IMG/VR virus record: IMGVR_UViG_3300032007_000010 | Origin: a virus | Taxonomy: Duplodnaviria > Caudoviricetes | Length of the DNA: 64,000 nucleotides | Direction: 5' to 3' (one strand) | Part shown: piece after piece, positions 1 through 64,000 of the stretch | Position numbering within the stretch: position 1 is the stretch's first letter | Layout of the letters: the number at the start of each line of letters is the position of its first letter | The notes under the pieces: generated by a model | Seen by the model: only the letters and a program-made list of their open reading frames with translations | Databases searched by the model: none | What the model was told of the DNA's origin: nothing | Made by a program: the position numbers and the translations under genes

Positions 1-2
1 TC

Positions 3-851
3 GACAAAATCACTCCGTCGAGACGATCCTATGCCACGGTTCTCATCGATTCCGATGGCCGCATCAGCTTTTCGGAGGATCAACCGGCCAGGAAGAGCAC
101 AACATCGACGAAACCTTCGAATGTCGCAAAGCCAACCGCGACAAAGGATGAAATACCGGTACCCCAGACCAAAAACCCGGAGCAAACCGCCGCGAAGCAT
201 AACACGAAGCATAACACATTGTTCCCCCAATCAATATTTGCGCGCGAGGATCTTTGTGAGGTGGCAGACCGGTTCACCATAGCCCCGGAATTCTATGAGG
301 ATGCCGGCGATAAGCTCAAACGACCGATCGAGCTTCTCGAGGACAATGAGATCCAGCGCATCTGCGAGGAACTCAACCCGATGTCCATGAGATGTGTGCT
401 CGATGTCTACGGGAGGATGCATTCTGTCGATGCTCTGATCTTTGGCCCACTTCTGCCCACGACCGTGCTGGCAAGGCTCTGCTTCCTCAATCACCAAGAA
501 ACAATCGCACTCAAGAAGATCTGCTCCAAGCTCAAGATTCTCAGCGATGAGGAAATTGAGGCTCGCAAGCTCCGCATGATCAAGCTCCCGGAACTTCCCG
601 AAGAGCCGGTTCAGGTCGAATCGGAGGCACCGGTCGATCCATATGCACCCTATACTGATCCCAATGAAATTAAATCGGCACTGTTGAGGCTTCGTCCCTA
701 TCTGAGCGAGGCCGGAATGCGGCAGCTTCCCGCGAAGCTCTACGGAGACTTCATCAGAGTCCCGGAGCACTATCTGCGCCGAGCATATTCTGGCAAATGT
801 TTTGCGAAAAACTACGAGCATCGCTGCCAGATTATTCGTGATCGTATCTGA
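3..851 (+). CDS. Hypothetical protein, 5'-truncated by window edge
   Basis: Frame 3 is open from position 3 (DKITPSRRSYATVLIDSDGRISF...) into the 219-851 ORF; followed by a terminator hairpin. Confidence 0.75.
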   Translation, partial: DKITPSRRSYATVLIDSDGRISFSEDQPARKSTTSTKPSNVAKPTATKDEIPVPQTKNPEQTAAKHNTKHNTLFPQSIFAREDLCEVADRFTIAPEFYEDAGDKLKRPIELLEDNEIQRICEELNPMSMRCVLDVYGRMHSVDALIFGPLLPTTVLARLCFLNHQETIALKKICSKLKILSDEEIEARKLRMIKLPELPEEPVQVESEAPVDPYAPYTDPNEIKSALLRLRPYLSEAGMRQLPAKLYGDFIRVPEHYLRRAYSGKCFAKNYEHRCQIIRDRI

Positions 852-857
852 TATGAT

Positions 858-890
858 GAGACGGGACCCGATGTGGTCCCGTCTCTTTTT
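858..890 (+). terminator. Rho-independent terminator
   Basis: GAGACGGGACC/GGTCCCGTCTC stem plus T-run. Confidence 0.85.
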
Positions 891-913
891 CTGATTCCAT
901 GGATGCGATGGAT

Positions 914-924
914 CATATACTATA
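914..924 (+). promoter_or_regulatory. Class I (early-like) phage promoter YATATAYYATA
   Basis: CATATACTATA, one of 19 copies upstream of genes. Confidence 0.75.
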
Positions 925-965
925 GAACTGAAGAGAATAAAATATTGAACGGAGGTACAACACAG

Positions 966-1526
966 ATGAATCAAATGCTCTTCAGTCTCAATGCGGAGGC
1001 CATCCGTGATGAAAAATCGAAGGATGGGTTTGTTCCCGGGCGCATCGACAGCACGCTCATGCCCGTCGATATCTATGACGGTTCGATGTATCACATTCGC
1101 GGCAAATATGCGGTCGCACACTCTCCGGCGAACCTCGAACATTTCGGTGGGAAAGGTTGCTGCATCACGGTCATCTCCGGCAATGGGATCAACGGACTCA
1201 TGCCGCTCCCGCTGCTCATCACCGACGAATATTTTGCTCATCTCAGCACCAATGCTCAGCGCTATCTGATATGTCATGAATTCGGCCATCTCGTTAATGG
1301 TCATCTCGATGACATCATCAAGGCCGTGCGCGAGGGTCGCATCATCAAGTTTGCTCCGGTGAGATCCTTTCGCGAAGAATGTGAAGCTGACATGAACGCG
1401 GTGCGTCTCCTCGGCAAGGATAACACACTCGCCGCCATGCGAGAATGCATCGCTATCTTCGAAGACGTTGCGAACGTCAAGGAGATGGGGGAACGTGCTG
1501 AGTATGTCAAATACAATGCACGCTGA
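966..1526 (+). CDS. Putative zincin metallopeptidase (HExxH; ImmA/IrrE- or M48-like)
   Basis: CHEFGH plus downstream ECEAD motif; GGAGG RBS before ATG 966. Confidence 0.65.
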   Translation: MNQMLFSLNAEAIRDEKSKDGFVPGRIDSTLMPVDIYDGSMYHIRGKYAVAHSPANLEHFGGKGCCITVISGNGINGLMPLPLLITDEYFAHLSTNAQRYLICHEFGHLVNGHLDDIIKAVREGRIIKFAPVRSFREECEADMNAVRLLGKDNTLAAMRECIAIFEDVANVKEMGERAEYVKYNAR

Positions 1527-1553
1527 GAAAAGCCTCTCGGGGCTTTTCTTTTT
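1527..1553 (+). terminator. Rho-independent terminator
   Basis: GAAAAGCC...GGCTTTTC plus T-run. Confidence 0.8.
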
Positions 1554-1565
1554 GAGTCCATTCGC

Positions 1566-1577
1566 TACAGCACTATA
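1566..1577 (+). promoter_or_regulatory. Class II phage promoter DACA-N4-TATA
   Basis: TACAGCACTATA upstream of the SbcD-like gene. Confidence 0.65.
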
Positions 1578-1603
1578 TAAATGATTGAAATGGAGCATCA
1601 CCC

Positions 1604-2791
1604 ATGAGAGATTACAAGATATTTGTCTCCATCGCAGATATTCACATCGGAAGGAGAACCATCACCGCGAAGGAGATGAAGCGACAGCTCAAGACCCAGT
1701 TCTTTGATGTGATCAATCGATTCTCGAGGCTCGACGGAATCTTCGTGCTCGGAGATACATCGCACTGCATTCTTTCGTTGAACTCCGACTATTCCAACGT
1801 CTACCTCTGGTTCTTTGATCAGCTCTACAAAACTGCGAAGAAGAAGAATGCGACGGTCGTCGTGGTCAAGGGAACTCCGGCCCACGAGAATGATCAGCTG
1901 TCGAATGTTCATCATTATATCAACAACGACGACGGGGTGGACTTCCGCATCTACGAGACCTACGAAGAAACCACGATCTGGGATGACTATAAAGTTCTGA
2001 TACTCCCCGATGTGCACGTGAAGAACACGTCGGAGATAACAAAGTATCTAACCAAGGACAAGCACTATGATTTGATCCTTGGTCATGGTCTTACCTCGTC
2101 GATGAAGTTCTTCGTGCAGGAATCCGAATCCATGCCCATGAAGACCTACGAGTATGAGGTGAAGGATCTCTGCGACTCCTGCAAGGGTCCGGTGATGTTT
2201 GGCCACATTCATCAGCACCAGATCTTCCGAAAACAGTTTTACTATGTTGGGAACTTCACGGTGCTCGAACGCGGCATCAACGATGGTGGATATCTGGTCG
2301 GTGGAATCTGCGACAGTGATCGGAGCAAATGGAAACTGGAGCGATATATCAATCCAGAATCGGCGACATACCATGAGTTCAAGGTCGGACGATCCATTCT
2401 CTCCAACTATTCCATCGATGAGATCATCGATGCCATCGACGAACTCCTCGAAGGCACAAAACCCAACGATCTCATCACACTGCGCATCACACGAGGGGAT
2501 GCCCTCGAAGAATCGGATAAGGTATACATGCTCGAAGCTCGCTATCGCAAGGATCATCGCATATCCATCGTCAAAAAGGTGAAAACCAAGAAGGAGGAAG
2601 AGCATGAGGAGGAGAACAAGGCTCGTCACGATAAGTATGCCTATACTATGGATCGTAACCTTGATATGTCTGAGATCCTATATCGCTACTACGAGACGGA
2701 CATCCTACCAACGCTGGCTGAGGAATACAATAAGTCCCGTAAACTTACGTTAGAAGATTTCAGAAGGGTGCTAAAGGAGGACAAATCATGA
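1604..2791 (+). CDS. sbcD: SbcD/Mre11-like calcineurin-family DNA repair nuclease
   Basis: Metallophosphoesterase motifs ADIH, LGD, GTPAHE, GH, GHIH. Confidence 0.85.
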   Translation: MRDYKIFVSIADIHIGRRTITAKEMKRQLKTQFFDVINRFSRLDGIFVLGDTSHCILSLNSDYSNVYLWFFDQLYKTAKKKNATVVVVKGTPAHENDQLSNVHHYINNDDGVDFRIYETYEETTIWDDYKVLILPDVHVKNTSEITKYLTKDKHYDLILGHGLTSSMKFFVQESESMPMKTYEYEVKDLCDSCKGPVMFGHIHQHQIFRKQFYYVGNFTVLERGINDGGYLVGGICDSDRSKWKLERYINPESATYHEFKVGRSILSNYSIDEIIDAIDELLEGTKPNDLITLRITRGDALEESDKVYMLEARYRKDHRISIVKKVKTKKEEEHEEENKARHDKYAYTMDRNLDMSEILYRYYETDILPTLAEEYNKSRKLTLEDFRRVLKEDKS

Positions 2792-3003
2792 GCATCTGGT
2801 CCAATCTGTTTGGAAAGGATCGGATCGAGCCGGTTATTCCACAGAGAAAACCGATGACGATCCCACCGGAGCCCGAGCAACCAGCCGTCGATGCTGACTA
2901 TATTCCTATCAGTGATGATATCTATGTGAGTGAGGATGGTAACAAAGTATTCTATCGCAGCAGAAACGGCACATTTATCATGATCGGAGATCTACAATCA
3001 TGA
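2788..3003 (+). CDS. Hypothetical protein
   Basis: ATGA overlaps with both neighbours; AGGAGG RBS. Confidence 0.7.
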   Translation: MSIWSNLFGKDRIEPVIPQRKPMTIPPEPEQPAVDADYIPISDDIYVSEDGNKVFYRSRNGTFIMIGDLQS

Positions 3004-3422
3004 AGACAATAGATCGTTTCAGGGGGAAGTATTATTTTCTTTCCAACTTCTACGGAGCACCTGTGATGTATGGCGGCATCGAATATCGCAATAACGAGGC
3101 TGCTTTTCAGGCTCAAAAAGATCCGGATAGAGCCGTGGAGTTTGCGTTGCTCCAGCCGAATGAGGCTAAGCGTCGTGGACGCCATGTCAATCTTCGCAAG
3201 GATTGGGAAAATGTCAAGGACGACATCATGTACGCCATTGTCTTCGATAAGTTCAATCGTAATCCAGAGCTTCGTGAGGCTCTCCTTGCAACCGAAGACG
3301 CCGAGCTCATCGAAGGTAACGATTGGGGTGATACCTACTGGGGTGTATGTGAAGGCAGGGGAAAGAATCACCTCGGCAGAATTCTCATGCGCGTGCGCGA
3401 TGAACTAAGAGACGATAAATGA
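3000..3422 (+). CDS. NADAR-family (YbiA/RibX-like) N-glycosidase / ADP-ribosylhydrolase
   Basis: FLSNFY, EAAFQAQK, WGDTYWG and GKNHLGRILMRVRDEL signatures. Confidence 0.92.
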   Translation: MKTIDRFRGKYYFLSNFYGAPVMYGGIEYRNNEAAFQAQKDPDRAVEFALLQPNEAKRRGRHVNLRKDWENVKDDIMYAIVFDKFNRNPELREALLATEDAELIEGNDWGDTYWGVCEGRGKNHLGRILMRVRDELRDDK

Positions 3423-3424
3423 GC

Positions 3425-3435
3425 TATATACTATA
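3425..3435 (+). promoter_or_regulatory. Class I promoter
   Basis: TATATACTATA. Confidence 0.75.
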
Positions 3436-3470
3436 TGAGTGAAACCAAAATAAGAAGGAGGATTCACTCA

Positions 3471-3812
3471 ATGAACAACAAAGAACTGATGAACAATTTG
3501 CACTATGCGGCGGATAACTTCGGCCTGCTTGCGAACACCGCCGTGAGCTCCGCGAGCAAGGTCATCAAGCGCAATGCACGTCCCATGCTCGCCACCGCCG
3601 GACGCTTCGTCGATAACGGCATGGAAACCTTCCTGGGTATCAAGACGGGTGTCATCTCCAAGCCGGATCGCACGGTGGTACGCATCAAGAGCGTCACGAA
3701 GGGAAAAGGCGTCAAGGTCGGCAGCAAGCATGCCAAGGGCGTCAAGGCGCATATGGATATTGTGTATGCAGAGGACGCGGTTGACGTGAAAAATCACGCG
3801 GAAAACAGCTGA
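3471..3812 (+). CDS. Hypothetical basic protein
   Basis: AGGAGG RBS before ATG 3471. Confidence 0.75.
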   Translation: MNNKELMNNLHYAADNFGLLANTAVSSASKVIKRNARPMLATAGRFVDNGMETFLGIKTGVISKPDRTVVRIKSVTKGKGVKVGSKHAKGVKAHMDIVYAEDAVDVKNHAENS

Positions 3813-3846
3813 ACCTAGATTGGTTCAGTTGTTTTGGAGGTTTGAC

Positions 3847-4026
3847 ATGGCAATCAAAACATGGATAGCTACGGCAGAGGTGAATATGGACGCATCACGC
3901 CATGATACGGTGATCGTGAAAGCTAACACGGAGCGTAAGGCGAGGATCGTGGCAGAGGAAGCGTTCGCTAAGAAAGGTTACTTCTTTGTGACCAATCTAG
4001 TTTTGGAAAGAAAGGATGACGAATAG
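3847..4026 (+). CDS. Hypothetical protein
   Basis: GGAGG RBS before ATG 3847. Confidence 0.65.
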   Translation: MAIKTWIATAEVNMDASRHDTVIVKANTERKARIVAEEAFAKKGYFFVTNLVLERKDDE

Positions 4027-4421
4027 TGTCAAGTTCGGTAAATAATCTATGCCGGCCCAAGATAGACGAGATTCGCATCATGCTAACCAAACCGAACGCC
4101 AAGCAAATACATTTCTATGAGTACGATCCCAAGAATCTCGATGAGATAGGACTCGTCAAACATTCCTGGTACGACACACTCGATGCCATAAACATTGGTG
4201 TTCATGAGATTCACACAACCCAGATGGGACTCATGGACGTGAATCTTTGGCGCAAAGGTTATCGAATCTTTGTGCATAGTAAAATCAATGGCGAAACGCT
4301 GACCAATGAGTTGGTATATGGATCCCACAATGACATATTTGGCCGCACTCTGAACTTCCGCGCCAGACTATTTATGACCTGGGTTCAATGGTCTGCGATG
4401 CAATTTAGAAGGGAGCTTTGA
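4026..4421 (+). CDS. Hypothetical protein
   Basis: Operonic ORF with an overlapping start/stop. Confidence 0.65.
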   Translation: MSSSVNNLCRPKIDEIRIMLTKPNAKQIHFYEYDPKNLDEIGLVKHSWYDTLDAINIGVHEIHTTQMGLMDVNLWRKGYRIFVHSKINGETLTNELVYGSHNDIFGRTLNFRARLFMTWVQWSAMQFRREL

Positions 4422-4930
4422 TCATGGAGCTTGGTATGAATGGACACCACTGTGCACTCATATGGGAGCCGGCCTTTGGAGGACGCATTGTCACTCCGGG
4501 CGACAGCCTTCCTGACTGCATCGAGCGTGCGCGCAATAGACATGGGATTAGTTTCGTGGAGCGCAATCAGGAATCCGATCGCTTCAGCACAAATGCCAGG
4601 CTCGTGTTGGAACACATCGGTTCAGCATCGAATTCCGTCGCTCCGGGCAAACAGATCCAGGATCGCATTGATGTCACGGCAGATGCTGTGCAGTCGGTCA
4701 AAGACGAAGATTTTCCGAAGCTCGGAAAATGGCTCGAAACTCTGGAGCCGGGAAACCTGGTTCACATCTATTACTTCGACAAGAAAGTCGGCTTTGATGG
4801 CATCTATGGCACACCGTCACAATGTCTTGTAAATGTCAAGTTTCGCAAACTTGACAACTGGCACATTGCGCACGTGTATCGAGACCAGTCATCGCCGTGG
4901 CTGCTCGCATGTGAAGTGGTGCGAGAATGA
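4418..4930 (+). CDS. Hypothetical protein
   Basis: Operonic ORF ending at a terminator. Confidence 0.65.
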   Translation: MIMELGMNGHHCALIWEPAFGGRIVTPGDSLPDCIERARNRHGISFVERNQESDRFSTNARLVLEHIGSASNSVAPGKQIQDRIDVTADAVQSVKDEDFPKLGKWLETLEPGNLVHIYYFDKKVGFDGIYGTPSQCLVNVKFRKLDNWHIAHVYRDQSSPWLLACEVVRE

Positions 4931-4959
4931 GAAAGGGCCCGTATGGGCCTTTTCTTTTT
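4931..4959 (+). terminator. Rho-independent terminator
   Basis: GAAAGGGCCC/GGGCCTTTTC plus T-run. Confidence 0.8.
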
Positions 4960-4972
4960 CCACCCAGATCAG

Positions 4973-4984
4973 TACAAGACTATA
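4973..4984 (+). promoter_or_regulatory. Class II promoter
   Basis: TACAAGACTATA upstream of the helicase. Confidence 0.65.
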
Positions 4985-5013
4985 CTTAGGAACTCTGAAA
5001 TCGGGGTGAATGA

Positions 5014-6816
5014 ATGAGCGTCGATTATATAAAGATGCTGAAGCAGACGGACAAGCTCCAGATTCATGCAGATCTGGATACACTGGATCTGTACTGCGAA
5101 TATTTGCTCAACTATGAAAATCGCAACATCAATTTCTCCAATCTGTCGAACCTGAAGGAATACTTCAGTCGTGTGAGCGAGGATAGTTTCAAACAGAACG
5201 AGGCCAAAATGGCCCGTTATTTTTTCATCCATTATTATCTCGAGGGTAGGCTCGACAAGGGGATTGTCTCTCCGAAGATATGCATGCAATATGTGCTTGA
5301 TCATGTATCAAAGAAGTACGCGGCCATAATCAAGCGCGATGTGATGGAGGGGATCCAGCACAATCGCATGAGCAAGAAGGACATCGAGTTCATGAACGAC
5401 ATGATCTTCAGTCAGCTCAACACCTTCTTCCTCAACGATTATAAAGAACCCATCATGAAGATGTTGGCGGATCTCAACAACAATGAGCTTGGTCGAGATG
5501 CGGAGGACTGTGACAATGTGATCAGGCTATTCCAGTCCATGATGAACAAGCTCACGACGGCTCGGCGCAAATCACGCCAAGAGAATCGTTTTGATCTGGT
5601 GGATGAGGATCATTTCAACGCGGTGATGATGGAGGCGGCGGAACGCGCACTTTCGACGGCACACTATCTCATCACCGGTTGGCAGGGTCTGAACAAGATG
5701 CTCGGCGGTGGTTTCGAAGATGCTCGTGTCTACAACTTCATCGGTGCGACGGGTGGTTTCAAATCAGGTCTGCTGCTGAACATCATGAAGCAGATCAAGC
5801 TCTACAACAAGGGCAGAGCCCACAAGGATCCGACCAAGCGACCGACGATACTGTTTCTGTCCCAGGAAAACAACATCTGGGAAACCTTCCTGCGCATCTA
5901 TGGCATCTTCGGCGGAACCGACATCAAGGCTCACAGCGTCAAAGACATCCTCAAGATCATGCGTGATGGCGGATTCCGTGTGGTCCAGGATGAACTCGAT
6001 ATCAACATCGAGTTCAGATACTATGGCAACATGGACATCGGTGTTCCGGACATCAAGGGCATCGTCGAAGAGCTGGATAACTCCGGCAAGGAGGTTATCT
6101 GCATCATCCAGGACTACATCGAACGTCTTCGTCCTCCCTATTCTGGCGTGGAGAAACGCAATGCACTCGCCGACGTGTCGAACCAGATGCACGATCTGGC
6201 CATCGAGCTTGACATTCCGATCATCACCGCATCACAGTTCAACCGCGAGGGCGTTGCAACCGTGGAAGAAGCGCGAGAAAAGGGTCACGTGGACATCGGT
6301 AAGAAGGTGGGTACCGGGAACATCTCGGAATCCTTTGGCATGCTCAAGAACTTCGATGCCAACATTGCCATCGTGGTTGAATATGATTCGAGCGAGCAAC
6401 GGTACTATCTGTCCTTCAGACGCTTGAAGTTCCGCGGCGATACCACCGATGGCATGGATTACTTCCTGCAACCGTTCATGGGACAGAACACCATGATTCG
6501 ACTCATGGATGATATATCCACCGGACCTGTCTATCGTCTCAGTCTCCTCGACGAGCTTGCAGCGCAGATCCAGGAGGACCGCGATGCAATCATCGACATC
6601 ACTCGTCGAGAGGTAAGCTTCCTGGATCAGATCACCGACGATCCGCAGGATGTGGATGCCGCAGAGTTCATGAATCTGGTTCGCCAGGATGTGGAGCAAT
6701 CCGCGGTTCCGCAGGACGACATGCTTCGTGATGCGGACGGTTTCTGGATTCTCATTCCGCGGATGCAACAGCTGGATCTCAGCGGTCTCAACGTGGTTGG
6801 GGCCATGTCGCACTGA
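5014..6816 (+). CDS. dnaB: DnaB-like (SF4) replicative helicase, jumbo-phage type
   Basis: ITGWQGLNKMLGGGF, Walker A GATGGFKS, IIQDYI, ITASQFNR; acidic C-terminal tail with the DADGFWIL tag. Confidence 0.88.
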   Translation: MSVDYIKMLKQTDKLQIHADLDTLDLYCEYLLNYENRNINFSNLSNLKEYFSRVSEDSFKQNEAKMARYFFIHYYLEGRLDKGIVSPKICMQYVLDHVSKKYAAIIKRDVMEGIQHNRMSKKDIEFMNDMIFSQLNTFFLNDYKEPIMKMLADLNNNELGRDAEDCDNVIRLFQSMMNKLTTARRKSRQENRFDLVDEDHFNAVMMEAAERALSTAHYLITGWQGLNKMLGGGFEDARVYNFIGATGGFKSGLLLNIMKQIKLYNKGRAHKDPTKRPTILFLSQENNIWETFLRIYGIFGGTDIKAHSVKDILKIMRDGGFRVVQDELDINIEFRYYGNMDIGVPDIKGIVEELDNSGKEVICIIQDYIERLRPPYSGVEKRNALADVSNQMHDLAIELDIPIITASQFNREGVATVEEAREKGHVDIGKKVGTGNISESFGMLKNFDANIAIVVEYDSSEQRYYLSFRRLKFRGDTTDGMDYFLQPFMGQNTMIRLMDDISTGPVYRLSLLDELAAQIQEDRDAIIDITRREVSFLDQITDDPQDVDAAEFMNLVRQDVEQSAVPQDDMLRDADGFWILIPRMQQLDLSGLNVVGAMSH

Positions 6817-6830
6817 GAGGAGTATTTGGT

Positions 6831-7115
6831 ATGCCGTTGTTTAATAAGGTTATCAATGCCGATGGCACAATCTGCAACCCTCCAACCAACCCACTTATCA
6901 ACAAGTATCCACCAATACCAGATGGAACCACCGTTTGTGATGGCTACTCATGCATGTGGTGTGGTCGTTGCCCCATGGGTGAATATTGGAAGGTTCCGGA
7001 AGAAGATCGCGATACATATGAAGGATATGTCAAAGAACTTGATTCATACATTAGAGAACATAACGGTTCGGCAGGTATACTTGGCCTGACACTTGTTATC
7101 GGTCAGAATGAATGA
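6831..7115 (+). CDS. Small Cys-rich hypothetical protein
   Basis: CDGYSCMWCGRCP; AGGAG RBS. Confidence 0.65.
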   Translation: MPLFNKVINADGTICNPPTNPLINKYPPIPDGTTVCDGYSCMWCGRCPMGEYWKVPEEDRDTYEGYVKELDSYIREHNGSAGILGLTLVIGQNE

Positions 7116-7134
7116 AATGAATGGAGGGAATTGT

Positions 7135-7587
7135 ATGAGACAAAGATTAACCAAGAAGTTTGAGAACGCCGAGCATCGCGCCAACATCGCCAACATCAAC
7201 AAGAACATCGAGCGGATGAAGGAGCTTCATCCGCGCTATTCCGCGGGTGAGGTCAGCGACGGTTTTCATACCTTCAACGAGCTCTACGATCATCGAGCAC
7301 TGCTCTTCGCCGCGTTGGTCAACAGCACGCTCAACAGCGTCGCCTGGAAATCCAGGCAACATGCTGACCCTGCCTATCCCATGTACGAGGGCATGTTCAT
7401 CGTAGGTATCGACACTCCGATCGGGCAGGCCACCTATCACTACGATATCGACCCGTACTGGGACATGTTCCATTGCAAGGAACTCGAGCGTGCGCCAAAG
7501 TATGACGGTCACAGTCCCACCGATGCGGTCGAGCGCATTTTCCAGATGGCAAGCGGTGAACTTGGCCCGCAGGTGGATGCCCAATGA
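7135..7587 (+). CDS. Conserved phage protein (WDGH-like domain)
   Basis: SDGFHTFNELYDHR ... GQATYHY ... KYDGHS pattern. Confidence 0.7.
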   Translation: MRQRLTKKFENAEHRANIANINKNIERMKELHPRYSAGEVSDGFHTFNELYDHRALLFAALVNSTLNSVAWKSRQHADPAYPMYEGMFIVGIDTPIGQATYHYDIDPYWDMFHCKELERAPKYDGHSPTDAVERIFQMASGELGPQVDAQ

Positions 7588-8129
7588 ATGATCTCTTTCA
7601 AAAGTATGTGTTCTGGGATTTCGACGGTGTTCTGTGCACCTACCAGGCTCTGCCGGATCGGTGTCACATTATGACCGATGAATACCTCAAATCCTTCATA
7701 ACCAAACCAGACCAGCCATTTTCATGCAGTCGAGCGCCAAAGACGCTGGTAGAACTTCAGCAGAGTCTTGACGTGGACAGACAATACGTTCTCACCGAGG
7801 AAACCTCTTCGCTGGAACATGCCGCCAAACTTTCATTCCTCCGAAAGAACCACTATTGTTTTAACCCGGACAGAGTCATCGGTGTATCCTCAAAGGATCA
7901 GAAGGTTGTGGTCATGGAAGCGATCTATGAGCGTGAACTGGCGCACATGACGAAGTTCTGGAGCGATGAATTGCTCGGGGTCGATCCTTTCCTGTCCACG
8001 GAGATCATCAAGCAACGCACGGCTAAGCTTCGGAAAGATTTCGTGCTCATCGAAGATACCGTGAGTAACATCAACGCCGCCGAAGATGCTGGGTTTTCGG
8101 CGATCCACATCACATCACTCATGCCATAA
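7584..8129 (+). CDS. HAD-superfamily hydrolase/phosphatase
   Basis: Motif I WDFDGVL; motif IV LIEDTVSNINAAEDAG. Confidence 0.8.
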   Translation: MNDLFQKYVFWDFDGVLCTYQALPDRCHIMTDEYLKSFITKPDQPFSCSRAPKTLVELQQSLDVDRQYVLTEETSSLEHAAKLSFLRKNHYCFNPDRVIGVSSKDQKVVVMEAIYERELAHMTKFWSDELLGVDPFLSTEIIKQRTAKLRKDFVLIEDTVSNINAAEDAGFSAIHITSLMP

Positions 8130-8152
8130 TTTATCAACAGGAGGAAATAGTC

Positions 8153-8803
8153 ATGACAGATATCAACAAGCTCAATCTTCGCATCGACGAAAATGGTCTC
8201 CTCGCGGAGATCGAAGCCAACGACTACTACCAGGGAGGAGTCGACCCTGAGCGGGATGCGCACAACGAAGAGTTCATGGAGAAACAGGTCAAGGGTGAGA
8301 TCCTCAGACGCTTTGCTCCGTGCCCCTGCCAGATGGGCAAGATCCAGGAACGTCTGATCCGTCGTGCCCAGCTCCTCGGCATCGCTCCGGGACAGCCCAT
8401 CAGCATGGACATCGAGCAGGAGGATCTGGACAACTACAACTTCTCGGCCTGCGTTATCTCCAAGGATGGCCGCATGCAGCGCATGAGTTTCTACATGCGC
8501 GAGTGCAAAACGTGCCGTCGGGTCGAATACTTCGGCGACATCCATGCGCTCACGGATCTCTTCGCCGAAGCCATGGCCAAGCAGGTTACCGCCGAATTCA
8601 TGGCCGAACCGGTGCCCGAGAATCTCGAATCGAAGGACGATGTGGTCATCGATGAGACCAATGACAAGGTTCCCGAGAACTTCCAGTCCGCCGAGGACAT
8701 CCTTGGCCCTGGGATGTACATCGAGAATCTCGAAGGTGGATCCGCCGAGTCCAACGATTCTCCCATGGAACTCGTCACCGAGTCGGTATCCTCCGAAAAC
8801 TGA
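8153..8803 (+). CDS. Hypothetical protein, possible Zn-binding, acidic C-terminus
   Basis: CPC and CKTC; AGGAGG RBS. Confidence 0.75.
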   Translation: MTDINKLNLRIDENGLLAEIEANDYYQGGVDPERDAHNEEFMEKQVKGEILRRFAPCPCQMGKIQERLIRRAQLLGIAPGQPISMDIEQEDLDNYNFSACVISKDGRMQRMSFYMRECKTCRRVEYFGDIHALTDLFAEAMAKQVTAEFMAEPVPENLESKDDVVIDETNDKVPENFQSAEDILGPGMYIENLEGGSAESNDSPMELVTESVSSEN

Positions 8804-8811
8804 GAAAACAG

Positions 8812-8843
8812 AAAAGAGGGAGGGCAACCATGCCCTCCCTCTT
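8812..8843. terminator. Probable bidirectional terminator between convergent genes
   Basis: AAGAGGGAGGGCA/TGCCCTCCCTCTT 13-bp stem. Confidence 0.8.
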
Positions 8844-8846
8844 CGT

Positions 8847-9272
8847 TCACTGGTCAATCGCAGGAAGATATCTGTTCCAGTTTTCCTGCAGGCGCATGTT
8901 GCTCCGTGTCACGATCGTATCATACAGCTCCGCAAGCGAATCGGATGGTATGAGTTTTACCGTGGACTTCATGCGAAACTTGCTTGCGCATTCCTGATCA
9001 TTGATCATGAGTATGAGCCAGTCGAGATCGGGTGTCCCATACACATCGGCGCTCAGCAGCTTTGGTTTTGTTAGGTATCTGCGACGCTGTTCCTTGGTCA
9101 CCGAGTAGGTGCCAATGTAGGGGAGCATGTACCGTCTGTATATCTGGAATAGATCAGTATCTTTGATGAGCAGTGATTTGTCATCGGTGAGCGCATAGAA
9201 GGTGACATTGTTCATGTCATAGCGCGAATCCCTTGAATCGATGACATCCTGCAGAGTCACAAGCGTTGCCAT
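8847..9272 (-). CDS. Baseplate wedge protein, T4 gp53/LysM-like
   Basis: YLTKPKLLSADVYGTPDLDWLILMIN pattern; lies in a class II promoter operon. Confidence 0.75.
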   Translation of the reverse strand: MATLVTLQDVIDSRDSRYDMNNVTFYALTDDKSLLIKDTDLFQIYRRYMLPYIGTYSVTKEQRRRYLTKPKLLSADVYGTPDLDWLILMINDQECASKFRMKSTVKLIPSDSLAELYDTIVTRSNMRLQENWNRYLPAIDQ

Positions 9273-9284
9273 GCGTGCACCTCC

Positions 9285-9638
9285 TTAGATGTAGAGTAGA
9301 TAACCCTCCTCGATCTTCGCGGTGGGTGTGAAAAGTAGAAACGCGGTCCCCTTGTCCATGTAGATTGGACATGTTGTCCCGCGCAACAACGGAAGCTTCA
9401 TGGAGTGAGAAAGCGTGGCTACTCTGGTGGTGATTGGAAAGTTGCTGTTGGCAAAATAGTTTGGTGCCATGGAAACGGTCTCTTTCTTATCATCCTTTGG
9501 GACGGTTGGTACATATTCCGGCGCATTGATCTCGACCTCATTGCTAAGGCGAGGATTCTTTTCGGTGTAGGCTCTGGCGGTGTAGACCTTCATCACCTGC
9601 TTGCTCTGTGCATTCAGGGCAGTGTTGGTATTGGCCAC
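9285..9638 (-). CDS. Putative virion (baseplate-associated) protein
   Basis: AGGGGTG RBS before GTG 9638; class II promoter upstream; co-transcribed with the wedge gene. Confidence 0.6.
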   Translation of the reverse strand: MANTNTALNAQSKQVMKVYTARAYTEKNPRLSNEVEINAPEYVPTVPKDDKKETVSMAPNYFANSNFPITTRVATLSHSMKLPLLRGTTCPIYMDKGTAFLLFTPTAKIEEGYLLYI

Positions 9639-9670
9639 GAAAATCACCCCTGTCAATGATAAATCTTTGT

Positions 9671-9682
9671 TATAAGGATGTT
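9671..9682 (-). promoter_or_regulatory. Class II promoter
   Basis: AACATCCTTATA on the minus strand. Confidence 0.75.
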
Positions 9683-9688
9683 TTCCCA

Positions 9689-11053
9689 ATGAGTAAGAAC
9701 ATGACAATCAAAGCCCCGAAGAAACGTGAGAAGAAAAAGAGACCAGGAGACCTTCTCATCAAGATTCGGGATAAGATAGAATACGACGATCTCACCGCTC
9801 AGCAGAAAGAAGCGTGGAAACTTTTTTGTGATTGGTACTATTCTGAGAAGCATGCCGATTCTCAGATTCTTCGCATCGGTGGCCTGAGCGGCGTTGGGAA
9901 GTCGTTCTTGCTCAGATTTATCATCGAACAGATGGACTTTGACGAGGAGGAGTGCGCGGTGGTCGCATACACCGGTCAGGCGGTGAACGTGCTTCGCCAG
10001 GATGGGATTCTCGCGAAGACCATACACTCCACGTTCATGCACACCACCGACGAGATCATTCTCAACGAAGATGGTCGTCCTATCACACGATCTGGCATAC
10101 CCCTCACGAAGCTCAATTTCACACCGGTGAGAAGTCTTCCGGATCGCATCAAGTTGATCATCTGCGATGAGGCTTCATTTCTTCCCGAGAGTCTCCAGGA
10201 ACTCATGACCAAATACAACACTCCCATTCTGGAGACCGGAGATCCGCTCCAGCTCCCGCCCGTCACCGGAAAACAATGTTTCACGATGGACAATCTGGAC
10301 TATTTCATCACCCAGATCATGCGTCAGAACCTTGATTCGGAGATCATCAAGCTGGCCACCGCTATTCGTAACTATGAACCGGTGAACCTCGCCGACTATG
10401 GCCGCGAGGTGACCTTCCTCTGGGCACAGAACGACAATCTCGAGACCTTCATGAGGTTCATGCCGTTCTTTCGCGGCGTCGATCTCATCGTATCCAGCAC
10501 AAACAAACAGCGTCGCGAACTCACGGACTACTATCGGAAATACATCATCAGAACAAACTCACCCTATCCCCAGCGTGGTGAAAGGCTCATATGTCGACGC
10601 AATGACTGGAACATGAAGCTCAACCAGTTCCCACTCACAAACGGCACCATTGGCCGAGCACTGTACACAGTCTCCGGTGCGGATGTGAACACGAGCGCCG
10701 ACACATTTATAATGGACTTTCAGCCCGAGTTCATAAAGAATGATTACTATGACGGTCTTCTCTGCGACGCAAAGTTCCTCCGTGCTCCATTCGGAGACAA
10801 GGATATGACGTACTATGAGAATATGAATCCGGGTAAGAAGTTTGAGTATGCACACGTGATCACCACACAACTCTGTCAGGGCGCCAGCGCCAACTCGGTT
10901 CTGTTCATGGATAACTTCGCACACGATGAAGAGTATCACATGCGCCTGCGATACACCGCGGTGACGCGTGCGCGCCAGAGACTCTACTACATGCTCCCGA
11001 AGTCGCGCTACGGTAAATACACAGATCTCACATCTGGAGGCAGATCCCAATGA
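9689..11053 (+). CDS. SF1B helicase, Dda/RecD2-like
   Basis: LTAQQ, GLSGVGKS, AYTGQA, TIHS, ICDEAS, GDPLQLPPV, QIMRQ, YTAVTRA. Confidence 0.9.
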   Translation: MSKNMTIKAPKKREKKKRPGDLLIKIRDKIEYDDLTAQQKEAWKLFCDWYYSEKHADSQILRIGGLSGVGKSFLLRFIIEQMDFDEEECAVVAYTGQAVNVLRQDGILAKTIHSTFMHTTDEIILNEDGRPITRSGIPLTKLNFTPVRSLPDRIKLIICDEASFLPESLQELMTKYNTPILETGDPLQLPPVTGKQCFTMDNLDYFITQIMRQNLDSEIIKLATAIRNYEPVNLADYGREVTFLWAQNDNLETFMRFMPFFRGVDLIVSSTNKQRRELTDYYRKYIIRTNSPYPQRGERLICRRNDWNMKLNQFPLTNGTIGRALYTVSGADVNTSADTFIMDFQPEFIKNDYYDGLLCDAKFLRAPFGDKDMTYYENMNPGKKFEYAHVITTQLCQGASANSVLFMDNFAHDEEYHMRLRYTAVTRARQRLYYMLPKSRYGKYTDLTSGGRSQ

Positions 11054-11235
11054 AGTTCATACGCCTGGATACGGCCACGCTGATCACCGCTGGTCTGCTT
11101 GCGATCATGCTTCTCACGATAAACATCAGAGTTCGAAGAGGTAGACGTGTCGGCAGAATGTTCCTCGGACTCACGGTCTTTATCTGGGCATCAACGATTG
11201 TCCAGTGCATATTATTCTTTATCAGAGGAGGATAG
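11050..11235 (+). CDS. Small membrane protein (2 TM)
   Basis: Two hydrophobic stretches separated by an Arg-rich loop; GGAGG RBS. Confidence 0.65.
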   Translation: MKFIRLDTATLITAGLLAIMLLTINIRVRRGRRVGRMFLGLTVFIWASTIVQCILFFIRGG

Positions 11236-11243
11236 AAACCAGT

Positions 11244-11795
11244 ATGACTCATGATATGGTGCAACATGCGGCGGCCGACACTCGGCGAGAATTTTCATAT
11301 CTCGCCATGGCCAAGGCCGTCTCGCGCAATTCTAATTGCCTGCGCAAACGCTTTGGCGCCGTGATCGTTCGCGATGACCAGGTCGTATCCATCGGTGCCA
11401 ACACCACCCCCAAGAACTGCCAGACCTGTGCCGAGCGTGGCGGATGTCATCGCATCATCCACAATATTCCGCGTGGCACCGACTACACCACGGCGTGCCG
11501 TTCGGTTCATGCGGAGATGAACGCGCTCATCAATGCTGATCCGGAAAAGCTCCGCGATTCCATCCTATATCTATATGGCTGGGACTGTGAAAGCAATGAT
11601 CTGGTGCAGCACATGGACTGCTGCGCACTCTGCAAGCGCATGATCATCAACGGAGGCATATCCCGTGTTGTGTTTGCGGACAACGATCGGGGTGTTCCGG
11701 ACCCGGATGGTGAAGCATCCTATCGGGCAGAGCATGCGCGCGTCGACGATTGGTCCGGAGAAAACTGCGATCAATATATCATGGGTGCCTACTGA
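11244..11795 (+). CDS. dCMP deaminase / cytidine deaminase family
   Basis: SNCLRKRFGAVIV, VHAEMNA, CCALCKRMIINGGI. Confidence 0.88.
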   Translation: MTHDMVQHAAADTRREFSYLAMAKAVSRNSNCLRKRFGAVIVRDDQVVSIGANTTPKNCQTCAERGGCHRIIHNIPRGTDYTTACRSVHAEMNALINADPEKLRDSILYLYGWDCESNDLVQHMDCCALCKRMIINGGISRVVFADNDRGVPDPDGEASYRAEHARVDDWSGENCDQYIMGAY

Positions 11796-11802
11796 ACCTC
11801 GA

Positions 11803-11814
11803 AACAATACTATA
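11803..11814 (+). promoter_or_regulatory. Class II promoter
   Basis: AACAATACTATA. Confidence 0.75.
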
Positions 11815-11877
11815 ATGAAATTGTTATGATCGGCCACTTCCAGGCCGAATCACTGAGCTAAGGAGGAATTTCAACCC

Positions 11878-12618
11878 ATGGCCGATAATAAGGTTTATTC
11901 TCTCTGGAGAGATATCTTTTCCAAGACCAACTGGCTTGGCTTCAATAATCTTCTCTTTGATTGCAACTACCTCATGAATGTCCAGAATTCTCGCGGATAC
12001 ATTGCGCATTCGCCCAGCCGCGAATGCTTCTTCATGATCAACCCCATCGATTCCGCCGACAGCGAGATCATCGAGGAAAAGTTTGCCTACATGGACTCCA
12101 AGTTCATCGGACCCAATACGGCGATCACCGTCGTGGACGCAAACCTGCTCTTCCACTTCGACATAGCCCAGTACGCAAACCTCAACTGGTACAAACCCGA
12201 TGTGCAAACCAAGGTTCCATATCCGCGCATCCCGAGCCGAGAAACCATCGAAGGTCTGGAGAAGGACGAGACAACCGGTCTCTATCCCGGCACCGACGAG
12301 GCCATGCTCCTGCGCGGCAATCTTGTCACGGATGCCGGCGTCGAGATCAACAAGCTCGGTTTCGACAAGGTAAAGGATGGGGATGTTGGCATGATCAGCA
12401 TGGAACTCCGTAAGAATCACGTCGAGCACAAGTTTGTTTCTGCCATCGGTATGTTCCCGCGCGAGGATGGGGAAGCACAGGTCGTCGATGCGAATACCGG
12501 CGCGAAGGTCTGGAGATACTCCGGCGTAAATGTGGATGGTTGGAAGAAATTCTACAAAATCCAGAAACGTTTCTGCGTCATGCTCGGCGAAGCATATGGC
12601 GTTGATGACGCCGAGTAA
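11878..12618 (+). CDS. Hypothetical protein, probably late/virion
   Basis: AAGGAGG RBS; class II promoter. Confidence 0.75.
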   Translation: MADNKVYSLWRDIFSKTNWLGFNNLLFDCNYLMNVQNSRGYIAHSPSRECFFMINPIDSADSEIIEEKFAYMDSKFIGPNTAITVVDANLLFHFDIAQYANLNWYKPDVQTKVPYPRIPSRETIEGLEKDETTGLYPGTDEAMLLRGNLVTDAGVEINKLGFDKVKDGDVGMISMELRKNHVEHKFVSAIGMFPREDGEAQVVDANTGAKVWRYSGVNVDGWKKFYKIQKRFCVMLGEAYGVDDAE

Positions 12619-12639
12619 TTCATGCGACCGAAAACGACG

Positions 12640-12650
12640 TATATACTATA
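12640..12650 (+). promoter_or_regulatory. Class I promoter
   Basis: TATATACTATA. Confidence 0.75.
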
Positions 12651-12732
12651 AGATCGAACACAGGGGACCGAATGTGCAAATGCATTCGGTCCCCAATAAC
12701 TATTTCCAGACATGAAAGGGGTTATTGTAACC

Positions 12733-13155
12733 ATGAGAGATTTGTTTAAGCTTCCGGAGAAGGTCGATATATATGCCGAATTCGAAGCGAACGTTAAGAA
12801 GGCAGCCATGGCACTCTACGGGCTCACGCTCGGGACGATTGCGACCGAGACAAACCTTGTCAAGGTGGATCCGGGCGAGGAGCTCGAAGATCTTGCGATG
12901 TCCATCGGCTGCGCAAAACTCGCACAGATCGTCGCCGCCGGCGATGCGAGCGAACTGCATTTCGGTTCCGTGAAGATCGACACGAATCTGGCGGTGCTCA
13001 TCATGTGCTGCTATCGCAGGCTTGTGACGGACGATGACTTCAACGGATTTCACATCCCCGACAATCATGTGCCCGAGGGATTCCGCGAAGGATTACCGCA
13101 GCAAGTAGAAAATGAAGCGTACAACATACCATTAAATGCCGCAGCATCCGTATAG
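12733..13155 (+). CDS. Hypothetical protein
   Basis: ORF after a class I promoter; start at 12712 or 12733. Confidence 0.7.
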   Translation: MRDLFKLPEKVDIYAEFEANVKKAAMALYGLTLGTIATETNLVKVDPGEELEDLAMSIGCAKLAQIVAAGDASELHFGSVKIDTNLAVLIMCCYRRLVTDDDFNGFHIPDNHVPEGFREGLPQQVENEAYNIPLNAAASV

Positions 13156-13181
13156 TCGATGGCGCACGAATCTTCGTGGGC

Positions 13182-13192
13182 TATATACTATA
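13182..13192 (+). promoter_or_regulatory. Class I promoter
   Basis: TATATACTATA. Confidence 0.75.
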
Positions 13193-13310
13193 ACGATGAT
13201 TTCGAGGTGTGGTTGGACAGCTCATCCGCCACACCTCCCAATCTATTCGAACTCTGGCGCCAAGGTTCGAAGATCATATCTTCAATACATCACAAGGAGG
13301 ATTACCAGAC

Positions 13311-13961
13311 ATGAGCAAGAAAAAGAACAAGAAGATCAAGAGCTACTACGACTACCAGTTTGGCAAGAAGGAGAAGAAGGCCAAGAAGGAGCGCAAGTCC
13401 GCCTATGACGAGCCGACCATGAAGACGGTCAAGCCGTCGATCAAAAAGAAGGACGCGAAGGCTCAGCTGAAGGACCTGCAGAAGCCCATCAAGGTCTCCA
13501 AGGCCTTCAAGGAGCGCCGCAACACGTGCAACCATGCCGGCAAGCTCATCAGCGTTCAGGACTTCAAGAATCTCACGCCGACCTGGGCGGCCTACACCCC
13601 GATGCTTGATCAGATGGTCGAGACATTCGGCGAGGAGAACGTCATGGTCTGCAGCTACTGCTTCGATGTGGTCGTCCGTCCGTCCTGCACCACCTTTGCG
13701 GAGGTCAAGAAGGCCATCGCGGTCCTCTATGCGGCATCGAACACCGCCGTCTCCAGCAAGCGTCTCAAGGACAAGGAGATCGAACGCTTCAACAAGATCA
13801 AGGACAACCTCGGCGACTGGAACTTCGTCGTCGACGCCATCGGCAAGCTCGAGAAGAAAGGCGCCATCTCCGAGTCCACCGATGCCGACGAGGTTTCCTC
13901 CATGACCGAGGAGCAGCTCGCGAATCTCAGCAAGGGTGTCAACATGGGCACCACCTACTGA
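13311..13961 (+). CDS. Lys-rich hypothetical protein with a putative Zn site
   Basis: AAGGAGG RBS; CNH...CSYC; strongly biased codons. Confidence 0.8.
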   Translation: MSKKKNKKIKSYYDYQFGKKEKKAKKERKSAYDEPTMKTVKPSIKKKDAKAQLKDLQKPIKVSKAFKERRNTCNHAGKLISVQDFKNLTPTWAAYTPMLDQMVETFGEENVMVCSYCFDVVVRPSCTTFAEVKKAIAVLYAASNTAVSSKRLKDKEIERFNKIKDNLGDWNFVVDAIGKLEKKGAISESTDADEVSSMTEEQLANLSKGVNMGTTY

Positions 13962-13987
13962 GTCGGCGAAACGAACATACTGTTTAC

Positions 13988-14029
13988 GGGGGCGTGGGTC
14001 TATATGATCCACGCCCCATATTTCTTTTT
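13988..14029 (+). terminator. Rho-independent terminator
   Basis: GGGGCGTGGGTC/GATCCACGCCCC plus T-run. Confidence 0.75.
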
Positions 14030-14049
14030 CCGAATGGAGGTGACCCAGC

Positions 14050-14583
14050 GTGAGCCGTTGGATCGATCGTGCCCTTCAAATATGTCGCACAAACTATCGT
14101 GTTCCGACCGGGTACCACGGTCGGATCAATTTTCTATACATCGGAATGATGATCACCAACACCGAACAGATTCTGAGTCTGATGAAGTATCTCGCAACCT
14201 ATGCGGATGCCTTCGTGCCTCGGTTCATATATAGATACAGACAAAATGATAGGTATTATGTCCAAACACAAATGCCGACCAAGCTCCTCACCGAATGTTT
14301 TCCGGATGAATTTGCGCTGGATGGTATGGTGATGATAGACGCGGTTGACTACCCAATTCTCTGCGAGCATGAGATTCCCGTCCATGCTCTGCTGGAACTC
14401 GATTCGAAGACCGTTGTGAAGGGCATGCGGCTGGTGCCACTGACGAAGCCCCCATTTCGATCTCAGTTCATGTCATACTCATCGGCACCGACCGAGCTGC
14501 GCGGGCAGTTTCGCCTCGCCTACGATGAGGCGAGGGCCGCGCTGTTTGTGCGCATGGCCAATTCCGGAGGCATATCCGGGTAG
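14050..14583 (+). CDS. Hypothetical protein
   Basis: GGAGGTG RBS before GTG. Confidence 0.65.
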   Translation: MSRWIDRALQICRTNYRVPTGYHGRINFLYIGMMITNTEQILSLMKYLATYADAFVPRFIYRYRQNDRYYVQTQMPTKLLTECFPDEFALDGMVMIDAVDYPILCEHEIPVHALLELDSKTVVKGMRLVPLTKPPFRSQFMSYSSAPTELRGQFRLAYDEARAALFVRMANSGGISG

Positions 14584-14610
14584 ATGCCTTTAGACAGTAA
14601 AAATAACACG

Positions 14611-14622
14611 TACATGAATATA
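14611..14622 (+). promoter_or_regulatory. Class II promoter
   Basis: TACATGAATATA upstream of gyrB. Confidence 0.55.
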
Positions 14623-14670
14623 GAGTAGTCGTGGAGGCCCAAATAGAGCCCCGTGAAATGATGTTTGGGG

Positions 14671-14681
14671 TATATACTATA
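14671..14681 (+). promoter_or_regulatory. Class I promoter
   Basis: TATATACTATA upstream of gyrB. Confidence 0.75.
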
Positions 14682-14741
14682 CTCCTGAAGAACACAACAA
14701 CCACGACTAGACAATACTAAGATAAAAAGTAGGAGGAAACA

Positions 14742-17108
14742 ATGGCGCGCATATATACTGCCGATCAAATAGAGGTAATAGAGTCGGATCGCCTTCGCGT
14801 ACGCTCCTCTCCGAGCATGTACGTCCCCGACATCTATCTGGCCGGCTACTATCATTTGCTATGGGAGCTCATCTCAAACTCCATCGATGAGCTCATGGCA
14901 CCGGACAGCACATCGCGCTCGGTGACCGTCTATTTTGACAAGAAGACCCACACCTTCGGCGTGGACGACGACGGTGCGGGAATACCGCTCGAGAAGCTCA
15001 GGGACGTGCTCACCAAGCTGGCCGCATCCGGCAAGTTTCACAACGGAGACGGTGGTGCATATCTCACATCCGGCGGACGCTGGGGACATGGTCTCAAGGC
15101 CTGTGTCTTTCTGGCAAAGAACGCCACCTTTAGCAGTTTCAGGGATGGAAAGTACATCACCTACACCATCAAGGATGGCGAGATCGTGGACGAGAAACAT
15201 GGCAAGAGTGACCAGCATGGTACATCCTGCCGCTTTGACATAGATCCGGCCATCATCAACCACAGCGATGCGGATGTGAAGGAGATCGAGGAACGTCTCC
15301 AGCTCACATCCTACATATATCCCGATCTCAAGATCAAGCTCATCGTGCTCGAGAACGGCAAAGAGGTCGAAAAGATCAAGTATGGCGGCAAGGATATTGT
15401 TGACAAGGTCAAGAAATGGAAACCGGACACTCCAATCCTTAGAATCACCAAGGACCAAAAGGTTACCTACCTCAAGACCATCACCGACGACGATCTCACC
15501 ACCGAGACGGTATATATCGACCTGGCTTTCGCCTACTCCGAGGCATCGCTGGACAAGGAAGCCAATAGCACCATACTCACTATCTGCAATGGTATCAATA
15601 CCTATCTGATGGGAACACACTGGGATGGTCTGAAGCTCGGTATTCAGAAATTTTTCAAGGAAAACGTGATTCCCAAGTTCAAGGGAAAGGACAAGGACCT
15701 CAACATCCTTCCGAGCGATATGACCACCGGTATTGCTGCATTCATCACTGTTCGTGTGGTAGATCCGATCTTCACCGGACAGGAAAAGGCCATGCTCATG
15801 AACCAGGAAGTTAAAACCGCGGTCAGGGATGCCGTCTATGAGTATCTCTGCAATGCTAAATCCTCGGAGATAAACTCCATGGTAGATTTTGTGAAGCGTG
15901 TCACCCGTGGGCGCATCTCTTCCAAGAAAACTCGCAAGAAGGATGTATCCAACGCCTTTTCAAAGGACGCGCTCGACAAATTCTACGACATCACCTACAA
16001 TCTTAAGACCGAGGCTCCCGAGCTTCTGCTGGTGGAGGGTGATTCGGCACTGGACAATGCGGCGCTGGCTCGTGATCAGTATAATCAGGCACTGTATCCA
16101 ATCAAGAGACCAAAGAACGTTTTCGATATGGATGCTGCGGTGGTCAACCGAATGAAGACCACCTTTAATGATGTGCTGGATATCTGCGGCATTTCCGCCG
16201 GCAAAGATTGTGATCCTGGCAAGTCACTCATGACCAGAATTCTCGTGCTCACTGATGGTGATGTGGACGGCGATGATATCTGCATCGGCGTGGTCTGTCT
16301 GCTCTGGAAACATTGCAGACCCATGATCGATGCTGGAATGGTTGGACGCATTTTGCCACCGGCCTATGCAATTCCAATCGGAAAAGATCGCTACGAGTTC
16401 GTACGTTCCCAGCGCGAGTTCTTTGGTCAGATTGTGAAAAAGTTTATCAAGAAGCACACAGTCTTCTATCTTGGCAAAGAGCTTAAGGGTAAGGATCTTC
16501 GTCAGTTTATTGAGATCAACTTCGAATATGACACAACCCTCGAAGCATTAGCCAACCGCTACTGCTGTGACCCCAAGGTGATGGAATACATCGCCTGGAA
16601 CTATCATGGTGATTGGAAGGATCAGAAGAAATCCAACTGGCAGAAAATCATGCGGCGCTACTCTGGTATTCGCGTGCTCGAGGAGAATGGAACGCTTGTG
16701 CTCGATGGCGATATCCCCGGCGCAGACTATATGAATCTGGCCCTGGACAAGCACTTCCATAAGCATGTGAATCGTTTCAAGGAACACCAGAAACAGAACG
16801 GTTCGCTCGGCGGTTACACCATCGACGGCGAGAAGGAGAAGACGCTCTACGATGTGATGCACACCGTACGTGACGAAATCCCCAAGTCTGTGCGGAGATT
16901 CAAGGGACTCGGTGAGCTCGATCCGGATGAAATCAGAGATCTCTGCCTCGATCGCGAGAAACGTACCGTGGTCGTTTTCAAGTCCGATGACTTCGAAAAG
17001 GATGAGGATAAGATCAATGTCATGCTCTCATCTAAGAAGGAGTGGGCAGATGCTCGCAAGGACCTAGTATTCAAAAGCGAACTAAGCCTGATTGATCTAG
17101 ACACATAG
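14742..17108 (+). CDS. gyrB: Type IIA topoisomerase subunit B (GyrB/ParE-like)
   Basis: GHKL motifs ELISNSIDE, DDGAGIP, GGRWGHG; TOPRIM motifs VEGDSA, TDGDVDG; RFKGLGE. Confidence 0.92.
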   Translation: MARIYTADQIEVIESDRLRVRSSPSMYVPDIYLAGYYHLLWELISNSIDELMAPDSTSRSVTVYFDKKTHTFGVDDDGAGIPLEKLRDVLTKLAASGKFHNGDGGAYLTSGGRWGHGLKACVFLAKNATFSSFRDGKYITYTIKDGEIVDEKHGKSDQHGTSCRFDIDPAIINHSDADVKEIEERLQLTSYIYPDLKIKLIVLENGKEVEKIKYGGKDIVDKVKKWKPDTPILRITKDQKVTYLKTITDDDLTTETVYIDLAFAYSEASLDKEANSTILTICNGINTYLMGTHWDGLKLGIQKFFKENVIPKFKGKDKDLNILPSDMTTGIAAFITVRVVDPIFTGQEKAMLMNQEVKTAVRDAVYEYLCNAKSSEINSMVDFVKRVTRGRISSKKTRKKDVSNAFSKDALDKFYDITYNLKTEAPELLLVEGDSALDNAALARDQYNQALYPIKRPKNVFDMDAAVVNRMKTTFNDVLDICGISAGKDCDPGKSLMTRILVLTDGDVDGDDICIGVVCLLWKHCRPMIDAGMVGRILPPAYAIPIGKDRYEFVRSQREFFGQIVKKFIKKHTVFYLGKELKGKDLRQFIEINFEYDTTLEALANRYCCDPKVMEYIAWNYHGDWKDQKKSNWQKIMRRYSGIRVLEENGTLVLDGDIPGADYMNLALDKHFHKHVNRFKEHQKQNGSLGGYTIDGEKEKTLYDVMHTVRDEIPKSVRRFKGLGELDPDEIRDLCLDREKRTVVVFKSDDFEKDEDKINVMLSSKKEWADARKDLVFKSELSLIDLDT

Positions 17109-17132
17109 GGAATCAAAAGGAGGTATATCATC

Positions 17133-17507
17133 ATGGTACCAGTTGAAATTGCAGCGTCTTCCAAGGTGCCTGGCAAGGGACTCATGTCCGTCACACTTCG
17201 GCTCAGGGATCCCGAAGACATCAAGATATACAAAGCTTTCCTCAAGGATGAGCCTGGCCTTGCCAGGTGCCCGTTCTGTGACAATGCTAACAATGTCGCT
17301 GAGGATGATCTTCGGATGGAGATCAGCAACCCGCTGGCAAACTCCTTCCTCAAGATGGCGAGAGCCATCGTTGTCTGTGATCACTGCGGCAAGGAGATTC
17401 CGATGGTCTCGATGATGGACTACAGCGCCTTTAGGAGCGTCGATACCTTCATCAAGCAGCTCAAGGCGCGCAATAATCAGATTAAGAAGGAAAAGCAGGG
17501 AGGCTGA
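17133..17507 (+). CDS. Zn-ribbon protein inside the topoisomerase operon
   Basis: CPFC...CDHC; AGGAGGT RBS; ends 1 nt before the gyrA start. Confidence 0.75.
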   Translation: MVPVEIAASSKVPGKGLMSVTLRLRDPEDIKIYKAFLKDEPGLARCPFCDNANNVAEDDLRMEISNPLANSFLKMARAIVVCDHCGKEIPMVSMMDYSAFRSVDTFIKQLKARNNQIKKEKQGG

Positions 17508-17508
17508 C

Positions 17509-20151
17509 ATGCCAAAGAAGGAAACGGTCAAGAAACCTGATTCCGAACCCAAGAAAACCAAAAAGGGTCGGGACGAAGAAGGTTTTATTGTGCTTAGACC
17601 AATCCCCGGAGGCCAGTTTGACCTCTACATGAAGAAATCCAAGCACAGGAAAACCAAAAAAGAAACCAAGATTCCAAAGAATTCCAACAAATTGCTCGAA
17701 CAGATCGACAAGAAGGAGCTCTTTGATGAGGCCTATGGCATGGACACGGAGAATATGACCGAGGTTCAGCTTGGTAAATATGTGCTCGAGAAAGGTCTCA
17801 ACTATGCGCTGAACGTGAACATCGGTCGTCAGATTCCGCGCATCGAGGATGGGCTCAAACCCGTCGAGCGCCGAATCCTCTACACCATGTATCTCAACAA
17901 AAACTACAATGGTAACGCCGACAAGGTGGCCACCGTGGCGGGCAGTGTCATCGCACACTTCCATCCTCATGGCGATCTGTCGCTCTATGATACCATCTAC
18001 CGACTGGGTCGTCGCTACGCAATGCAGATTCCATACATACGTGCCCATGGTAACTATGGTTCCATGACCGATGCTAAGCCGGCGGCACCGAGGTATGCAT
18101 CCGCATCACTCATGCCATATTCCATGGACTGTTTCTTCAGTGAGATGGGAGCCCGCTATCCGATATTTGAGGTTACGGATAACTACCACTACTCGGAGAA
18201 GGAACCGATCTATCTCACCAGTAGATATCCGAATATTCTCATGCAGTGGAACCAGGGAATTGGCAAGGGTGCAGCGGCCTGGCTCGGAGCGTTCAATTCA
18301 AAGGATGTCTTCGACGCCACGCTCAAGCTCATGGATGATCCAAACGCGAAGATCAATATCTATCCAGATGTACAGATGCCGGTGGACATCATCAACAAGA
18401 AGGAGCTCAAGGGCTGCTTTGATATGAAGAAGTTCTCGGTGAAGATGCGCGCCCAGTATAAAATCGTGGCCGACAAGAAGCGCGATGCCAATGGCAAGGT
18501 GATCGACAAGTTCTGCATTGTCTTCACTTCTCTACCAATCAATGTCATCGGTAAGACGGTCAAGAAAGAGATCCAACAGATCAAAGAAGACGATGCCAAG
18601 CTTCCTAGTGGCGAGAAGAAACTGCCAGAGGTAATCAACATCGAGATGGATCCGAATGCCAATACCCTTGGTGGCATCGAGTTCACGATCGAGTACGAGA
18701 AGGGCTACGATCCCATTGCTCTGGCCGAAAAGCTCTTCCGCATGACAAGCCTGGCAGTCACTGCCGGTGTACAGTACACGCTTGTGGTGGACAATAAGCT
18801 TGAGACCTTCACACCGAGACAGGTGCTCAACTACTGGATTGACCAGCGCTATGACCAGAAACGTCGCTTCTACCACCAGATGGCGCTCAAATGCGCGAAG
18901 GATCGGGCGATCCTCGAAGCCAAGTGCACACTCCTCGAGGCCAATGCCATTGACAAGGCCATCAAGATCATTCGTGCTTCCGCAAATGATGATGACGCGA
19001 TCGGGGAGCTTATGAAGGTCTTCGGGTTCACCCAATTCCAAGCATACTGGGTCCTTCGCATTGAGCTCAGAACGCTCAACCATGCGAACATTAGAGATCT
19101 TCGTGAACAACGCGACCGCACCATTGCTGACTACAAACGCTACCGCAAACTCCTCTCTGATGAAACCGCCATCAAGGATGCAGTGCGTGACGATCTCATT
19201 GAGGGTCGAAAGAAGTATGCGAAGGATCGCATTGCACCGATCTTCGATCTCGGAGACCTCAGTTCCCAGGCTGACCCCGACGAGGAAAAGACCATCTACT
19301 GGAATAGTACCACCTTCTATTCGGTGCAGTCTGATACGGATCGCAAGGCCATCCGAGGCCAGCTCGACAAGTCCATGCATGGTCTCCACATCAAGAATTC
19401 TGATCGTATTCTGGTGATCAGCACACGAGGGGAGCCCAAGGTTCTGGATGGATTTGCCTTCGGAAGCACAACCGCCGGCATCAACTTCTCGCAGGTTGCG
19501 CATCTGGAGGTCGCCGCGTTGATCAAACTCGACAAAAACATCGATGCGCTTGCGATGGTTACCGGTGCTGGGTTTGGCAAGATTGTTCCCATGGCGGACA
19601 TCATTTCGAACATCAAGAGTCGCATGATCAACCTGAACGATGGAGACAAGCTCGTCGCGGCGATCCCGCTGACCAAGAAAGCCAATGGAATGATTTGCAT
19701 GATTCATGGCGAAGAACTGCACTGCGCCAGAGTGAGCGACTTCCCGGTGCTCAAACGTTCCGCCGCCGGCAATCGCATCGCAAAGGTTGACAATGGGTAC
19801 TTCACGGGTGCATGCCATGTTCCCGAGGCGGACAACCTGGTCTACTACGGAGAGTTTGGCTATGCCAAGGTGATACCGACAACCATCATGAAATTCCCGA
19901 AATCCAAGAAGTGCTGTGTACTCAAGCTTGGAAAGGATGTGTTCGGTGCTCTTCCGCTTTCGAACAATGGTGGCATGCTCAACTATGACGATGAGCTCGG
20001 AACCGAGGAGGTAAAACTTGCGGTGGATAAGATGGTGCATCTCATCTCCGGCAAGAACGAGACCAAGTTCCGCATCGGAACCTCCATAAGCTCAGCAGTC
20101 AAGCTCTTCAAGATTGGGCGCAATGAATTCTACCAGCTCTCGATCAAGTGA
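17509..20151 (+). CDS. gyrA: Type IIA topoisomerase subunit A (GyrA/ParC-like) with beta-pinwheel CTD
   Basis: RQIPRIEDGLKPVERRILY, HPHGD, GNYGS, catalytic AAPRY; N-terminal extension with the DEEGFIVL tag. Confidence 0.92.
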   Translation: MPKKETVKKPDSEPKKTKKGRDEEGFIVLRPIPGGQFDLYMKKSKHRKTKKETKIPKNSNKLLEQIDKKELFDEAYGMDTENMTEVQLGKYVLEKGLNYALNVNIGRQIPRIEDGLKPVERRILYTMYLNKNYNGNADKVATVAGSVIAHFHPHGDLSLYDTIYRLGRRYAMQIPYIRAHGNYGSMTDAKPAAPRYASASLMPYSMDCFFSEMGARYPIFEVTDNYHYSEKEPIYLTSRYPNILMQWNQGIGKGAAAWLGAFNSKDVFDATLKLMDDPNAKINIYPDVQMPVDIINKKELKGCFDMKKFSVKMRAQYKIVADKKRDANGKVIDKFCIVFTSLPINVIGKTVKKEIQQIKEDDAKLPSGEKKLPEVINIEMDPNANTLGGIEFTIEYEKGYDPIALAEKLFRMTSLAVTAGVQYTLVVDNKLETFTPRQVLNYWIDQRYDQKRRFYHQMALKCAKDRAILEAKCTLLEANAIDKAIKIIRASANDDDAIGELMKVFGFTQFQAYWVLRIELRTLNHANIRDLREQRDRTIADYKRYRKLLSDETAIKDAVRDDLIEGRKKYAKDRIAPIFDLGDLSSQADPDEEKTIYWNSTTFYSVQSDTDRKAIRGQLDKSMHGLHIKNSDRILVISTRGEPKVLDGFAFGSTTAGINFSQVAHLEVAALIKLDKNIDALAMVTGAGFGKIVPMADIISNIKSRMINLNDGDKLVAAIPLTKKANGMICMIHGEELHCARVSDFPVLKRSAAGNRIAKVDNGYFTGACHVPEADNLVYYGEFGYAKVIPTTIMKFPKSKKCCVLKLGKDVFGALPLSNNGGMLNYDDELGTEEVKLAVDKMVHLISGKNETKFRIGTSISSAVKLFKIGRNEFYQLSIK

Positions 20152-20155
20152 TCCG

Positions 20156-20191
20156 AAAGAAACGATTCCGTCGCAGGGATCGTTTCTTTTT
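20156..20191 (+). terminator. Rho-independent terminator
   Basis: AAAGAAACGATTCC/GGGATCGTTTCTTT. Confidence 0.75.
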
Positions 20192-20211
20192 CCTATGATG
20201 GATGAAGGGAG

Positions 20212-20868
20212 GTGATCGTCATAGAAAATGAAAAGAGGCACGTGAGCAATCGTTCACTGCTCGGAGGCAGCATCTATGCCGGCGCAGCCATCGGTCTCGG
20301 TGCCATCGCCAACATTCTCGTGGGTGGACTTTTCGGAGCATTCATATTCACCATAGGTATCATCATCGTGTGCTATTTCAACCTCGATCTATACACCGGA
20401 AGGATATGCTACCCGAGGCGCTACTCCATCTCCAACTACATCATGATATACTGCTGCAACTTCGTTGGCGCGGCGGCCACGGCCGGTCTGATTCGTTGCA
20501 CGAAGCATGGACGTCAGATCATGCTGGCCGCCACCGAGATCATGCTCCACAAGACCGAAGATCTATGGATCAGCCTCTGCATCCTTGGGTTTTTCTGCAA
20601 CTGCTGCATATTTATCGCCGTCGAAGTGTTCAGAACCCATGTTGGCGTCGAGCGTGTTGTGATCATCATCCTTGCGATCATGGTCTTTGTGCTCTGTGGC
20701 TTCGAACATTCCATCGCAAACTTTGCATATCTGATCATGTCGAACGAAGAGGCGCTAGATTTCTGGAAGGTGATAAAGGTGATCATCTGTGTCACCGTCG
20801 GCAATACCATCGGAGGTCTAACCATGTCGCTGGGCATAAGCGGATATCACCATCACACCTATCGCTGA
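20212..20868 (+). CDS. Formate/nitrite transporter (FNT) family channel
   Basis: About six hydrophobic segments; LYTG, CNFVGA, GFFCN, FEHSIAN, GNTIGG. Confidence 0.9.
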   Translation: MIVIENEKRHVSNRSLLGGSIYAGAAIGLGAIANILVGGLFGAFIFTIGIIIVCYFNLDLYTGRICYPRRYSISNYIMIYCCNFVGAAATAGLIRCTKHGRQIMLAATEIMLHKTEDLWISLCILGFFCNCCIFIAVEVFRTHVGVERVVIIILAIMVFVLCGFEHSIANFAYLIMSNEEALDFWKVIKVIICVTVGNTIGGLTMSLGISGYHHHTYR

Positions 20869-20892
20869 TCCGACCATATTCGAAGCTTGAAC

Positions 20893-20903
20893 TATATACT
20901 ATA
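20893..20903 (+). promoter_or_regulatory. Class I promoter flanked by a 9-bp inverted repeat
   Basis: TATATACTATA between TTCGAAGCT and AGCTTCGAA. Confidence 0.75.
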
Positions 20904-20923
20904 GCTTCGAAAGGAGGGTCAAT

Positions 20924-21316
20924 GTGATGATAGATAGCTACCGATTGGATGAGGTTAGATATAGTCGCGAAGACAGGAAACACCTTGCCACCTTTGTGAC
21001 ACTCGATGGTTGCGAACTTGGTCTCGATATCCAGTGGGAACTTCGAGGTCTGCGCTTCACCATATTTCGGAAACATAAGCGCGACAAGCTTGCGACAACC
21101 AGGTGGATCAGCTTTGCGTCTAGTCAGGAAACGATGTACAACACACTCTACGAATTGGTACTAGACTATTATCGGGAGCACGGGAAGACACTCGAAGACA
21201 ATGGGTTGCCAACCTTCACACGCATAGAGCTTCGGGTCCCGATCTCCCATCTTCATTTTCATATCAACGCGGGAACATTGAGCGATCTCCTGCAGAAGGA
21301 GATAATCTACAACTAG
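20924..21316 (+). CDS. Hypothetical protein
   Basis: AAAGGAGG RBS. Confidence 0.7.
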   Translation: MMIDSYRLDEVRYSREDRKHLATFVTLDGCELGLDIQWELRGLRFTIFRKHKRDKLATTRWISFASSQETMYNTLYELVLDYYREHGKTLEDNGLPTFTRIELRVPISHLHFHINAGTLSDLLQKEIIYN

Positions 21317-21337
21317 GTTCAAGGAGGCCTGGATTAA

Positions 21338-21523
21338 ATGTCTTTCAAAGTTAGAGTCCCTGGCCCGACCAACTACAAGGCGCAGCGTGACTTTTGCAAG
21401 GCCAATGGGATCAAGTACAATCCCTCGAAATACGCAACTGCGCTCAAGGGTTTTGATATTCCCAATGGAGGGCTCCTCGATGCGGCACGCATACCGGTGC
21501 TGAGAGCATTTATGAAGGGCTGA
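21338..21523 (+). CDS. Small basic hypothetical protein
   Basis: AAGGAGG RBS. Confidence 0.7.
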   Translation: MSFKVRVPGPTNYKAQRDFCKANGIKYNPSKYATALKGFDIPNGGLLDAARIPVLRAFMKG

Positions 21524-21632
21524 GCTGATACTTTCTCGCTCGAGAGGAGGTTGATTCGTGGGTGACATGGACCACTCCACCATTGGAGTAGGGTTCTTTG
21601 GCTGAACACGAAGGCATCATTTGATTTGGAGG

Positions 21633-21669
21633 AAAGAAACGAGGACCACCCACCTTCTCGTTTCTTTTT
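21633..21669 (+). terminator. Rho-independent terminator
   Basis: AAAGAAACGAGGA/TTCTCGTTTCTTT plus T-run. Confidence 0.7.
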
Positions 21670-21717
21670 GCCCGACGGTGCACCAGTCTGGTAGATGCCC
21701 CGAAGATTGCCGTCTCG

Positions 21718-21729
21718 AACATCCCTATA
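21718..21729 (+). promoter_or_regulatory. Class II promoter
   Basis: AACATCCCTATA. Confidence 0.78.
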
Positions 21730-21761
21730 ATGATAAATGAAACAACAAAGGGGTGATTCTA

Positions 21762-22913
21762 GTGATTAGGGATCATCTGGTTCCCCGCATCGAGGCGAAC
21801 CTGACAATGGCCCGTGCGACGGTGATCAACAAAGGCATCGTGCGCTATGTGGACAAGAACTCCGACATCCTCATGAAGATGAACTGGTCGGAGCGCTATT
21901 CCTTCGCAGACCAGGATCGTGCGCTCATCTATGATAACATCGGAATCGATGAACGTACTTTCCAGGAGGAGATTCGCGAATCGAAGCAGATCTACTCGGG
22001 CAACAAGATCCAATCAAATCCTTTCTACTGTTCGGTGATGCTCACCGCCCACGTGCTTCTCGAGCAGAAGAACGAGAAGCTTGCTCAGCTCATCATGACA
22101 TACATGTGCATGCAGATGTACACGTCTGCGCACAAAGGTTTCTTCAAATACGGCGTCAATGATAAGATCATGAACTACACCATCGCTCACCTGGACAATT
22201 CGTTCCGGGTGCGTTCGGTTCCGTCGCTCTTTGCCTGGATCGATGACAATGCCGAACAGACATTCAATGCATACAAGGATCGCATTGAACGCTGCGATGA
22301 TGCGGACATATCCTGGGTCGTCAATGCCATGTGGGATCGCATCAAGGGCAAACTTCGCAAGATAGCAAACCTCTATTACAAGAACCATGAGGCTGGCAAC
22401 TATCTCAACGAGGATGATGACCAGACCCAGGATTCCGAAAACTACCACGAGGCGGACAACAATTCCTACATGGTCGAGCGACTCGCCAATAAGGTCTATA
22501 TCAAGCTGCTTAACCATCAGTTCGACGAACGATTTTTCAAGTATGCGATCACGAGATCCGATACCTCGCTACAGAAGCTCAAGAATCTCACCTATGATAT
22601 CATCGATAGCGACAACGGTAATCTTCTGAAGTCGTATCTGATCTCGAACATCGAATACTTCCTCATCATGTCTGGGCGAGGGTTCGAATATATACCACGC
22701 GGAGAATACATCGCATACATGAAGGCGGCCTACGCCTCGAATACCGAACTCAAGCAGATGGTGAGCATCAAGGACCAGCTCGAAAAGTGGCTCACCGAGC
22801 ACATGACCGTGGTAGGACGCCAGAACTATGGTAAAACCGCACGGCTCGGCTACAAGAAGGCGCTCTACATGTTCTTCAACTTCATAATCAATCGTGAAGC
22901 AAAGCTCAGCTGA
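21762..22913 (+). CDS. Late-expressed protein, probable virion component; heads the operon with the vRNAP subunit
   Basis: Class II promoter; AGGGGTG RBS before GTG 21762. Confidence 0.7.
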   Translation: MIRDHLVPRIEANLTMARATVINKGIVRYVDKNSDILMKMNWSERYSFADQDRALIYDNIGIDERTFQEEIRESKQIYSGNKIQSNPFYCSVMLTAHVLLEQKNEKLAQLIMTYMCMQMYTSAHKGFFKYGVNDKIMNYTIAHLDNSFRVRSVPSLFAWIDDNAEQTFNAYKDRIERCDDADISWVVNAMWDRIKGKLRKIANLYYKNHEAGNYLNEDDDQTQDSENYHEADNNSYMVERLANKVYIKLLNHQFDERFFKYAITRSDTSLQKLKNLTYDIIDSDNGNLLKSYLISNIEYFLIMSGRGFEYIPRGEYIAYMKAAYASNTELKQMVSIKDQLEKWLTEHMTVVGRQNYGKTARLGYKKALYMFFNFIINREAKLS

Positions 22914-22928
22914 GGAGGTAATCACGCA

Positions 22929-23180
22929 ATGCCATCGTACACAGTTCTTGAACAATGCATCCTCGATGAGCTCGAACGTGCGTTGAGCGAATACTATTCC
23001 ATCGAACGCAATGATCATCGTGGCACAGACGACGAGCGGGCCAGCTTCGAGAAGGCCATCGCGGACGCCAAGGCCGTGGTGCATCGACGCGCCATTGCCA
23101 GAGAGGAGGCGAAATGTCAATGCATATCTACGAAAAACTCACCCCAGCCATCAGCGTTGTCCCAATCCCCAATTTCGTGA
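22929..23180 (+). CDS. Hypothetical protein
   Basis: AGGAGGT RBS. Confidence 0.6.
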   Translation: MPSYTVLEQCILDELERALSEYYSIERNDHRGTDDERASFEKAIADAKAVVHRRAIAREEAKCQCISTKNSPQPSALSQSPIS

Positions 23181-23280
23181 TACAGGAAGCTTCGATTCTT
23201 TTTGAGATGGAAGTTCAGGCAACTACCGAGATCATCGACCTCCCGCAGGCCATCGCCGGTAGAATGGAGGGAAGTGTTGT

Positions 23281-24027
23281 ATGAGTGTCAGGGACGAACT
23301 CAACGAGGAACTCTTTGATTTCCTCGACGATATGGATCCATCGGGAAAGAACACCGAAAGGCTTCGCAGCTTTCTCATCGGCATGACCGATCAAGAATAC
23401 TACGAATACATGGACGACTTTCTTAACGACGATCGAAAGTATATCCAGGTTGCCTATGAGCCGTACAACAACCCGGTCAGCATCGAATTCATCGAGAAGA
23501 TTGCCAAGAAGCACCACATCATCTTTTATCATAAGGTTGCAAAGCCCTATGTGAATGGGAATCCGCAGAATCCAACGGTGACACCGCACGAGATCATGGT
23601 GATGTATCTGCCTATCAAACGCCTCAAGCAGATGGTTGCGACCAAGAGTCACACCTCGGTCACCAACACCAAGCGCGATGCGCGCACCGGACAGGTAACG
23701 GGATCCGACAAGACCGCCAGGGTAACCGATGTCGAGGGATACTCGCTCATCGTGCAGGAGCTCTACGCGAGTGCTCGTGAATCCTTTGGTCCCATGGCAG
23801 ACAACGAAGCGGCATTCTTTGAAATGCAGCGTCAGATCCAGAAGAACGGTGAGGTATCTCTCGCCGATCTTCCGAATGATCCGCTTTCGCAGAAAACCAC
23901 CAACACGGTCTTCTACCTCATGCTCGGATCCTGCATCTCCACAAATCTCATCGAAGATACCGGATATTTGCTACCCATCACGCTCAGATCACAGGAGCAG
24001 CATAGCAGCACCGTCGATCGCGAATGA
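23281..24027 (+). CDS. Virion RNA polymerase beta subunit, C-terminal part (phiKZ gp149-like)
   Basis: DPSGKN N-terminus; LPIKRLKQMV ... RDARTGQVTGSDKTARVTDVE corresponds to the beta C-terminal conserved block. Confidence 0.78.
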   Translation: MSVRDELNEELFDFLDDMDPSGKNTERLRSFLIGMTDQEYYEYMDDFLNDDRKYIQVAYEPYNNPVSIEFIEKIAKKHHIIFYHKVAKPYVNGNPQNPTVTPHEIMVMYLPIKRLKQMVATKSHTSVTNTKRDARTGQVTGSDKTARVTDVEGYSLIVQELYASARESFGPMADNEAAFFEMQRQIQKNGEVSLADLPNDPLSQKTTNTVFYLMLGSCISTNLIEDTGYLLPITLRSQEQHSSTVDRE

Positions 24028-24043
24028 AGGAGGATTCAGCCGT

Positions 24044-24316
24044 ATGAGGAAGGACCGTTTCATCGCGATGGCCGAGCCCGGGGATTTCAGGTTCATCTTC
24101 GATGATCCCGGCAAAAACTATGTGGACTATGTCGGTGGCACATTGACGATCCATCTGGCCGGAGATGTGAATGTGAACTGCGCGAACATCAATATCGAGT
24201 GCGGGAATCTGACTGTCAAGTGCGCCGGTGCCAACATCACCGCCGGAGGAGCCATCACAATCACCGCGGGTGGCACCCTTAGCCTCAATGGCTCCAGGGT
24301 TGACATCAATGGTTGA
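24044..24316 (+). CDS. Baseplate central spike beta-prism protein (gpV/gp5-C-like)
   Basis: Repeating alternating beta-strands ending LSLNGSRVDIN; AAGGAGG RBS; directly upstream of the PAAR gene. Confidence 0.75.
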   Translation: MRKDRFIAMAEPGDFRFIFDDPGKNYVDYVGGTLTIHLAGDVNVNCANINIECGNLTVKCAGANITAGGAITITAGGTLSLNGSRVDING

Positions 24317-24341
24317 TCGACGATAGAGGAGGTGACTTCGA

Positions 24342-24680
24342 ATGCCACAGGCTGCGCGTCTCGGAGATTCCATCGTTGGCATAACCGCCGGCGAACATTC
24401 CAATCATGAGGAGCCACATCCACCGCTCCAGATCACCGGAAGAATTGTCAACAACGTATCGTCGAATGTGTTTATCAATGGACTGCCGGCCGCTCACGTT
24501 GGAAGCATAACCATGGAAAACGACGCCTGCTGTGGAACATCCTATGGATCCATAGCAACGGGAAGCAACAGCGTGTACATCAACGGAATCCCAGCTTCTA
24601 GATTGGGTGATGCGCTGAGTGTGCACAATCCCGGAAGCGGCATTGTGGATTCGGGCAGTCCCAACGTGTTCATCGGATAG
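24342..24680 (+). CDS. PAAR-repeat spike tip protein
   Basis: QAARLGD, VFINGLPAAHVG, VYINGIPASRLGD, GSPNVFIG. Confidence 0.93.
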   Translation: MPQAARLGDSIVGITAGEHSNHEEPHPPLQITGRIVNNVSSNVFINGLPAAHVGSITMENDACCGTSYGSIATGSNSVYINGIPASRLGDALSVHNPGSGIVDSGSPNVFIG

Positions 24681-24708
24681 GGCACATGATGTAGAAAGGA
24701 GAGATTCC

Positions 24709-24861
24709 ATGGATCGCGAACAGATGCAGCAGAATATGCTGAAGAATCTTCAGGCCCAGGGCAACGTCTATCTCAGCGAGGTTGCAACTCCGGGTGCCGT
24801 TCCAACGGCGGTTAACCCCGACGAGGTGCAGCGTGATGAAGACGAATGGGCACAGCGTTGA
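24709..24861 (+). CDS. Small hypothetical protein
   Basis: AAAGGAG RBS before ATG 24709. Confidence 0.55.
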   Translation: MDREQMQQNMLKNLQAQGNVYLSEVATPGAVPTAVNPDEVQRDEDEWAQR

Positions 24862-24941
24862 CCATCATCATAGGCCAGTTCGGGGGCTCATGTCTCCGAA
24901 CTGGCCCATTCGTACAGAAACGGACAGGGCCTCCGATGGAT

Positions 24942-24952
24942 TATATACTATA
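24942..24952 (+). promoter_or_regulatory. Class I promoter
   Basis: TATATACTATA. Confidence 0.75.
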
Positions 24953-24977
24953 GATATGCAAAGGAGGTATTTACCAA

Positions 24978-25865
24978 ATGTACACCAAAGAAATGACAGT
25001 TTCGTTATCGTCAAAACGACACGATGCGCGTGGACATCATGCACCAAAGAGACTCATGAGTAGCAGCGAGCGCATCGACAGATTCTTTACCCTGAGCAAG
25101 CGCGAAGAGCGACTTCTCTATGCCGGACTAATCATTGGAGTGATGCTGGCGGCTGCGATCGGTCTTGCCTTCATTAACTGGATGTCGATCGAGTATGGCG
25201 AAGAGGTGAATGGGTTGAGCATGCGCAATCGTTTTCTCAACAGCCGCCTCGAGACCGTGACCGGAGAATACACCGCCCAGATTGAACAACAGCGGGAAGA
25301 GTATGATCTTCGCATCGATGAGCTCGAGCGCGAGCTCGAATCCTATGAGGAGGAAATGGCTTCGGTGAACATGCAGCTCGAGGAGGAAAGTTCACTTACA
25401 TTTTCACTCATCAGGAAATATAAATATATAATCGATGGGGTTGATACCAGCAACGGTTTCACCTGGGATATGCTCGTGTATTTGGATGCTCAATGCAAGG
25501 AATATAATCTAAACCCGCACATGGTCACGGCCATCATCACCAAGGAGTCGCATTTTGATGTGGATGCCCAGAACCAAACCAGCAGTGCCCGTGGCCTTGG
25601 ACAAACTTTGGCAAGCACAGCGAAAACCGTCTACGAAAACATGCTCGGGAACGGAAATGGATCCTATAGCCATGCGATGGCAGACAATGGATACACTAAC
25701 ATCTCCATCGTTTGTCGGTATCTCAAATATCTCAAGGATAACTATGACAGTGTGAATGCGATGATCAACGCGTATTCCGGAGATCAGAGTGGATCGTACT
25801 ATTCCGGATGGGTCTCTATCATGCGCAGCTATGGTCAAGATCCATCGATCAATCATTATGTGTGA
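24978..25865 (+). CDS. Membrane-anchored lytic transglycosylase (SLT domain) with a coiled-coil stalk
   Basis: One TM segment, then a coiled coil, then AIITKES, ARGLGQ, NI...YLKYL, NAYSG. Confidence 0.85.
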   Translation: MYTKEMTVSLSSKRHDARGHHAPKRLMSSSERIDRFFTLSKREERLLYAGLIIGVMLAAAIGLAFINWMSIEYGEEVNGLSMRNRFLNSRLETVTGEYTAQIEQQREEYDLRIDELERELESYEEEMASVNMQLEEESSLTFSLIRKYKYIIDGVDTSNGFTWDMLVYLDAQCKEYNLNPHMVTAIITKESHFDVDAQNQTSSARGLGQTLASTAKTVYENMLGNGNGSYSHAMADNGYTNISIVCRYLKYLKDNYDSVNAMINAYSGDQSGSYYSGWVSIMRSYGQDPSINHYV

Positions 25866-25877
25866 TGGAGGAGCACT

Positions 25878-26093
25878 ATGAATTGTCCAGACCTGATTGA
25901 TGTGAATGCGGTGAGAGTTCTCATGGATCGAATGCATGTGGATCCAACCAGCATTCACCGTTCTCGGGACATGCTCGAAAAATTTAGCCACGCCATGAAC
26001 CTGTTGCACAAGCAGCCGGGCGATTCGCTCTCTGATCTGGATGTGCATGTGATCAGGAATCTCATGGAAACGCTTGTCGTGACCGGGAGGTGA
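25878..26093 (+). CDS. Hypothetical protein
   Basis: GGAGGAG RBS. Confidence 0.6.
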   Translation: MNCPDLIDVNAVRVLMDRMHVDPTSIHRSRDMLEKFSHAMNLLHKQPGDSLSDLDVHVIRNLMETLVVTGR

Positions 26094-26317
26094 TGTCGAT
26101 GATGCGCATAACCCTCTGCTATGTGCTCTTTGTGCTTGTGGCATTGGGCAGTCTGCTAATCATCCTCGGCAGAATCATACACCTGAACAGAGCTGACACG
26201 GTGGATGAGAATGTAGACCCGTCGGAGCATTGCGAGGATGACTCGATTCTGCAGGTTATCATGACCATCGCGTATCTCAACATGAGAATTCTTGGCCAAC
26301 GATTGGAGATATTATAA
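26090..26317 (+). CDS. Small membrane protein
   Basis: N-terminal hydrophobic segment; overlapping start. Confidence 0.55.
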   Translation: MMSMMRITLCYVLFVLVALGSLLIILGRIIHLNRADTVDENVDPSEHCEDDSILQVIMTIAYLNMRILGQRLEIL

Positions 26318-26387
26318 CTCAATGCCACGCACATGTGGCTTCGTGCGCGCCTATTCATAGTAAAGCATTTACAATAACAATCAAAAG

Positions 26388-26422
26388 AAAAGAATCACCA
26401 GCCGTCTACGGTGATTCTTTTT
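26388..26422 (+). terminator. Rho-independent terminator
   Basis: AAAAGAATCACC/GGTGATTCTTTT. Confidence 0.75.
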
Positions 26423-26469
26423 ATTGAATATGGATCACAAACATTTTATACAAGGAGTGAACATCTAAA

Positions 26470-27714
26470 ATGGCAACCGTGAAGAAAACCAAGACCAAGC
26501 TTCCCATCCGTGGCATGCGGCGCATAAACACAACCAGCGACAAGGTGTCTGCGCCGGTGAGAAAATTCGTGGCAGACGTCGAAGATGCCTACCGCGATCA
26601 GCTCAAGAACTGCAACATCCCCGTATTCCGGCTCATCTACGACAATCCCGAGATGGCCACCATCAACTCTTTCTTTCTCAACCATCTCGAGTATGAGGCC
26701 ATCCTCGGCATCCATGTTGATATCCTCGATCGCATGATGATGACCGCCATCGCGGATCGGATCAGCCATGATATCATCGCGAGCATCGAAGGGTCCGAGA
26801 TGGTCTATCCCGGCATCTGGGATATCCACACGGTCTACTCGATCGTTGGTGCCGCCACCACGTTCATGAAGCACGACACACTTCCCGAGCGTTATTTTAC
26901 GCCGCTGCAGTTTGACACGATCTCCCAGGAGGATCTCGACGAACAGCCCGTGGCGTCGTACATGCCGTTCTCGCAGTACAATCCGAACCGCTTCGTCGAG
27001 ATTGCCATGGGCATCCGCCAGCTGGCAATCAATACCATCGCTAGCATCATGCAGACGAAGATGCCGAGAGCCTTCCTATCCTCCAAGGATCTCCCTCTCT
27101 GGCAGCGTTTCTTCGATCGGTACAACGCGAATCTCGCTCCGGCCATCGAGGACCTGACCGATGGCAACATCGAGGCCTTTCTCGATCGCGATGGAACCGA
27201 GAACAGCATCGAAGCCTTCGTGACCAGCTTCGAGCATCCATTCCTCACGCTCATGATCGACCTCATGCTCGACTCCGGCATCTCCCCGTATCTCATCAAC
27301 ATGATGCTCCGTGATTCCACCGTCAACGTCGTCTACGACGACAACGTTGACGAGGAAGGCAACTTCAAGAAGCTCGGCGATATCGGCATCACCTACATGA
27401 TTTCTCTCACCGCCGATAATAAGCGCACCAACTGCAGCTTTGCCATCAATGTTCGTGATGCCATCGAGGTCGGAGCCAGCGGCGCGGACATCGACAAGTC
27501 TCGTCGCGAGGCGTTTGGCAAATCGCTGCGCAGTTTCCTCCTTTCGATCTGTGCCCACACCATCAACGTCTTCGCATACAACGTGGAGAAGAATCCCGAA
27601 ACGATTTTCCCGGACAATGCTCGCAACGAAGAGACCGTCAAGATCGAGAGTGCTCCGAAGGCTGTCACCAGCGATGGTGGCACAAAGGTGCACAAGCTCA
27701 GGCGCTCCGAGTGA
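26470..27714 (+). CDS. Hypothetical protein
   Basis: 414-aa ORF; AAGGAG RBS; biased codons. Confidence 0.85.
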   Translation: MATVKKTKTKLPIRGMRRINTTSDKVSAPVRKFVADVEDAYRDQLKNCNIPVFRLIYDNPEMATINSFFLNHLEYEAILGIHVDILDRMMMTAIADRISHDIIASIEGSEMVYPGIWDIHTVYSIVGAATTFMKHDTLPERYFTPLQFDTISQEDLDEQPVASYMPFSQYNPNRFVEIAMGIRQLAINTIASIMQTKMPRAFLSSKDLPLWQRFFDRYNANLAPAIEDLTDGNIEAFLDRDGTENSIEAFVTSFEHPFLTLMIDLMLDSGISPYLINMMLRDSTVNVVYDDNVDEEGNFKKLGDIGITYMISLTADNKRTNCSFAINVRDAIEVGASGADIDKSRREAFGKSLRSFLLSICAHTINVFAYNVEKNPETIFPDNARNEETVKIESAPKAVTSDGGTKVHKLRRSE

Positions 27715-27726
27715 TACAAAACGGGC

Positions 27727-27737
27727 TATATATTATA
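27727..27737 (+). promoter_or_regulatory. Class I promoter in a perfect inverted repeat
   Basis: GGGCTATA-TAT-TATAGCCC. Confidence 0.75.
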
Positions 27738-27799
27738 GCCCAGAAGACAGAAGGGTACCCTGTCTAATACCAGTTTAACGAAAGGAGAATTCTCACACC

Positions 27800-28750
27800 A
27801 TGAGCAAGAACAAGAATGGCGAGTTCAACAACCTCGCCGCCAAAAAGTTCAAGGACGTCGAGAAGATTGACCTGATGTCTCAGCAGGAAATCTTCAAGAT
27901 CCTGGACGGAGACGTTTCCGTGATCCTTGAACAGATCACCGCTTCCAGGAACCATACCGGCCGATATCCTCAGTATGCGGCCAATGCCTTCGCGAATCTG
28001 TCCACCTGTGTGTGGCTCAAGCAGTACGTGAAGGAACATTGCAAGATCACCAAGAAGGGCAAACTCAAGACCGATCTGAGCAAGGACGAGCTCGAATCTC
28101 TGCGCGCATGGGTCTGTGACGGCTATAAGCGCTCCGCCACGAACCAGTTCTCTCGCCAGACGCTCGAGTTCGAGGACCGCATGCGCTACATCCAGAACGT
28201 CTTCGCGATCATCTATCCGAAGGTGTTCCGTCTCACCAAGAAGCTGAAGCTCGACGACAGCGAACGCAAGGATCTCACCATCCAGGTGTATGGCGATCCG
28301 ACCTCGAACTTCCGCTTCGTGCATAAGCTCATCAACGCATCGAGCGTCAGCAACAAGAAGAAGATCAAGATCCTTCGCGCCATGTACGGCAAGCGTTTCG
28401 AGGCTGCGGTCGGAGCCGCGATGACCATCGACTCCAACAACAGCGATTGCCTGTCCATGCTCTACGACTTCATGATGGGTCTGAAGACCAAGGATCGTGC
28501 GCCGATCGTATATGAGTATGCCAAGGCGTTCAAGCGCAACAAAACCTACAACTTCCGACTCAAGTCCGACGGCGAATTCTATCGCAAGAACAAGCGTCTC
28601 ATCAAGGAGCTCCGGAAGGGCGACATTGGCATGAAGAAGGCATTCAAGCCGCTCCGCAAGAAGAAGAACAAGGATTTCGAGGTAGGAGCAAAGAAGAAGT
28701 CCAAGAAGGAGAAGACCGAGGTCAAGCTCCCCACGGACTTCAAGATCTGA
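27800..28750 (+). CDS. Lys-rich hypothetical protein
   Basis: 316-aa ORF; AAAGGAG RBS; strongly biased codons. Confidence 0.85.
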   Translation: MSKNKNGEFNNLAAKKFKDVEKIDLMSQQEIFKILDGDVSVILEQITASRNHTGRYPQYAANAFANLSTCVWLKQYVKEHCKITKKGKLKTDLSKDELESLRAWVCDGYKRSATNQFSRQTLEFEDRMRYIQNVFAIIYPKVFRLTKKLKLDDSERKDLTIQVYGDPTSNFRFVHKLINASSVSNKKKIKILRAMYGKRFEAAVGAAMTIDSNNSDCLSMLYDFMMGLKTKDRAPIVYEYAKAFKRNKTYNFRLKSDGEFYRKNKRLIKELRKGDIGMKKAFKPLRKKKNKDFEVGAKKKSKKEKTEVKLPTDFKI

Positions 28751-28759
28751 ACAACAGTG

Positions 28760-28800
28760 AATCACCCCCGATTTTGGTCGGGGGTGATTTTCTTTGTTTT
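28760..28800 (+). terminator. Rho-independent terminator
   Basis: AATCACCCCCGA/TCGGGGGTGATT plus T-run. Confidence 0.85.
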
Positions 28801-28821
28801 CACGAAGGAGTATAATGTGTC

Positions 28822-29307
28822 ATGAAACAGGACATGCGAGAAATCTATAAAATTGTGGGATTGTGGTTTGTTATCGTCATAGTTCCGGTCATTGCTGCAA
28901 TATACATTGACAACATCCTGATTGATGATAACCGCGATAGGATGACGGAGAATACGATCACACCGGAGGAAAATGTGATCACATCGGAGCTGACGATGCC
29001 GGTCTCGAACGATGATGAAACGGACAAGATAAACGCTTATCCATTGGACAACGACATTGTCGATGTGATTGTTGAAAAACTTGGCGAAGAGCATCGATAT
29101 TTTGTGCAGAGCGTTATCGCCGACGGCACCGAACGGATGCGCATACATATCACATATACTACGCTGTTTCCAAGACTCTTCACTGTTGAAGGAATGGGAG
29201 AAACACTCTCCGGTGAGAGATATCAGTTCCAATTCACCATGGCGAAGGATACATATGAGCAATGGTACATCGTTGATATGTTTCGATGGGAACCGGTGAG
29301 CCAATGA
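28822..29307 (+). CDS. Membrane-anchored hypothetical protein
   Basis: N-terminal TM segment; AAGGAG RBS. Confidence 0.7.
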   Translation: MKQDMREIYKIVGLWFVIVIVPVIAAIYIDNILIDDNRDRMTENTITPEENVITSELTMPVSNDDETDKINAYPLDNDIVDVIVEKLGEEHRYFVQSVIADGTERMRIHITYTTLFPRLFTVEGMGETLSGERYQFQFTMAKDTYEQWYIVDMFRWEPVSQ

Positions 29308-30131
29308 TATTGATACCAAAACAGGGCGGAAACTACGATCGTTACATGATGAGACACCAAAAGGTGACAGAATATCATTATCCGGAAGAAAGATATGTCG
29401 GTGTCATCCTCGATAGACCGAATCGTTTCATCATGGATGTGGAGGTCAACGGTGAAACCGTCAGAGCCCATTGCCCAACCCAAGGTTCGATCGGATCGAT
29501 CAAGCTTCCGGGCCGACCGGTCCTATTGTCATATCATCCTGATCCAAAGCGCAAGCTCAAGTGGACCGCCGAAGCATTATCCTACGATAGACCCGAGAAT
29601 AGACATAAAGAATGGATCGGGTTTTACCAAGCCGCGTCCAATCGATATGTGGAACACTATCTTCGCCAGGGAGCATTCTCTGGCATGATCATGACCGAAG
29701 GTTATCAGGTCGAGCGTGAAAGAAAGCTTGGGAATTCCCGCATTGATCTCAAAGTGGGTGATACCTACATCGAGGTGAAGACCTGGATCCAGGTGATCGA
29801 GAAGAAGGTTCCGAGCTACATAGAGCAGCGTCCGAAGAAGCTCCATGGTTTCTCCGGCGGAGAACGTCTCATCAAGCATGCCAACGAACTCGCAGACGCA
29901 CTCAAGGGACATGAGAGATGTATCATGCTATCGTGCTATCAGTACATGCCTGACCCCGACGAGGAGCTGGATCGCTACGACTACGGTGAGCTCTACTCGG
30001 ATACCACACAGATCATCGAAGCCTTTGATCGTGCCCATGCGGCCGGAGTAGAATCCTGGAACTGCTATTTCAAGCTCACTGAGAAGGGTGTAAAGCTGAT
30101 ACGCTACGAAAAAGAGGAGTGGAAACGATGA
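29304..30131 (+). CDS. sfsA: SfsA-family PD-(D/E)xK DNA/RNA nuclease
   Basis: RPNRF, AHCPTQG, KRKLKWT, GNSRID, YIEVK, RLIKH. Confidence 0.85.
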   Translation: MILIPKQGGNYDRYMMRHQKVTEYHYPEERYVGVILDRPNRFIMDVEVNGETVRAHCPTQGSIGSIKLPGRPVLLSYHPDPKRKLKWTAEALSYDRPENRHKEWIGFYQAASNRYVEHYLRQGAFSGMIMTEGYQVERERKLGNSRIDLKVGDTYIEVKTWIQVIEKKVPSYIEQRPKKLHGFSGGERLIKHANELADALKGHERCIMLSCYQYMPDPDEELDRYDYGELYSDTTQIIEAFDRAHAAGVESWNCYFKLTEKGVKLIRYEKEEWKR

Positions 30132-30529
30132 GCTATGTGACCCATTCCAAGGAATACGAGGATAAAATTCTCGAAGGCATAACCAAGAGCACCGCCGATG
30201 ATTGCTATGTGCCCGCATATGGAAAGGCAAATGATCTCTCGTTTAATTCCACCCTCTGCGAGACCATAGAAGCTGCCATCATGAGATCCGAAAAGCATCT
30301 TGGCAAAGAGCTGCACCTGTTACCAACAGCCTTCGCAGACTATCTCTTCGAGCACTATCATGTCTCGGACGTGGACTGCGAGTTTCTGACCATGATGTAT
30401 TATCGGCTCATGACCAGAACAGCGGCACAGGTCGGCAACGATCTCGGGAAGAAGATCATCAAGGAATATGCCTCGTACATTGATTGGGATGCGTACCGCA
30501 GGGACCATCCTAGTATGGAGGAAGGGTGA
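30128..30529 (+). CDS. Hypothetical protein
   Basis: Overlapping ATGA start. Confidence 0.65.
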   Translation: MSYVTHSKEYEDKILEGITKSTADDCYVPAYGKANDLSFNSTLCETIEAAIMRSEKHLGKELHLLPTAFADYLFEHYHVSDVDCEFLTMMYYRLMTRTAAQVGNDLGKKIIKEYASYIDWDAYRRDHPSMEEG

Positions 30530-30635
30530 ATATTCAATGAAGCGCATGGGTAAACAGCTTGGTCGGATGAATGCTTCCATCCGATCCAAAAGAACACAAC
30601 CGGAAATTTCGACACAAAAGGAAGGAGAACGTATC

Positions 30636-30941
30636 ATGGAGACTAATAAGATTGCATATCGCGTCATCATCACACTCATCCTCGATAGTGGTCGCAAGAT
30701 CAACTCTCGTCTGGGGATCATCACCGACGATATCAATGGGACACTGGAACGCGTTGATAATGACATCAAGAATATCATCAACAGCACCTCCGATGGATGG
30801 ATGACACTTCGCTACGGCGAGCTGTTCCACGAGGAGGGAGACGTTGTTGGCTGCACCAGCGTGTTGCGCAAGAAGGTGATCGGCTACAACATTGACGCAT
30901 TTGGCCTCCATCCATTCACCAAGAATACCACGAGCAACTGA
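30636..30941 (+). CDS. Hypothetical protein
   Basis: AAGGAG RBS before ATG 30636. Confidence 0.65.
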   Translation: METNKIAYRVIITLILDSGRKINSRLGIITDDINGTLERVDNDIKNIINSTSDGWMTLRYGELFHEEGDVVGCTSVLRKKVIGYNIDAFGLHPFTKNTTSN

Positions 30942-30949
30942 AAACGAAC

Positions 30950-30960
30950 TATATATCATA
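30950..30960 (+). promoter_or_regulatory. Class I promoter
   Basis: TATATATCATA. Confidence 0.7.
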
Positions 30961-30989
30961 GCTCTGGGTATCGCAGAAAGGGTATCGTA

Positions 30990-31313
30990 ATGCTAGAATC
31001 ACACTTTCGCGAAGATTACCTGGAATGTGAAGAACGTTTTCACAGGTTTCAAAAACGTAGAGATTTCTTGGAAAGATCTCTGCCACTCATCACCGGAGGA
31101 TCCGCCGTTCGTGTGGATCGAGGATGGTTCGACAAGGTCGAGAGAGCTCTCGATGACTATGATGATAACATCATGTCTCTACCGGAGCTGCTCACCGAAC
31201 CGGAGTTTGATCATCTGAGCAAGATATCGAATCGAATTCACGAGTTGCTGGATCATCCTCCGGATGTCCCGGCAGGACTCGAAGCACTGTGGAAGGAAGA
31301 AAGGCCCGGTTGA
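30990..31313 (+). CDS. Hypothetical protein
   Basis: ORF between a class I promoter and a terminator. Confidence 0.7.
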   Translation: MLESHFREDYLECEERFHRFQKRRDFLERSLPLITGGSAVRVDRGWFDKVERALDDYDDNIMSLPELLTEPEFDHLSKISNRIHELLDHPPDVPAGLEALWKEERPG

Positions 31314-31343
31314 TCCGGGCTTTTCTTTTTCCATCATCGGAGC

Positions 31344-31355
31344 TACATTCATATA
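31344..31355 (+). promoter_or_regulatory. Class II promoter
   Basis: TACATTCATATA upstream of the recA-like gene. Confidence 0.65.
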
Positions 31356-31385
31356 CATAAACATCCCGAAAGGAGATTATCATCC

Positions 31386-32831
31386 ATGCCGATGATGGAT
31401 TTTGCTGACTTTCTCGCCGAGAGCGCAAAGGCGAACAAAAAGGACACAAACTTCAAGCCAACCACAACCATACCGCTCCATGCGACCGGCTACGTCTATC
31501 TCGACTATGCGGCCGGAAACTATGTCACCGTCTACAACGATGACGAGATTCCGCTCTATCAATACCACAATGTCGGCGTGCCGGCAGGATCTGTCATCGG
31601 GCTCATTTCCAAGACCCAGGGCGGAAAAACAACAACGGCGATCCAAATGGCAGCGTCGATCATCGAGCCGTATTTCTCACCTCTCTACTGGAATCGCTAT
31701 ATCAAGGAAAATGAACAGCGTCTTTCCAAGGATGATCTCAAGAAGATTATGACCGATGCGAGCAATGGCATGCCGTTCATTCAGATCGCCGATGTCGAGG
31801 GAACGCTGCCCCTCGACTATGTCAAGAAGCTCGGACATTATACGAACAAGCAGCTCAAGAATCGCGTAATCATCGATCACATCACCACCGACAATGATCT
31901 GATCGCATTGCTCGAAAAGCATGCGAGATACAAGTCAACGCACATGAATCAGACCATCTACCCAATGCTGGATCTCTACGGAAATCCGATCGTTGACTAT
32001 CCTCCCACGGTTCTCATCGTGGATTCGGTCACACAGCTCACCCTCGAGGGTCTCGAGGAAGAGACCATGGACAATAAGGGCAAGGGCCTCTCCGATATCT
32101 ACGAGTCAGCATCCAAGGGAATGGCCGGTGCCCAGCGTGCTAGAGTCATCGGTGCCCTGTACACACAGATGGTGGATGTGGCAAAGAAGTTCAACATCAT
32201 CATCTTCTGCATCAATCACATCAACACCATGCCGGCGGTCATGGGCATTCCGGTCAAGGGTGCGAGATTCCTGCGCGGCGGTGAAACGATCTCGGGAGGA
32301 GTCAAGCCGCTATATCTGCTCGCATCGCTCCTTCGCCTCGATGTGATCAAGTCCATCGGAGGAACATCGTCTTCGGCGGTCCAGATCGGAGATGGGATCA
32401 AGGGACACATTGCACTCGCCGAATGGTCCAAGTGCAAGACGAATTCCAAGCGCAACAACTGCCACATGTGCTACACCGAGCAGAATGGATATGATCCACT
32501 GCTGTCCACCCTCTGGCATGCCAAGGAGGTCGGAGATCTGCAGAAGAAGGGCAACTTTTACTATGTCGACAAGCATCCGGATCTTCCGTTCAACTTCAAG
32601 AACTATGCGGATGTCTTCGCATCCAATCCGGAACTCTTCATGGCTCTCTACGACCAGACCAGAGAGCACGCAGCGAAGATGCTCGACAATCCGGATCATG
32701 CGCTGGAGCAGTATAAGAAAGAGGTCAGCGCGGTGCGCGATGACATTCACGATGAGTACGAGGACGGTATCATGAGTCGTGGCGCCGCAATGGACATGGA
32801 TGACATGTTCGCGACGCTGGTCAATGATTGA
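31386..32831 (+). CDS. RecA/UvsX-like recombinase, jumbo-phage type
   Basis: ATGYVYLDY, Walker A SKTQGGKTT, IADVEG, LIVDSV, FCINHI, ISGG. Confidence 0.85.
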   Translation: MPMMDFADFLAESAKANKKDTNFKPTTTIPLHATGYVYLDYAAGNYVTVYNDDEIPLYQYHNVGVPAGSVIGLISKTQGGKTTTAIQMAASIIEPYFSPLYWNRYIKENEQRLSKDDLKKIMTDASNGMPFIQIADVEGTLPLDYVKKLGHYTNKQLKNRVIIDHITTDNDLIALLEKHARYKSTHMNQTIYPMLDLYGNPIVDYPPTVLIVDSVTQLTLEGLEEETMDNKGKGLSDIYESASKGMAGAQRARVIGALYTQMVDVAKKFNIIIFCINHINTMPAVMGIPVKGARFLRGGETISGGVKPLYLLASLLRLDVIKSIGGTSSSAVQIGDGIKGHIALAEWSKCKTNSKRNNCHMCYTEQNGYDPLLSTLWHAKEVGDLQKKGNFYYVDKHPDLPFNFKNYADVFASNPELFMALYDQTREHAAKMLDNPDHALEQYKKEVSAVRDDIHDEYEDGIMSRGAAMDMDDMFATLVND

Positions 32832-32848
32832 TCGGAAGGACCTATACG

Positions 32849-33187
32849 ATGATCACATTGAATATATCCGAGGAGTTTTCCGAAACTCCCGGCGGACGGT
32901 TTATCTCCGACGGTCCCTTTTCTGGCGAGTTGTTCCGCGAGAACTTTTTATATCCCAGATATCTTGCGTCGCTGAAACACGATGATCAGCTCGAGATCAA
33001 CTTTGATGGGTGCTATGGGTTTGCGGCATGCTTTCTCGAGGAAGCCTTCGGTGGTCTTGTTCGAAAATATCACATCACCGGACTCCTCGATCGTCTACGC
33101 ATCATATCATCCGAGGACACAGACCTTCCGATCGATCTGCGTAGGTATGTTCTCGAGGCCGAAGAGGCGCTCTTGTACAGAGCATGA
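32849..33187 (+). CDS. STAS-like DUF4325 protein
   Basis: GGRFISDGPFSGELFRE ... INFDG ... FLEEAFGGLVR. Confidence 0.8.
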   Translation: MITLNISEEFSETPGGRFISDGPFSGELFRENFLYPRYLASLKHDDQLEINFDGCYGFAACFLEEAFGGLVRKYHITGLLDRLRIISSEDTDLPIDLRRYVLEAEEALLYRA

Positions 33188-33243
33188 AGCAACATCCCCG
33201 GGTTAATTCCCGGGGATCACGCTTCCATCGAAGAACGTTTGTC

Positions 33244-33254
33244 CATATACTATA
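33244..33254 (+). promoter_or_regulatory. Class I promoter
   Basis: CATATACTATA. Confidence 0.75.
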
Positions 33255-33278
33255 CCAACGGAAGAGGAGGTATGGTAT

Positions 33279-33974
33279 ATGAAAATGATCACCACGGATC
33301 GTTGTGCTGAGATTTGTGTGCGTCTTGCGAATGAGTATCTCATGCCTGTGGCGTTGTCCACCATGGACGGGCAGGTTCCGTCCATGACATTGAAGGTCTA
33401 TCGTTCCGAGGAACGTGATGACTGGACCGCGACCGTTCGTCTCAAGAATTCACTCACCATCTCAACCTTCAACTGTGAGATCTATGTGCAGGAGATTCTG
33501 CAGCTCTGTCGTGCCTGTAAGCTCTGGCTCGTCACCGAGGAAGTTTTCACCGTGGTGGCGGCATTCTATGAACTCCATGGCATCTTTCAGCAGGTACACA
33601 TGAACTTCACCGACAATGTGGAGCGAGACTACGATTCCATGATGGCCGGTGCCGGACATTCGACCTATGAATTTATCCGAAGCCAGCGGAATCTCGACAC
33701 GCTCGAATCCTGTGTGCTGGATCTGGTGTTCTACCAATCCATGATCTTCACCAACAACTACAAATATGCTCCGAAGAATGCGATGGTCGGTGATCTCATC
33801 GTCGATGTGCAGACTCGTTATCGTGACATCATGCTGGAACAGCATCCCGAGGCATATCGCAGCGCCAGGCGCCAGAAAGCACAGAACTATCTCGTCGATG
33901 AGGAAGGCTTTATCCTCTTGGAACCCATCAATCGTCACGAGAATACCCAGTATTTTGGCAAGCTCGATGGCTAG
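33279..33974 (+). CDS. Hypothetical protein carrying a C-terminal DEEGFILL tag
   Basis: AGGAGGT RBS; class I promoter. Confidence 0.8.
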   Translation: MKMITTDRCAEICVRLANEYLMPVALSTMDGQVPSMTLKVYRSEERDDWTATVRLKNSLTISTFNCEIYVQEILQLCRACKLWLVTEEVFTVVAAFYELHGIFQQVHMNFTDNVERDYDSMMAGAGHSTYEFIRSQRNLDTLESCVLDLVFYQSMIFTNNYKYAPKNAMVGDLIVDVQTRYRDIMLEQHPEAYRSARRQKAQNYLVDEEGFILLEPINRHENTQYFGKLDG

Positions 33975-33975
33975 C

Positions 33976-33986
33976 TATATATCATA
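33976..33986 (+). promoter_or_regulatory. Class I promoter (drives the nvRNAP beta-C operon)
   Basis: TATATATCATA. Confidence 0.75.
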
Positions 33987-34018
33987 GTGACGAAGAAGTA
34001 AAACGAAGGAGGATCCAA

Positions 34019-34345
34019 ATGATGGATAAAAGGAGAAATTTTCGAGCCAGCGAACTCATCGCAGAGCTCGAGAAGTTTAAGAACGAATACGGCGACCTCG
34101 ATGTGGTCGCCTACATACCGCTCAAGGATCCTACGAGGTACGTTCCGATGAGTATCAACACCGTCGGAGTGCTGAAGCGTTACAACGGTACGAGCTTTGA
34201 TACGCTCGGATTTGGTCTCAGCCAGCGCATCGGTGATGACCAGGAGCAGAAAACCACAGAGAACCATGAGACAAAGAGTCAACGCACGAAGCTTGGAAAC
34301 ATTTTCAGGTCGCTCTTCGAACGAACGGGGAGACAGCAACAATGA
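34019..34345 (+). CDS. Hypothetical protein
   Basis: AAGGAGG RBS. Confidence 0.7.
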   Translation: MMDKRRNFRASELIAELEKFKNEYGDLDVVAYIPLKDPTRYVPMSINTVGVLKRYNGTSFDTLGFGLSQRIGDDQEQKTTENHETKSQRTKLGNIFRSLFERTGRQQQ

Positions 34346-34388
34346 GACGAATGATAGCAATGTTGAACTAGACTAAGGAGTTGATAGG

Positions 34389-36431
34389 ATGAGCAACAAG
34401 AAGAAGATCATGCCCGAAATCGAGAGACAGGTACGAGCCCAGGATGCTAATCTATACTATCCAACGGATAGGCTTGGGCCAGGATCTGTCATGACCCAGC
34501 AATCGCACACAAATGCTTCTCGTTTGATAATGGAAAATCATCAAATGAGCGACTGCATCAACATCAAGGATCCGGAACCGCCACTGGTACCGACCGGCTT
34601 CGAAAATGTCATGGGACAGTATTCCTTCATGACCAAGCGGGCCGACGGTGACTACGTGATCGTTGCGATATTCAAGAAGAATCAGTACAATGCGGTATAC
34701 ATCGGCTATGATAAGAAGCATCACCACTATGATGCCTGGAAGCGTCAGGAGATAGAGGAACATTCCGAGGGTTTCTGCACTCGCTATGATAACTCATATC
34801 TCGATTCGCTAGAGGTTGGCGATAAGATCAAGAAGGGTGACTATGTGAAAACGTCGAACGCCTTCGACAAGTATCGCAACTATGCACTCGGAAAGAATCT
34901 GAACACCCTCTACATGGTCAGCGCCCAGAATCTCGAGGATGGCATCATGGTCATGAATGGTGCCGAAAACAAGATGAATGCATACCACTGCGAGACGCTC
35001 ACCATCGGTCTCGCCAACAATCAAATCCTCATCAACTGGTATGGCGATGATGACCACTATCAGGGCATTCCGCTCGTTGGCGAGAAGACCAAAAAGGGCA
35101 TTTTGGCTGTGATTCGGAGGATCGATCATAGCATCGCTCCCTATGCGCTCAAGAAGAAGCGTCTCCAGCACATGGAGCGGACCGACGAAAGACGCGTTGG
35201 CAATGGACGTGTCATAGATATCGACATCCGTTTCAATGGTCCCACCGATAAACTTCCGACCACCGGAGCGAATAAGATGCTCACCGAGCTGTATCTGGAG
35301 CAGCAGAAATACTATCGAAAGCTCTATGAGTATATGATCAACATCGCCAACACCGCCTACGAGAAGGGCGATACCTACTCCGACAACTTTAGCATCATCT
35401 GCGAAGAAGCGCACAAATATGTCGACGCAATCGGCTTCTTCGGAGACAACAGTGATTCCGTGTATTCTGCGGAGCAGATGAAGATCAGCATCACGCTGCT
35501 CGAGGAAGAGAAGATGATCGTCGGTTCCAAGATGGTCGGCCGCTATGGCGACAAGGGTGTCATATCCCGCGTCTATACACCCGAGGAATCGTGGCACATG
35601 GAGGATGGAACCCCCATCGAGCTGGTGGTTGCGACCCTCGGCATCGTCGGTCGACTGAATCAGTCCCAGATGAACGAGTGCAATATTACCGAGCTCAGCA
35701 ACACCGCGGTGGAGATGATGCGTGCCACCGGTGATCTCGACATGAAGCTTGCCATCGTGCATCGGCTCATGAAGTATCTGAACTCTGACGAGGCTGACGA
35801 TTTTCGAAGGTTCACGAGACACATGGACTCCTCCGAGAAGAAGAAGCTGTGCCGTCGCATCGAGCGCGAGGGTATCTTCATCGTGCAGGATCCCATTGAC
35901 AATGCCGACATGTTCCAGATCGGCAAGGCTTACAAGGATTTCCCGCCGAACTTCCAGCACGTGATCTTCCCCGACGGCGGCAAGTCCATGTACAAGGTGA
36001 TCTGCTCCAAGAAATTCTACATGCGACTCAAGCAGGATCCGAAGGAAAAGTATTCGGCAAGATCCAGGGGCCCCGTCAATCCCATCACCACATTGCCGGC
36101 AAAGTCCAACCAGAAGAAGCGTGGTCTCGAACCCGTGTCCGATGTTCCGGTTCGCATCGGTGAGTACGAGCAGGAGGTGCTCAATGGCATGACCAACCAC
36201 CCGAAGGTCTGTGCCGACTTCATCGTTGAGAATTCGACGTCCTTCGAGGCGAAGATGCGCATGGCCGAGCACCAATACCTCGGTGATCTCGACGAAGATC
36301 TCGACATCACTGGCATGGAGTTTTCGGGTCAGAAGAACATCGAGGCGATCGACGCCTACAACTACATGTTTGGCGCACGCATCCGCCTCGAGGTCGAGGA
36401 GGCGAAGCCCGGTGAGTATTTCACGGATTGA
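34389..36431 (+). CDS. Non-virion RNA polymerase beta subunit, C-terminal half (AR9 gp089 / phiKZ gp71-73-like)
   Basis: SRLIMENHQ, PPLVPTGFE, GKN...NLEDG, GSKMVGRYGDKGVIS, GIVGRLN, FYMRLKQ, YSARS, VRIGEYE. Confidence 0.9.
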   Translation: MSNKKKIMPEIERQVRAQDANLYYPTDRLGPGSVMTQQSHTNASRLIMENHQMSDCINIKDPEPPLVPTGFENVMGQYSFMTKRADGDYVIVAIFKKNQYNAVYIGYDKKHHHYDAWKRQEIEEHSEGFCTRYDNSYLDSLEVGDKIKKGDYVKTSNAFDKYRNYALGKNLNTLYMVSAQNLEDGIMVMNGAENKMNAYHCETLTIGLANNQILINWYGDDDHYQGIPLVGEKTKKGILAVIRRIDHSIAPYALKKKRLQHMERTDERRVGNGRVIDIDIRFNGPTDKLPTTGANKMLTELYLEQQKYYRKLYEYMINIANTAYEKGDTYSDNFSIICEEAHKYVDAIGFFGDNSDSVYSAEQMKISITLLEEEKMIVGSKMVGRYGDKGVISRVYTPEESWHMEDGTPIELVVATLGIVGRLNQSQMNECNITELSNTAVEMMRATGDLDMKLAIVHRLMKYLNSDEADDFRRFTRHMDSSEKKKLCRRIEREGIFIVQDPIDNADMFQIGKAYKDFPPNFQHVIFPDGGKSMYKVICSKKFYMRLKQDPKEKYSARSRGPVNPITTLPAKSNQKKRGLEPVSDVPVRIGEYEQEVLNGMTNHPKVCADFIVENSTSFEAKMRMAEHQYLGDLDEDLDITGMEFSGQKNIEAIDAYNYMFGARIRLEVEEAKPGEYFTD

Positions 36432-36732
36432 TCCGGTTCTCGATTTCGATGACGTCATGTGCTTTCTGCTCGATCCGAACAGCGATGTGAGCTTCGACGG
36501 CTGGGCGGTCATCGATGATGTGAGAAAGATCTGGAGCACCAGAGAGCATACCCTCGAGGTCTGTGATCTTGTGCAGAACTTGCTATTGCGTCTTCGAAAA
36601 GATTCACCGGAGGTCTTTGCCATCAGCGTTGGGCAATTTCGTGACTGGGATGGGATCGAGGACTTCTGGAACGAATATGGGTACATCGACTCCACCGGCG
36701 CCGAATGGCCGGTGCCGCGAGTCCGGCATTGA
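36412..36732 (+). CDS. Hypothetical protein
   Basis: GAGGAGG RBS before GTG 36412, overlapping the RNAP stop. Confidence 0.6.
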   Translation: MSISRIDPVLDFDDVMCFLLDPNSDVSFDGWAVIDDVRKIWSTREHTLEVCDLVQNLLLRLRKDSPEVFAISVGQFRDWDGIEDFWNEYGYIDSTGAEWPVPRVRH

Positions 36733-36797
36733 ACAAACACGAGGGGATCCGTCATGGATCCCCTCTCACATTTTATGAATAGAAAGGAATATGCACA

Positions 36798-37535
36798 ATG
36801 GCACCGAGAAAGAAAAAGAATCCTGCAATCGAAACCGAAATCGACAAGAGCGAGGAGAACAAGCAGATGCTTCCCGAGGCACCGGAGGAACTCACGCCGA
36901 GCGAATACTTCAACATCCTCAACGAGCACTCGGCGAAGGCCTCGTCCGAAACGTTGCAGAAACTCTACCAGAATACCATGAAACTCATGAAGAAATATCA
37001 GATCACGGGCCAGAAGAAGGGCGCGCTCAAGCTCTACAACTTTGCCAGACTCTGCGAGAAGGAGCTTCGCGTGCTCGACGCAGGCATCGACACCTATGTG
37101 GAGCGCCAGGACGTTGATGAGTATATCAGTAAGATCACCAAGAAGAGCGTTGTCATCATCGAGCTTGAGAACTATGAACGCGACATCCCGGATGACATCG
37201 TCGAGGAGATCGCACGGCTCAAGCAGAATAATATATTCGATGCATACTTCATAGTCTTCACCGACTACACCGGCAAGGAACGCAAGAAGGTCGAGGAGGA
37301 GAAGCGCGAGAAAGATCCGATTCTCTTTGGTGCGCTCAAGATCGGCGACCAGATCTCCACGAGACTATATCACATTGCATCCTGGGAGGATGAGTACTGC
37401 GATCTCACCCTCGATAAGATGGTCAAAGAATACGCCAAGAACCATGACAATGCAAACATGGAATCCAAGCTCAGTGACTTCGGGTCCCTCGATGAGTTCA
37501 AGAATTCCTTCAACGAGCATCTGGCGAACACATGA
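36798..37535 (+). CDS. Phage hypothetical protein
   Basis: AAAGGA RBS; KDPILFG ... WEDEYCDLTLD; biased codons. Confidence 0.8.
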   Translation: MAPRKKKNPAIETEIDKSEENKQMLPEAPEELTPSEYFNILNEHSAKASSETLQKLYQNTMKLMKKYQITGQKKGALKLYNFARLCEKELRVLDAGIDTYVERQDVDEYISKITKKSVVIIELENYERDIPDDIVEEIARLKQNNIFDAYFIVFTDYTGKERKKVEEEKREKDPILFGALKIGDQISTRLYHIASWEDEYCDLTLDKMVKEYAKNHDNANMESKLSDFGSLDEFKNSFNEHLANT

Positions 37536-38788
37536 AAATGAAAAGCAAGGGAATCGACGGGGATATCGATCTGACCGAAAATGGAACCTTTCGCAGAGGC
37601 GTTTGTTCACCGCTCACGTTGGATGAGCTCAAACCGGCAAAGCTTCCCTGGGATAGGAATGGGAAATATGCGAACAAGATCTCATATGACTTTGATTCGT
37701 ACGAGAGATTGTGGCTTGATACCAGCTATGAGGGCATCATTGAAAATATCAACAACAACCTCGTCTTTGATGGTGACGAAATCGAGTATGATGATCAATA
37801 TGACCAGGTTGCTGAGGTTCTGAGACGAATGCAAAAGAAACGTATCGAACGCGTGCGAGAATCCACAGATCCCGAAATGCTAAGATTGCTCAATCTTGAT
37901 CGAATCCACATCAAAGACGGGCGTGTTATCCATGATACGGATTCTCAATATGCTCGTAATGTTGGCTGGAAACCTGGCAAGACCTGGGCCCTCGCTAGCC
38001 TGACGTATTCTAGCACAACCGGTACTATTAGCCTAAACAATACAACCACTAGTACTAGCCTATACAACACTGTGTCAATATCGGTGCGTGACGGTGACGA
38101 CATTACTCCGACCATCTTTGGAACAACGAGGTTGACCGAAGACGAGTGGAAGGGAAGGACCTTGATCACGGGCAGAGGCGATCAGCTTCGCAGAAAGCTT
38201 GATCTATATGCATACATATCCGTCGTGCGTGACATGCTCGAAGCGCATCAATCTGCCGAGAATAGACGGAGCACCTGTGAGTGCTGTGGGAAACAGTTCG
38301 TATACACACCTAAGTGGGGCAAACTATCCCTTTGCCAGACCTGTGCATTCGCAGAAGAACTCAAGCTTACTCTCGACCACTTCGCTGTTTATCGACAACA
38401 TGCATGCATGAAAGACTTTGTCAAGCAGGATATGTCTGCTGAAAAATTTGATAAGCATCACAGCTTTGCGGAGATGGATCAGAGCTCATGGGCGAGTTGT
38501 CGTGAAGACAAGACCATTGACTATTTCTTCCAGGAGGTATACCGAGATCGCGGTATACATTTGCTTCGTCGTCCTCGCAATTCCCATGAACTGAGGGTGA
38601 ATCTTGACAATGGTGAATATGCGGACGAAGAAGATTACGTTCGTGGTTCGTCTGAGCTTACCTACGAAAAGGCGCATATTGATCGGCAAGATGGTTATGT
38701 GAGTGATTTAGTTACCTTACACACGATGCTAGGCGAGCCGACCATGCTAACTGGCAACATCACTGTCAACAGACATGGTTGGTTATGA
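37532..38788 (+). CDS. Hypothetical protein with a Zn ribbon and Ser/Thr-rich linker
   Basis: CECC...CQTC; codon usage less biased than neighbours. Confidence 0.75.
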   Translation: MKMKSKGIDGDIDLTENGTFRRGVCSPLTLDELKPAKLPWDRNGKYANKISYDFDSYERLWLDTSYEGIIENINNNLVFDGDEIEYDDQYDQVAEVLRRMQKKRIERVRESTDPEMLRLLNLDRIHIKDGRVIHDTDSQYARNVGWKPGKTWALASLTYSSTTGTISLNNTTTSTSLYNTVSISVRDGDDITPTIFGTTRLTEDEWKGRTLITGRGDQLRRKLDLYAYISVVRDMLEAHQSAENRRSTCECCGKQFVYTPKWGKLSLCQTCAFAEELKLTLDHFAVYRQHACMKDFVKQDMSAEKFDKHHSFAEMDQSSWASCREDKTIDYFFQEVYRDRGIHLLRRPRNSHELRVNLDNGEYADEEDYVRGSSELTYEKAHIDRQDGYVSDLVTLHTMLGEPTMLTGNITVNRHGWL

Positions 38789-38795
38789 TCAAAGG

Positions 38796-38831
38796 AAAAC
38801 ACCCGGGATTTCTTCCCGGGTGTTTCTTTTT
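38796..38831. terminator. Bidirectional terminator
   Basis: AAACACCCGGGA/TCCCGGGTGTTT between convergent genes. Confidence 0.85.
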
Positions 38832-38832
38832 A

Positions 38833-39894
38833 TTATTGTGCAGACTCAAAGACGATATGGCTTTTGCAGCTAGCCACGGTGCAGGCCTCGGTGATGGCCT
38901 TGTGCACTGTCTGGATCAGAAAATGGGTCATGCCATTGAGATCCGAGATGTAGTTTTGCATGTCCCGTCGAATAACGTCGAGAGCTCTGAGAGTGGTCGT
39001 GTTCTGTCTTTTCACATACTCATCATCAACCTTGCCATGATACGAAGCAACGGCACGATTCAATGCTTCGGTGAGACGAGTGTCCAGCTTCTCGACCTCT
39101 CTGGTTGCCTCGGATATCGCTCGATCGAAGTTGTCGAGCTTGTTGACATGACGTTCCATGCCGCGCACATAGTCTATCAATTTGCTCTTGGAATCATAGC
39201 GATCGATGCGGTATTCACGGAGGGCATCGGCCACCGGACAACGATTCAGTGCCGGATAATGCCTTGAAAACTTCGCATCGAACCTATCCCAGTACTTGGA
39301 GCCGAATTCTCCGACATTCGGATCAAAGCCGAGATCCTTGAGCATGGCCTTGCGGTCGGCTTCGATTTCGTTTGAAAAATTGCTGAGCATGTCGTTGAAG
39401 TCATCGCTGCTCTTTCCGCTGCCGATGTCTGCCACCATGCGCTCGGCCTCATTGAATACACCATCGAAGTTCTTCGCATGGTTTCTGAGCACCGTTTCGG
39501 CGGTGCCGATGTAGTTTCCGAGCGCTTCGATGTCATAGCCATGATAGTCCTTGATCGTCATCTTCAGGAAGCCCTTGTTCTTGCCAGAGCTGTGATCGTT
39601 CACATATGCCTTGTCGAGCTGCGCCTCGATGTATTTGATGATGCGGCTGACAAACAATCTGGCTCTCCGGATGAATTCTGTGATGAAGCTGTGGATCTTG
39701 GCTATTGTCTCGCGAATATGGTAGGTTGTTTCCCTGGACTGGATGCTCATGGCCTCCAGAAGCGCATCCTGCACATCCATTCCGCATTCGGATTCTATCA
39801 GGAGCTCGCCGATGCGCACATTGATCGATTCGAGCACAACCTCCTGCGATTTTACCTGGGAGTAGTTCTCCCAGAGAAGTTCTCTATATTTCAT
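38833..39894 (-). CDS. Probable internal head (ejection) protein with a cleavable propeptide
   Basis: Class II promoter; AGGAGG RBS; N-terminal VLES/LIES/LLEA motifs followed by an amphipathic helix. Confidence 0.6.
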   Translation of the reverse strand: MKYRELLWENYSQVKSQEVVLESINVRIGELLIESECGMDVQDALLEAMSIQSRETTYHIRETIAKIHSFITEFIRRARLFVSRIIKYIEAQLDKAYVNDHSSGKNKGFLKMTIKDYHGYDIEALGNYIGTAETVLRNHAKNFDGVFNEAERMVADIGSGKSSDDFNDMLSNFSNEIEADRKAMLKDLGFDPNVGEFGSKYWDRFDAKFSRHYPALNRCPVADALREYRIDRYDSKSKLIDYVRGMERHVNKLDNFDRAISEATREVEKLDTRLTEALNRAVASYHGKVDDEYVKRQNTTTLRALDVIRRDMQNYISDLNGMTHFLIQTVHKAITEACTVASCKSHIVFESAQ

Positions 39895-39926
39895 TGGACG
39901 AATTCCTCCTGTTATGATTGATTCAT

Positions 39927-39938
39927 TATAATAATGTA
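39927..39938 (-). promoter_or_regulatory. Class II promoter
   Basis: TACATTATTATA on the minus strand. Confidence 0.7.
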
Positions 39939-39960
39939 ACCCCCACAATTTCAAATGGTC

Positions 39961-39971
39961 TATATATCATA
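39961..39971 (+). promoter_or_regulatory. Class I promoter
   Basis: TATATATCATA. Confidence 0.75.
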
Positions 39972-40001
39972 GTCATGAGTTGAACCGAGGAGGTAATAGA
40001 A

Positions 40002-40412
40002 ATGAAAGCAAAAACAGAAAATGACATCCTTCGCAAACTGAGCACCATCATCGGCATAGACATGACCCGGGTAACAACGACGCAGGTCGATACCGCGGTT
40101 CTCTTGCTGGCGAAGGATGTTTGCGAAGCCCTTGGAATCGAAGACAAGAATCAGAGGAAGAAGCTCCTCAAGAACTACGTACCGGATGAACACAGGACGC
40201 GGATGGAGTATGGCGGCGGAGAAAAGAAATCCGTCGCATGGCTCACGCTCGCCGGAGTCTATGATCTGGTGCTCTATGCGCCAATCGAAAATGCACAGAT
40301 CAAACGCTTCCGCTCAAGACAGAGCGAAGAGCTTGTGCAGATCAACCATCGTGACCTCGGAAAGGCCGTGGCCGCAAGGTTTACCAAACCGATCATCAAC
40401 AGGTTTCTGTGA
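40002..40412 (+). CDS. BRO-N domain DNA-binding protein
   Basis: LAKDVCEALGI ... WLTLAGVYDLVL ... KRFR. Confidence 0.8.
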   Translation: MKAKTENDILRKLSTIIGIDMTRVTTTQVDTAVLLLAKDVCEALGIEDKNQRKKLLKNYVPDEHRTRMEYGGGEKKSVAWLTLAGVYDLVLYAPIENAQIKRFRSRQSEELVQINHRDLGKAVAARFTKPIINRFL

Positions 40413-40469
40413 AGAGCAATGACCTCGAACCTCTGAAGAAACGTTCGATCTGGACGTTTCTTTTTGGTC

Positions 40470-40480
40470 TATATACTATA
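40470..40480 (+). promoter_or_regulatory. Class I promoter
   Basis: TATATACTATA after the terminator at 40435-40465. Confidence 0.75.
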
Positions 40481-40539
40481 AGCTGGAGACAATGAGGTAG
40501 CTACCATTTCTCACATATCTTCAAAGGAGGTTCGAACCA

Positions 40540-42900
40540 ATGAGCAAGAACAAGAAGAAATCGAAGGTCTCTCTGGACAAATCTGTCGCAGAAGCCGCTC
40601 TCTACACGGGAGAGGATCTGGACGAGGATGGTTTCTTCATCCTCAAACCGACAGATGAGGGAAGGAAGCGCATCGATTCCAACAAACCAAAGCTCCGCGT
40701 CATCGAGGCCGAAGATTTCGAGCAGAACAAGGTGCTTCGAGAGATTGGCTATGACATTGAGCCGATCAGTGACATGGTGGATCGCATCGAGGATCACATT
40801 CGCCAGAACCGTTTCACCAAAGGCATTTCCGAATTCGACGCGCGCACCTTCGCCGGTTTCATCACCGAGCTCGAGAAGCTCAATCCGGAGGATAAGAATC
40901 CCGCGATCAAGCCGATGTTCGAGATTGCCCGCCGACTGATCACCATCGGAAAGTCGTACTACGAGTATGATACCGAGGTGCGAAACATCTTTTCGGATCG
41001 TCAGTATGACGCGCTCATCTCCATGTACAACAAGACCGGAAATCCCGAACCCACCGGCATCATTCCGAAGGGTCACAAAACTCTTCAGAAGGCGGCGCAG
41101 ACCTACAAGACGCTGCACAATAACATGGACAAGTGCTATATCATCCACGACGGTGAACCGATTCCGGAAGGCGTGAAGGAAACAGATTCGGTGCAGTCGT
41201 TCCTGACGAGGGTCTACAAAGAGTGTGATATTCCGCACAGCGTGCAAATCACCGTGGATCTTTCGCCGAAGGAGGATGGCGTCTCCGTCAATGGTACGGT
41301 CCACAATGGCAAGCTTCGCGGACCACAGACCCGCGGAGATGCGAACGAATCGGTGGTGGTGATCGGACTCAACAACGTCACGATTGCCGACGAGAAACTT
41401 GACCATGATGATTTCGGGATCCAGTTCGAGGCAATCTGTACCCGCGAGAATGCCAAGAAGGCGGAAGAGTATCTCAAGCTCGAGACTCCCTACGCATCTC
41501 CGAGACATGCCGCGGCCGGAATCATCCACAGGCTCAGCACCATGGAGGATTCCTACCTTGCGAGTCTCATCAGCCTGTATCCGATCAATTCCGAGGGTCT
41601 CGAAGGTACCTATCTTGAGAGAATGGACTTTCTGCGGAATTTTGCACTGATGCCCGCGGATACCCCCTCCAGAAGGCTCGTGACGGGCAATTTCGAAGAA
41701 CTCTTGTCCCAGATTCAAAAATACTTCGAGGAAATGATCGATGCACGTTCCGAGCTCGGTCATTCCATCGACGGCATTGTGATCAGCATCGCCAACGACG
41801 AATATCAGGAGCGCATGGGCAGACTCGGTCGCACCAATAAATGGCAGATTGCGCTCAAGTTCAATCCGGCTTCCGAGAATTCCAAGGCGAGCTATATCCG
41901 TCTGGATTCTGGACGCAAAGGATATCGAACCCTGCAACTCTATCTCGAGCATCCGGTTCTGCTCGATGGCGTCGAATATGATCATGTGCCAATCTTGTCC
42001 ACGCGTCTATTCAAGGAACACAATCTCCGGCATGGCACCGTGGTCAACATCCATCGAGTCGGCGATGTGATCCCGGCAATCAGCGTGGTCGAAGAGGGCA
42101 AGGGCGAGAGACTCAGGCTCCCGGAGGTTTGTCCGAGCTGTGGCAAACGCCTCGTGATCAAGAACGAGAAGCTCTACTGCGACAATGATCGTTGTCCCGA
42201 CAATCTCGTAGGGCTCCTCGTTGGGTTCTTCGAAACCATGGGCATGGACGGCTATTCGGATTCCTTCGCACGCCTCCTCATCGAGAAGATGCATGTGACG
42301 TCGATCGGAGATCTGCTCGACCTCGAAGATGAGGACTTCAGGAAGGCCGATTGTCTCGGTGCACTATCCGTCGGAGTCGCTGATCTGCTCACCAAGGCAA
42401 TCGAATCCAAGCGAGATTTTGAGATTCTCGGCGCGATGGGTATTCCAAACATGGGTTCCGCCAGAGCCCAGAAGTTTATCCAGGCGTTTGCCGAGGACAT
42501 CGATTGGACCGAAGAGGGGCCGGAGCTCATGCTCACGAACAAGTCCAAGGTCACAAAGGCTCTCAGCTTCGCACTCGCACCTTCGATGTTTGAGGACGCC
42601 AATGAGTTCTACTGGGGACACTGGTTCCAGAAATCCTGGAAGGCTCTCATTCCTCACATCAAGAAGAGGGTCAGCGGAGGAAAGGAGAAGATTACTCGGG
42701 TTGGACATCATGGTGGCAAGCTCAGTGCCGAAGTCCGCGCCGTCTGTGATAAGAACGGATTCATCATCACGGACGGTTCTGGTTTCGACATTCTCATCAC
42801 CACATCGCTCTCCGGAGGAGGAACCAAGATGAACCGAGCGAGGAAGTTGAACCTTCCTATCTATCTTCCCGAGAGCTTCATTGGGCAGTATGGTGCCTGA
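40540..42900 (+). CDS. ligA: NAD-dependent DNA ligase
   Basis: SDRQYD (Ia), PKEDG (motif I), TRGD, PRHAAAG, IDGIV, ALKF, GDVIP, CPSC...C...C, BRCT-like end; N-terminal extension with the DEDGFFIL tag. Confidence 0.92.
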   Translation: MSKNKKKSKVSLDKSVAEAALYTGEDLDEDGFFILKPTDEGRKRIDSNKPKLRVIEAEDFEQNKVLREIGYDIEPISDMVDRIEDHIRQNRFTKGISEFDARTFAGFITELEKLNPEDKNPAIKPMFEIARRLITIGKSYYEYDTEVRNIFSDRQYDALISMYNKTGNPEPTGIIPKGHKTLQKAAQTYKTLHNNMDKCYIIHDGEPIPEGVKETDSVQSFLTRVYKECDIPHSVQITVDLSPKEDGVSVNGTVHNGKLRGPQTRGDANESVVVIGLNNVTIADEKLDHDDFGIQFEAICTRENAKKAEEYLKLETPYASPRHAAAGIIHRLSTMEDSYLASLISLYPINSEGLEGTYLERMDFLRNFALMPADTPSRRLVTGNFEELLSQIQKYFEEMIDARSELGHSIDGIVISIANDEYQERMGRLGRTNKWQIALKFNPASENSKASYIRLDSGRKGYRTLQLYLEHPVLLDGVEYDHVPILSTRLFKEHNLRHGTVVNIHRVGDVIPAISVVEEGKGERLRLPEVCPSCGKRLVIKNEKLYCDNDRCPDNLVGLLVGFFETMGMDGYSDSFARLLIEKMHVTSIGDLLDLEDEDFRKADCLGALSVGVADLLTKAIESKRDFEILGAMGIPNMGSARAQKFIQAFAEDIDWTEEGPELMLTNKSKVTKALSFALAPSMFEDANEFYWGHWFQKSWKALIPHIKKRVSGGKEKITRVGHHGGKLSAEVRAVCDKNGFIITDGSGFDILITTSLSGGGTKMNRARKLNLPIYLPESFIGQYGA

Positions 42901-42921
42901 ATTAGAAACTGACAAGGGGGT

Positions 42922-42933
42922 AACATATTTATA
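42922..42933 (+). promoter_or_regulatory. Class II promoter driving the candidate ncRNA
   Basis: AACATATTTATA, flanked by the AACTGACA/TGTCAGTT inverted repeat. Confidence 0.75.
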
Positions 42934-43405
42934 GATGTCAGTTGAAAAATCCGGATGCGGACGGCTGGCGCTTCTAGGTGCCCCTGCAACCTGCTCCCGG
43001 TCGAGGGAGTGGGGACCGGGTGTTACCGGAATTTCGGCACCAAGTTGGCTGTCCGTGTCGTTCTTGTGTGGTGGTAGATCCCCTCCCTGGAGCGCATAGG
43101 CGATCCTGTGGCCATAAGTAGCTGGGTACATTCTATGGGGTGTGCTGATGGTGAAAAAGGTGGTTCAGGGGCGAGCCAGATGGTAGACTTCGTGGGCTAC
43201 TTCTGGTGAAAGATGGGTTATCCCAGGCCAGGGTTTGGAAACATCATCACATGTTGAATCATCAGATGATCAACACGCAGTTACCCATAGTCATAACGAT
43301 TCTTTCGACGATGTGTGAGCATTGGTATAGTCACAATCGCCGTGTGGTTATCAAAGCTTTGAATGAACCAAGTTGCAACGCGGGAGGAGTCAAACGGCTC
43401 CTCCC
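42933..43405 (+). ncRNA. Candidate large structured non-coding RNA (~470 nt), family not recognised
   Basis: No credible ORF; own promoter; more than 10 nested helices with many G-U pairs, candidate pseudoknots and a closing 10-bp hairpin. Confidence 0.75.
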
Positions 43406-43429
43406 TCATTACATTTTCACAGTAACGAA

Positions 43430-43441
43430 TACATTATTATA
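43430..43441 (+). promoter_or_regulatory. Class II promoter followed by a hairpin leader
   Basis: TACATTATTATA; leader hairpin GGGGTGATGTG/CACAGCACTCC. Confidence 0.7.
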
Positions 43442-43525
43442 CCTGGAAAGGGGTGATGTGGTGTAGCATGCACAGCACTCCCACCGCAGACAAAAAGTGA
43501 TCACTAAACACAGGAGGAACAAGAC

Positions 43526-44260
43526 ATGTCTGAATTGACCATCAAAGCATTCGTTGCACAGGAGCATTCTGCCTTTGAGAACTTCACCGGCGTCATGGCG
43601 GCTCGCATCGAGGAGGCCTGGACTCGCAGTCTGGCCAAGCGCATGAAGGAGCAGCTCGCCGAGAAGGATCGTGCGGTCGTCGCGCTTCCCTGGGGTACCT
43701 ACTATGCTGAAAAGATCGCCAAGGGTGAGGCCGGCAACATCGCCCCGAAGTGGGAGCCGAGCAAGGGCTTCCGCCAGATCCTCAACAATGACATCCAGGA
43801 TCCCACCGAGCGTTCCGCCGCGGTCAACATGGACGAGATCGATGCGCGCTTCATCCAGCTCTTCCGCGAGTTCGTCGCCTATGGCTGCTTTGACCACGAC
43901 GATCCTGCCAAGAAGGATGACCTGGCCAAGAACAAGGGTATTCGCATCGGCGACAACGAGGCCAACTATTTCCTCAACGAGTATGCGCTGGTGCTGGCGA
44001 ACCTTGCTCGTGAGAAGCAGCGTGATGGGAAGATCTTCCGCCTCGAGATCAACAATGGTTTCGCGCACGGCGTCTTCGACTTCACGTATGACGATGACGA
44101 GGTCAAGGTTACCTGGACCGCGGACAAGACCTTCAAGCAGATGCTCAAGGACGACGAGTCGGCCGCGCACATCGACGATGGTCGGTTTGCCGAGGTCGTC
44201 GGTAGCCGTCGCATCGAGACAGATCTCGAGACCGGCAAGCAGACCGTCACCGACAACTAA
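43526..44260 (+). CDS. Abundant protein with two tandem HU/IHF-like repeats (putative)
   Basis: VALPWGTYYAE...PKWEPSKGFRQILN and GFAHGVFDF...VTWTADKTFKQMLK resemble HU GFGTF...PKFKPGKALK; very biased codons. Confidence 0.55.
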   Translation: MSELTIKAFVAQEHSAFENFTGVMAARIEEAWTRSLAKRMKEQLAEKDRAVVALPWGTYYAEKIAKGEAGNIAPKWEPSKGFRQILNNDIQDPTERSAAVNMDEIDARFIQLFREFVAYGCFDHDDPAKKDDLAKNKGIRIGDNEANYFLNEYALVLANLAREKQRDGKIFRLEINNGFAHGVFDFTYDDDEVKVTWTADKTFKQMLKDDESAAHIDDGRFAEVVGSRRIETDLETGKQTVTDN

Positions 44261-44295
44261 CCGAACGGATCGAGGATCTCGATCCAAACAAAACG

Positions 44296-44380
44296 ATCCG
44301 GTGGGCTCAGCCATGCTGTGTCCACCGGATTTCTTTTTAGAGAATCAACAATGAGGCACCCGGTTCGGGTGCCATGTTTT
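44296..44380 (+). terminator. Tandem terminators
   Basis: ATCCGGTGG/CCACCGGAT plus T-run, then GGCACCCG/CGGGTGCC. Confidence 0.75.
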
Positions 44381-44397
44381 CACATTCGGGATTCATC

Positions 44398-44408
44398 CAT
44401 ATATTATA
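44398..44408 (+). promoter_or_regulatory. Class I promoter (drives the nvRNAP beta-N operon)
   Basis: CATATATTATA. Confidence 0.75.
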
Positions 44409-44439
44409 CTTGTGACAATTCGAGAAAGGAGATTTCCCA

Positions 44440-45261
44440 ATGTCCAAGAATAAGGATCCGCTGGATATGCTGGTGAACAATCATACCGTCCAGCGAGAAA
44501 TACTAAGGTATGACAATCATGATTACTTCAAGAACCGCATATGGCAATATATGCTGTTGCACAGATCCATGAATGGCAAGTCCCTGGCAGGATGGAGACG
44601 TTCTGATCACGTCGCAGCGACCGGAATTCATGTGGTTGTTGCCAAAAATGCGATACGTGTTGCCTTTTTGACCTCGGATAACATGATAGTCTGCTACAGA
44701 CTCACACTCTCGGGTCTCGCAGAGGACGACATGTATTGTCATGAGCAACTCATCGATGCCGAGATGCTCCATGATACCGCATCCTTCGTCTTTGCCGACA
44801 CCAACGACATCGAAATGCTGAGCACCGAGATTGAGCAGGGGCTTTTGGTGGAGCATGAGCACGAGGTTCATGATCAAGACGGCTTCGTTCTGCTTCGCAT
44901 GCGCAAAGACGACATCTTCGATAGGATCCCTGATATCATCGTCTACTATTCCAGCGAATTGAAGAAGGGTGATATGGCATACATCAATGGAAACTTCATC
45001 ACCACCATGATCGCACTCAAGTTTCCGGCCGCAAACATATCACATCACACCTTCACCCACAACAGCTGGATCACCGGCTATGGATACAATGTCAATGCCA
45101 AGCTCGTCGAAGAGATTCTCCGCGATGTGCGCATGTCGGATAAGGATAGCGTGCTGCGTGTCGAAGATATGGCCATGGCGCTAAACATCTTTGCGTCAGC
45201 CACTACCACCCCATCAAATGCCTACCAAGCACAGGCTCTCTACGATGGCGATCCATTCTAG
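44440..45261 (+). CDS. Hypothetical protein carrying an internal DQDGFVLL tag
   Basis: AAAGGAG RBS; co-transcribed with RNAP beta-N. Confidence 0.8.
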   Translation: MSKNKDPLDMLVNNHTVQREILRYDNHDYFKNRIWQYMLLHRSMNGKSLAGWRRSDHVAATGIHVVVAKNAIRVAFLTSDNMIVCYRLTLSGLAEDDMYCHEQLIDAEMLHDTASFVFADTNDIEMLSTEIEQGLLVEHEHEVHDQDGFVLLRMRKDDIFDRIPDIIVYYSSELKKGDMAYINGNFITTMIALKFPAANISHHTFTHNSWITGYGYNVNAKLVEEILRDVRMSDKDSVLRVEDMAMALNIFASATTTPSNAYQAQALYDGDPF

Positions 45262-45302
45262 AAGCGAACACCGAACATATAGATTTTTGGAGTGATAGCA
45301 GC

Positions 45303-47186
45303 ATGAGAGATTTTCTGGCAGAATATTGCAAGAAGAATGAAAAGAAGATAAACCCTGACCTGTTCAATCGCACATTCGATAAACCGCTGGTGGATTACAT
45401 CGTTGATACCTTCAAGAATCTCGAGGTATTGCCCGCGGTCAAGCTGAGATCCTGGGAATACATCACGGATCAGACCCAGATCCACACCTATGTCAACAAG
45501 CGCAACAAGCGCGATGTCAAGATCAAAAACAACAAGATTCTCGAACGGCTCTATACCATGGACGATTCGATCTACGACCTCTTGGTATTGCATTTTGAGC
45601 TCAAGGTAAAGGGTCAGCGAGCGGATATCGTTCGTCGTGTCTGGGTGCCCAAGGTGGTGGATGGGCACTACTATCTTCGCTCGGGCAAAAAGGTTCTCCC
45701 GCTCATCCAGATCGTGGACAATTCCACCTTCGTAAAGCAGGGCAACAAGAAGGAGGACAATGTTCTCAACTTCAAGACGACGCTGTATCCGATCAAGATC
45801 TATGCGATTCCGACCAAGATCAGCATCCTGGATCATGCCAAAGATGTCATCTGGAAGATTCCGCTCTTCCAGGTCGATCTCTTCACCAAACCCACGAATC
45901 CGCTGCTGTATTTCCTGGCCGAATACGGCATCGAGTCCACACTCGAGATGTTCAACCTCGAGGAGCTCGTTGCCATCACCCATGATGTGCTTGATCCGGA
46001 TCGGTACATGTATACGAAGATCAACAATCACGTGTACATCGAGGTGAACCGCAAGGCATTCTTTGCACATGAGTTTATCCCGCGCTTCGTGGTGACGCTG
46101 CACAATGCCCTCGCCGAGGACAAGCAGAAGCTCACGCTGCAGGATGTCTTTGATCGGGACTATTGGCTCGGTCGTCTCTCCGAGGTATTCTCGAAGAAGA
46201 GAAACCCGAACAAGGGTGAACGCGTGCTCATATCCTTCAAGAAGGTCATGGATCCATACACGAAGAAGCGTCTTCCACTGAAGAAATACCAGAAGAAGAA
46301 CACCTTCACCGTGATGAAGTGGATGCTGACAAACTTCGAGGACCTGCTCAAAAAGGACTCGAATGATTTGGCAACCAAGCGCATGCGCGCCAATGAGACC
46401 CAGGCATTCTTCATCGATTCCTACGTGACGAAAAATGTGAACAGTTTGCTCAACACGGATGATCCGTCCTTCGATCGGTACATGCGTCTATTCAATGCGA
46501 TATCCGAGGACATTGTGCTGAGATCGTCGCATTCGTCGGGAGGGAAATCCTCGCAGACATCGATGTTCCGCTTCGAGCGCTACAATGATTTCACCGCGCT
46601 GGAGCTCTCGCGTTTCACGCTCAAGGGACCGACCGGTCTCAACGGCGGAAAGAAGAAGACCAATCTCAAATATCGTGACATCTATCCGTCTCACCTTGGC
46701 AGGTTCGATCCGAACGTGTGCTCTTCGAGCGATCCAGGACTCACCGGATATCTCTGCATCAATGTTCAGTTCGATGAGAATGGATACTTCGATTCCAAGT
46801 CGGGGAAGTCGGAACCGAATGGGTACGAAGACTCCATCGACAAGGTGATCGAAAAGTATGCCGAACCTGGCTATGCACAGAAACGAGCCGACATCAAACA
46901 GAACGAGCTCAACCGCGATGCTGATGGTTTCATCGTTCTCCACCGTCGCAAATCGCAGAAGGAGATGACGGAGGAGTTCAACAAGAACCCGTGGAAGTAT
47001 GGTCTATATGATGCGGGAGATTATCTACTGCTTCAGCCGCGCTTCGAGGGACAACGTGATCCGAAGGGATTCATGATGCTCCAGCCAAGACGCAAGGAGC
47101 GGCACAAGCTCTTCGAGACCGAACCGCTGCGTGATAGCGAGGGCTTCCTCGTGCTCACCAAGCTCGAAAAGGGCAAGAAGAAATAA
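45303..47186 (+). CDS. Non-virion RNA polymerase beta subunit, N-terminal half (AR9 gp105-like) with a repeat-bearing C-terminal tail
   Basis: VPKVVDGHYYLRSGKKVLPLIQIVD, DYWLGRL, DLATKRMR, YRDIYPSHLGRFD...SSSDPGLTG. Confidence 0.88.
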   Translation: MRDFLAEYCKKNEKKINPDLFNRTFDKPLVDYIVDTFKNLEVLPAVKLRSWEYITDQTQIHTYVNKRNKRDVKIKNNKILERLYTMDDSIYDLLVLHFELKVKGQRADIVRRVWVPKVVDGHYYLRSGKKVLPLIQIVDNSTFVKQGNKKEDNVLNFKTTLYPIKIYAIPTKISILDHAKDVIWKIPLFQVDLFTKPTNPLLYFLAEYGIESTLEMFNLEELVAITHDVLDPDRYMYTKINNHVYIEVNRKAFFAHEFIPRFVVTLHNALAEDKQKLTLQDVFDRDYWLGRLSEVFSKKRNPNKGERVLISFKKVMDPYTKKRLPLKKYQKKNTFTVMKWMLTNFEDLLKKDSNDLATKRMRANETQAFFIDSYVTKNVNSLLNTDDPSFDRYMRLFNAISEDIVLRSSHSSGGKSSQTSMFRFERYNDFTALELSRFTLKGPTGLNGGKKKTNLKYRDIYPSHLGRFDPNVCSSSDPGLTGYLCINVQFDENGYFDSKSGKSEPNGYEDSIDKVIEKYAEPGYAQKRADIKQNELNRDADGFIVLHRRKSQKEMTEEFNKNPWKYGLYDAGDYLLLQPRFEGQRDPKGFMMLQPRRKERHKLFETEPLRDSEGFLVLTKLEKGKKK

Positions 47187-47193
47187 CAACGAT

Positions 47194-47231
47194 GAAGCTC
47201 CCCGGGTCTATTCCCGGGGAGCTTTATTTTT
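47194..47231. terminator. Bidirectional terminator
   Basis: AAGCTCCCCGGG/CCCGGGGAGCTT plus T-run. Confidence 0.85.
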
Positions 47232-47234
47232 ATG

Positions 47235-47471
47235 CTACGTCACCTCGAATGCCCAGACACCATCGCTAATTTCCACGTAGTTCACTTTTCCTGCGATGGC
47301 AAGGTCGTCGAGGATATCATTGATCATGGCTCGATCATTGATTTGATACTCACGTTTGAGTTTGGCATAGAGATCCATCTGGTTGAAATAAGCCGGAAAG
47401 CTCAAGATCGTTTTCTCTATGATCTTTCCCATGTTCTTTTTAGTCAGCAACGTGCACAAGCCTCCAATCAA
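47235..47471 (-). CDS. Small hypothetical protein (possible winged helix); true start may be 47432
   Basis: GGAGG upstream of the internal Met; ends at a terminator. Confidence 0.55.
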   Translation of the reverse strand: MIGGLCTLLTKKNMGKIIEKTILSFPAYFNQMDLYAKLKREYQINDRAMINDILDDLAIAGKVNYVEISDGVWAFEVT

Positions 47472-48275
47472 TCATACCAGGTGATAGTACGAAGCGAATT
47501 GACGGTCCGGGAACGATTTGAGTCTAAGTTCCTTGAGATACTCTTCGCGCTCGGATTCTGCGTTGGACCAATCAAAGCGAAGCTGGAGATTGCCGGATGG
47601 TGTCACGATATCCTCAATGTATCTCAGCGAATGCCAGAGGTACTGTTTTACATCCAGCGATGCGAGCTTCATAAGATGTTCCTTGTACTCCTCCGGGACA
47701 CAATGCAGATTCGGATAGCTGCACTTGAACACGATCTCCGCCGTGGACATGAATGCATAGTTGCGAAGATATACGAGCGCGGTTCCAACACCGCTGGATC
47801 GAAGCTCATGGTACCTCTTCCACGGAAACGCGAAATCTGTCAGGGTACGGTTGTAGGTGTATTCTGAACCCATGAGCACCGCATCGAGCGTGATGTTGTT
47901 TCTGGAAGCGACGATGCTGGAATAGTATGAGCTGCTGTTCGGATCATAGGGATCGACCGTTGCACCATCTGCGGCTCCGGCCCAGCTATTATAGTCAATC
48001 TTCTCTATGCCGAGGATCTTGACACCCCACTTGACCAGTGTCGGATCTTCGATGTAGTATTCGTTGCCGAGCGTATGATTTGGGTTTGCAATCATCTCGT
48101 CCTTCTTGTCGATGGTCAGATAGTAGCGATATAGTCCGGGGAGATAGTTGCTGAAGGTGTCGAGCGTCCTTGTTTCGACGAGTTTCACGAGCACCGGCAA
48201 TGTGCTTTCGAGACCCAGCACGTCGAGTCCGAGGACGCGTTCGAACAGATCCTTGTAGAATCCTTGTACGTTCAT
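47472..48275 (-). CDS. Putative virion structural protein (neck/head-completion-like)
   Basis: Class II promoter; AAGGAGGT RBS; the function is inferred from expression class and C-terminal pattern only. Confidence 0.6.
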   Translation of the reverse strand: MNVQGFYKDLFERVLGLDVLGLESTLPVLVKLVETRTLDTFSNYLPGLYRYYLTIDKKDEMIANPNHTLGNEYYIEDPTLVKWGVKILGIEKIDYNSWAGAADGATVDPYDPNSSSYYSSIVASRNNITLDAVLMGSEYTYNRTLTDFAFPWKRYHELRSSGVGTALVYLRNYAFMSTAEIVFKCSYPNLHCVPEEYKEHLMKLASLDVKQYLWHSLRYIEDIVTPSGNLQLRFDWSNAESEREEYLKELRLKSFPDRQFASYYHLV

Positions 48276-48310
48276 TATGAATAAAACCTCCTTCGGTGAA
48301 ATGTCTCTTA

Positions 48311-48322
48311 TATAGGGATGTT
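48311..48322 (-). promoter_or_regulatory. Class II promoter
   Basis: AACATCCCTATA on the minus strand. Confidence 0.78.
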
Positions 48323-48344
48323 CCGGTTTTTATGACCAGCGGAT

Positions 48345-48355
48345 TATATATTATA
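48345..48355 (+). promoter_or_regulatory. Class I promoter
   Basis: TATATATTATA. Confidence 0.75.
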
Positions 48356-48459
48356 GTGGTGAGATGGGATCAAAGAACCACCCATCCACACATTATCCAT
48401 TGCAAGAGGATATCAATAGATCTTGCTCTTCCGATCCGGAAGTAAAATGGAGGTATACG

Positions 48460-48855
48460 ATGGATAACAACATCAACAGCGCAACCTACGACGCCGTCCA
48501 GAGCGCGAAGCTGCTCCTCGGCAAGATGAAGCTCGAGGGACATTGGACCAACGATCATCAGTACGACCACAATCGCTTGGTGAGCTATCTCAAGGCCATG
48601 AGCTTCGAGGCACGCGTGGTGGCGAGCATGGGAGAATGGGTCCTCGAGAAGGGTTATTACACCTTTGTCTTCATGCCCAAGACCGCCGATGTGATCGAGC
48701 AGATCGAGTCCGGTAAATTCGACGAAGAGCGGGAATTGATCGGCTGGGTTGACGTGCGCATCCGCGAAGATACACACAGCGATTTGCCCAATCGTGGGTT
48801 CTACAACAGGTGCATCATCACCAACATCTCCACCGGCTACTGGAAGGAGGCGTGA
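48460..48855 (+). CDS. Hypothetical protein
   Basis: GGAGGT RBS before ATG 48460. Confidence 0.7.
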   Translation: MDNNINSATYDAVQSAKLLLGKMKLEGHWTNDHQYDHNRLVSYLKAMSFEARVVASMGEWVLEKGYYTFVFMPKTADVIEQIESGKFDEERELIGWVDVRIREDTHSDLPNRGFYNRCIITNISTGYWKEA

Positions 48856-48858
48856 GCG

Positions 48859-50460
48859 ATGGTGGATCTCAAAACCTACGATCGCATGTGTGAACCCGAT
48901 GTGTTTGAGGATCCGTTCATCAAAGAGTTTGATCGACTTGTCGATCTGAGGAATTCGATGGACAAGCAAGCGAGCTCATTGACGGACGATGCGCTCGAAG
49001 AGTTGATACTGCGATATACCAAGGATAAACCCGCCATCGCGAGGGATTATCGCGGTCTTGTCAGTGTCACGAATAGCTGCAGTACGGCCGAGCTATCGGC
49101 AACTCAGAACGTATTTCATATTAAAACGCCGGATGCAGCCAGCATTGATCGATATGAAGAAGTGACGCTTTTGATCGGGAAGAAATTTAGAGAACTCAAA
49201 GCTGTGTGCAGAAAGCTATCCATTAAGCAATCGTGGCTCGAAGATCAATATGACATACATGCTCCAAGCATCAGTCGCATCATAGGGGCGTCTTACCTCA
49301 TTAAAAACCAAAAGCAAATAACGCCCGACAACTATATTGAATTCAGCGAGCAGGAAGTGGTGTCTTTCAAACATTGGTATCGTAGAGTTCTTGCGCGCAT
49401 TGCCAGACTCATCGGTATGGACACAGAGGATATCATGCGCATTCGCTGCGATGATGATGCGGAGGCTGCGCTGAGACCTGGGCTGCGCATGCACATCGAG
49501 GCGGAGATTGCCGATAAACAGCGTGTTCTCGATGAATGCAAGGTGAAACGGACGGAATACAAACAGGAACTGGATCAGCTCCAGCGCAACTGCGACCTTG
49601 TAAAAGATCTATATGCTCAGCAGATGGCGGATCTTGAGAATAAGAAGAATGAGCAGCACACACGATTGCTCGAGCTTCTGACACTGGAGACGCAGGTCAA
49701 AGCTACATACAACGTGATGGATTTCGAGAATCTAAGCAAACCTGAGCTATACTTTTCAATGCAGTTAATGCGAAGCCGCAATGCAACCTCGGTGTGGAGA
49801 AAGTGCGGTCACACATCCATCATCAAAAACTACATGACCTTCATGGAACAGTTCACCGAGGAAGATGATGACCAGGATCTCATCATACGAATGCTCGAAA
49901 GTCCAAGCAATGAAATGTACTGGGGCAACGTGCTGATGAATCTTGCCTCGATCGAATACATCTTCTACAGAGGACGCATGAGCTGTGATCAGATCGAGTA
50001 TCCAAGGGATATGCTGGATGCGGCCGTAAAATTGTATGGTGAATGTGAGTATGATCCGACCGATGAGCATCACAGCAACACGCGCCAGGCGCGCTTCACG
50101 CTCTGTAAGGTAGGACAGATGCGAACCATGTTAAAATACATCACAGATGCCGAAGAGTACGATGCGTCCGCATATCTCAAAGATGTTCTAGAAGAATCCG
50201 CCAGCTACCGAATGAAACAGATGGATGATCCTAGCACTCCGTATGGGAAATACATTGCAGCGAAGAATGAGCAGTGCAGATGGGAAACAAACATTCTTAT
50301 TCCGGCCAACGAGCTCTGTGACAAGCAACTGCGACGGATCAAAGAGACCGAGAAGAAACTGTCGAATATCAAGAGACGGTTTCAGAATGTCGACAAGAGC
50401 ATCAAAGACAACACGGCCACCATCAAGAATCTCAGGAAACAGTTGCAGTCCTACGAATGA
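48859..50460 (+). CDS. Coiled-coil-rich hypothetical protein
   Basis: 533-aa ORF; AAGGAGG RBS; heptad-like segments. Confidence 0.8.
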   Translation: MVDLKTYDRMCEPDVFEDPFIKEFDRLVDLRNSMDKQASSLTDDALEELILRYTKDKPAIARDYRGLVSVTNSCSTAELSATQNVFHIKTPDAASIDRYEEVTLLIGKKFRELKAVCRKLSIKQSWLEDQYDIHAPSISRIIGASYLIKNQKQITPDNYIEFSEQEVVSFKHWYRRVLARIARLIGMDTEDIMRIRCDDDAEAALRPGLRMHIEAEIADKQRVLDECKVKRTEYKQELDQLQRNCDLVKDLYAQQMADLENKKNEQHTRLLELLTLETQVKATYNVMDFENLSKPELYFSMQLMRSRNATSVWRKCGHTSIIKNYMTFMEQFTEEDDDQDLIIRMLESPSNEMYWGNVLMNLASIEYIFYRGRMSCDQIEYPRDMLDAAVKLYGECEYDPTDEHHSNTRQARFTLCKVGQMRTMLKYITDAEEYDASAYLKDVLEESASYRMKQMDDPSTPYGKYIAAKNEQCRWETNILIPANELCDKQLRRIKETEKKLSNIKRRFQNVDKSIKDNTATIKNLRKQLQSYE

Positions 50461-50469
50461 GGTGAATGA

Positions 50470-50501
50470 ACAAACCCGGAGGTGATATCCTCCGGGTTTG
50501 T
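50470..50501. terminator. Hairpin between convergent genes (probable bidirectional terminator)
   Basis: ACAAACCCGGAGG/CCTCCGGGTTTGT. Confidence 0.75.
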
Positions 50502-50507
50502 CTTGTG

Positions 50508-51389
50508 TCACTTGAACAGTTCGTACATGGATGCACCGACCAGCGTGCGGATCGGCATGATGACGGTATCCACACCGTCCTCGTTGATCACCGTGAAGCG
50601 CACGGAGTTCTCGTCGATGACCATGGAGTGAGCATCGATGTCGAACGCATCGCAGATGGTGTTGATCTGTTCCTTCGAGACAGATTCGCTGAGCAGGAAA
50701 TCCTTGAAGGATGGATCATTGCGGAAATCGTAGCTCAGAGCACTTTCGGACATCGTGTTGCCCGCCGGAACGTTGAATTCGTTCACCTGGAGTGATCCGG
50801 GGATCAGCCGTGCATCCTGGGAGCTCGGTCTGAACACATGATCCCAGGTGATGATCTGCAGGCTTGGGAGAACATTGCCCTTGGCATCGACACCGCCGAC
50901 AGATCTGGAGGACACCATGGCCGGGACTCCGGTGAGAATGCGATCACGCAGCATATCTCCGTAGCCGCCGGCCACCGTGGTGTAGGTTCCCTTGAGGAGC
51001 TTACCATCCTTCCAATACTTCTTGAGCATCGCGCACACAAGCTTCGGATCGATGGTCATCTGCCGAATCAGCGCAGATTGATCGCCCGCCTTGCTCGACG
51101 CGATGGATGGGTGTCCATATTCACTCCCAACGCCACCGTTGTTCTTGAGGTCATGCTGGAACAGAGGGTTGTTATCGAGAGCATTCATGAAGATCTGCTC
51201 TCCATAGACCCGTCCATTCCAGTTGCGACGGGCAAATTCGGTGAGCACCATGTTGTAGGTGATGGTGAAGAGCTTGAGGCCATTCTCAAGCGTGATCACA
51301 TCTTCGTTGATGATCTCCATGCCACGACGGGCGGTATCCTCGCTAACGATTGTCTCGTTGAGGAGATAATAGACAGGTTTCATCGCCAT
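50508..51389 (-). CDS. Prohead (head maturation) protease, T4 gp21-like
   Basis: NWNGRVY, SEYGHP, VSSRSVG, ITWDHVFRPS. Confidence 0.88.
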   Translation of the reverse strand: MAMKPVYYLLNETIVSEDTARRGMEIINEDVITLENGLKLFTITYNMVLTEFARRNWNGRVYGEQIFMNALDNNPLFQHDLKNNGGVGSEYGHPSIASSKAGDQSALIRQMTIDPKLVCAMLKKYWKDGKLLKGTYTTVAGGYGDMLRDRILTGVPAMVSSRSVGGVDAKGNVLPSLQIITWDHVFRPSSQDARLIPGSLQVNEFNVPAGNTMSESALSYDFRNDPSFKDFLLSESVSKEQINTICDAFDIDAHSMVIDENSVRFTVINEDGVDTVIMPIRTLVGASMYELFK

Positions 51390-51429
51390 ATGATTCACAC
51401 TCCTTAGAATGAATAATGTTAATTCCTGT

Positions 51430-51441
51430 TATAGGAATGTT
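51430..51441 (-). promoter_or_regulatory. Class II promoter
   Basis: AACATTCCTATA on the minus strand. Confidence 0.78.
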
Positions 51442-51459
51442 CCGGAATTTGGGCAGAGC

Positions 51460-51470
51460 CATATATTATA
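51460..51470 (+). promoter_or_regulatory. Class I promoter
   Basis: CATATATTATA. Confidence 0.75.
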
Positions 51471-51510
51471 TGAATAGTAAACTAGAATAAAAGAAAGGTT
51501 GTGTACAATT

Positions 51511-52539
51511 ATGAAGAACAATGCATCGGACCGCATTCGCGCGGCGCACACCGAGGAGATCGACGAGCTCCTCAAAAAGCTGAGCACGTTGCTCTATGAC
51601 CCCAGTTTCACCCGCAACGCCGAGAACCAGGAAGAGGTGGCAAAATGCACCCTCAGCACCATCTGCGACGGCCTCACCGTGACCGATGCCATCATCGGCA
51701 TGCTCATCGTGGCCAAGCCGGAATTCAAACTCGAAACCATCGACGAGGATGAGAAGGTCAGACTTGATCTGACTCTCGAGGTTGACGAAGATGAGGAAGA
51801 CAAGGGTCCGTTCCTCGCCATTGACTCCTGCGCCGTCTTTGCCTATGACTACAACAATGACGAAGATGATGATCAGGACGATGACGATGAGGACATGTTC
51901 GAGCCGCTGCTCAACCTCGACATCGTGGCTCCTCCCACCGATCCGAACTTCCTCGAACAGCTCGAGCGGCTTGATGAGTCCAGTCTCGTATCCTATCGCT
52001 TTGACGAAGAGGACCAGACTCCCGAGGTTAACCTCATGCTTGATCCGACCGGTGAACACATTGTCCTCAATGCGAATCTGGTGCCCGAAGATTTCATCGA
52101 CGATAAGGAAGTCGCCGCCAGATGCAAGATCTTCGCGCATCCCAATGGCATGGATCATTTTGTGATGATCCCCGTCGCGCTGACCAGAGAGCTGCATCTT
52201 GCGCTGCGCCTCGACAGCACCGAAGATGTTGGGGAGGCACTCCAGACCATCAAAAACAACATGGATGACGTGGCGTCGATTGACGAGTTCTTCCGTGATG
52301 TATATATCAAGATCGGCGCGGAGATCGATGAGATTCCCGGAGACATCATGTGCCCCGGCGACGATACCATCATCGTGAGCGGCGATCTCACCATCGGTGA
52401 GGACTTCGAGAACGAAGATGATGAGTACGTGCCGATCATCAAGCTCAAGTCTCATCGCATCGAAGGTGGCACCTCCGTGGAGCTCAACTTCAGCACCGGC
52501 GTCATGGCCAGCGGCATGCATGCGCATGAGGATGACTGA
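51511..52539 (+). CDS. Highly acidic hypothetical protein
   Basis: D/E-rich throughout; AAAGG RBS. Confidence 0.8.
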   Translation: MKNNASDRIRAAHTEEIDELLKKLSTLLYDPSFTRNAENQEEVAKCTLSTICDGLTVTDAIIGMLIVAKPEFKLETIDEDEKVRLDLTLEVDEDEEDKGPFLAIDSCAVFAYDYNNDEDDDQDDDDEDMFEPLLNLDIVAPPTDPNFLEQLERLDESSLVSYRFDEEDQTPEVNLMLDPTGEHIVLNANLVPEDFIDDKEVAARCKIFAHPNGMDHFVMIPVALTRELHLALRLDSTEDVGEALQTIKNNMDDVASIDEFFRDVYIKIGAEIDEIPGDIMCPGDDTIIVSGDLTIGEDFENEDDEYVPIIKLKSHRIEGGTSVELNFSTGVMASGMHAHEDD

Positions 52540-52540
52540 T

Positions 52541-52906
52541 ATGATCAGAGAATATAACAAATTGGTTCGAGACAAGATCCCCGAAATCCTTGATCAAAAG
52601 GGGATCAAATACGGAGTCCACCAGGAAGCCGATCACCGGGAGATAATCAGACTCCTCATTGACAAGGTGGACGAGGAGGCCAAGGAAATCCGCGAGGTCA
52701 TCGAGAATCCGGCCGGATACTTCACCAACACCGTGGCCGATGAGATCGGCGACCTCTACGAGGTTCTTGATGCTCTCACCAGGGAGCTTGGTCTTGATGC
52801 AGATCTTGTCGGAACTATGCAGGCCAAGAAGTTGGAACGTCGCGGCGGCTTCCAGAACCACACCGTCCTCGAATGGACCGAGGATAACCAACATTCAACA
52901 AAATAG
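52541..52906 (+). CDS. MazG-like / PRA-PH-like NTP pyrophosphohydrolase
   Basis: YNKLVRDKIPEI, EEAKE, DEIGDLYEV, RGGF. Confidence 0.88.
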   Translation: MIREYNKLVRDKIPEILDQKGIKYGVHQEADHREIIRLLIDKVDEEAKEIREVIENPAGYFTNTVADEIGDLYEVLDALTRELGLDADLVGTMQAKKLERRGGFQNHTVLEWTEDNQHSTK

Positions 52907-52918
52907 GAGGATAATGCA

Positions 52919-53317
52919 ATGAGCAAGTACAAAGACTTTTGGTGGTGCATGGAGAACGATTCCGAACCCTTGACCCTGTCTCCCGATGCGAAGCACCCCA
53001 TCCGCGGAGTATTCACCAACATGCATGTGGATCGTAGCACGGTTCCCGAGGGAATCCATGCCTATGATATCCGTCACCGCGATGACACCGGAACCCCGTA
53101 CAGCATCGAGCCGATGGTGCAGGTCAATCACTATGGCACCTTCCTCACCCGCGAAGAACTGAAGATGACCCACATCGAGGATCATGATCGCAGCAAGATC
53201 GCAAAGATACTCGGAGGATCCAATACGGTTCACAGAGAATGGAGAGGTATGGGCTCCTGGACCTTCGATGCCGGCGATCCATACGAGATCCTCAGCGTCG
53301 AGAGGAGAGTATCCTGA
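52919..53317 (+). CDS. LPD28 (large polyvalent protein-associated) domain protein
   Basis: FTN..VDRSTVPEG..AYDIRH.DD.G.P.SIE..V.VNHYGT. Confidence 0.75.
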   Translation: MSKYKDFWWCMENDSEPLTLSPDAKHPIRGVFTNMHVDRSTVPEGIHAYDIRHRDDTGTPYSIEPMVQVNHYGTFLTREELKMTHIEDHDRSKIAKILGGSNTVHREWRGMGSWTFDAGDPYEILSVERRVS

Positions 53318-53937
53318 TGGACCTGCGCAGGAAAATGCATAGCAGGTCATCCATGACGCTCGGATTCGTATGCCCAAAGTGTCACTGGTATCAAACTGTG
53401 CGTGCCAGCGCCCACATGACCTATCTGGCATCGTCCGAAGAAACTCAGACGACTCCGAAGCTTGATCTGACCAATGTCATCTACGACTGTCCCCATTGTT
53501 CACAGCGCATGCGTCGTGTGAGTTGGTACATGGCTCCCCAGATCGCAAAACTCCTCGAACTATCCAATGTGGATGCGGATAATTGCAGAACCGAGTACGA
53601 CAGCATCAAACCCAACTCGCACTATCCGGATAAAGCGCTGGTGACCTTCCCATCGATCAGCATCGAAGATACTCACATCGGGCTGTTGGCTCAGATCGCA
53701 GAGAGGCTAGCGGATGAGCCGAATTACACGCAGCGCATCTATGTGCGGAATACTCACGTATATGATGATCTCACACTGCCATACATCAGCCTCGAGATTG
53801 GCATGTATGGAAGTGACATCATCTCCTATGATGTGAAGGATGCGCCGGCGGTGAGACAGAAACATCGGGAACTATTCATGGGATTCCTGAATGAACTCAT
53901 CAAGAGATACGAGGAGGGACTGAACAATGGAAATTGA
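53317..53937 (+). CDS. Zn-ribbon-containing hypothetical protein
   Basis: CPKC...CPHC; AGGAG RBS. Confidence 0.7.
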   Translation: MDLRRKMHSRSSMTLGFVCPKCHWYQTVRASAHMTYLASSEETQTTPKLDLTNVIYDCPHCSQRMRRVSWYMAPQIAKLLELSNVDADNCRTEYDSIKPNSHYPDKALVTFPSISIEDTHIGLLAQIAERLADEPNYTQRIYVRNTHVYDDLTLPYISLEIGMYGSDIISYDVKDAPAVRQKHRELFMGFLNELIKRYEEGLNNGN

Positions 53938-54505
53938 ACGCAAGTGGCTCATAAAACCGGAGTGGAATACGATCATGATGATCAATCATCCGTCCATCGA
54001 ACCGATTCGTATCTCCCATGTAGAAATCATCTACCTGTCGGTGGACCCCTACATCCGTGCGCGGAGATCGTATACCATCTGGAACAAAGGCAAAGAGAAT
54101 CTCAAGGAGCCCAACTGCAAACTCACCTACAAGGGAACCGGAACATTGTCCCGCGAGGAGGTTGAAACTCCCATCGAACTGCAGTTCTTCCTCATGATGA
54201 AGCAGTTGCTCGGCGTTGCGCCGATCATCAAGGAGCACAATGTTTACTCCATCGATGGACAGGACGAACCGCTCGTGATCATGGATGTCGATCGTGGCAC
54301 ACCGACAGCATTTAGCTACGCGGAGCTCGAGTTCGAAACCGAAGAACTGGCCAGGACCTTTGAATTTCCCTGGCCTGAGATCGTCGAAAGAGATGTCACC
54401 GAGGATCCATATTACAAGATGAACCACTATTGGAAACGCACCAGGCTCGATGGCACGAGAGCCGCGTCCAACGGTTGTGAAGCCATGTCGATGGACGTGG
54501 ACTAG
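53927..54505 (+). CDS. CYTH-domain (triphosphate tunnel metalloenzyme) protein
   Basis: MEIERKWL, R.R, LTYKG...SREEVE, AELEF, DVTEDPYY. Confidence 0.9.
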   Translation: MEIERKWLIKPEWNTIMMINHPSIEPIRISHVEIIYLSVDPYIRARRSYTIWNKGKENLKEPNCKLTYKGTGTLSREEVETPIELQFFLMMKQLLGVAPIIKEHNVYSIDGQDEPLVIMDVDRGTPTAFSYAELEFETEELARTFEFPWPEIVERDVTEDPYYKMNHYWKRTRLDGTRAASNGCEAMSMDVD

Positions 54506-54510
54506 AACGG

Positions 54511-54542
54511 AGAAACGGAACCTTCGGGTTCCGTTTCTTTTT
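54511..54542 (+). terminator. Rho-independent terminator
   Basis: AGAAACGGAACC-TTCG-GGTTCCGTTTCT plus T-run. Confidence 0.9.
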
Positions 54543-54565
54543 CCCCTTCAAAGGCGAAAATCGCT

Positions 54566-54577
54566 GACATTTCTATA
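54566..54577 (+). promoter_or_regulatory. Class II promoter
   Basis: GACATTTCTATA. Confidence 0.72.
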
Positions 54578-54606
54578 ATGAACACAAGACAGCAGGAGGT
54601 GCGTCC

Positions 54607-55779
54607 ATGTTTGACAATAACTTCATTCTTCAGGAAGCCTTGGCGAATGTCTTTGATCCCACACCGGCGGTGCAGGAGATCAAGAAGGCACTGAACACCT
54701 GTACCCTCACAAAGTTTCGTTCCCAGGATTCCTGTGCAAACTTCTATTCCAAATTTTTCATGAATAGTCTCGAGCTCAAAGATGAGCTCAACTTTCCGAA
54801 CTGGATCCAGATCTATCAGACCCTGCTTTCGGACCGCAGATTCACCGAAAATCTGAGCCTGTACATGTCATTGTATCACCCACGGCAGTATCTTGGCATG
54901 TTCCAATCGTTGGTGAATCTCATGGATGTCGAGGTCGGCGAAACAAAGGTCAAGATACGCTATCTCTCCGACGCCAAAGCATTCTTTGTGCTGCTGCAGA
55001 ATAGCTTCGAATCGATCACCGCGACGGTGATTGCCCAGACCAATGATCTTGAGGCCATGAAATTCTGTTCCATCGTTCGCAGTGTTTTGACCTCGAAGAT
55101 TTTCTACATCAATGAGCTCATTCGACGTGTCATCGACGAGAATCATGATCCAAACGATATCACGATCATCCACGACTACATGAGCTCCCCGCTCGACGAG
55201 GACTGGCAGGAACTGTTTTCGATGCTCGAGCATGCGGATGAGTACATCGAAAGATTTCGTGGAGAAGTTGTCGTCACCGAGCAAGATATGCTTGACGAGG
55301 GCATCGTGTCCAAGGCCGGAGAGGCGATGAAGACCGCCGGCATCGAAGCCAAGAAAGCCGTGCGCATGTTTGACGAGCTCTGCATGAAGGCCTACCGCAA
55401 TGCTGTCGCAAAGCGCCAGCAACGCAAACACTCCGAGATGGTGGGAGAGTCTCTGCGTATCAACAACGAGCTCAAGCGCATACTCAAGGTTCTTCCGCTG
55501 AGCTTGCTGGGGCCGCATGGTCCGGTGCTCGCAATCATCGCATGGGTCATCTCGATCGTGGTGGATCGTGCCACCGATCAGAAAGACCGCAACGTGCTCA
55601 TCGGTCAGCTCAAGGATGAGATCGAGATCGTCGAAGAGAAGATCCAGATGGCAGAACGCAACGGTGATGATAAGGCAAAGATCGAGCTAATCAGACTTCG
55701 TCAGAAACTTGCGCGCGAATACGAACGCATCAATCGCATACCCTTCCAGGGAACGCGACGCAATGGCTATAACCGCTGA
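54607..55779 (+). CDS. Probable virion head protein
   Basis: Class II promoter; LQEA/VTEQ/LDEG motifs; hydrophobic helix plus C-terminal coiled coil; head gene cluster. Confidence 0.65.
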   Translation: MFDNNFILQEALANVFDPTPAVQEIKKALNTCTLTKFRSQDSCANFYSKFFMNSLELKDELNFPNWIQIYQTLLSDRRFTENLSLYMSLYHPRQYLGMFQSLVNLMDVEVGETKVKIRYLSDAKAFFVLLQNSFESITATVIAQTNDLEAMKFCSIVRSVLTSKIFYINELIRRVIDENHDPNDITIIHDYMSSPLDEDWQELFSMLEHADEYIERFRGEVVVTEQDMLDEGIVSKAGEAMKTAGIEAKKAVRMFDELCMKAYRNAVAKRQQRKHSEMVGESLRINNELKRILKVLPLSLLGPHGPVLAIIAWVISIVVDRATDQKDRNVLIGQLKDEIEIVEEKIQMAERNGDDKAKIELIRLRQKLAREYERINRIPFQGTRRNGYNR

Positions 55780-55795
55780 GAAAGGAGGACGAACG

Positions 55796-57181
55796 ATGAA
55801 CAGCAACACAAACTTTTTGTTTCAAGCATTGTACGAGCAGCATCTCGGCGAACCGACCGAGAACAATGCTCTGAACGAGGCCGGCGAAGAGGATGCGGCG
55901 ATGGGGGATGCCACCATGCCTGGCCAGGCCCAGGGACAAACCAACGCAGCAAATGATCCTCCTCCGCCTCCGGAGCTCGGTGGTGATGGTGCCGCGCAGA
56001 ACGGTGATCAGGGAGCGGACCCGATGGCCGACCTCGAAAACTTTTCCATGGATCCGGATGGGACGAACGAGGAGGAAGAGGATCTTCCGGAACATCCCGA
56101 TGGTCTTCCCGAACCAGACGAGATTGGGGATGGAGGCACCGGAGAGAATAACCTCGACGGCGAGCTCAATATCCATTACAATATTCTCCAGCTTTCCAAG
56201 ATGGACCGTCTCATGGCGAAGCGCAAGATGTACAACGACTATCAATCGTTGCGCACATCCATCCGTGCTTTCCAGCACGTCATCGATGAGAACGAGGTAG
56301 CCATCGATGCTGATATCAGAGAATATGCCCGCAACAAGGCAACCTATCTGTTTACGACTCTGACCGACTACGTCACCTACAAGCTTTCGTACACATCCTA
56401 TGAAGATAACCTCCAAAACTTTCTCATGTTTTCCAAGGCTCTCAACGACCTCATGCTCTTTGTGAACAATCATGGCAACAATCGGAAAAATGAAGAGGAA
56501 GCTCAGCACCGGGCCGAAGATTTCATCTCCGACAATTCCAAGGAACGCACGGCTGCACGCCTCGATAGGGAAGCACAGGAGAAGGACGAGCAGGATCTCG
56601 ATGACATGAGCCCCGATGAGCTTGGCACCGAAGAGGAAGAATCTAGCGACGTGCTAGACTCCCTCGATGATCATCTTGATGCGGTGTCCGATGAGGTCGA
56701 AGCCGAGAATGGTGAAACCGCCGAAGAAACACCAACGGAAGAAGAGGGAGAGACTGAGGAAAACCCCGAGGAGACATCCGAGGAACCGGAGTCGGACATC
56801 GAACTCGGTGAGGTCGAAGACATCGGTGAACCCGAGGACATTGATCTCGATGATCTCGAGTCAGAGGATATTGGCGAAGAGCCGGACACTGACATCGAAG
56901 AGATCGAGGAGCCGGACAACGAGCCAGATGATACCGACATCGATGAACTCGAAGAGCTTCCGGATGAGGGCCCAGACACCGACATCGAATCCGATGAGAT
57001 TGATCGAGAGCTCGAAGCGCTGGATCTCGAGGATCTCGATATTCCCGATTTCGATGAGGAGGAAGAGGACATCGAAGGAACGACCCGCAGAGAATCGACA
57101 CGGAATCGCCGCGAACGCAAGATCGAGGGAGAAGGAAGCGAGGATATCGATATTCCAGACTTTGACATCGAGGGTATCTGA
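55796..57181 (+). CDS. Very acidic head/scaffold-like protein
   Basis: AAAGGAGG RBS; ALNEA motif; long D/E tail with repeats; directly upstream of the capsid gene. Confidence 0.65.
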   Translation: MNSNTNFLFQALYEQHLGEPTENNALNEAGEEDAAMGDATMPGQAQGQTNAANDPPPPPELGGDGAAQNGDQGADPMADLENFSMDPDGTNEEEEDLPEHPDGLPEPDEIGDGGTGENNLDGELNIHYNILQLSKMDRLMAKRKMYNDYQSLRTSIRAFQHVIDENEVAIDADIREYARNKATYLFTTLTDYVTYKLSYTSYEDNLQNFLMFSKALNDLMLFVNNHGNNRKNEEEAQHRAEDFISDNSKERTAARLDREAQEKDEQDLDDMSPDELGTEEEESSDVLDSLDDHLDAVSDEVEAENGETAEETPTEEEGETEENPEETSEEPESDIELGEVEDIGEPEDIDLDDLESEDIGEEPDTDIEEIEEPDNEPDDTDIDELEELPDEGPDTDIESDEIDRELEALDLEDLDIPDFDEEEEDIEGTTRRESTRNRRERKIEGEGSEDIDIPDFDIEGI

Positions 57182-57216
57182 GCGTATCATTTTATAAATA
57201 TGCAATGAAAGTTCAT

Positions 57217-57228
57217 AACAACAATATA
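57217..57228 (+). promoter_or_regulatory. Class II promoter with a ~150-nt structured leader
   Basis: AACAACAATATA; leader contains the CCTGGGAG/CTCCCAGG stem. Confidence 0.75.
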
Positions 57229-57381
57229 ATGGACGATTTTTGGTAATGGATTGCGTGTTCTATTAACGAAATATCGTTCCAGGCTGCCTGGGGAGTGTAT
57301 CCTCCCAGGGGTACGCTCATACAACATAGCTGTCCAGACCCATTTTTACTTTTAATTTTCATGAAAGGAGGCTGCGTAATA

Positions 57382-59043
57382 ATGAGTGCACTGTTTGGTG
57401 GTACTAATAAGAGCCACGACATCATTGACATTGTTGCCAGTCTGCAGAAGGGCACCAAGGCCATCTGCAACGAGAGCGTCGCCGGTACGGACGTCTCTGA
57501 CATCCAGATCAAGAATATGGCCGATAACATCAAGGACCTCATGCTGGAACACTACAGCAAGATTCTCCCCGATGAAAAGTTCGAGACCATGCTCCAGGAA
57601 GATGCTGACTCCGTCAGCCAGATCTTCATCAACAACCTGGCCGAGTCCAAGAACTCCCTCAACGAGTCCGCGTCTCTGCCCAGCCTGGTCACCCTCACCG
57701 CGTCCATCGCCACGACCATGCGTACTCCGTACGAGGCCGTGCTGCATCGCCTCTTCGACACTCGTACTCTGGACAAGCAGACCGTCGAGATCGAGGAGGT
57801 CATTCCGACCATCAAGGCTCCCGGCGAGGACCGCGAGGAGGACCTGATCGACGCGCTGGCTCCCTATGCGCCCACTCCGTTCGTTGATCGTACCGAGATC
57901 GAGGTCGAGACTCTCACCGGTGGTCTGGTTCCCGGCGCTGCCTGCAAGAACCTGCCTCTGCTCGAGGGCAAGAACCCGCTCTTCAAGATCAACCGCGATG
58001 TCCGCATCACCAAGATCGACGTCGAGATCGATGGTGTGGCCGTTCCCGAGGAGAAGATCTCCATGGCGAAGGGCACGACCCCCTATTTCGATGCGAAGAA
58101 CAACACTCTGAGCTGCGTGTTCGACGTCAACGCCGACTCCGGCTTCACCACCGTGACCGTCGATGCGAAGCTCGACTTTGATCGCAGCATGATGGTGTCC
58201 CTGCATGCCGATGAGGCCGTCAAGAAGGTTTACTTCTATGCGACCGTGAATCATCAGGAGCACACCCACCCGATCTACACGAGTTTCCGCAACAACTTCA
58301 CGCAGTTCATCGTGCCGACCCGTCCGCACATCGAGATCAGCCTGCCGCAGGAGATGCGCACCGATATCGCGAACAGCATTCAGCACTTCGCGAACACGGA
58401 CATCATCACCGCCATGACCGAGAACATCACGGTGATCAGCTCCCGCATGGAGGATCAGCGCCTGAAGAAGTGCCTGGACGAGGGTCACGAGTTCGAGGCC
58501 ATGTTCCCGTTCGATGCTCCCGGCTACTTCGCCTATGGCAACCTCGAGTGGATCCGTCGCGAGTTCATCCCGTTCCTGGATCAGTGCGCGCTCAAGATGA
58601 AGAACGACTGGAACATCACCGACTGCCACTTCCGCGTCGGCGTCAGCCCCTACATCCTGCGCATCCTGGATACGGACTACACCATGGACAAGAGCCTGAG
58701 CGAAGAGAGCAAGGGCAGCGGCGTCATCAACTACAGCATCGGCTGCAAGACGTCCACCAGCACCTTCTACTTCATCAGCTCTCAGCAGATCAACGACAGC
58801 ACGCTGCAGATGCTGCTGATCCCCAACAACTTCACCAACAGCCAGGTCAAGACCTACAACTACTTCAAGTACAGCTCTTTCCTGACTGACCAGCTCCGCC
58901 GCGCGGACAACCATGCGCAGCCCGCGATCGTCTACAGCGAGCGCAATCTGCCCGTGGTCTTCCGCCCGCTCAGCACTGTCTGCACCATTGACGGCATGCC
59001 CGTTGAGAAGGAAGACGGTACGCGCTGGATCAAGCGTGTCTAA
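57382..59043 (+). CDS. Probable major capsid protein
   Basis: Among the strongest codon bias in the window; own class II promoter and terminator; N-terminal propeptide ending near SLNE-SA; near the protease and head genes. Confidence 0.7.
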   Translation: MSALFGGTNKSHDIIDIVASLQKGTKAICNESVAGTDVSDIQIKNMADNIKDLMLEHYSKILPDEKFETMLQEDADSVSQIFINNLAESKNSLNESASLPSLVTLTASIATTMRTPYEAVLHRLFDTRTLDKQTVEIEEVIPTIKAPGEDREEDLIDALAPYAPTPFVDRTEIEVETLTGGLVPGAACKNLPLLEGKNPLFKINRDVRITKIDVEIDGVAVPEEKISMAKGTTPYFDAKNNTLSCVFDVNADSGFTTVTVDAKLDFDRSMMVSLHADEAVKKVYFYATVNHQEHTHPIYTSFRNNFTQFIVPTRPHIEISLPQEMRTDIANSIQHFANTDIITAMTENITVISSRMEDQRLKKCLDEGHEFEAMFPFDAPGYFAYGNLEWIRREFIPFLDQCALKMKNDWNITDCHFRVGVSPYILRILDTDYTMDKSLSEESKGSGVINYSIGCKTSTSTFYFISSQQINDSTLQMLLIPNNFTNSQVKTYNYFKYSSFLTDQLRRADNHAQPAIVYSERNLPVVFRPLSTVCTIDGMPVEKEDGTRWIKRV

Positions 59044-59104
59044 TCCATTTAGGCGCTAACCATCTCTTGTGCTTGATTGGATTAACAAATCTGCCTGAAC
59101 AAAG

Positions 59105-59135
59105 ACACCCCTCCCGATTTTGGGAGGGGTGTTTT
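59105..59135 (+). terminator. Rho-independent terminator
   Basis: ACACCCCTCCC/GGGAGGGGTGT plus T-run. Confidence 0.85.
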
Positions 59136-59139
59136 CGTC

Positions 59140-59150
59140 CATATATCATA
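59140..59150 (+). promoter_or_regulatory. Class I promoter
   Basis: CATATATCATA. Confidence 0.72.
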
Positions 59151-59170
59151 GCACAGAAGGAGGTTTCCGC

Positions 59171-59329
59171 ATGGAATCTAAAAAGGTTAAAATAGCCAAG
59201 AAGCATGCTGAGATGTTAAACAATATGGTCCCCGAGAGCATGATCAGACCATATCTCACCATGACAGATCCTGACGTTGATCCCAACGAGGTCGTACCGG
59301 AAGCATCTGGTCGACCGAAGTTCATCTAA
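59171..59329 (+). CDS. Small hypothetical protein
   Basis: AAGGAGGT RBS; own promoter and terminator (59345-59367). Confidence 0.7.
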   Translation: MESKKVKIAKKHAEMLNNMVPESMIRPYLTMTDPDVDPNEVVPEASGRPKFI

Positions 59330-59390
59330 TTTCCCATCGCACAAGGAACCCGATCGGGTTCCTTTTTCCGGTTAGATCCGGGTTGGTAGC

Positions 59391-59401
59391 TATATACCAT
59401 A
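59391..59401 (+). promoter_or_regulatory. Class I promoter
   Basis: TATATACCATA. Confidence 0.7.
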
Positions 59402-59444
59402 TTGATGAATCCAAGGAAATTAACATCTAGGAGGATCATAGATC

Positions 59445-59777
59445 ATGACAAAACGAGAAATTAGAGAGCACGAGTGTTTCTTGATACCGAAACACATCTT
59501 CAAACAGGAGGTATCTTTGCTCAGATCAATGCGTCGATTCGGCGAGTGTTACCAGCTCGATCGCTATCCCACCTTCGACGCGTATATCGGAACCGACAAG
59601 CCGCACATCAACATGATCGTCGAGCGCGGCAGACTGTTTCCGGAGCAATACTTCTTCATCACCGTTGACGGTGATGATCATTTCTTCCAGGGGTATTATC
59701 ATGGCGATGCGGTATTCTACCAAACAAACTCATGCACGGAGGCACTGGATGATGGGACAGTCACAATGTCATACTAA
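59445..59777 (+). CDS. Hypothetical protein
   Basis: AGGAGG RBS. Confidence 0.7.
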   Translation: MTKREIREHECFLIPKHIFKQEVSLLRSMRRFGECYQLDRYPTFDAYIGTDKPHINMIVERGRLFPEQYFFITVDGDDHFFQGYYHGDAVFYQTNSCTEALDDGTVTMSY

Positions 59778-60087
59778 TAGCACTACGATCTGGGAATATC
59801 ATGGCATCTCATACACGATTGGATCGGAGCGTACCTTTGTGATATCGACCGATAATACGAGAAAGACCAAACCCTTCGGTCTCATATCACAAGAGTTTGA
59901 CATTGAGACATTTGTCAGGGAGCATGCGGACAGCTTCGATCATAACATGCTGGTCATCTGGGCACGCATCATTGATATGAAGATCGACCGTCGAGGCAGA
60001 GTCTATCCCATCGTTAAACCAATCACAGCCTTCGAGCGTCAAACGCTGGAGCGTTGTGGAGCACTCGACATATTAGAAGGAGAATAG
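59749..60087 (+). CDS. Hypothetical protein
   Basis: GGAGG RBS; operonic. Confidence 0.6.
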   Translation: MMGQSQCHTNSTTIWEYHGISYTIGSERTFVISTDNTRKTKPFGLISQEFDIETFVREHADSFDHNMLVIWARIIDMKIDRRGRVYPIVKPITAFERQTLERCGALDILEGE

Positions 60088-60089
60088 TC

Positions 60090-60548
60090 ATGGGAAGGAA
60101 AAGAATCGTGGACAGACCAGAGCTTGATGTCATTCGGGAGCACATGCCCATACCGACCATCGAGTTCACCCTCGGTTTCGAGGAGTTTATCAGGTATCAT
60201 CGGTTAGCTCCATACAAGTATAGGTTATACCGCAACGGCGTGGTGTACAACGACGTGGCAACCGGCACTGTTCGTCATTTCGGTTTCACCGGTGGAAAGG
60301 ATCTCCATCGTTATCGTCGATGGATGACGATTCGGCGCCGAGAACAGAAAAAGTATGCGGAAGCCATCAAACGGGAACACGCTGCCCGGGCAAAGTACGA
60401 CTTCATCCACAACGAAGTACAGCGCGACATTGATGCCGAGGCACAGCGGGCCGAGGACTGCCTCAATCAGGCGTGCTCTATCTTCGAGGAAATCAAACGG
60501 CTCACCAAGCTAAGAAAATCTTTGAGAGTAAGGAGTAATGTTCAATGA
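60090..60548 (+). CDS. Hypothetical basic protein
   Basis: AAGGAG RBS. Confidence 0.65.
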   Translation: MGRKRIVDRPELDVIREHMPIPTIEFTLGFEEFIRYHRLAPYKYRLYRNGVVYNDVATGTVRHFGFTGGKDLHRYRRWMTIRRREQKKYAEAIKREHAARAKYDFIHNEVQRDIDAEAQRAEDCLNQACSIFEEIKRLTKLRKSLRVRSNVQ

Positions 60549-60742
60549 TCGAGAAGTTTCTCAGTGTGGCCATCAGGCTACTCTACGACGATGCGCGCGA
60601 AGACGCCGAAGCACTGCTCAACGATGGTGAATTTGAGTATAACTTCGTGGATGGCCAGACGCTCATGGTGCAGGAAGATGATGCTCAGGAGATTCTGGAG
60701 ATTCTCCAGGAGTCCAACATCGATTGTAGGTTTATCTGGTAA
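60545..60742 (+). CDS. Small acidic hypothetical protein
   Basis: AAGGAG RBS; ends at the terminator at 60751-60782. Confidence 0.65.
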   Translation: MIEKFLSVAIRLLYDDAREDAEALLNDGEFEYNFVDGQTLMVQEDDAQEILEILQESNIDCRFIW

Positions 60743-60795
60743 CGCACCCAAAAGAAGACACCCGCCGGGGTGTTTTCTTTTTATATGAAACCAGC

Positions 60796-60807
60796 GACAC
60801 ATCTATA
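60796..60807 (+). promoter_or_regulatory. Class II promoter
   Basis: GACACATCTATA. Confidence 0.7.
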
Positions 60808-60856
60808 ATATCCAGGCCTGAGTGCAATCATTTGGAACAAAGGAGGATGTATCGAT

Positions 60857-61699
60857 ATGCATCTTTCTCAGCAGGAAGTGGCAAACATTGCCAACCGAGA
60901 TTTCATCCTCGGAAATACCACGGTGGAGGAACAGATCGACTTCATCATCGATCAGATCAAGCATCCGTTCGACAGTGGAGACTCGAACTATTTCAAAAAG
61001 CTCGCGAAGATGGTCAACGAGGACAAGCTCGATGCGATCTGCCTCGATCTATTTCGTCAGATCGAAAACGTATACCCACATTTCGAGGTCGATGTCGAAA
61101 ACACCGACGCGCACATTTCCGAATACTTCGAAGCTGTCTACAAATTCTTCGTGCGCAACATCCAAAAACTCACACGCATCTTTCTTCGCGAGTACATCGT
61201 TCACTCGGCGAAGCATCGCAAAAATCTCGTCGAGGAATACATGGATGCGAAGATCCCCAACTATCCGAAGGAGCAATACGGAACCAAGGAGTTCTACATA
61301 CTCATCACAAAGATGCCATCCATCGTGCGCGACGTCTTCGAGAATGACATCCGTCTCGAAAAGTTCATCGACTACATCGAACGCGCAGATAAACATCCGC
61401 TATACTTCAAGGTGATCCGAGACATGCTCGATCGAGGCATCCTCATCGACTACCACATCGTGTCTGATATCTACGAACAGTTCCGCGATTCCGATCAGTA
61501 CGATCGGTCCATGTGCAAGCTCCAGATGACCGTCACCGACGATCTCATTAACCCATATCTCGAGGACAACGGTCTCATGGATCTCAAGAATCCTCCCATC
61601 ATGGAGATGGAAGATGATGATGTGGATGGCGAGGATGATGACGATGACGACTCCAACATCATCGTCGAGCGAGGACCAACCGAATCGGATCTGGACTAG
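60857..61699 (+). CDS. Hypothetical late protein with an acidic tail
   Basis: AAAGGAGG RBS; class II promoter. Confidence 0.8.
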   Translation: MHLSQQEVANIANRDFILGNTTVEEQIDFIIDQIKHPFDSGDSNYFKKLAKMVNEDKLDAICLDLFRQIENVYPHFEVDVENTDAHISEYFEAVYKFFVRNIQKLTRIFLREYIVHSAKHRKNLVEEYMDAKIPNYPKEQYGTKEFYILITKMPSIVRDVFENDIRLEKFIDYIERADKHPLYFKVIRDMLDRGILIDYHIVSDIYEQFRDSDQYDRSMCKLQMTVTDDLINPYLEDNGLMDLKNPPIMEMEDDDVDGEDDDDDDSNIIVERGPTESDLD

Positions 61700-61724
61700 A
61701 GATCCAACAAAGGAGATTAACACA

Positions 61725-63329
61725 ATGAACCTTGATAACCTGAATGCACTGCGAGACGATCTCGATGCCAAGGCGAAGACTGACCTTGAGATCAATTCGG
61801 ACAATTTTGGCGATGAGAGCGAACTCAGTCCGGAGGAAAACGAAATCATCGAACGTCTCCGGTCCGAGCAGCCGGACACCATGCTGGTGGTCAACGATAC
61901 GGATGAGACCGGTCAGAGCACGCAGATTCCGATGGGTGAATACGCAAAGACCCTCGATGGCCGACACGTGGTGCTCGATGGCATCGATTCGGACGCCGAG
62001 GAGATACTCAAAACCATCAATCGTGGCGACGTGATTCCCTCCGAGGATGATCTGCGAAAACAATCGGAACGCCATGCCGTGGATATGTTTCACACTATGA
62101 GGCGTTCCGGAGCTCCGGAGATGACCGACGAGGAGTTTCTGCGGGTGGATAGGCTTGCCATGGATGCGCTGCGCAATTTCTACGGAGACAGAAAGGTCAC
62201 ATCGGATCTCATCACCGGCGACCTCGGCAAACGTCCGCTTAATGCCATCGCAAAGATCCTTCCCGAGAAATTTGTTGACTGCTTCGTGAGCGAGAATGAG
62301 ATCAAGTTCAATAGTATACAGGCCAGAAATCGCTTCATCAATGTGCTTTCGTTCATGGTTTCCATGGGTCCCGAGATGGACTATCTCAACGACTACATCG
62401 AGAACGAGAACAAGCTCCTCCTCGTATCCAAGCGTCTCATGGAATGTCAGATCAACTTCTCGAAGATGCTCAAGGACAAGGAGAAACTTTCACAGATCGT
62501 TGCCCGGTCCCAGAAGCTCATCACCGACGATACGACCTTTTGGCAAAAATACATCAAACTTCCAAACCGCATACACAACGAGTTTGCCCAGGGTGTGGTG
62601 ATCTTCGAAGAATACGAGGATGCATACGAACGCATCCTCGATGACTATCCCGATACTCCCGAGAATGCCTCCGCACGTGAGCTCATCGAGAACGAGATCA
62701 AAGAGTGCGAGATCAAACAGGAAGTATACTCCAAGATCTCCGAGCTCGAGCTCATGCGCAGGTTGCATGCCATTCTCTCCGATCGATATCGAAACAACAT
62801 GAAACTCTCGCTCAAAAGCATCATGGACGATGCCGAGGACGCGGTCGAACGCATTCGTCGCTGCAAACAGGAACTGCCCTTCCCTGGGTTCCAGAATAAT
62901 ATGAAGCGGTCGAGCCAGATATTGAGCGCCTACCTCGCATCCTACACAAGCATGCTCCTCGGTCATAACAAGACGGTGTCCGATATGACCGTCAAGGAAG
63001 GCTACGAATCGGCTCCGATGAAATTTTCTCTCATTCACATTCCAGATCACGACGATGCCGATGTGTGCCAGGTGTTTGCGCTGTTGCTGGTGATTCTCAT
63101 GGGACGGATTCTCAAGAATCTCACCAAGGATCCGAACAAGTACAACGCCATCACCCTCGACTCGTACTTCAGGCTCTTTTGTCGACTCGGGACCGACCTC
63201 TATGTCATGGAGGATGTGTGGACAATGCTCCGAGATGATGTGCGCTGGATCCTCGAGTCATTCTATGAACCGCAGAAGATCGAATATCAGCGCTCGGAGA
63301 GTCGCAAGAAGGCAAATCGTGGGAGATGA
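61725..63329 (+). CDS. Hypothetical late protein
   Basis: AAAGGAG RBS before ATG 61725. Confidence 0.8.
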   Translation: MNLDNLNALRDDLDAKAKTDLEINSDNFGDESELSPEENEIIERLRSEQPDTMLVVNDTDETGQSTQIPMGEYAKTLDGRHVVLDGIDSDAEEILKTINRGDVIPSEDDLRKQSERHAVDMFHTMRRSGAPEMTDEEFLRVDRLAMDALRNFYGDRKVTSDLITGDLGKRPLNAIAKILPEKFVDCFVSENEIKFNSIQARNRFINVLSFMVSMGPEMDYLNDYIENENKLLLVSKRLMECQINFSKMLKDKEKLSQIVARSQKLITDDTTFWQKYIKLPNRIHNEFAQGVVIFEEYEDAYERILDDYPDTPENASARELIENEIKECEIKQEVYSKISELELMRRLHAILSDRYRNNMKLSLKSIMDDAEDAVERIRRCKQELPFPGFQNNMKRSSQILSAYLASYTSMLLGHNKTVSDMTVKEGYESAPMKFSLIHIPDHDDADVCQVFALLLVILMGRILKNLTKDPNKYNAITLDSYFRLFCRLGTDLYVMEDVWTMLRDDVRWILESFYEPQKIEYQRSESRKKANRGR

Positions 63330-63336
63330 TTTCGAT

Positions 63337-63347
63337 CATATATTATA
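63337..63347 (+). promoter_or_regulatory. Class I promoter
   Basis: CATATATTATA. Confidence 0.72.
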
Positions 63348-63418
63348 CTCCAGAAGAGGGAAATCGATGGTGCCATCGATTTCACCAATAAAATGAAATG
63401 AGAGGAGTATGAGATCAC

Positions 63419-63913
63419 ATGACCGCCGAATATGAAGAGATCAAGAAACAGGTTCGTTCCATCGGCAACGGACTGCATCACTGTCCCACGTGCATGCTCA
63501 TCTATGAGAATGGTGATGGCATCTATCACAAGGGCTACCACAAGCGCATGGTAGATTTCTACGAGAGGATCGATTCCCAGCACACCATCTATCCCTACTA
63601 CGAGGATCCCGAAGAGCTCCGTCGTGACGCCTTCAATGCAAAGGTCACCGATGAATACCGCAGGGCAGTCCTGGCTCTCATCGCACATTACTATCGGGCG
63701 CTCTTCATTGCCCAGGGTGCACATGGTCCCTATGATCGTGGCGGTGAGTACATTTCATTCGAAAGATACATCGCCATGTTCCTCGGCGCCAATGGTGACA
63801 TGCCGCTGCCCAGTCTGAGATCGTTCGGACCGAGGGTATACGCCGCACTCATCAAGACCTATGGTACGGAAACCGGCCTCGTTCCCGGCAATGCCACGAT
63901 CTTTGCCGACTGA
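63419..63913 (+). CDS. Hypothetical protein
   Basis: AGGAG RBS; CPTC motif; terminator at ~63932-63975. Confidence 0.7.
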   Translation: MTAEYEEIKKQVRSIGNGLHHCPTCMLIYENGDGIYHKGYHKRMVDFYERIDSQHTIYPYYEDPEELRRDAFNAKVTDEYRRAVLALIAHYYRALFIAQGAHGPYDRGGEYISFERYIAMFLGANGDMPLPSLRSFGPRVYAALIKTYGTETGLVPGNATIFAD

Positions 63914-64000
63914 GCAACTGAACATAATAGAAGAGACGAATCGAGTCCAAATCCTGGGCTCGATTCTTCTTTTTCTCAATTCATCAAAAATTAGACATGT

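Follow-up and report, generated by a model that had tools for sequence, protein, structure and literature searches.

In an uncultured jumbo phage, as in its relatives, some twenty otherwise unrelated DNA and RNA proteins, those of selfish elements among them, carry the same 12-residue peptide at their loose ends, and this peptide most likely hooks all of its carriers onto one shared partner. It came to light in a 64,000-nt stretch of phage DNA (hereafter the window; IMGVR_UViG_3300032007_000010, Duplodnaviria; Caudoviricetes) from the group of multisubunit-RNAP jumbo phages, and a literature search found no published description of it. The analysis shows a genuine tag that is under selection as a peptide, sits at protein ends, is conserved, is confined to nucleic-acid proteins and changes in concert; we infer a single reader and, with more reserve, its identity with a clamp-fold protein encoded by the relatives. 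An earlier sequence-only reading of the window, which had taken the tag for a motif that recruits its carriers to one hub, is partly supported by these results.

Eight copies of a peptide tag in the window

All eight copies of the strict pattern, D-x-[DEK]-G-F-hydrophobic-hydrophobic-L, were found at exactly the coordinates and with exactly the translations assigned to them by the sequence-only reading, each in the frame of a long open reading frame on the + strand, and a search of the six frames of the window returned no other match to either the strict or the relaxed expression. The strict pattern, which was defined post hoc, is expected by chance 0.0096 times per 19,294 residues against the eight copies seen; 2000 per-protein shuffles gave a mean of 0.0085 matches and a maximum of 1, and for the relaxed pattern the chance expectation is 0.14. 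Scores obtained with a profile built from the window's eight copies were bimodal, the copies themselves reaching 16-22 bits and the rest at most 0.1 bits.

The copies resemble one another as protein and not as DNA. Identity between them is 78% at codon positions 1 and 2 and 35% at position 3, while their 30-nt flanks are 31-33% identical, the random level, which fits neither a DNA-level repeat nor an in-frame mobile insertion. Selection therefore acts on the tag as a peptide, as had been proposed. Its consensus, R-D-x-[DE]-G-[FY]-I-[VI]-L-[KI]-[PR]-[RK], consists of an acidic tight turn, a hydrophobic strand and a basic end, in that order, and 40 of 50 tags lie no more than 60 residues from a protein terminus (p = 2e-9).

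For comparison we drew on three relatives, G001 (260 kb, 100% complete), G002 (near-complete) and G003 (half a genome), whose genes were called with our own codon-bias caller. The recognisable carriers are, as first read, a divergent DnaB, a GyrA, an NAD-dependent ligase and a non-virion RNAP beta-N, and in these enzymes the tag lies outside the catalytic core, in terminal extensions. The first copy (RDADGFWILIPR, 12 residues; 6727-6762, + strand) occupies the C-terminal tail (residues 572-583 of 600) of the DnaB-like helicase (5014-6816, +; PF20307), a position that is kept in all three relatives, the version in G003 reading G-Y. The second (RDEEGFIVLRPI; 17569-17604, +) is found in the N-terminal tail (residues 21-32 of 880) of the GyrA-like topoisomerase subunit (17509-20151, +), ahead of the Pfam core that begins at residue 107; the GyrA proteins of the relatives retain only a degenerate tag at the extreme N-terminus (e.g., EFITLKPIPGG), and the partner subunit GyrB (14742-17108) has none. 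Copy 4 (LDEDGFFILKPT; 40618-40653, +) likewise lies in an N-terminal tail, that of the ligase (40540-42900, +), where it covers residues 27-38 of 786 and precedes the adenylation domain, which begins at residue 214; this tag is present in G001 and G002 and missing from the aligned N-tail of G003.

Two further carriers are orphans for which a search for family matches returned none. Copy 3 (VDEEGFILLEPI; 33894-33929, +) is close to the C-terminus of a 231-residue protein (gene 33279-33974) whose orthologues in G001-G003 bear the tag at the same position. Copy 5 (HDQDGFVLLRMR; 44869-44904, +) belongs to the orphan gene immediately upstream of the RNAP gene (44440-45261) and lies at residue 145 of 273, so that the placement of the copies in tails, which holds for DnaB, GyrA, the first orphan, ligase and RNAP, fails for this mid-protein copy. 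The genes found at this place in G001 and in G002 have no detectable homology to this orphan, yet they too carry a tag in mid-protein.

The remaining copies follow one another along the C-terminal extension of a 627-residue non-virion RNAP beta subunit N-terminal half (45303-47186, +): copy 6 (RDADGFIVLHRR; 46914-46949, +), copy 7 (RDPKGFMMLQPR; 47055-47090, +) and copy 8 (RDSEGFLVLTKL; 47130-47165, +). The product matches AR9 gp105, which is annotated as this same RNAP half. Since gp105 has 496 residues and its alignment reaches only residues 1-517, the core of the window protein, the tagged tail (residues 518-627) is an added extension. In the AF2 model this tail is of low confidence (pLDDT 42-69), with each tag predicted to form a small beta-bridge turn. 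All 120 listed orthologues of this late RNA polymerase subunit (52-93% identity) keep one to four matches to the loosened motif in the tail, the best conserved among them being copy 7, as D-x-K-G-F.

Conservation and clients of the tag in related phages

The census of the relatives yielded 23 tags in 20 proteins for G001, 18 tags in ~15 proteins for G002 and eight tags in seven proteins for the half genome of G003. Matches to the loosened full motif numbered 25, 17 and 7, respectively, against 2.4, 2.1 and 1.2 in shuffled controls. A search with the profile gave 17 matches in G001 and 12 in G002; applied to AR9 and phiKZ as a negative control, it gave none.

The annotated carriers in the relatives all handle DNA or RNA and comprise replication and transcription factors (DnaB, ligase, RNAP, an SF2 helicase and a PC4-like ssDNA binder) together with four HNH endonucleases, a Bro-N/ANT protein and both proteins of a mutagenic diversity-generating retroelement (DGR), the reverse transcriptase, which has two tags, and Avd. 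G002 repeats the pattern. In a small table made by hand, a DNA/RNA function was assigned to 12 of 12 annotated tagged proteins and to 11 of 22 annotated untagged ones (Fisher p = 0.003); three of the HNH endonucleases (phrog_374/3377) are paralogues that possibly reflect a single acquisition of the tag, so that client counts exceed the number of independent events.

On the virion side, the major head protein, a virion protein, the head protease and the transglycosylase of the window are all without the tag, and none was found in any protein matching head, virion, protease or lysis families, as the sequence-only reading had observed for virion proteins. Two of the outcomes that would have told against that reading, equal frequency in virion proteins and loss from relatives, were looked for, and the tag is instead confined and conserved. 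A capsid-targeting sequence of the T4 IP type was rejected on the grounds that the annotated carriers are all replication, transcription or mobile-element proteins.

The tag does not mark every DNA enzyme. The Dda-like helicase, the UvsX-like recombinase, SbcC and GyrB lack it, as do both DNA polymerase subunits (the 721-residue subunit and the PF00136 part) in G001-G003, and complexes are tagged on one subunit only (GyrA and not GyrB; RNAP beta-N and not beta-C). The coupling of replication with late transcription, the purpose first suggested for the tag, covers too little, because homing endonucleases, the DGR pair, Bro-N/ANT and PC4-like proteins are tagged as well in relatives and the polymerase subunits and the Dda-like and UvsX-like proteins are not.

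In G003 all eight tags read G-Y, against one of 49 elsewhere (p = 5e-9), and the tags within a single RNAP tail are, almost without exception, either all F or all Y. This concerted switch from Phe to Tyr argues for a single shared reader. Recruitment to one hub thus stands to the extent that the tag behaves as if it had one common partner, while the candidate for that hub stays putative.

A clamp-fold protein as candidate reader

We consider it very probable that the peptide serves all its carriers for docking or addressing and that one reader recognises it. It would be a clade-specific short linear docking tag, borne on flexible terminal extensions by proteins that have to work on the phage genome while it replicates. 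One phage-encoded partner would read all copies and gather the clients at sites of phage DNA replication and transcription; resident selfish elements would have acquired the same handle, thereby reaching their DNA targets. The reader could be a PCNA/gp45-fold protein encoded directly after a DNA polymerase subunit in the relatives, in which case the system would resemble the 'tool belt' of T4 gp45 or PCNA, though its motif would be new and its range of clients much broader. We regard this 244-residue protein as the leading candidate, and its putative role as reader of the tag as a serious possibility that falls somewhat short of being probable.

The candidate (L016:1273-2007 in G001) was modelled at a pLDDT of 90 and a pTM of 0.84. 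Every top Foldseek match is a sliding clamp (gp45, PCNA, 9-1-1 or beta clamp), the VIA Z is 10.3-12 across ~200 of the 244 residues, and PCNA and 9-1-1 come out as the closest structures (Z 10-12); judged by its predicted fold, the protein is sliding-clamp-like and had previously gone unrecognised as such. Its gene lies outside the window and is known from relatives only (53-75% protein identity), where it directly follows the gene for the 721-residue polymerase subunit in G001, G002 and G003. One relative encodes a polymerase-clamp fusion in which the clamp spans residues 696-933 of 937 and the remainder has the size of the polymerase subunit, which hints at a different, constitutive link to the polymerase. 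The family is limited to 52 clusters among 1.84 billion representatives, and no member was detected in AR9 or phiKZ. Profiles for an RFC/gamma-type clamp loader (PF00004, PF13177) gave no match in G001-G003, and both matched in 14 of 14 control genomes; the three phages may have a divergent loader or a clamp that is loader-independent. Other observations also speak against the candidate: the polymerase, the canonical client of a clamp, has no tag on either subunit in G001-G003, the Dda-like helicase, the UvsX-like recombinase, SbcC and GyrB are likewise untagged, and the consensus matches none of the PIP box, QL[SD]LF and T4 LDFLF.

Other hubs and other modes of action

The same tag could instead be read by another hub at the site of replication and transcription, such as an SSB-like protein (encoded two genes past the polymerase C-part), a conserved unknown or a scaffold. 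All the evidence for a single reader fits such a hub equally, the polymerase subunits are untagged and no clamp loader was found in G001-G003; moreover, ~150 G001 proteins are without annotation and make up a large pool of further candidates, and a 351-residue protein encoded near the polymerase genes combines an acidic LDDFT end with arms of low complexity. However, none of the named candidates has positive evidence, the tail of SSB is what clients read and not the reverse, and only the clamp-fold protein here belongs to a fold family known to read short terminal peptides of many clients. We consider another hub rather unlikely, if the most credible of the alternatives.

A second possibility is that the tag acts as a linear signal for import into, or retention in, a DNA compartment not built of chimallin. 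This would account for a clientele made up of whatever must touch phage DNA, selfish endonucleases and retroelement included, and one tagged subunit per complex (GyrA; RNAP beta-N) would suit piggy-back import. Multisubunit-RNAP jumbo phages also include one nucleus-building branch (PMC12908238), and chimalliviruses, themselves multisubunit-RNAP jumbo phages, sort DNA and RNA enzymes, intron endonucleases among them, from virion and metabolic proteins by way of PicA/Imp (PMC11087766; bioRxiv 10.1101/2024.03.27.586873). Here, however, no chimallin was found: phrog_4795 (E <= 1) matched nothing in G001, G002, G003 or AR9 and recovered the phiKZ positive control at E = 1.8e-232, which makes an import signal for a phiKZ-type nucleus less likely, and chimallin is reported to be missing from AR9-like phages (PMC13282480). 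Of the four kinds of hub named by the sequence-only reading (clamp, SSB, compartment scaffold and import receptor), the first thus has a clamp-fold counterpart in the relatives, whereas a chimallin compartment has no profile match. Furthermore, the two reviews of phage-nucleus import that were searched give no linear signal, and the polymerase subunits, UvsX, Dda and SbcC would also need entry, yet are untagged. On balance an address of this kind appears quite unlikely.

More doubtful still is a self-associating sticker, in which the tags would bind one another, for instance as short beta-strands, and no separate reader would be needed; proteins with several tags (three on RNAP, two on the reverse transcriptase) would be the scaffolds, and those with one tag the clients, of a replication-factory condensate. 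Variable copy number with multivalency on some proteins, a hydrophobic, strand-like core and the concerted change from F to Y, which a need for the tags to match each other would likewise lead one to expect, agree with this. No test result favours it specifically, though, and most clients carry a single copy, while the invariant Asp and Gly of the turn and the Pro and basic residues at the end look fitted to a pocket rather than to a zipper. Taken together, an address signal into a non-chimallin compartment or a condensate held by the tags, in place of a clamp handle, is unlikely; if true, it would be a first for viruses of bacteria, a short-peptide localisation signal that delivers the parasites of the phage along with every protein that needs phage DNA.

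Finally, a direct, AT-hook-like attachment of the tag and its basic flanks to DNA or RNA, with no protein reader, would suit the Lys/Arg-rich flanks and the nucleic-acid clientele, but is highly improbable given an acidic and hydrophobic core (D, [DE], F, I, V, L) that is ill suited to such contacts and a genome-wide Phe-to-Tyr change that is unexpected for a DNA binder.

Relation to known clamp systems

If read by the clamp-fold protein, the tag would have one of its closest parallels in gp45 of T4 and RB69, where one reader serves many clients (the gp43 polymerase tail, gp33, gp55 and a loop of ligase; PMC6212786), the T4 ligase binding through a flexible loop (PMC6212786). In both cases a phage-encoded clamp-fold protein stands beside a polymerase gene, and ligase and the late-transcription machinery bear a short hydrophobic and aromatic peptide on an end or loop that is flexible. 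The motifs, however, are unrelated, the polymerase subunits here are untagged, a clamp loader was not found, and the clients are far more varied (DnaB, GyrA, helicase, homing endonucleases, DGR reverse transcriptase and Avd, Bro-N/ANT and PC4-like proteins); the candidate clamp itself matches gp45 by fold alone, with no sequence similarity, and its binding is putative.

The beta clamp is used in phage Mu late transcription (PMC12867686), and IS and Tn3 transposases as well as a group II intron reverse transcriptase attach to it (PMC4549789, PMC11417375, PMC6698660). The likeness to these mobile elements is that selfish elements take up a resident handle to reach replicating DNA, with the difference that they use the host motif QL[SD]LF and the host reader DnaN, whereas the homing endonucleases and the retroelement here carry the phage's own tag, which is private to the clade.

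Networks of PCNA clients built on the PIP box and APIM in archaea and eukaryotes are similar in that dozens of unrelated DNA-transaction proteins bear one short motif, terminal and flanked by basic residues; the present system differs in being that of a phage, with a spelling specific to one clade. APIM is [KR]-[FYW]-[LIVA]-[LIVA]-[KR], and one half of the tag, F-I-V-L-[KR], resembles it, while the turn that precedes the aromatic residue, an invariant D-x-x-G, is matched in neither the PIP box nor APIM.

A discrete peptide tag under selection in a distant AR9 relative

The window comes from an uncultured jumbo phage; it has a GC content of ~50%, and nearly all of it is coding on the + strand. 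Its replication and recombination genes encode a divergent DnaB (PF20307), GyrB, GyrA, an NAD-dependent ligase, a Dda-like helicase and a UvsX-like recombinase, while transcription is represented by both halves of a split RNAP beta subunit and the virion by a major head protein, a head maturation protease and a virion protein. The product of 45303-47186 (RNAP beta-N) matches AR9 gp105, a 496-residue protein annotated as the N-terminal part of the non-virion RNAP beta subunit, with 24% identity across residues 1-517, which identifies AR9/PBS1, phiR1-37 and the Staphylococcus jumbo phages as the closest cultured relatives, all of them very distant from the window phage. No near-identical record was found in a nucleotide search of 50,697 phage genomes. 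A single-protein scan of IMG/VR gave no relatives, and an alignment-based scan recovered them.

The sequence-only reading had reported eight copies of a short peptide, D-x-[DEK]-G-F-hydrophobic-hydrophobic-L, on six proteins; the consensus of the 12-residue tag is R-D-x-[DE]-G-[FY]-I-[VI]-L-[KI]-[PR]-[RK]. All eight are in place and translate as written: in DnaB (6727-6762), GyrA (17569-17604), the 33279 orphan, a protein without family match (33894-33929), the ligase (40618-40653), a second orphan (44869-44904) and, three times, the tail of RNAP beta-N (46914-46949, 47055-47090 and 47130-47165). By chance, the strict pattern should occur 0.0096 times in the + strand ORF set (19,294 residues), and its maximum in 2000 shuffles was 1. 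Scored with a profile built from the eight copies, these reach 16-22 bits and the next best site 0.1 bits, a gap that sets the tag apart as a discrete element rather than the extreme of a continuous range of scores. Identity between copies is 78% at codon positions 1 and 2 versus 35% at position 3, with the flanks at random level; selection thus acts on the peptide, as had been proposed. No published description of the tag was found in open-access papers or bioRxiv.

The tag is conserved in related phages

A search with the RNAP subunit across 5.8 billion proteins returned 200 relatives. The 120 that were listed share 52-93% identity, many come from contigs of 220-260 kb, and the tail of every one of these 120 holds 1-4 matches to a loosened motif. 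Three related IMG/VR genomes were then compared: G001 (259,863 bp, 100% complete, 37% GC), G002 (230,855 bp, 41% GC) and G003 (133,339 bp, 46% GC). Conservation in close relatives, put forward as a check by the sequence-only reading, was indeed observed, the tag occupying the same aligned position in DnaB, the 33279 orphan and RNAP of all three genomes and in the ligase of all except G003; the GyrA proteins of the relatives hold only a degenerate form. Using a codon-bias gene caller made for this analysis and a second-round tag profile, we counted 23 tags on 20 proteins in G001, 18 on about 15 in G002 and 8 on 7 in G003 (loosened full motif observed 25, 17 and 7 times versus shuffled means of 2.4, 2.1 and 1.2, respectively). 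The same profile search gave no tag match in AR9 or phiKZ.

Most tags (40/50) are no more than 60 residues away from a terminus, the median distance being 16.5 residues, and the AF2 model of the window RNAP subunit shows a tail of pLDDT 42-69 with a small beta-bridge turn at each tag. The window phage and G001-G003 range from 37 to 51% GC with core proteins that are 53-75% identical, and this spread, with the spelling of the tag kept, suggests very different hosts.

Annotated carriers work on nucleic acids and include mobile elements

G001 proteins that carry the tag and have an annotation are DnaB, ligase, RNAP beta-N, an SF2 helicase, a Bro-N/ANT protein and a PC4-like ssDNA-binding protein, together with four HNH homing endonucleases, of which one is apparently an insertion in gyrB, and a diversity-generating retroelement whose reverse transcriptase bears two tags and whose Avd is also tagged. 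Independently, G002 has tagged HNH endonucleases of two families, a tagged Avd and reverse transcriptase, and a tagged DNA-binding protein. The tag was found on none of the proteins matched to head, virion, protease, lysis or metabolic families, which bears out its reported absence from virion and metabolic proteins. This list of carriers indicates that the tag marks proteins that work on nucleic acids, parasites of the phage genome included. If it is an address label, selfish elements within a phage have taken up the phage's own. The suggestion that it couples replication and late transcription is too narrow in scope, since endonucleases and a retroelement carry it as well. Untagged nucleic-acid proteins comprise both polymerase subunits, the Dda-like helicase, the UvsX-like recombinase, SbcC, GyrB and the other RNAP subunits, some of which could ride on a tagged partner.

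The two retroelement loci, each with tagged reverse transcriptase and Avd, are at L016:4893-7122 (G001) and L033:7397-10360 (G002). GyrB is encoded by one 788-residue gene in the window (14742-17108) and in G002, and only a 437-residue N-terminal piece is called in G001 and G003; in G001 (L009:11851-14309) a tagged HNH endonuclease gene adjoins this piece, which suggests that the gene was split by a mobile insertion. In the window, a transposase-like gene (phrog_10081, E = 2e-61) overlaps a 418-residue gene that belongs to no known family, and the two (36798-38788) sit between the RNAP beta-C and ligase genes; neither has a tag or a G001 orthologue, and the pair is probably an insertion element.

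A concerted Phe-to-Tyr change points to a probable common partner

Tyr replaces Phe in 8/8 tags of G003 versus 1/49 elsewhere, and the copies within single RNAP tails are nearly always uniform, either all-F or all-Y. That eight separate substitutions went in the same direction within a single lineage would be difficult to account for unless the copies fit one surface or each other. We consider the tag very probably a real, selected and shared docking or address label. The genome-wide switch is a natural experiment on the co-evolution of motif and reader; for covariation of this position with clamp residues (see below), only three genomes pair the tag set with a clamp, IMG/VR having given no further lineages. 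A tag-like N-terminal stretch that lacks the Gly is present in the 1385-residue RNAP subunit (L012:9622-13779 in G001), where it reads NMAFMVLAPS in G001 and NHSYMVIAPS in the G003 orthologue, the same Phe/Tyr contrast as in the true tags of both genomes.

If ~20 proteins of replication, transcription and mobile elements are all sent to one partner by a single peptide, this peptide would offer a direct handle on the organisation of the DNA factory in an uncultured, widespread clade of 230-260 kb phages. The tag could serve as bait for the hub, as a portable label and as a predictor of unknown proteins acting on phage DNA.

A clamp-fold protein is a candidate reader

A clamp was among the hubs envisaged by the sequence-only reading, and the relatives do encode a protein with a predicted clamp fold. 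Its 244-residue gene (L016:1273-2007 in G001) directly follows that of a 721-residue polymerase subunit (phrog_3011) and is kept in G001, G002 and G003. The model (pLDDT 90, pTM 0.84) has structural matches to sliding clamps only (T4 gp45, PCNA, 9-1-1 and beta clamp); the top matches reach a Foldseek probability of 1.00, and VIA Z is 10.3-12 over about 200 residues. No sequence match was found in PDB or PHROGs. The family comprises 52 clusters in 1.84 billion representatives and was not detected in AR9 or phiKZ. In P0167, a natural 937-residue protein, the clamp part occupies residues 696-933 after a region of polymerase-subunit size, consistent with a polymerase-clamp fusion. Group-1 jumbo phages of the phiKZ/AR9 type have been described by Iyer et al. 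as devoid of a classical sliding clamp (PMC7824862), a picture that a confidently modelled clamp fold beside the polymerase would revise for this branch.

The gene next to the PF00136 polymerase part, on its downstream side, was also considered as a clamp and rejected: it encodes a dNMP kinase (Walker A motif, phrog_139). The long ORFs beside the polymerase at G1 138092-138910 and G2 176722-177465 are antisense artefacts of gene calling. In phiKZ, the uncharacterised gp51 (L043:3036-3755), 239 residues long, directly follows the DNA polymerase gp50 and resembles the clamp-fold gene in position and size, but it is similar to the clamp family neither in sequence nor in profile (hhalign probability 0.1). 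The PF00136 part itself is one 682-residue ORF in G002 and is split in G001 (L015:14479-17158) into 335 and 291 residues, with an ORF-free stretch of about 800 bp between them that may be a self-splicing intron.

That the clamp-fold protein reads the tag is a tentative proposal, to which we give the first place. It fits the precedent of T4, in which ligase and late-transcription factors use a common clamp (PMC6212786), the known cases in which the beta clamp is bound by transposases and by a group II intron reverse transcriptase (PMC4549789, PMC11417375, PMC6698660), and the form of the tag, a short terminal peptide whose core is aromatic and aliphatic and whose end is basic. However, it is weakened by the untagged polymerase subunits, by the lack of a clamp loader detectable in our searches, by the dissimilarity of the tag to every known clamp-binding consensus and by the position of the clamp gene beyond the 64-kb window; the contigs examined for the clamp gene of the window's own lineage have 37-40% GC and thus belong to other lineages. 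A complex prediction of the clamp-fold protein with the tagged RNAP tail (residues 572-630) of the same phage, run without controls, gave ipSAE values of 0.01 and 0.05 and a mark of 0.32, which weigh on neither side of the proposal.

Recognition by another protein hub, which would equally present the copies with one surface, is rather unlikely. Less probable still is an address signal for a compartment: the nucleus-type compartment raised earlier is not supported, as a chimallin profile has no match in G001-G003 or AR9 (phiKZ, the positive control, E = 1.8e-232), in line with reviews that put AR9-like phages outside the nucleus-forming family (PMC13282480). Self-association would also account for copies that change together, yet we regard it as quite improbable, and direct binding of the tag to nucleic acid as the most improbable of all.

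A possible second class of tails

The UvsX-like recombinase (31386-32831 in the window) and its G001-G003 orthologues share a conserved C-terminal tail, D-x-M-D-[MI]-D-D-[ILMV]-F-x-x-[LM], that is distinct from the tag. LDDFT is the C-terminal sequence of the SSB-like protein in G001, and E-E-A-x-x-G-E-[YWA]-F-[TE]-D that of the RNAP beta-C half (window 34389-36431). The three tails look as if they form another class of docking tails, acidic-aromatic in kind.

Follow-up and report, generated by a model that had tools for sequence, protein, structure and literature searches.

What occupies the long interval that separates the ligase gene from its 3' neighbour in the genome of this uncultured phage? 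The window, by which we mean the whole 64,000-nucleotide stretch of viral DNA analysed here, had been the subject of a sequence-only reading, which singled out this interval as the one long gap lacking a credible gene and took it to contain a new or diverged large structured RNA. The comparison with relatives presented below supports that view. The RNA of this locus is non-coding and syntenic, covaries, works as the + strand RNA and matches no Rfam family. Our best explanation, which we would give a probability of about 0.55, is that an undescribed family of structured non-coding RNAs has a member here, ~470 nt long and encoded by a gene that stands alone.

Among the genes of the window are those for gyrase B and A, for a NAD-dependent ligase and for an RNA polymerase beta subunit that is split. 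The RNA gene lies inside a cluster of non-virion RNA polymerase genes, whose beta-C subunit (34389-36431) has its best match in Bacillus phages AR9 and PBS1, at only 27% identity; by this measure, these are the nearest cultured relatives of the window phage. This ligase is also found on contigs of up to 230-290 kb from ENA, Logan and JGI metagenomes, and a few of the ligase homologues are binned under the names of gut or rumen bacteria. The source is an uncultured jumbo phage of an AR9-related gut clade with its own multisubunit RNA polymerases.

No open reading frame (ORF) is conserved between the ligase gene and the next gene. Short ORFs are called in this gap in some relatives, and the longest stretch without a stop codon changes its strand, its frame and its location from one to another of the 12 lineages compared. 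Two further gaps are apparent on the + strand of the window, at 8804-9607 and 47868-48363. They coincide with apparent - strand genes (8847-9707 and 47472-48275) for which an AGGAGG and an ATG are visible in the reverse complement, giving them ribosome-binding sites of their own, and their + strand folds are unremarkable (z = +0.4 and -1.8). Because both look like - strand genes, the description of the RNA slot as the only long gene-free gap seems right.

We traced ligase homologues (43-50% identity) to their contigs, and searched JGI and IMG/VR data for loci related through the downstream gene. Nearly all traced loci have a gap of 500-650 nt between the ligase and the homologue of the 244-aa gene, and the gap sequences can be aligned with one another, being identical over long blocks. 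The DNA of the RNA core is 68-74% identical to that of the nearer clades, compared with 59-61% for the ligase gene. A covariance model of the core (R1), seeded from six relatives in which each helix holds, matched 25 of 33 sources, counting the window, with a single full-length match at each locus, E-values of 1e-15 to 1e-39 and all matches on the + strand. The same ligase-to-HU-like-gene gap holds a + strand homologue in 24 other metagenomic loci (~12 lineages), with synteny conserved. Run with filters off on L007, L008, L009, L017, L019, L021, L025 and L026, the core model gave no significant match; in L008 and L009, 194 nt separate the two genes, and they contain nothing beyond the promoter for the downstream one.

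Single-protein locus searches in IMG/VR returned nothing, as did a first core pattern run against the same database. A gapped core pattern, run against IMG/VR and 185,579 species genomes (one genome per prokaryote species), returned two contigs that were already known; its five remaining matches are rejected by the model and due to chance. When the flagged region was used as a DNA query against cultured phages, no match was obtained. In these searches the RNA occurs only within a single clade of gut jumbo phages related to AR9, where it occupies one fixed locus.

Late promoters of AR9 have the form AACA-(6N)-TA/G, and transcription starts at their final base (PMC5312081). The motif at 42922-42933, which had been read as a class II promoter, fits this consensus exactly and is kept in all lineages, with TAACA and the ATA near +1 invariant across relatives. 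A looser form of the motif is about twofold enriched in intergenic DNA (11 observed, 5.0 expected). The strict form TAACAnnnnWATA is found in the window only at the RNA promoter and at 57216-57228. From the latter copy it is 67 nt to the gene for the major head protein (57295-59043, phrog_20655), which lies downstream. The non-virion RNA polymerase of the phage would presumably transcribe the RNA from this AR9-type late promoter, whose strict form is also that of the putative promoter of the major head protein gene.

At the other end of the transcript, the 10-bp hairpin noticed at 43382-43405 is present in the window and has equivalents in relatives: hairpins of other sequence stand at the corresponding place in every lineage, each followed by a conserved U-rich stretch. 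Beyond it, and ahead of the 244-aa gene, comes a second promoter-like element (43430-43441), with its position and spacing kept in all lineages. Because this element is conserved, the RNA looks like a separate unit rather than a mere leader of the downstream gene. The hairpin, which is of intrinsic type, would halt transcription before the polymerase reaches the promoter that serves the 244-aa gene. Between the promoter-like element and the ribosome-binding site, within 43430-43525, the 5'-UTR contains a conserved hairpin (GGUGRUG...CCAC). The coordinates of these and of the structural features are collected in Table 1.

Table 1. Features of the RNA locus, in window coordinates.
Feature	Position	Strand	Remarks
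Ligase gene	40540-42900	+	5' neighbour of the RNA gene
AR9-type late promoter, AACA-N6-TA (putative)	42922-42933	+	AACA 42922-25, six bases, TA 42932-33; predicted +1 = A42933
RNA gene	42933-43405	+	Predicted transcript ~473 nt; ~300-440 nt in relatives
Leader	42933-42953	+	
5' arm, P1-P4	42954-43059	+	From minimum-energy fold and R3; distal part varies between lineages
P1	42954-69/43044-59	+	Model R3
P2	42977-82/43036-41	+	Model R3
P3	42990-98/43005-13	+	Recurs with other sequences in L001, L002, L004, L006, L015
P4	43016-19/43026-29	+	Recurs with other sequences in L001, L002, L004, L006, L015
P5 rod	43065-75/43243-53 and 43079-81/43237-39	+	Duplex of core-flanking segments
Core, five-way junction	43085-43233	+	Model R1; seed structure holds in six relatives
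C0	43085-90/43228-33	+	Closes the junction bearing C1, C2 (carrying C3), C4 and C5
C1	43093-95/43100-02	+	
C2	43104-08/43166-70 and 43110-15/43160-65	+	
Internal loop C2/C3, 5' side, A-AGUA	43116-43120	+	AGUA 43117-20 invariant in 17 distinct sequences
C3	43121-23/43150-52 and 43125-33/43138-46	+	
Internal loop C2/C3, 3' side, GAAA-N-AG	43153-43159	+	G43153, A43154-56, A43158 and G43159 invariant
C4	43176-80/43202-06, 43182-86/43197-201, 43188-89/43194-95	+	
C5	43213-17/43222-26	+	
C6 hairpin with bulged A	43254-56/43271-73, A43257, 43258-62/43266-70	+	Covaries
Variable 3' region	43274-43381	+	Length ~0-110 nt among lineages
Terminator hairpin (predicted)	43382-43405	+	10 bp, loop AAAC, U-rich tail; -18.8 kcal/mol
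Promoter-like element of downstream gene	43430-43441	+	TACA-N6-TA, slightly off-consensus; AACA or AACG in relatives; +1 ~43441
244-aa gene (putatively HU-like)	43526-44260	+	3' neighbour of the RNA gene

The evidence that the RNA is folded, and folded in one particular way, comes from covariation. In the R1 alignment, 95.5% of the cells of the 48 core pairs are standard pairs, compared with 36-41% after a shift of the partners by 1-3 columns, and the covariation score is 0.59, compared with 0.07-0.11 for slid partners; the alignment was fitted to the model, which flatters the structure, but the margin is large and raw MAFFT alignments also show the compensatory changes clearly. Both sides have changed in 34 of the 48 pairs, and none of 500 shuffles was as good. 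A second model (R3), built for the 5'-arm helices P1 and P2, behaves similarly: 97.4% of its cells are paired, as opposed to 29-41% after sliding, both sides have changed in 13 of 22 pairs, and the shuffles again gave 0 of 500. The two models together contain 47 pairs that have changed on both sides, and ~70 base pairs are supported by covariation, which is strong in the core and in the 5' arm.

G-U pairs make up 172 of the 777 pair cells, and this 22% share identifies the + strand as the functional RNA. The argument from abundant G-U pairs, which had been made from the window sequence, is borne out by this count and by the occurrence of model matches on the + strand only. The folding energy of the region gives less: z is -2.2 on the + strand and -2.0 on the - strand, which is weak by itself. 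The case rests on comparison with relatives and not on energy.

The fold consists of a long 5' arm, followed by a rod capped by a five-way junction, then a variable tail and the terminator. The P5 duplex of the rod was present in 12 of 13 loci tested, as 12-20 bp of differing sequence (z = -2.2 to -5.7 relative to shuffles); L020 is the only locus in which it is non-significant. The L005 clade (L005, L016, L030, L031) lacks C3 and keeps the AGUA and GAAA loop strands together with the rest of the core, a clean loss of the kind expected of a modular hairpin. The C6 pattern, YUG-A-stem-loop-stem-CAR, was recognized by script in 10 of 12 lineages and by eye in L020, with compensatory changes both in the outer pairs (UUG/CAA and CUG/CAG) and in the stem (AUC/GAU, AUUCUC/GAGAAU and ACAAUC/GAUUGU). 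A closing helix between 5' leader and 3' tail, which appears in the minimum-energy fold of the window, was considered and rejected: it is not conserved (z = -1.1 to +1.2).

This fold differs in large part from the one drawn by eye in the sequence-only reading, of which about four of ten helices hold, in addition to the promoter and the terminator. The two proximal helices of the 5' arm had been placed correctly, and both covary as P1 and P2. The helix 43176-43186/43197-43206 is C4, and 43252-43261/43267-43275 is approximately C6. The core and the 3' half were mostly wrong. In place of 42996-43002/43014-43020, relatives favour P3 and P4, and the pseudoknot that had been drawn with 43080-43088 fails, with 43079-90 pairing elsewhere (P5b, C0) and the proposed partner not conserved. 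Three helices of the proposed core (43099-43112/43330-43341, 43127-43132/43310-43315 and 43133-43139/43284-43290) have their 3' partners in a stretch that relatives lack and their 5' partners in the covarying helices C2/C3. Two more (43146-43153/43242-43249 and 43223-43228/43233-43238) are unsupported, since their partners belong to covarying helices or to sequence that relatives lack, and neither of the long-range pairings, 43161-43167/43364-43370 and 42985-42990/43372-43377, has conserved partners. Some 40-50 nt of the 3' tail (~43290-43340), a stretch used by several of these helices, are absent from all aligned relatives.

Eighteen unpaired bases are invariant among 17 distinct sequences, including the AGUA and GAAA-AG of the internal loop between C2 and C3. 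AGUA opposite GAA is the canonical sequence of the sarcin-ricin motif (PMC1865062). In the window RNA, AGUA (43117-20) stands opposite GAA (43153-55) across a loop that flanks helix C3, with the GAA abutting C3. Judged by its sequence, this loop is likely to adopt the sarcin-ricin three-dimensional motif.

Could the RNA belong to a family that is already known? Rfam 15 gave no match at gathering score over the whole window, and relaxed searches (E<=10 for 42700-43700, E<=1 for nine relatives) returned only noise, such as fragments of snoRNA, miRNA and CrcZ models. ARAGORN found neither tRNA nor tmRNA in the window. The earlier impression that this is not RNase P, tmRNA, SRP RNA, tRNA or a group II intron, and that it lies outside known families, agrees with these searches. 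Membership of GOLLD or ROOL was rejected on the lack of any covariance-model match in the window or nine homologous loci. Rejected too were 6S RNA, which has no Rfam match here and does not share the covariation-supported five-way junction with arms, and the group I and II introns and known self-cleaving ribozymes, which likewise have no Rfam match; the element stands between complete genes, with a predicted promoter and terminator of its own. As the RNA lies within no gene, it is not an intron.

The same slot between ligase and HU-like gene is occupied in two other clades by a different, strongly structured RNA, 'type 2' (L007:6232-6800, z = -5.7; L026:1960-2400, z = -8.3). The two copies have a late-type promoter and share blocks such as GGUGGAAGAGAGA...GCAUCCACC and GGUAUAAGAAA. 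Locus and promoter type are those of the window RNA, but the core model of the latter is blind to type 2 even with filters off, and the window RNA is a distinct form.

The 244-aa protein encoded downstream is highly conserved. It falls in no Pfam or PHROGs family, and no homologue was found in a search of cultured phages. Its structure model (pLDDT 73) contains two helix-sheet-helix repeats, and Foldseek comparison of the model with the PDB gave zero matches at E<=0.001. In an exhaustive fold comparison the top matches were microtubule inner proteins (Z 9-11); below them came single-chain IHF (Z 7.2, 127 residues, rmsd 4.0), and HU and Hbb scored Z 4-5 per repeat. On this model it is plausible that the gene encodes a tandem HU/IHF-like protein.

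What might the RNA do? Complex, conserved large RNAs are rare, and most of those that are understood are ribozymes, cores of ribonucleoproteins (RNPs) or RNA-only assemblies. We tentatively favour, at less than even odds, a folded scaffold that acts in trans by binding protein. The preference stems from the junction purines, the docking-type motif, the arms of kept length, the strong late-type promoter and the neighbouring protein, which resembles nucleic-acid-binding proteins. Sarcin-ricin motifs are usually docking sites, and a docking surface could be offered by the rigid five-way junction, in which both the AGUA/GAA loop and the purines of the junction itself are invariant. The long arms P1 and P5, kept in length and free in sequence, might act as spacers or as second contact sites. 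The most obvious candidate partner would be the tandem HU/IHF-like protein encoded next door, although its top fold matches, the microtubule inner proteins, speak against an HU partner. Obligate pairing is unlikely, since the HU-like gene occurs without this RNA, both in L008 and L009, with their 194-nt gap, and in L007 and L026, with the other RNA.

The features that suggest a protein-binding scaffold can be read in other ways. A large, ornate, phage-carried RNA with length-kept arms of free sequence and many invariant unpaired purines might instead be an RNA-only multimer like ROOL, GOLLD or OLE, whose arms would make intermolecular contacts in a protein-free cage or ring; ROOL and GOLLD are reported to form such RNA-only assemblies (10.1101/2024.12.08.627333). 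We consider this unlikely here, given that there is no homology to ROOL or GOLLD, that no conserved self-complementary loop was noticed and that the distal P1 arm is swapped wholesale between lineages. Less likely again is a leader acting in cis on 43526-44260, a giant sensor that would choose between termination at 43382-43405 and read-through. The RNA does always lie directly upstream of the HU-like gene; the two share a strand, and a terminator separates them. Against regulation of this kind are the conserved promoter-like element that separates terminator and gene, the 0-110 nt of unconserved sequence between conserved fold and terminator, and the HU-like gene of L008 and L009, which is served by a short gap. 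Nor is there a conserved alternative pairing with the terminator, the CCCCUCCCU of the window (43080-88) being absent from relatives. On the same spacer and promoter-like element, and with no conserved antiterminator, we rejected a riboswitch-like leader.

The compact multi-helix junction with its invariant unpaired bases would also suit a ribozyme of a new class, self-cleaving or otherwise catalytic. No Rfam ribozyme model matches, however, and no conserved feature resembling a cleavage site or pseudoknot was found, so that we rate catalysis as improbable, on a par with the leader. We give slightly less credence to a 6S-like regulator that would bind the phage RNA polymerase by promoter mimicry. 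The position of the gene in the non-virion RNA polymerase cluster and the rod-like P5/C0 helix are what recommend it; no 6S model matches, the fold is a junction instead of a rod with a central bubble, and the conserved unpaired bases appear, when read by eye, to lack UGUU, the template-strand motif of AR9 promoters. That there is no functional RNA at all, and that the region folds by chance, encodes a small protein or is the remnant of something in decay, is largely refuted. It could draw on the modest energy z-scores of the two strands and the short ORFs called in some relatives, but it is contradicted by covariation at 47 pairs, by conserved synteny and by the lack of a shared ORF, and has almost no weight left.

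Whatever its role, the RNA is a defined target for structural work (SHAPE, cryo-EM) and for partner hunts. The presence of different RNAs at one locus in sister clades suggests that structured RNAs are a regular, unannotated part of the late programme. An extended version of this idea, which is speculative and on balance improbable, is that the slot between ligase and HU-like gene is a dedicated 'RNA gene locus' for fast-evolving, highly expressed late RNAs, the window RNA and type 2 among them, each a subunit of a so far undescribed phage RNP or RNA-only assembly. If this were true, examples might be an RNA partner of the HU-like protein, an armless tandem, in organizing or packaging phage DNA, or a new large ribozyme.

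Several known systems resemble parts of this locus. One is AR9 (73000-84000), in which, as in the window phage, beta-C is followed by the ligase, an IHF-like protein (gp102) and beta-N. Together with the kinship of beta-C and the sequence and spacing of the late promoter, whose use in the window phage we infer, this ties the RNA gene to AR9 late units. In AR9, however, just 46 nt follow the ligase, without an RNA-sized gap; the RNA slot is therefore a feature of the uncultured clade, and AR9 has no counterpart. At the level of the loop, the likeness is to the sarcin-ricin (bulged-G, loop E) motif of rRNAs, with AGUA opposite GAA, adjoining a helix and here invariant; the difference is that in the phage RNA it forms an internal loop with four further conserved bases (A, A, A and G). 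The packaging RNA (pRNA) of phi29 is also structured, phage-encoded and built with helical arms, and it acts together with proteins. It is much shorter, at 174 nt, and has no Rfam match here; only the late-type promoter hints at packaging. ROOL and GOLLD (RF03087, RF01998), both large and ornate, are frequently encoded by phages or prophages. They differ from the window RNA in sequence and structure, with no match to either, and the arrangement here, a 5' arm plus a rod with a five-way junction, belongs to one clade and one locus. In kind they nevertheless resemble it, each being a large (~400-800 nt), multi-helix, stand-alone phage RNA gene backed by covariation.
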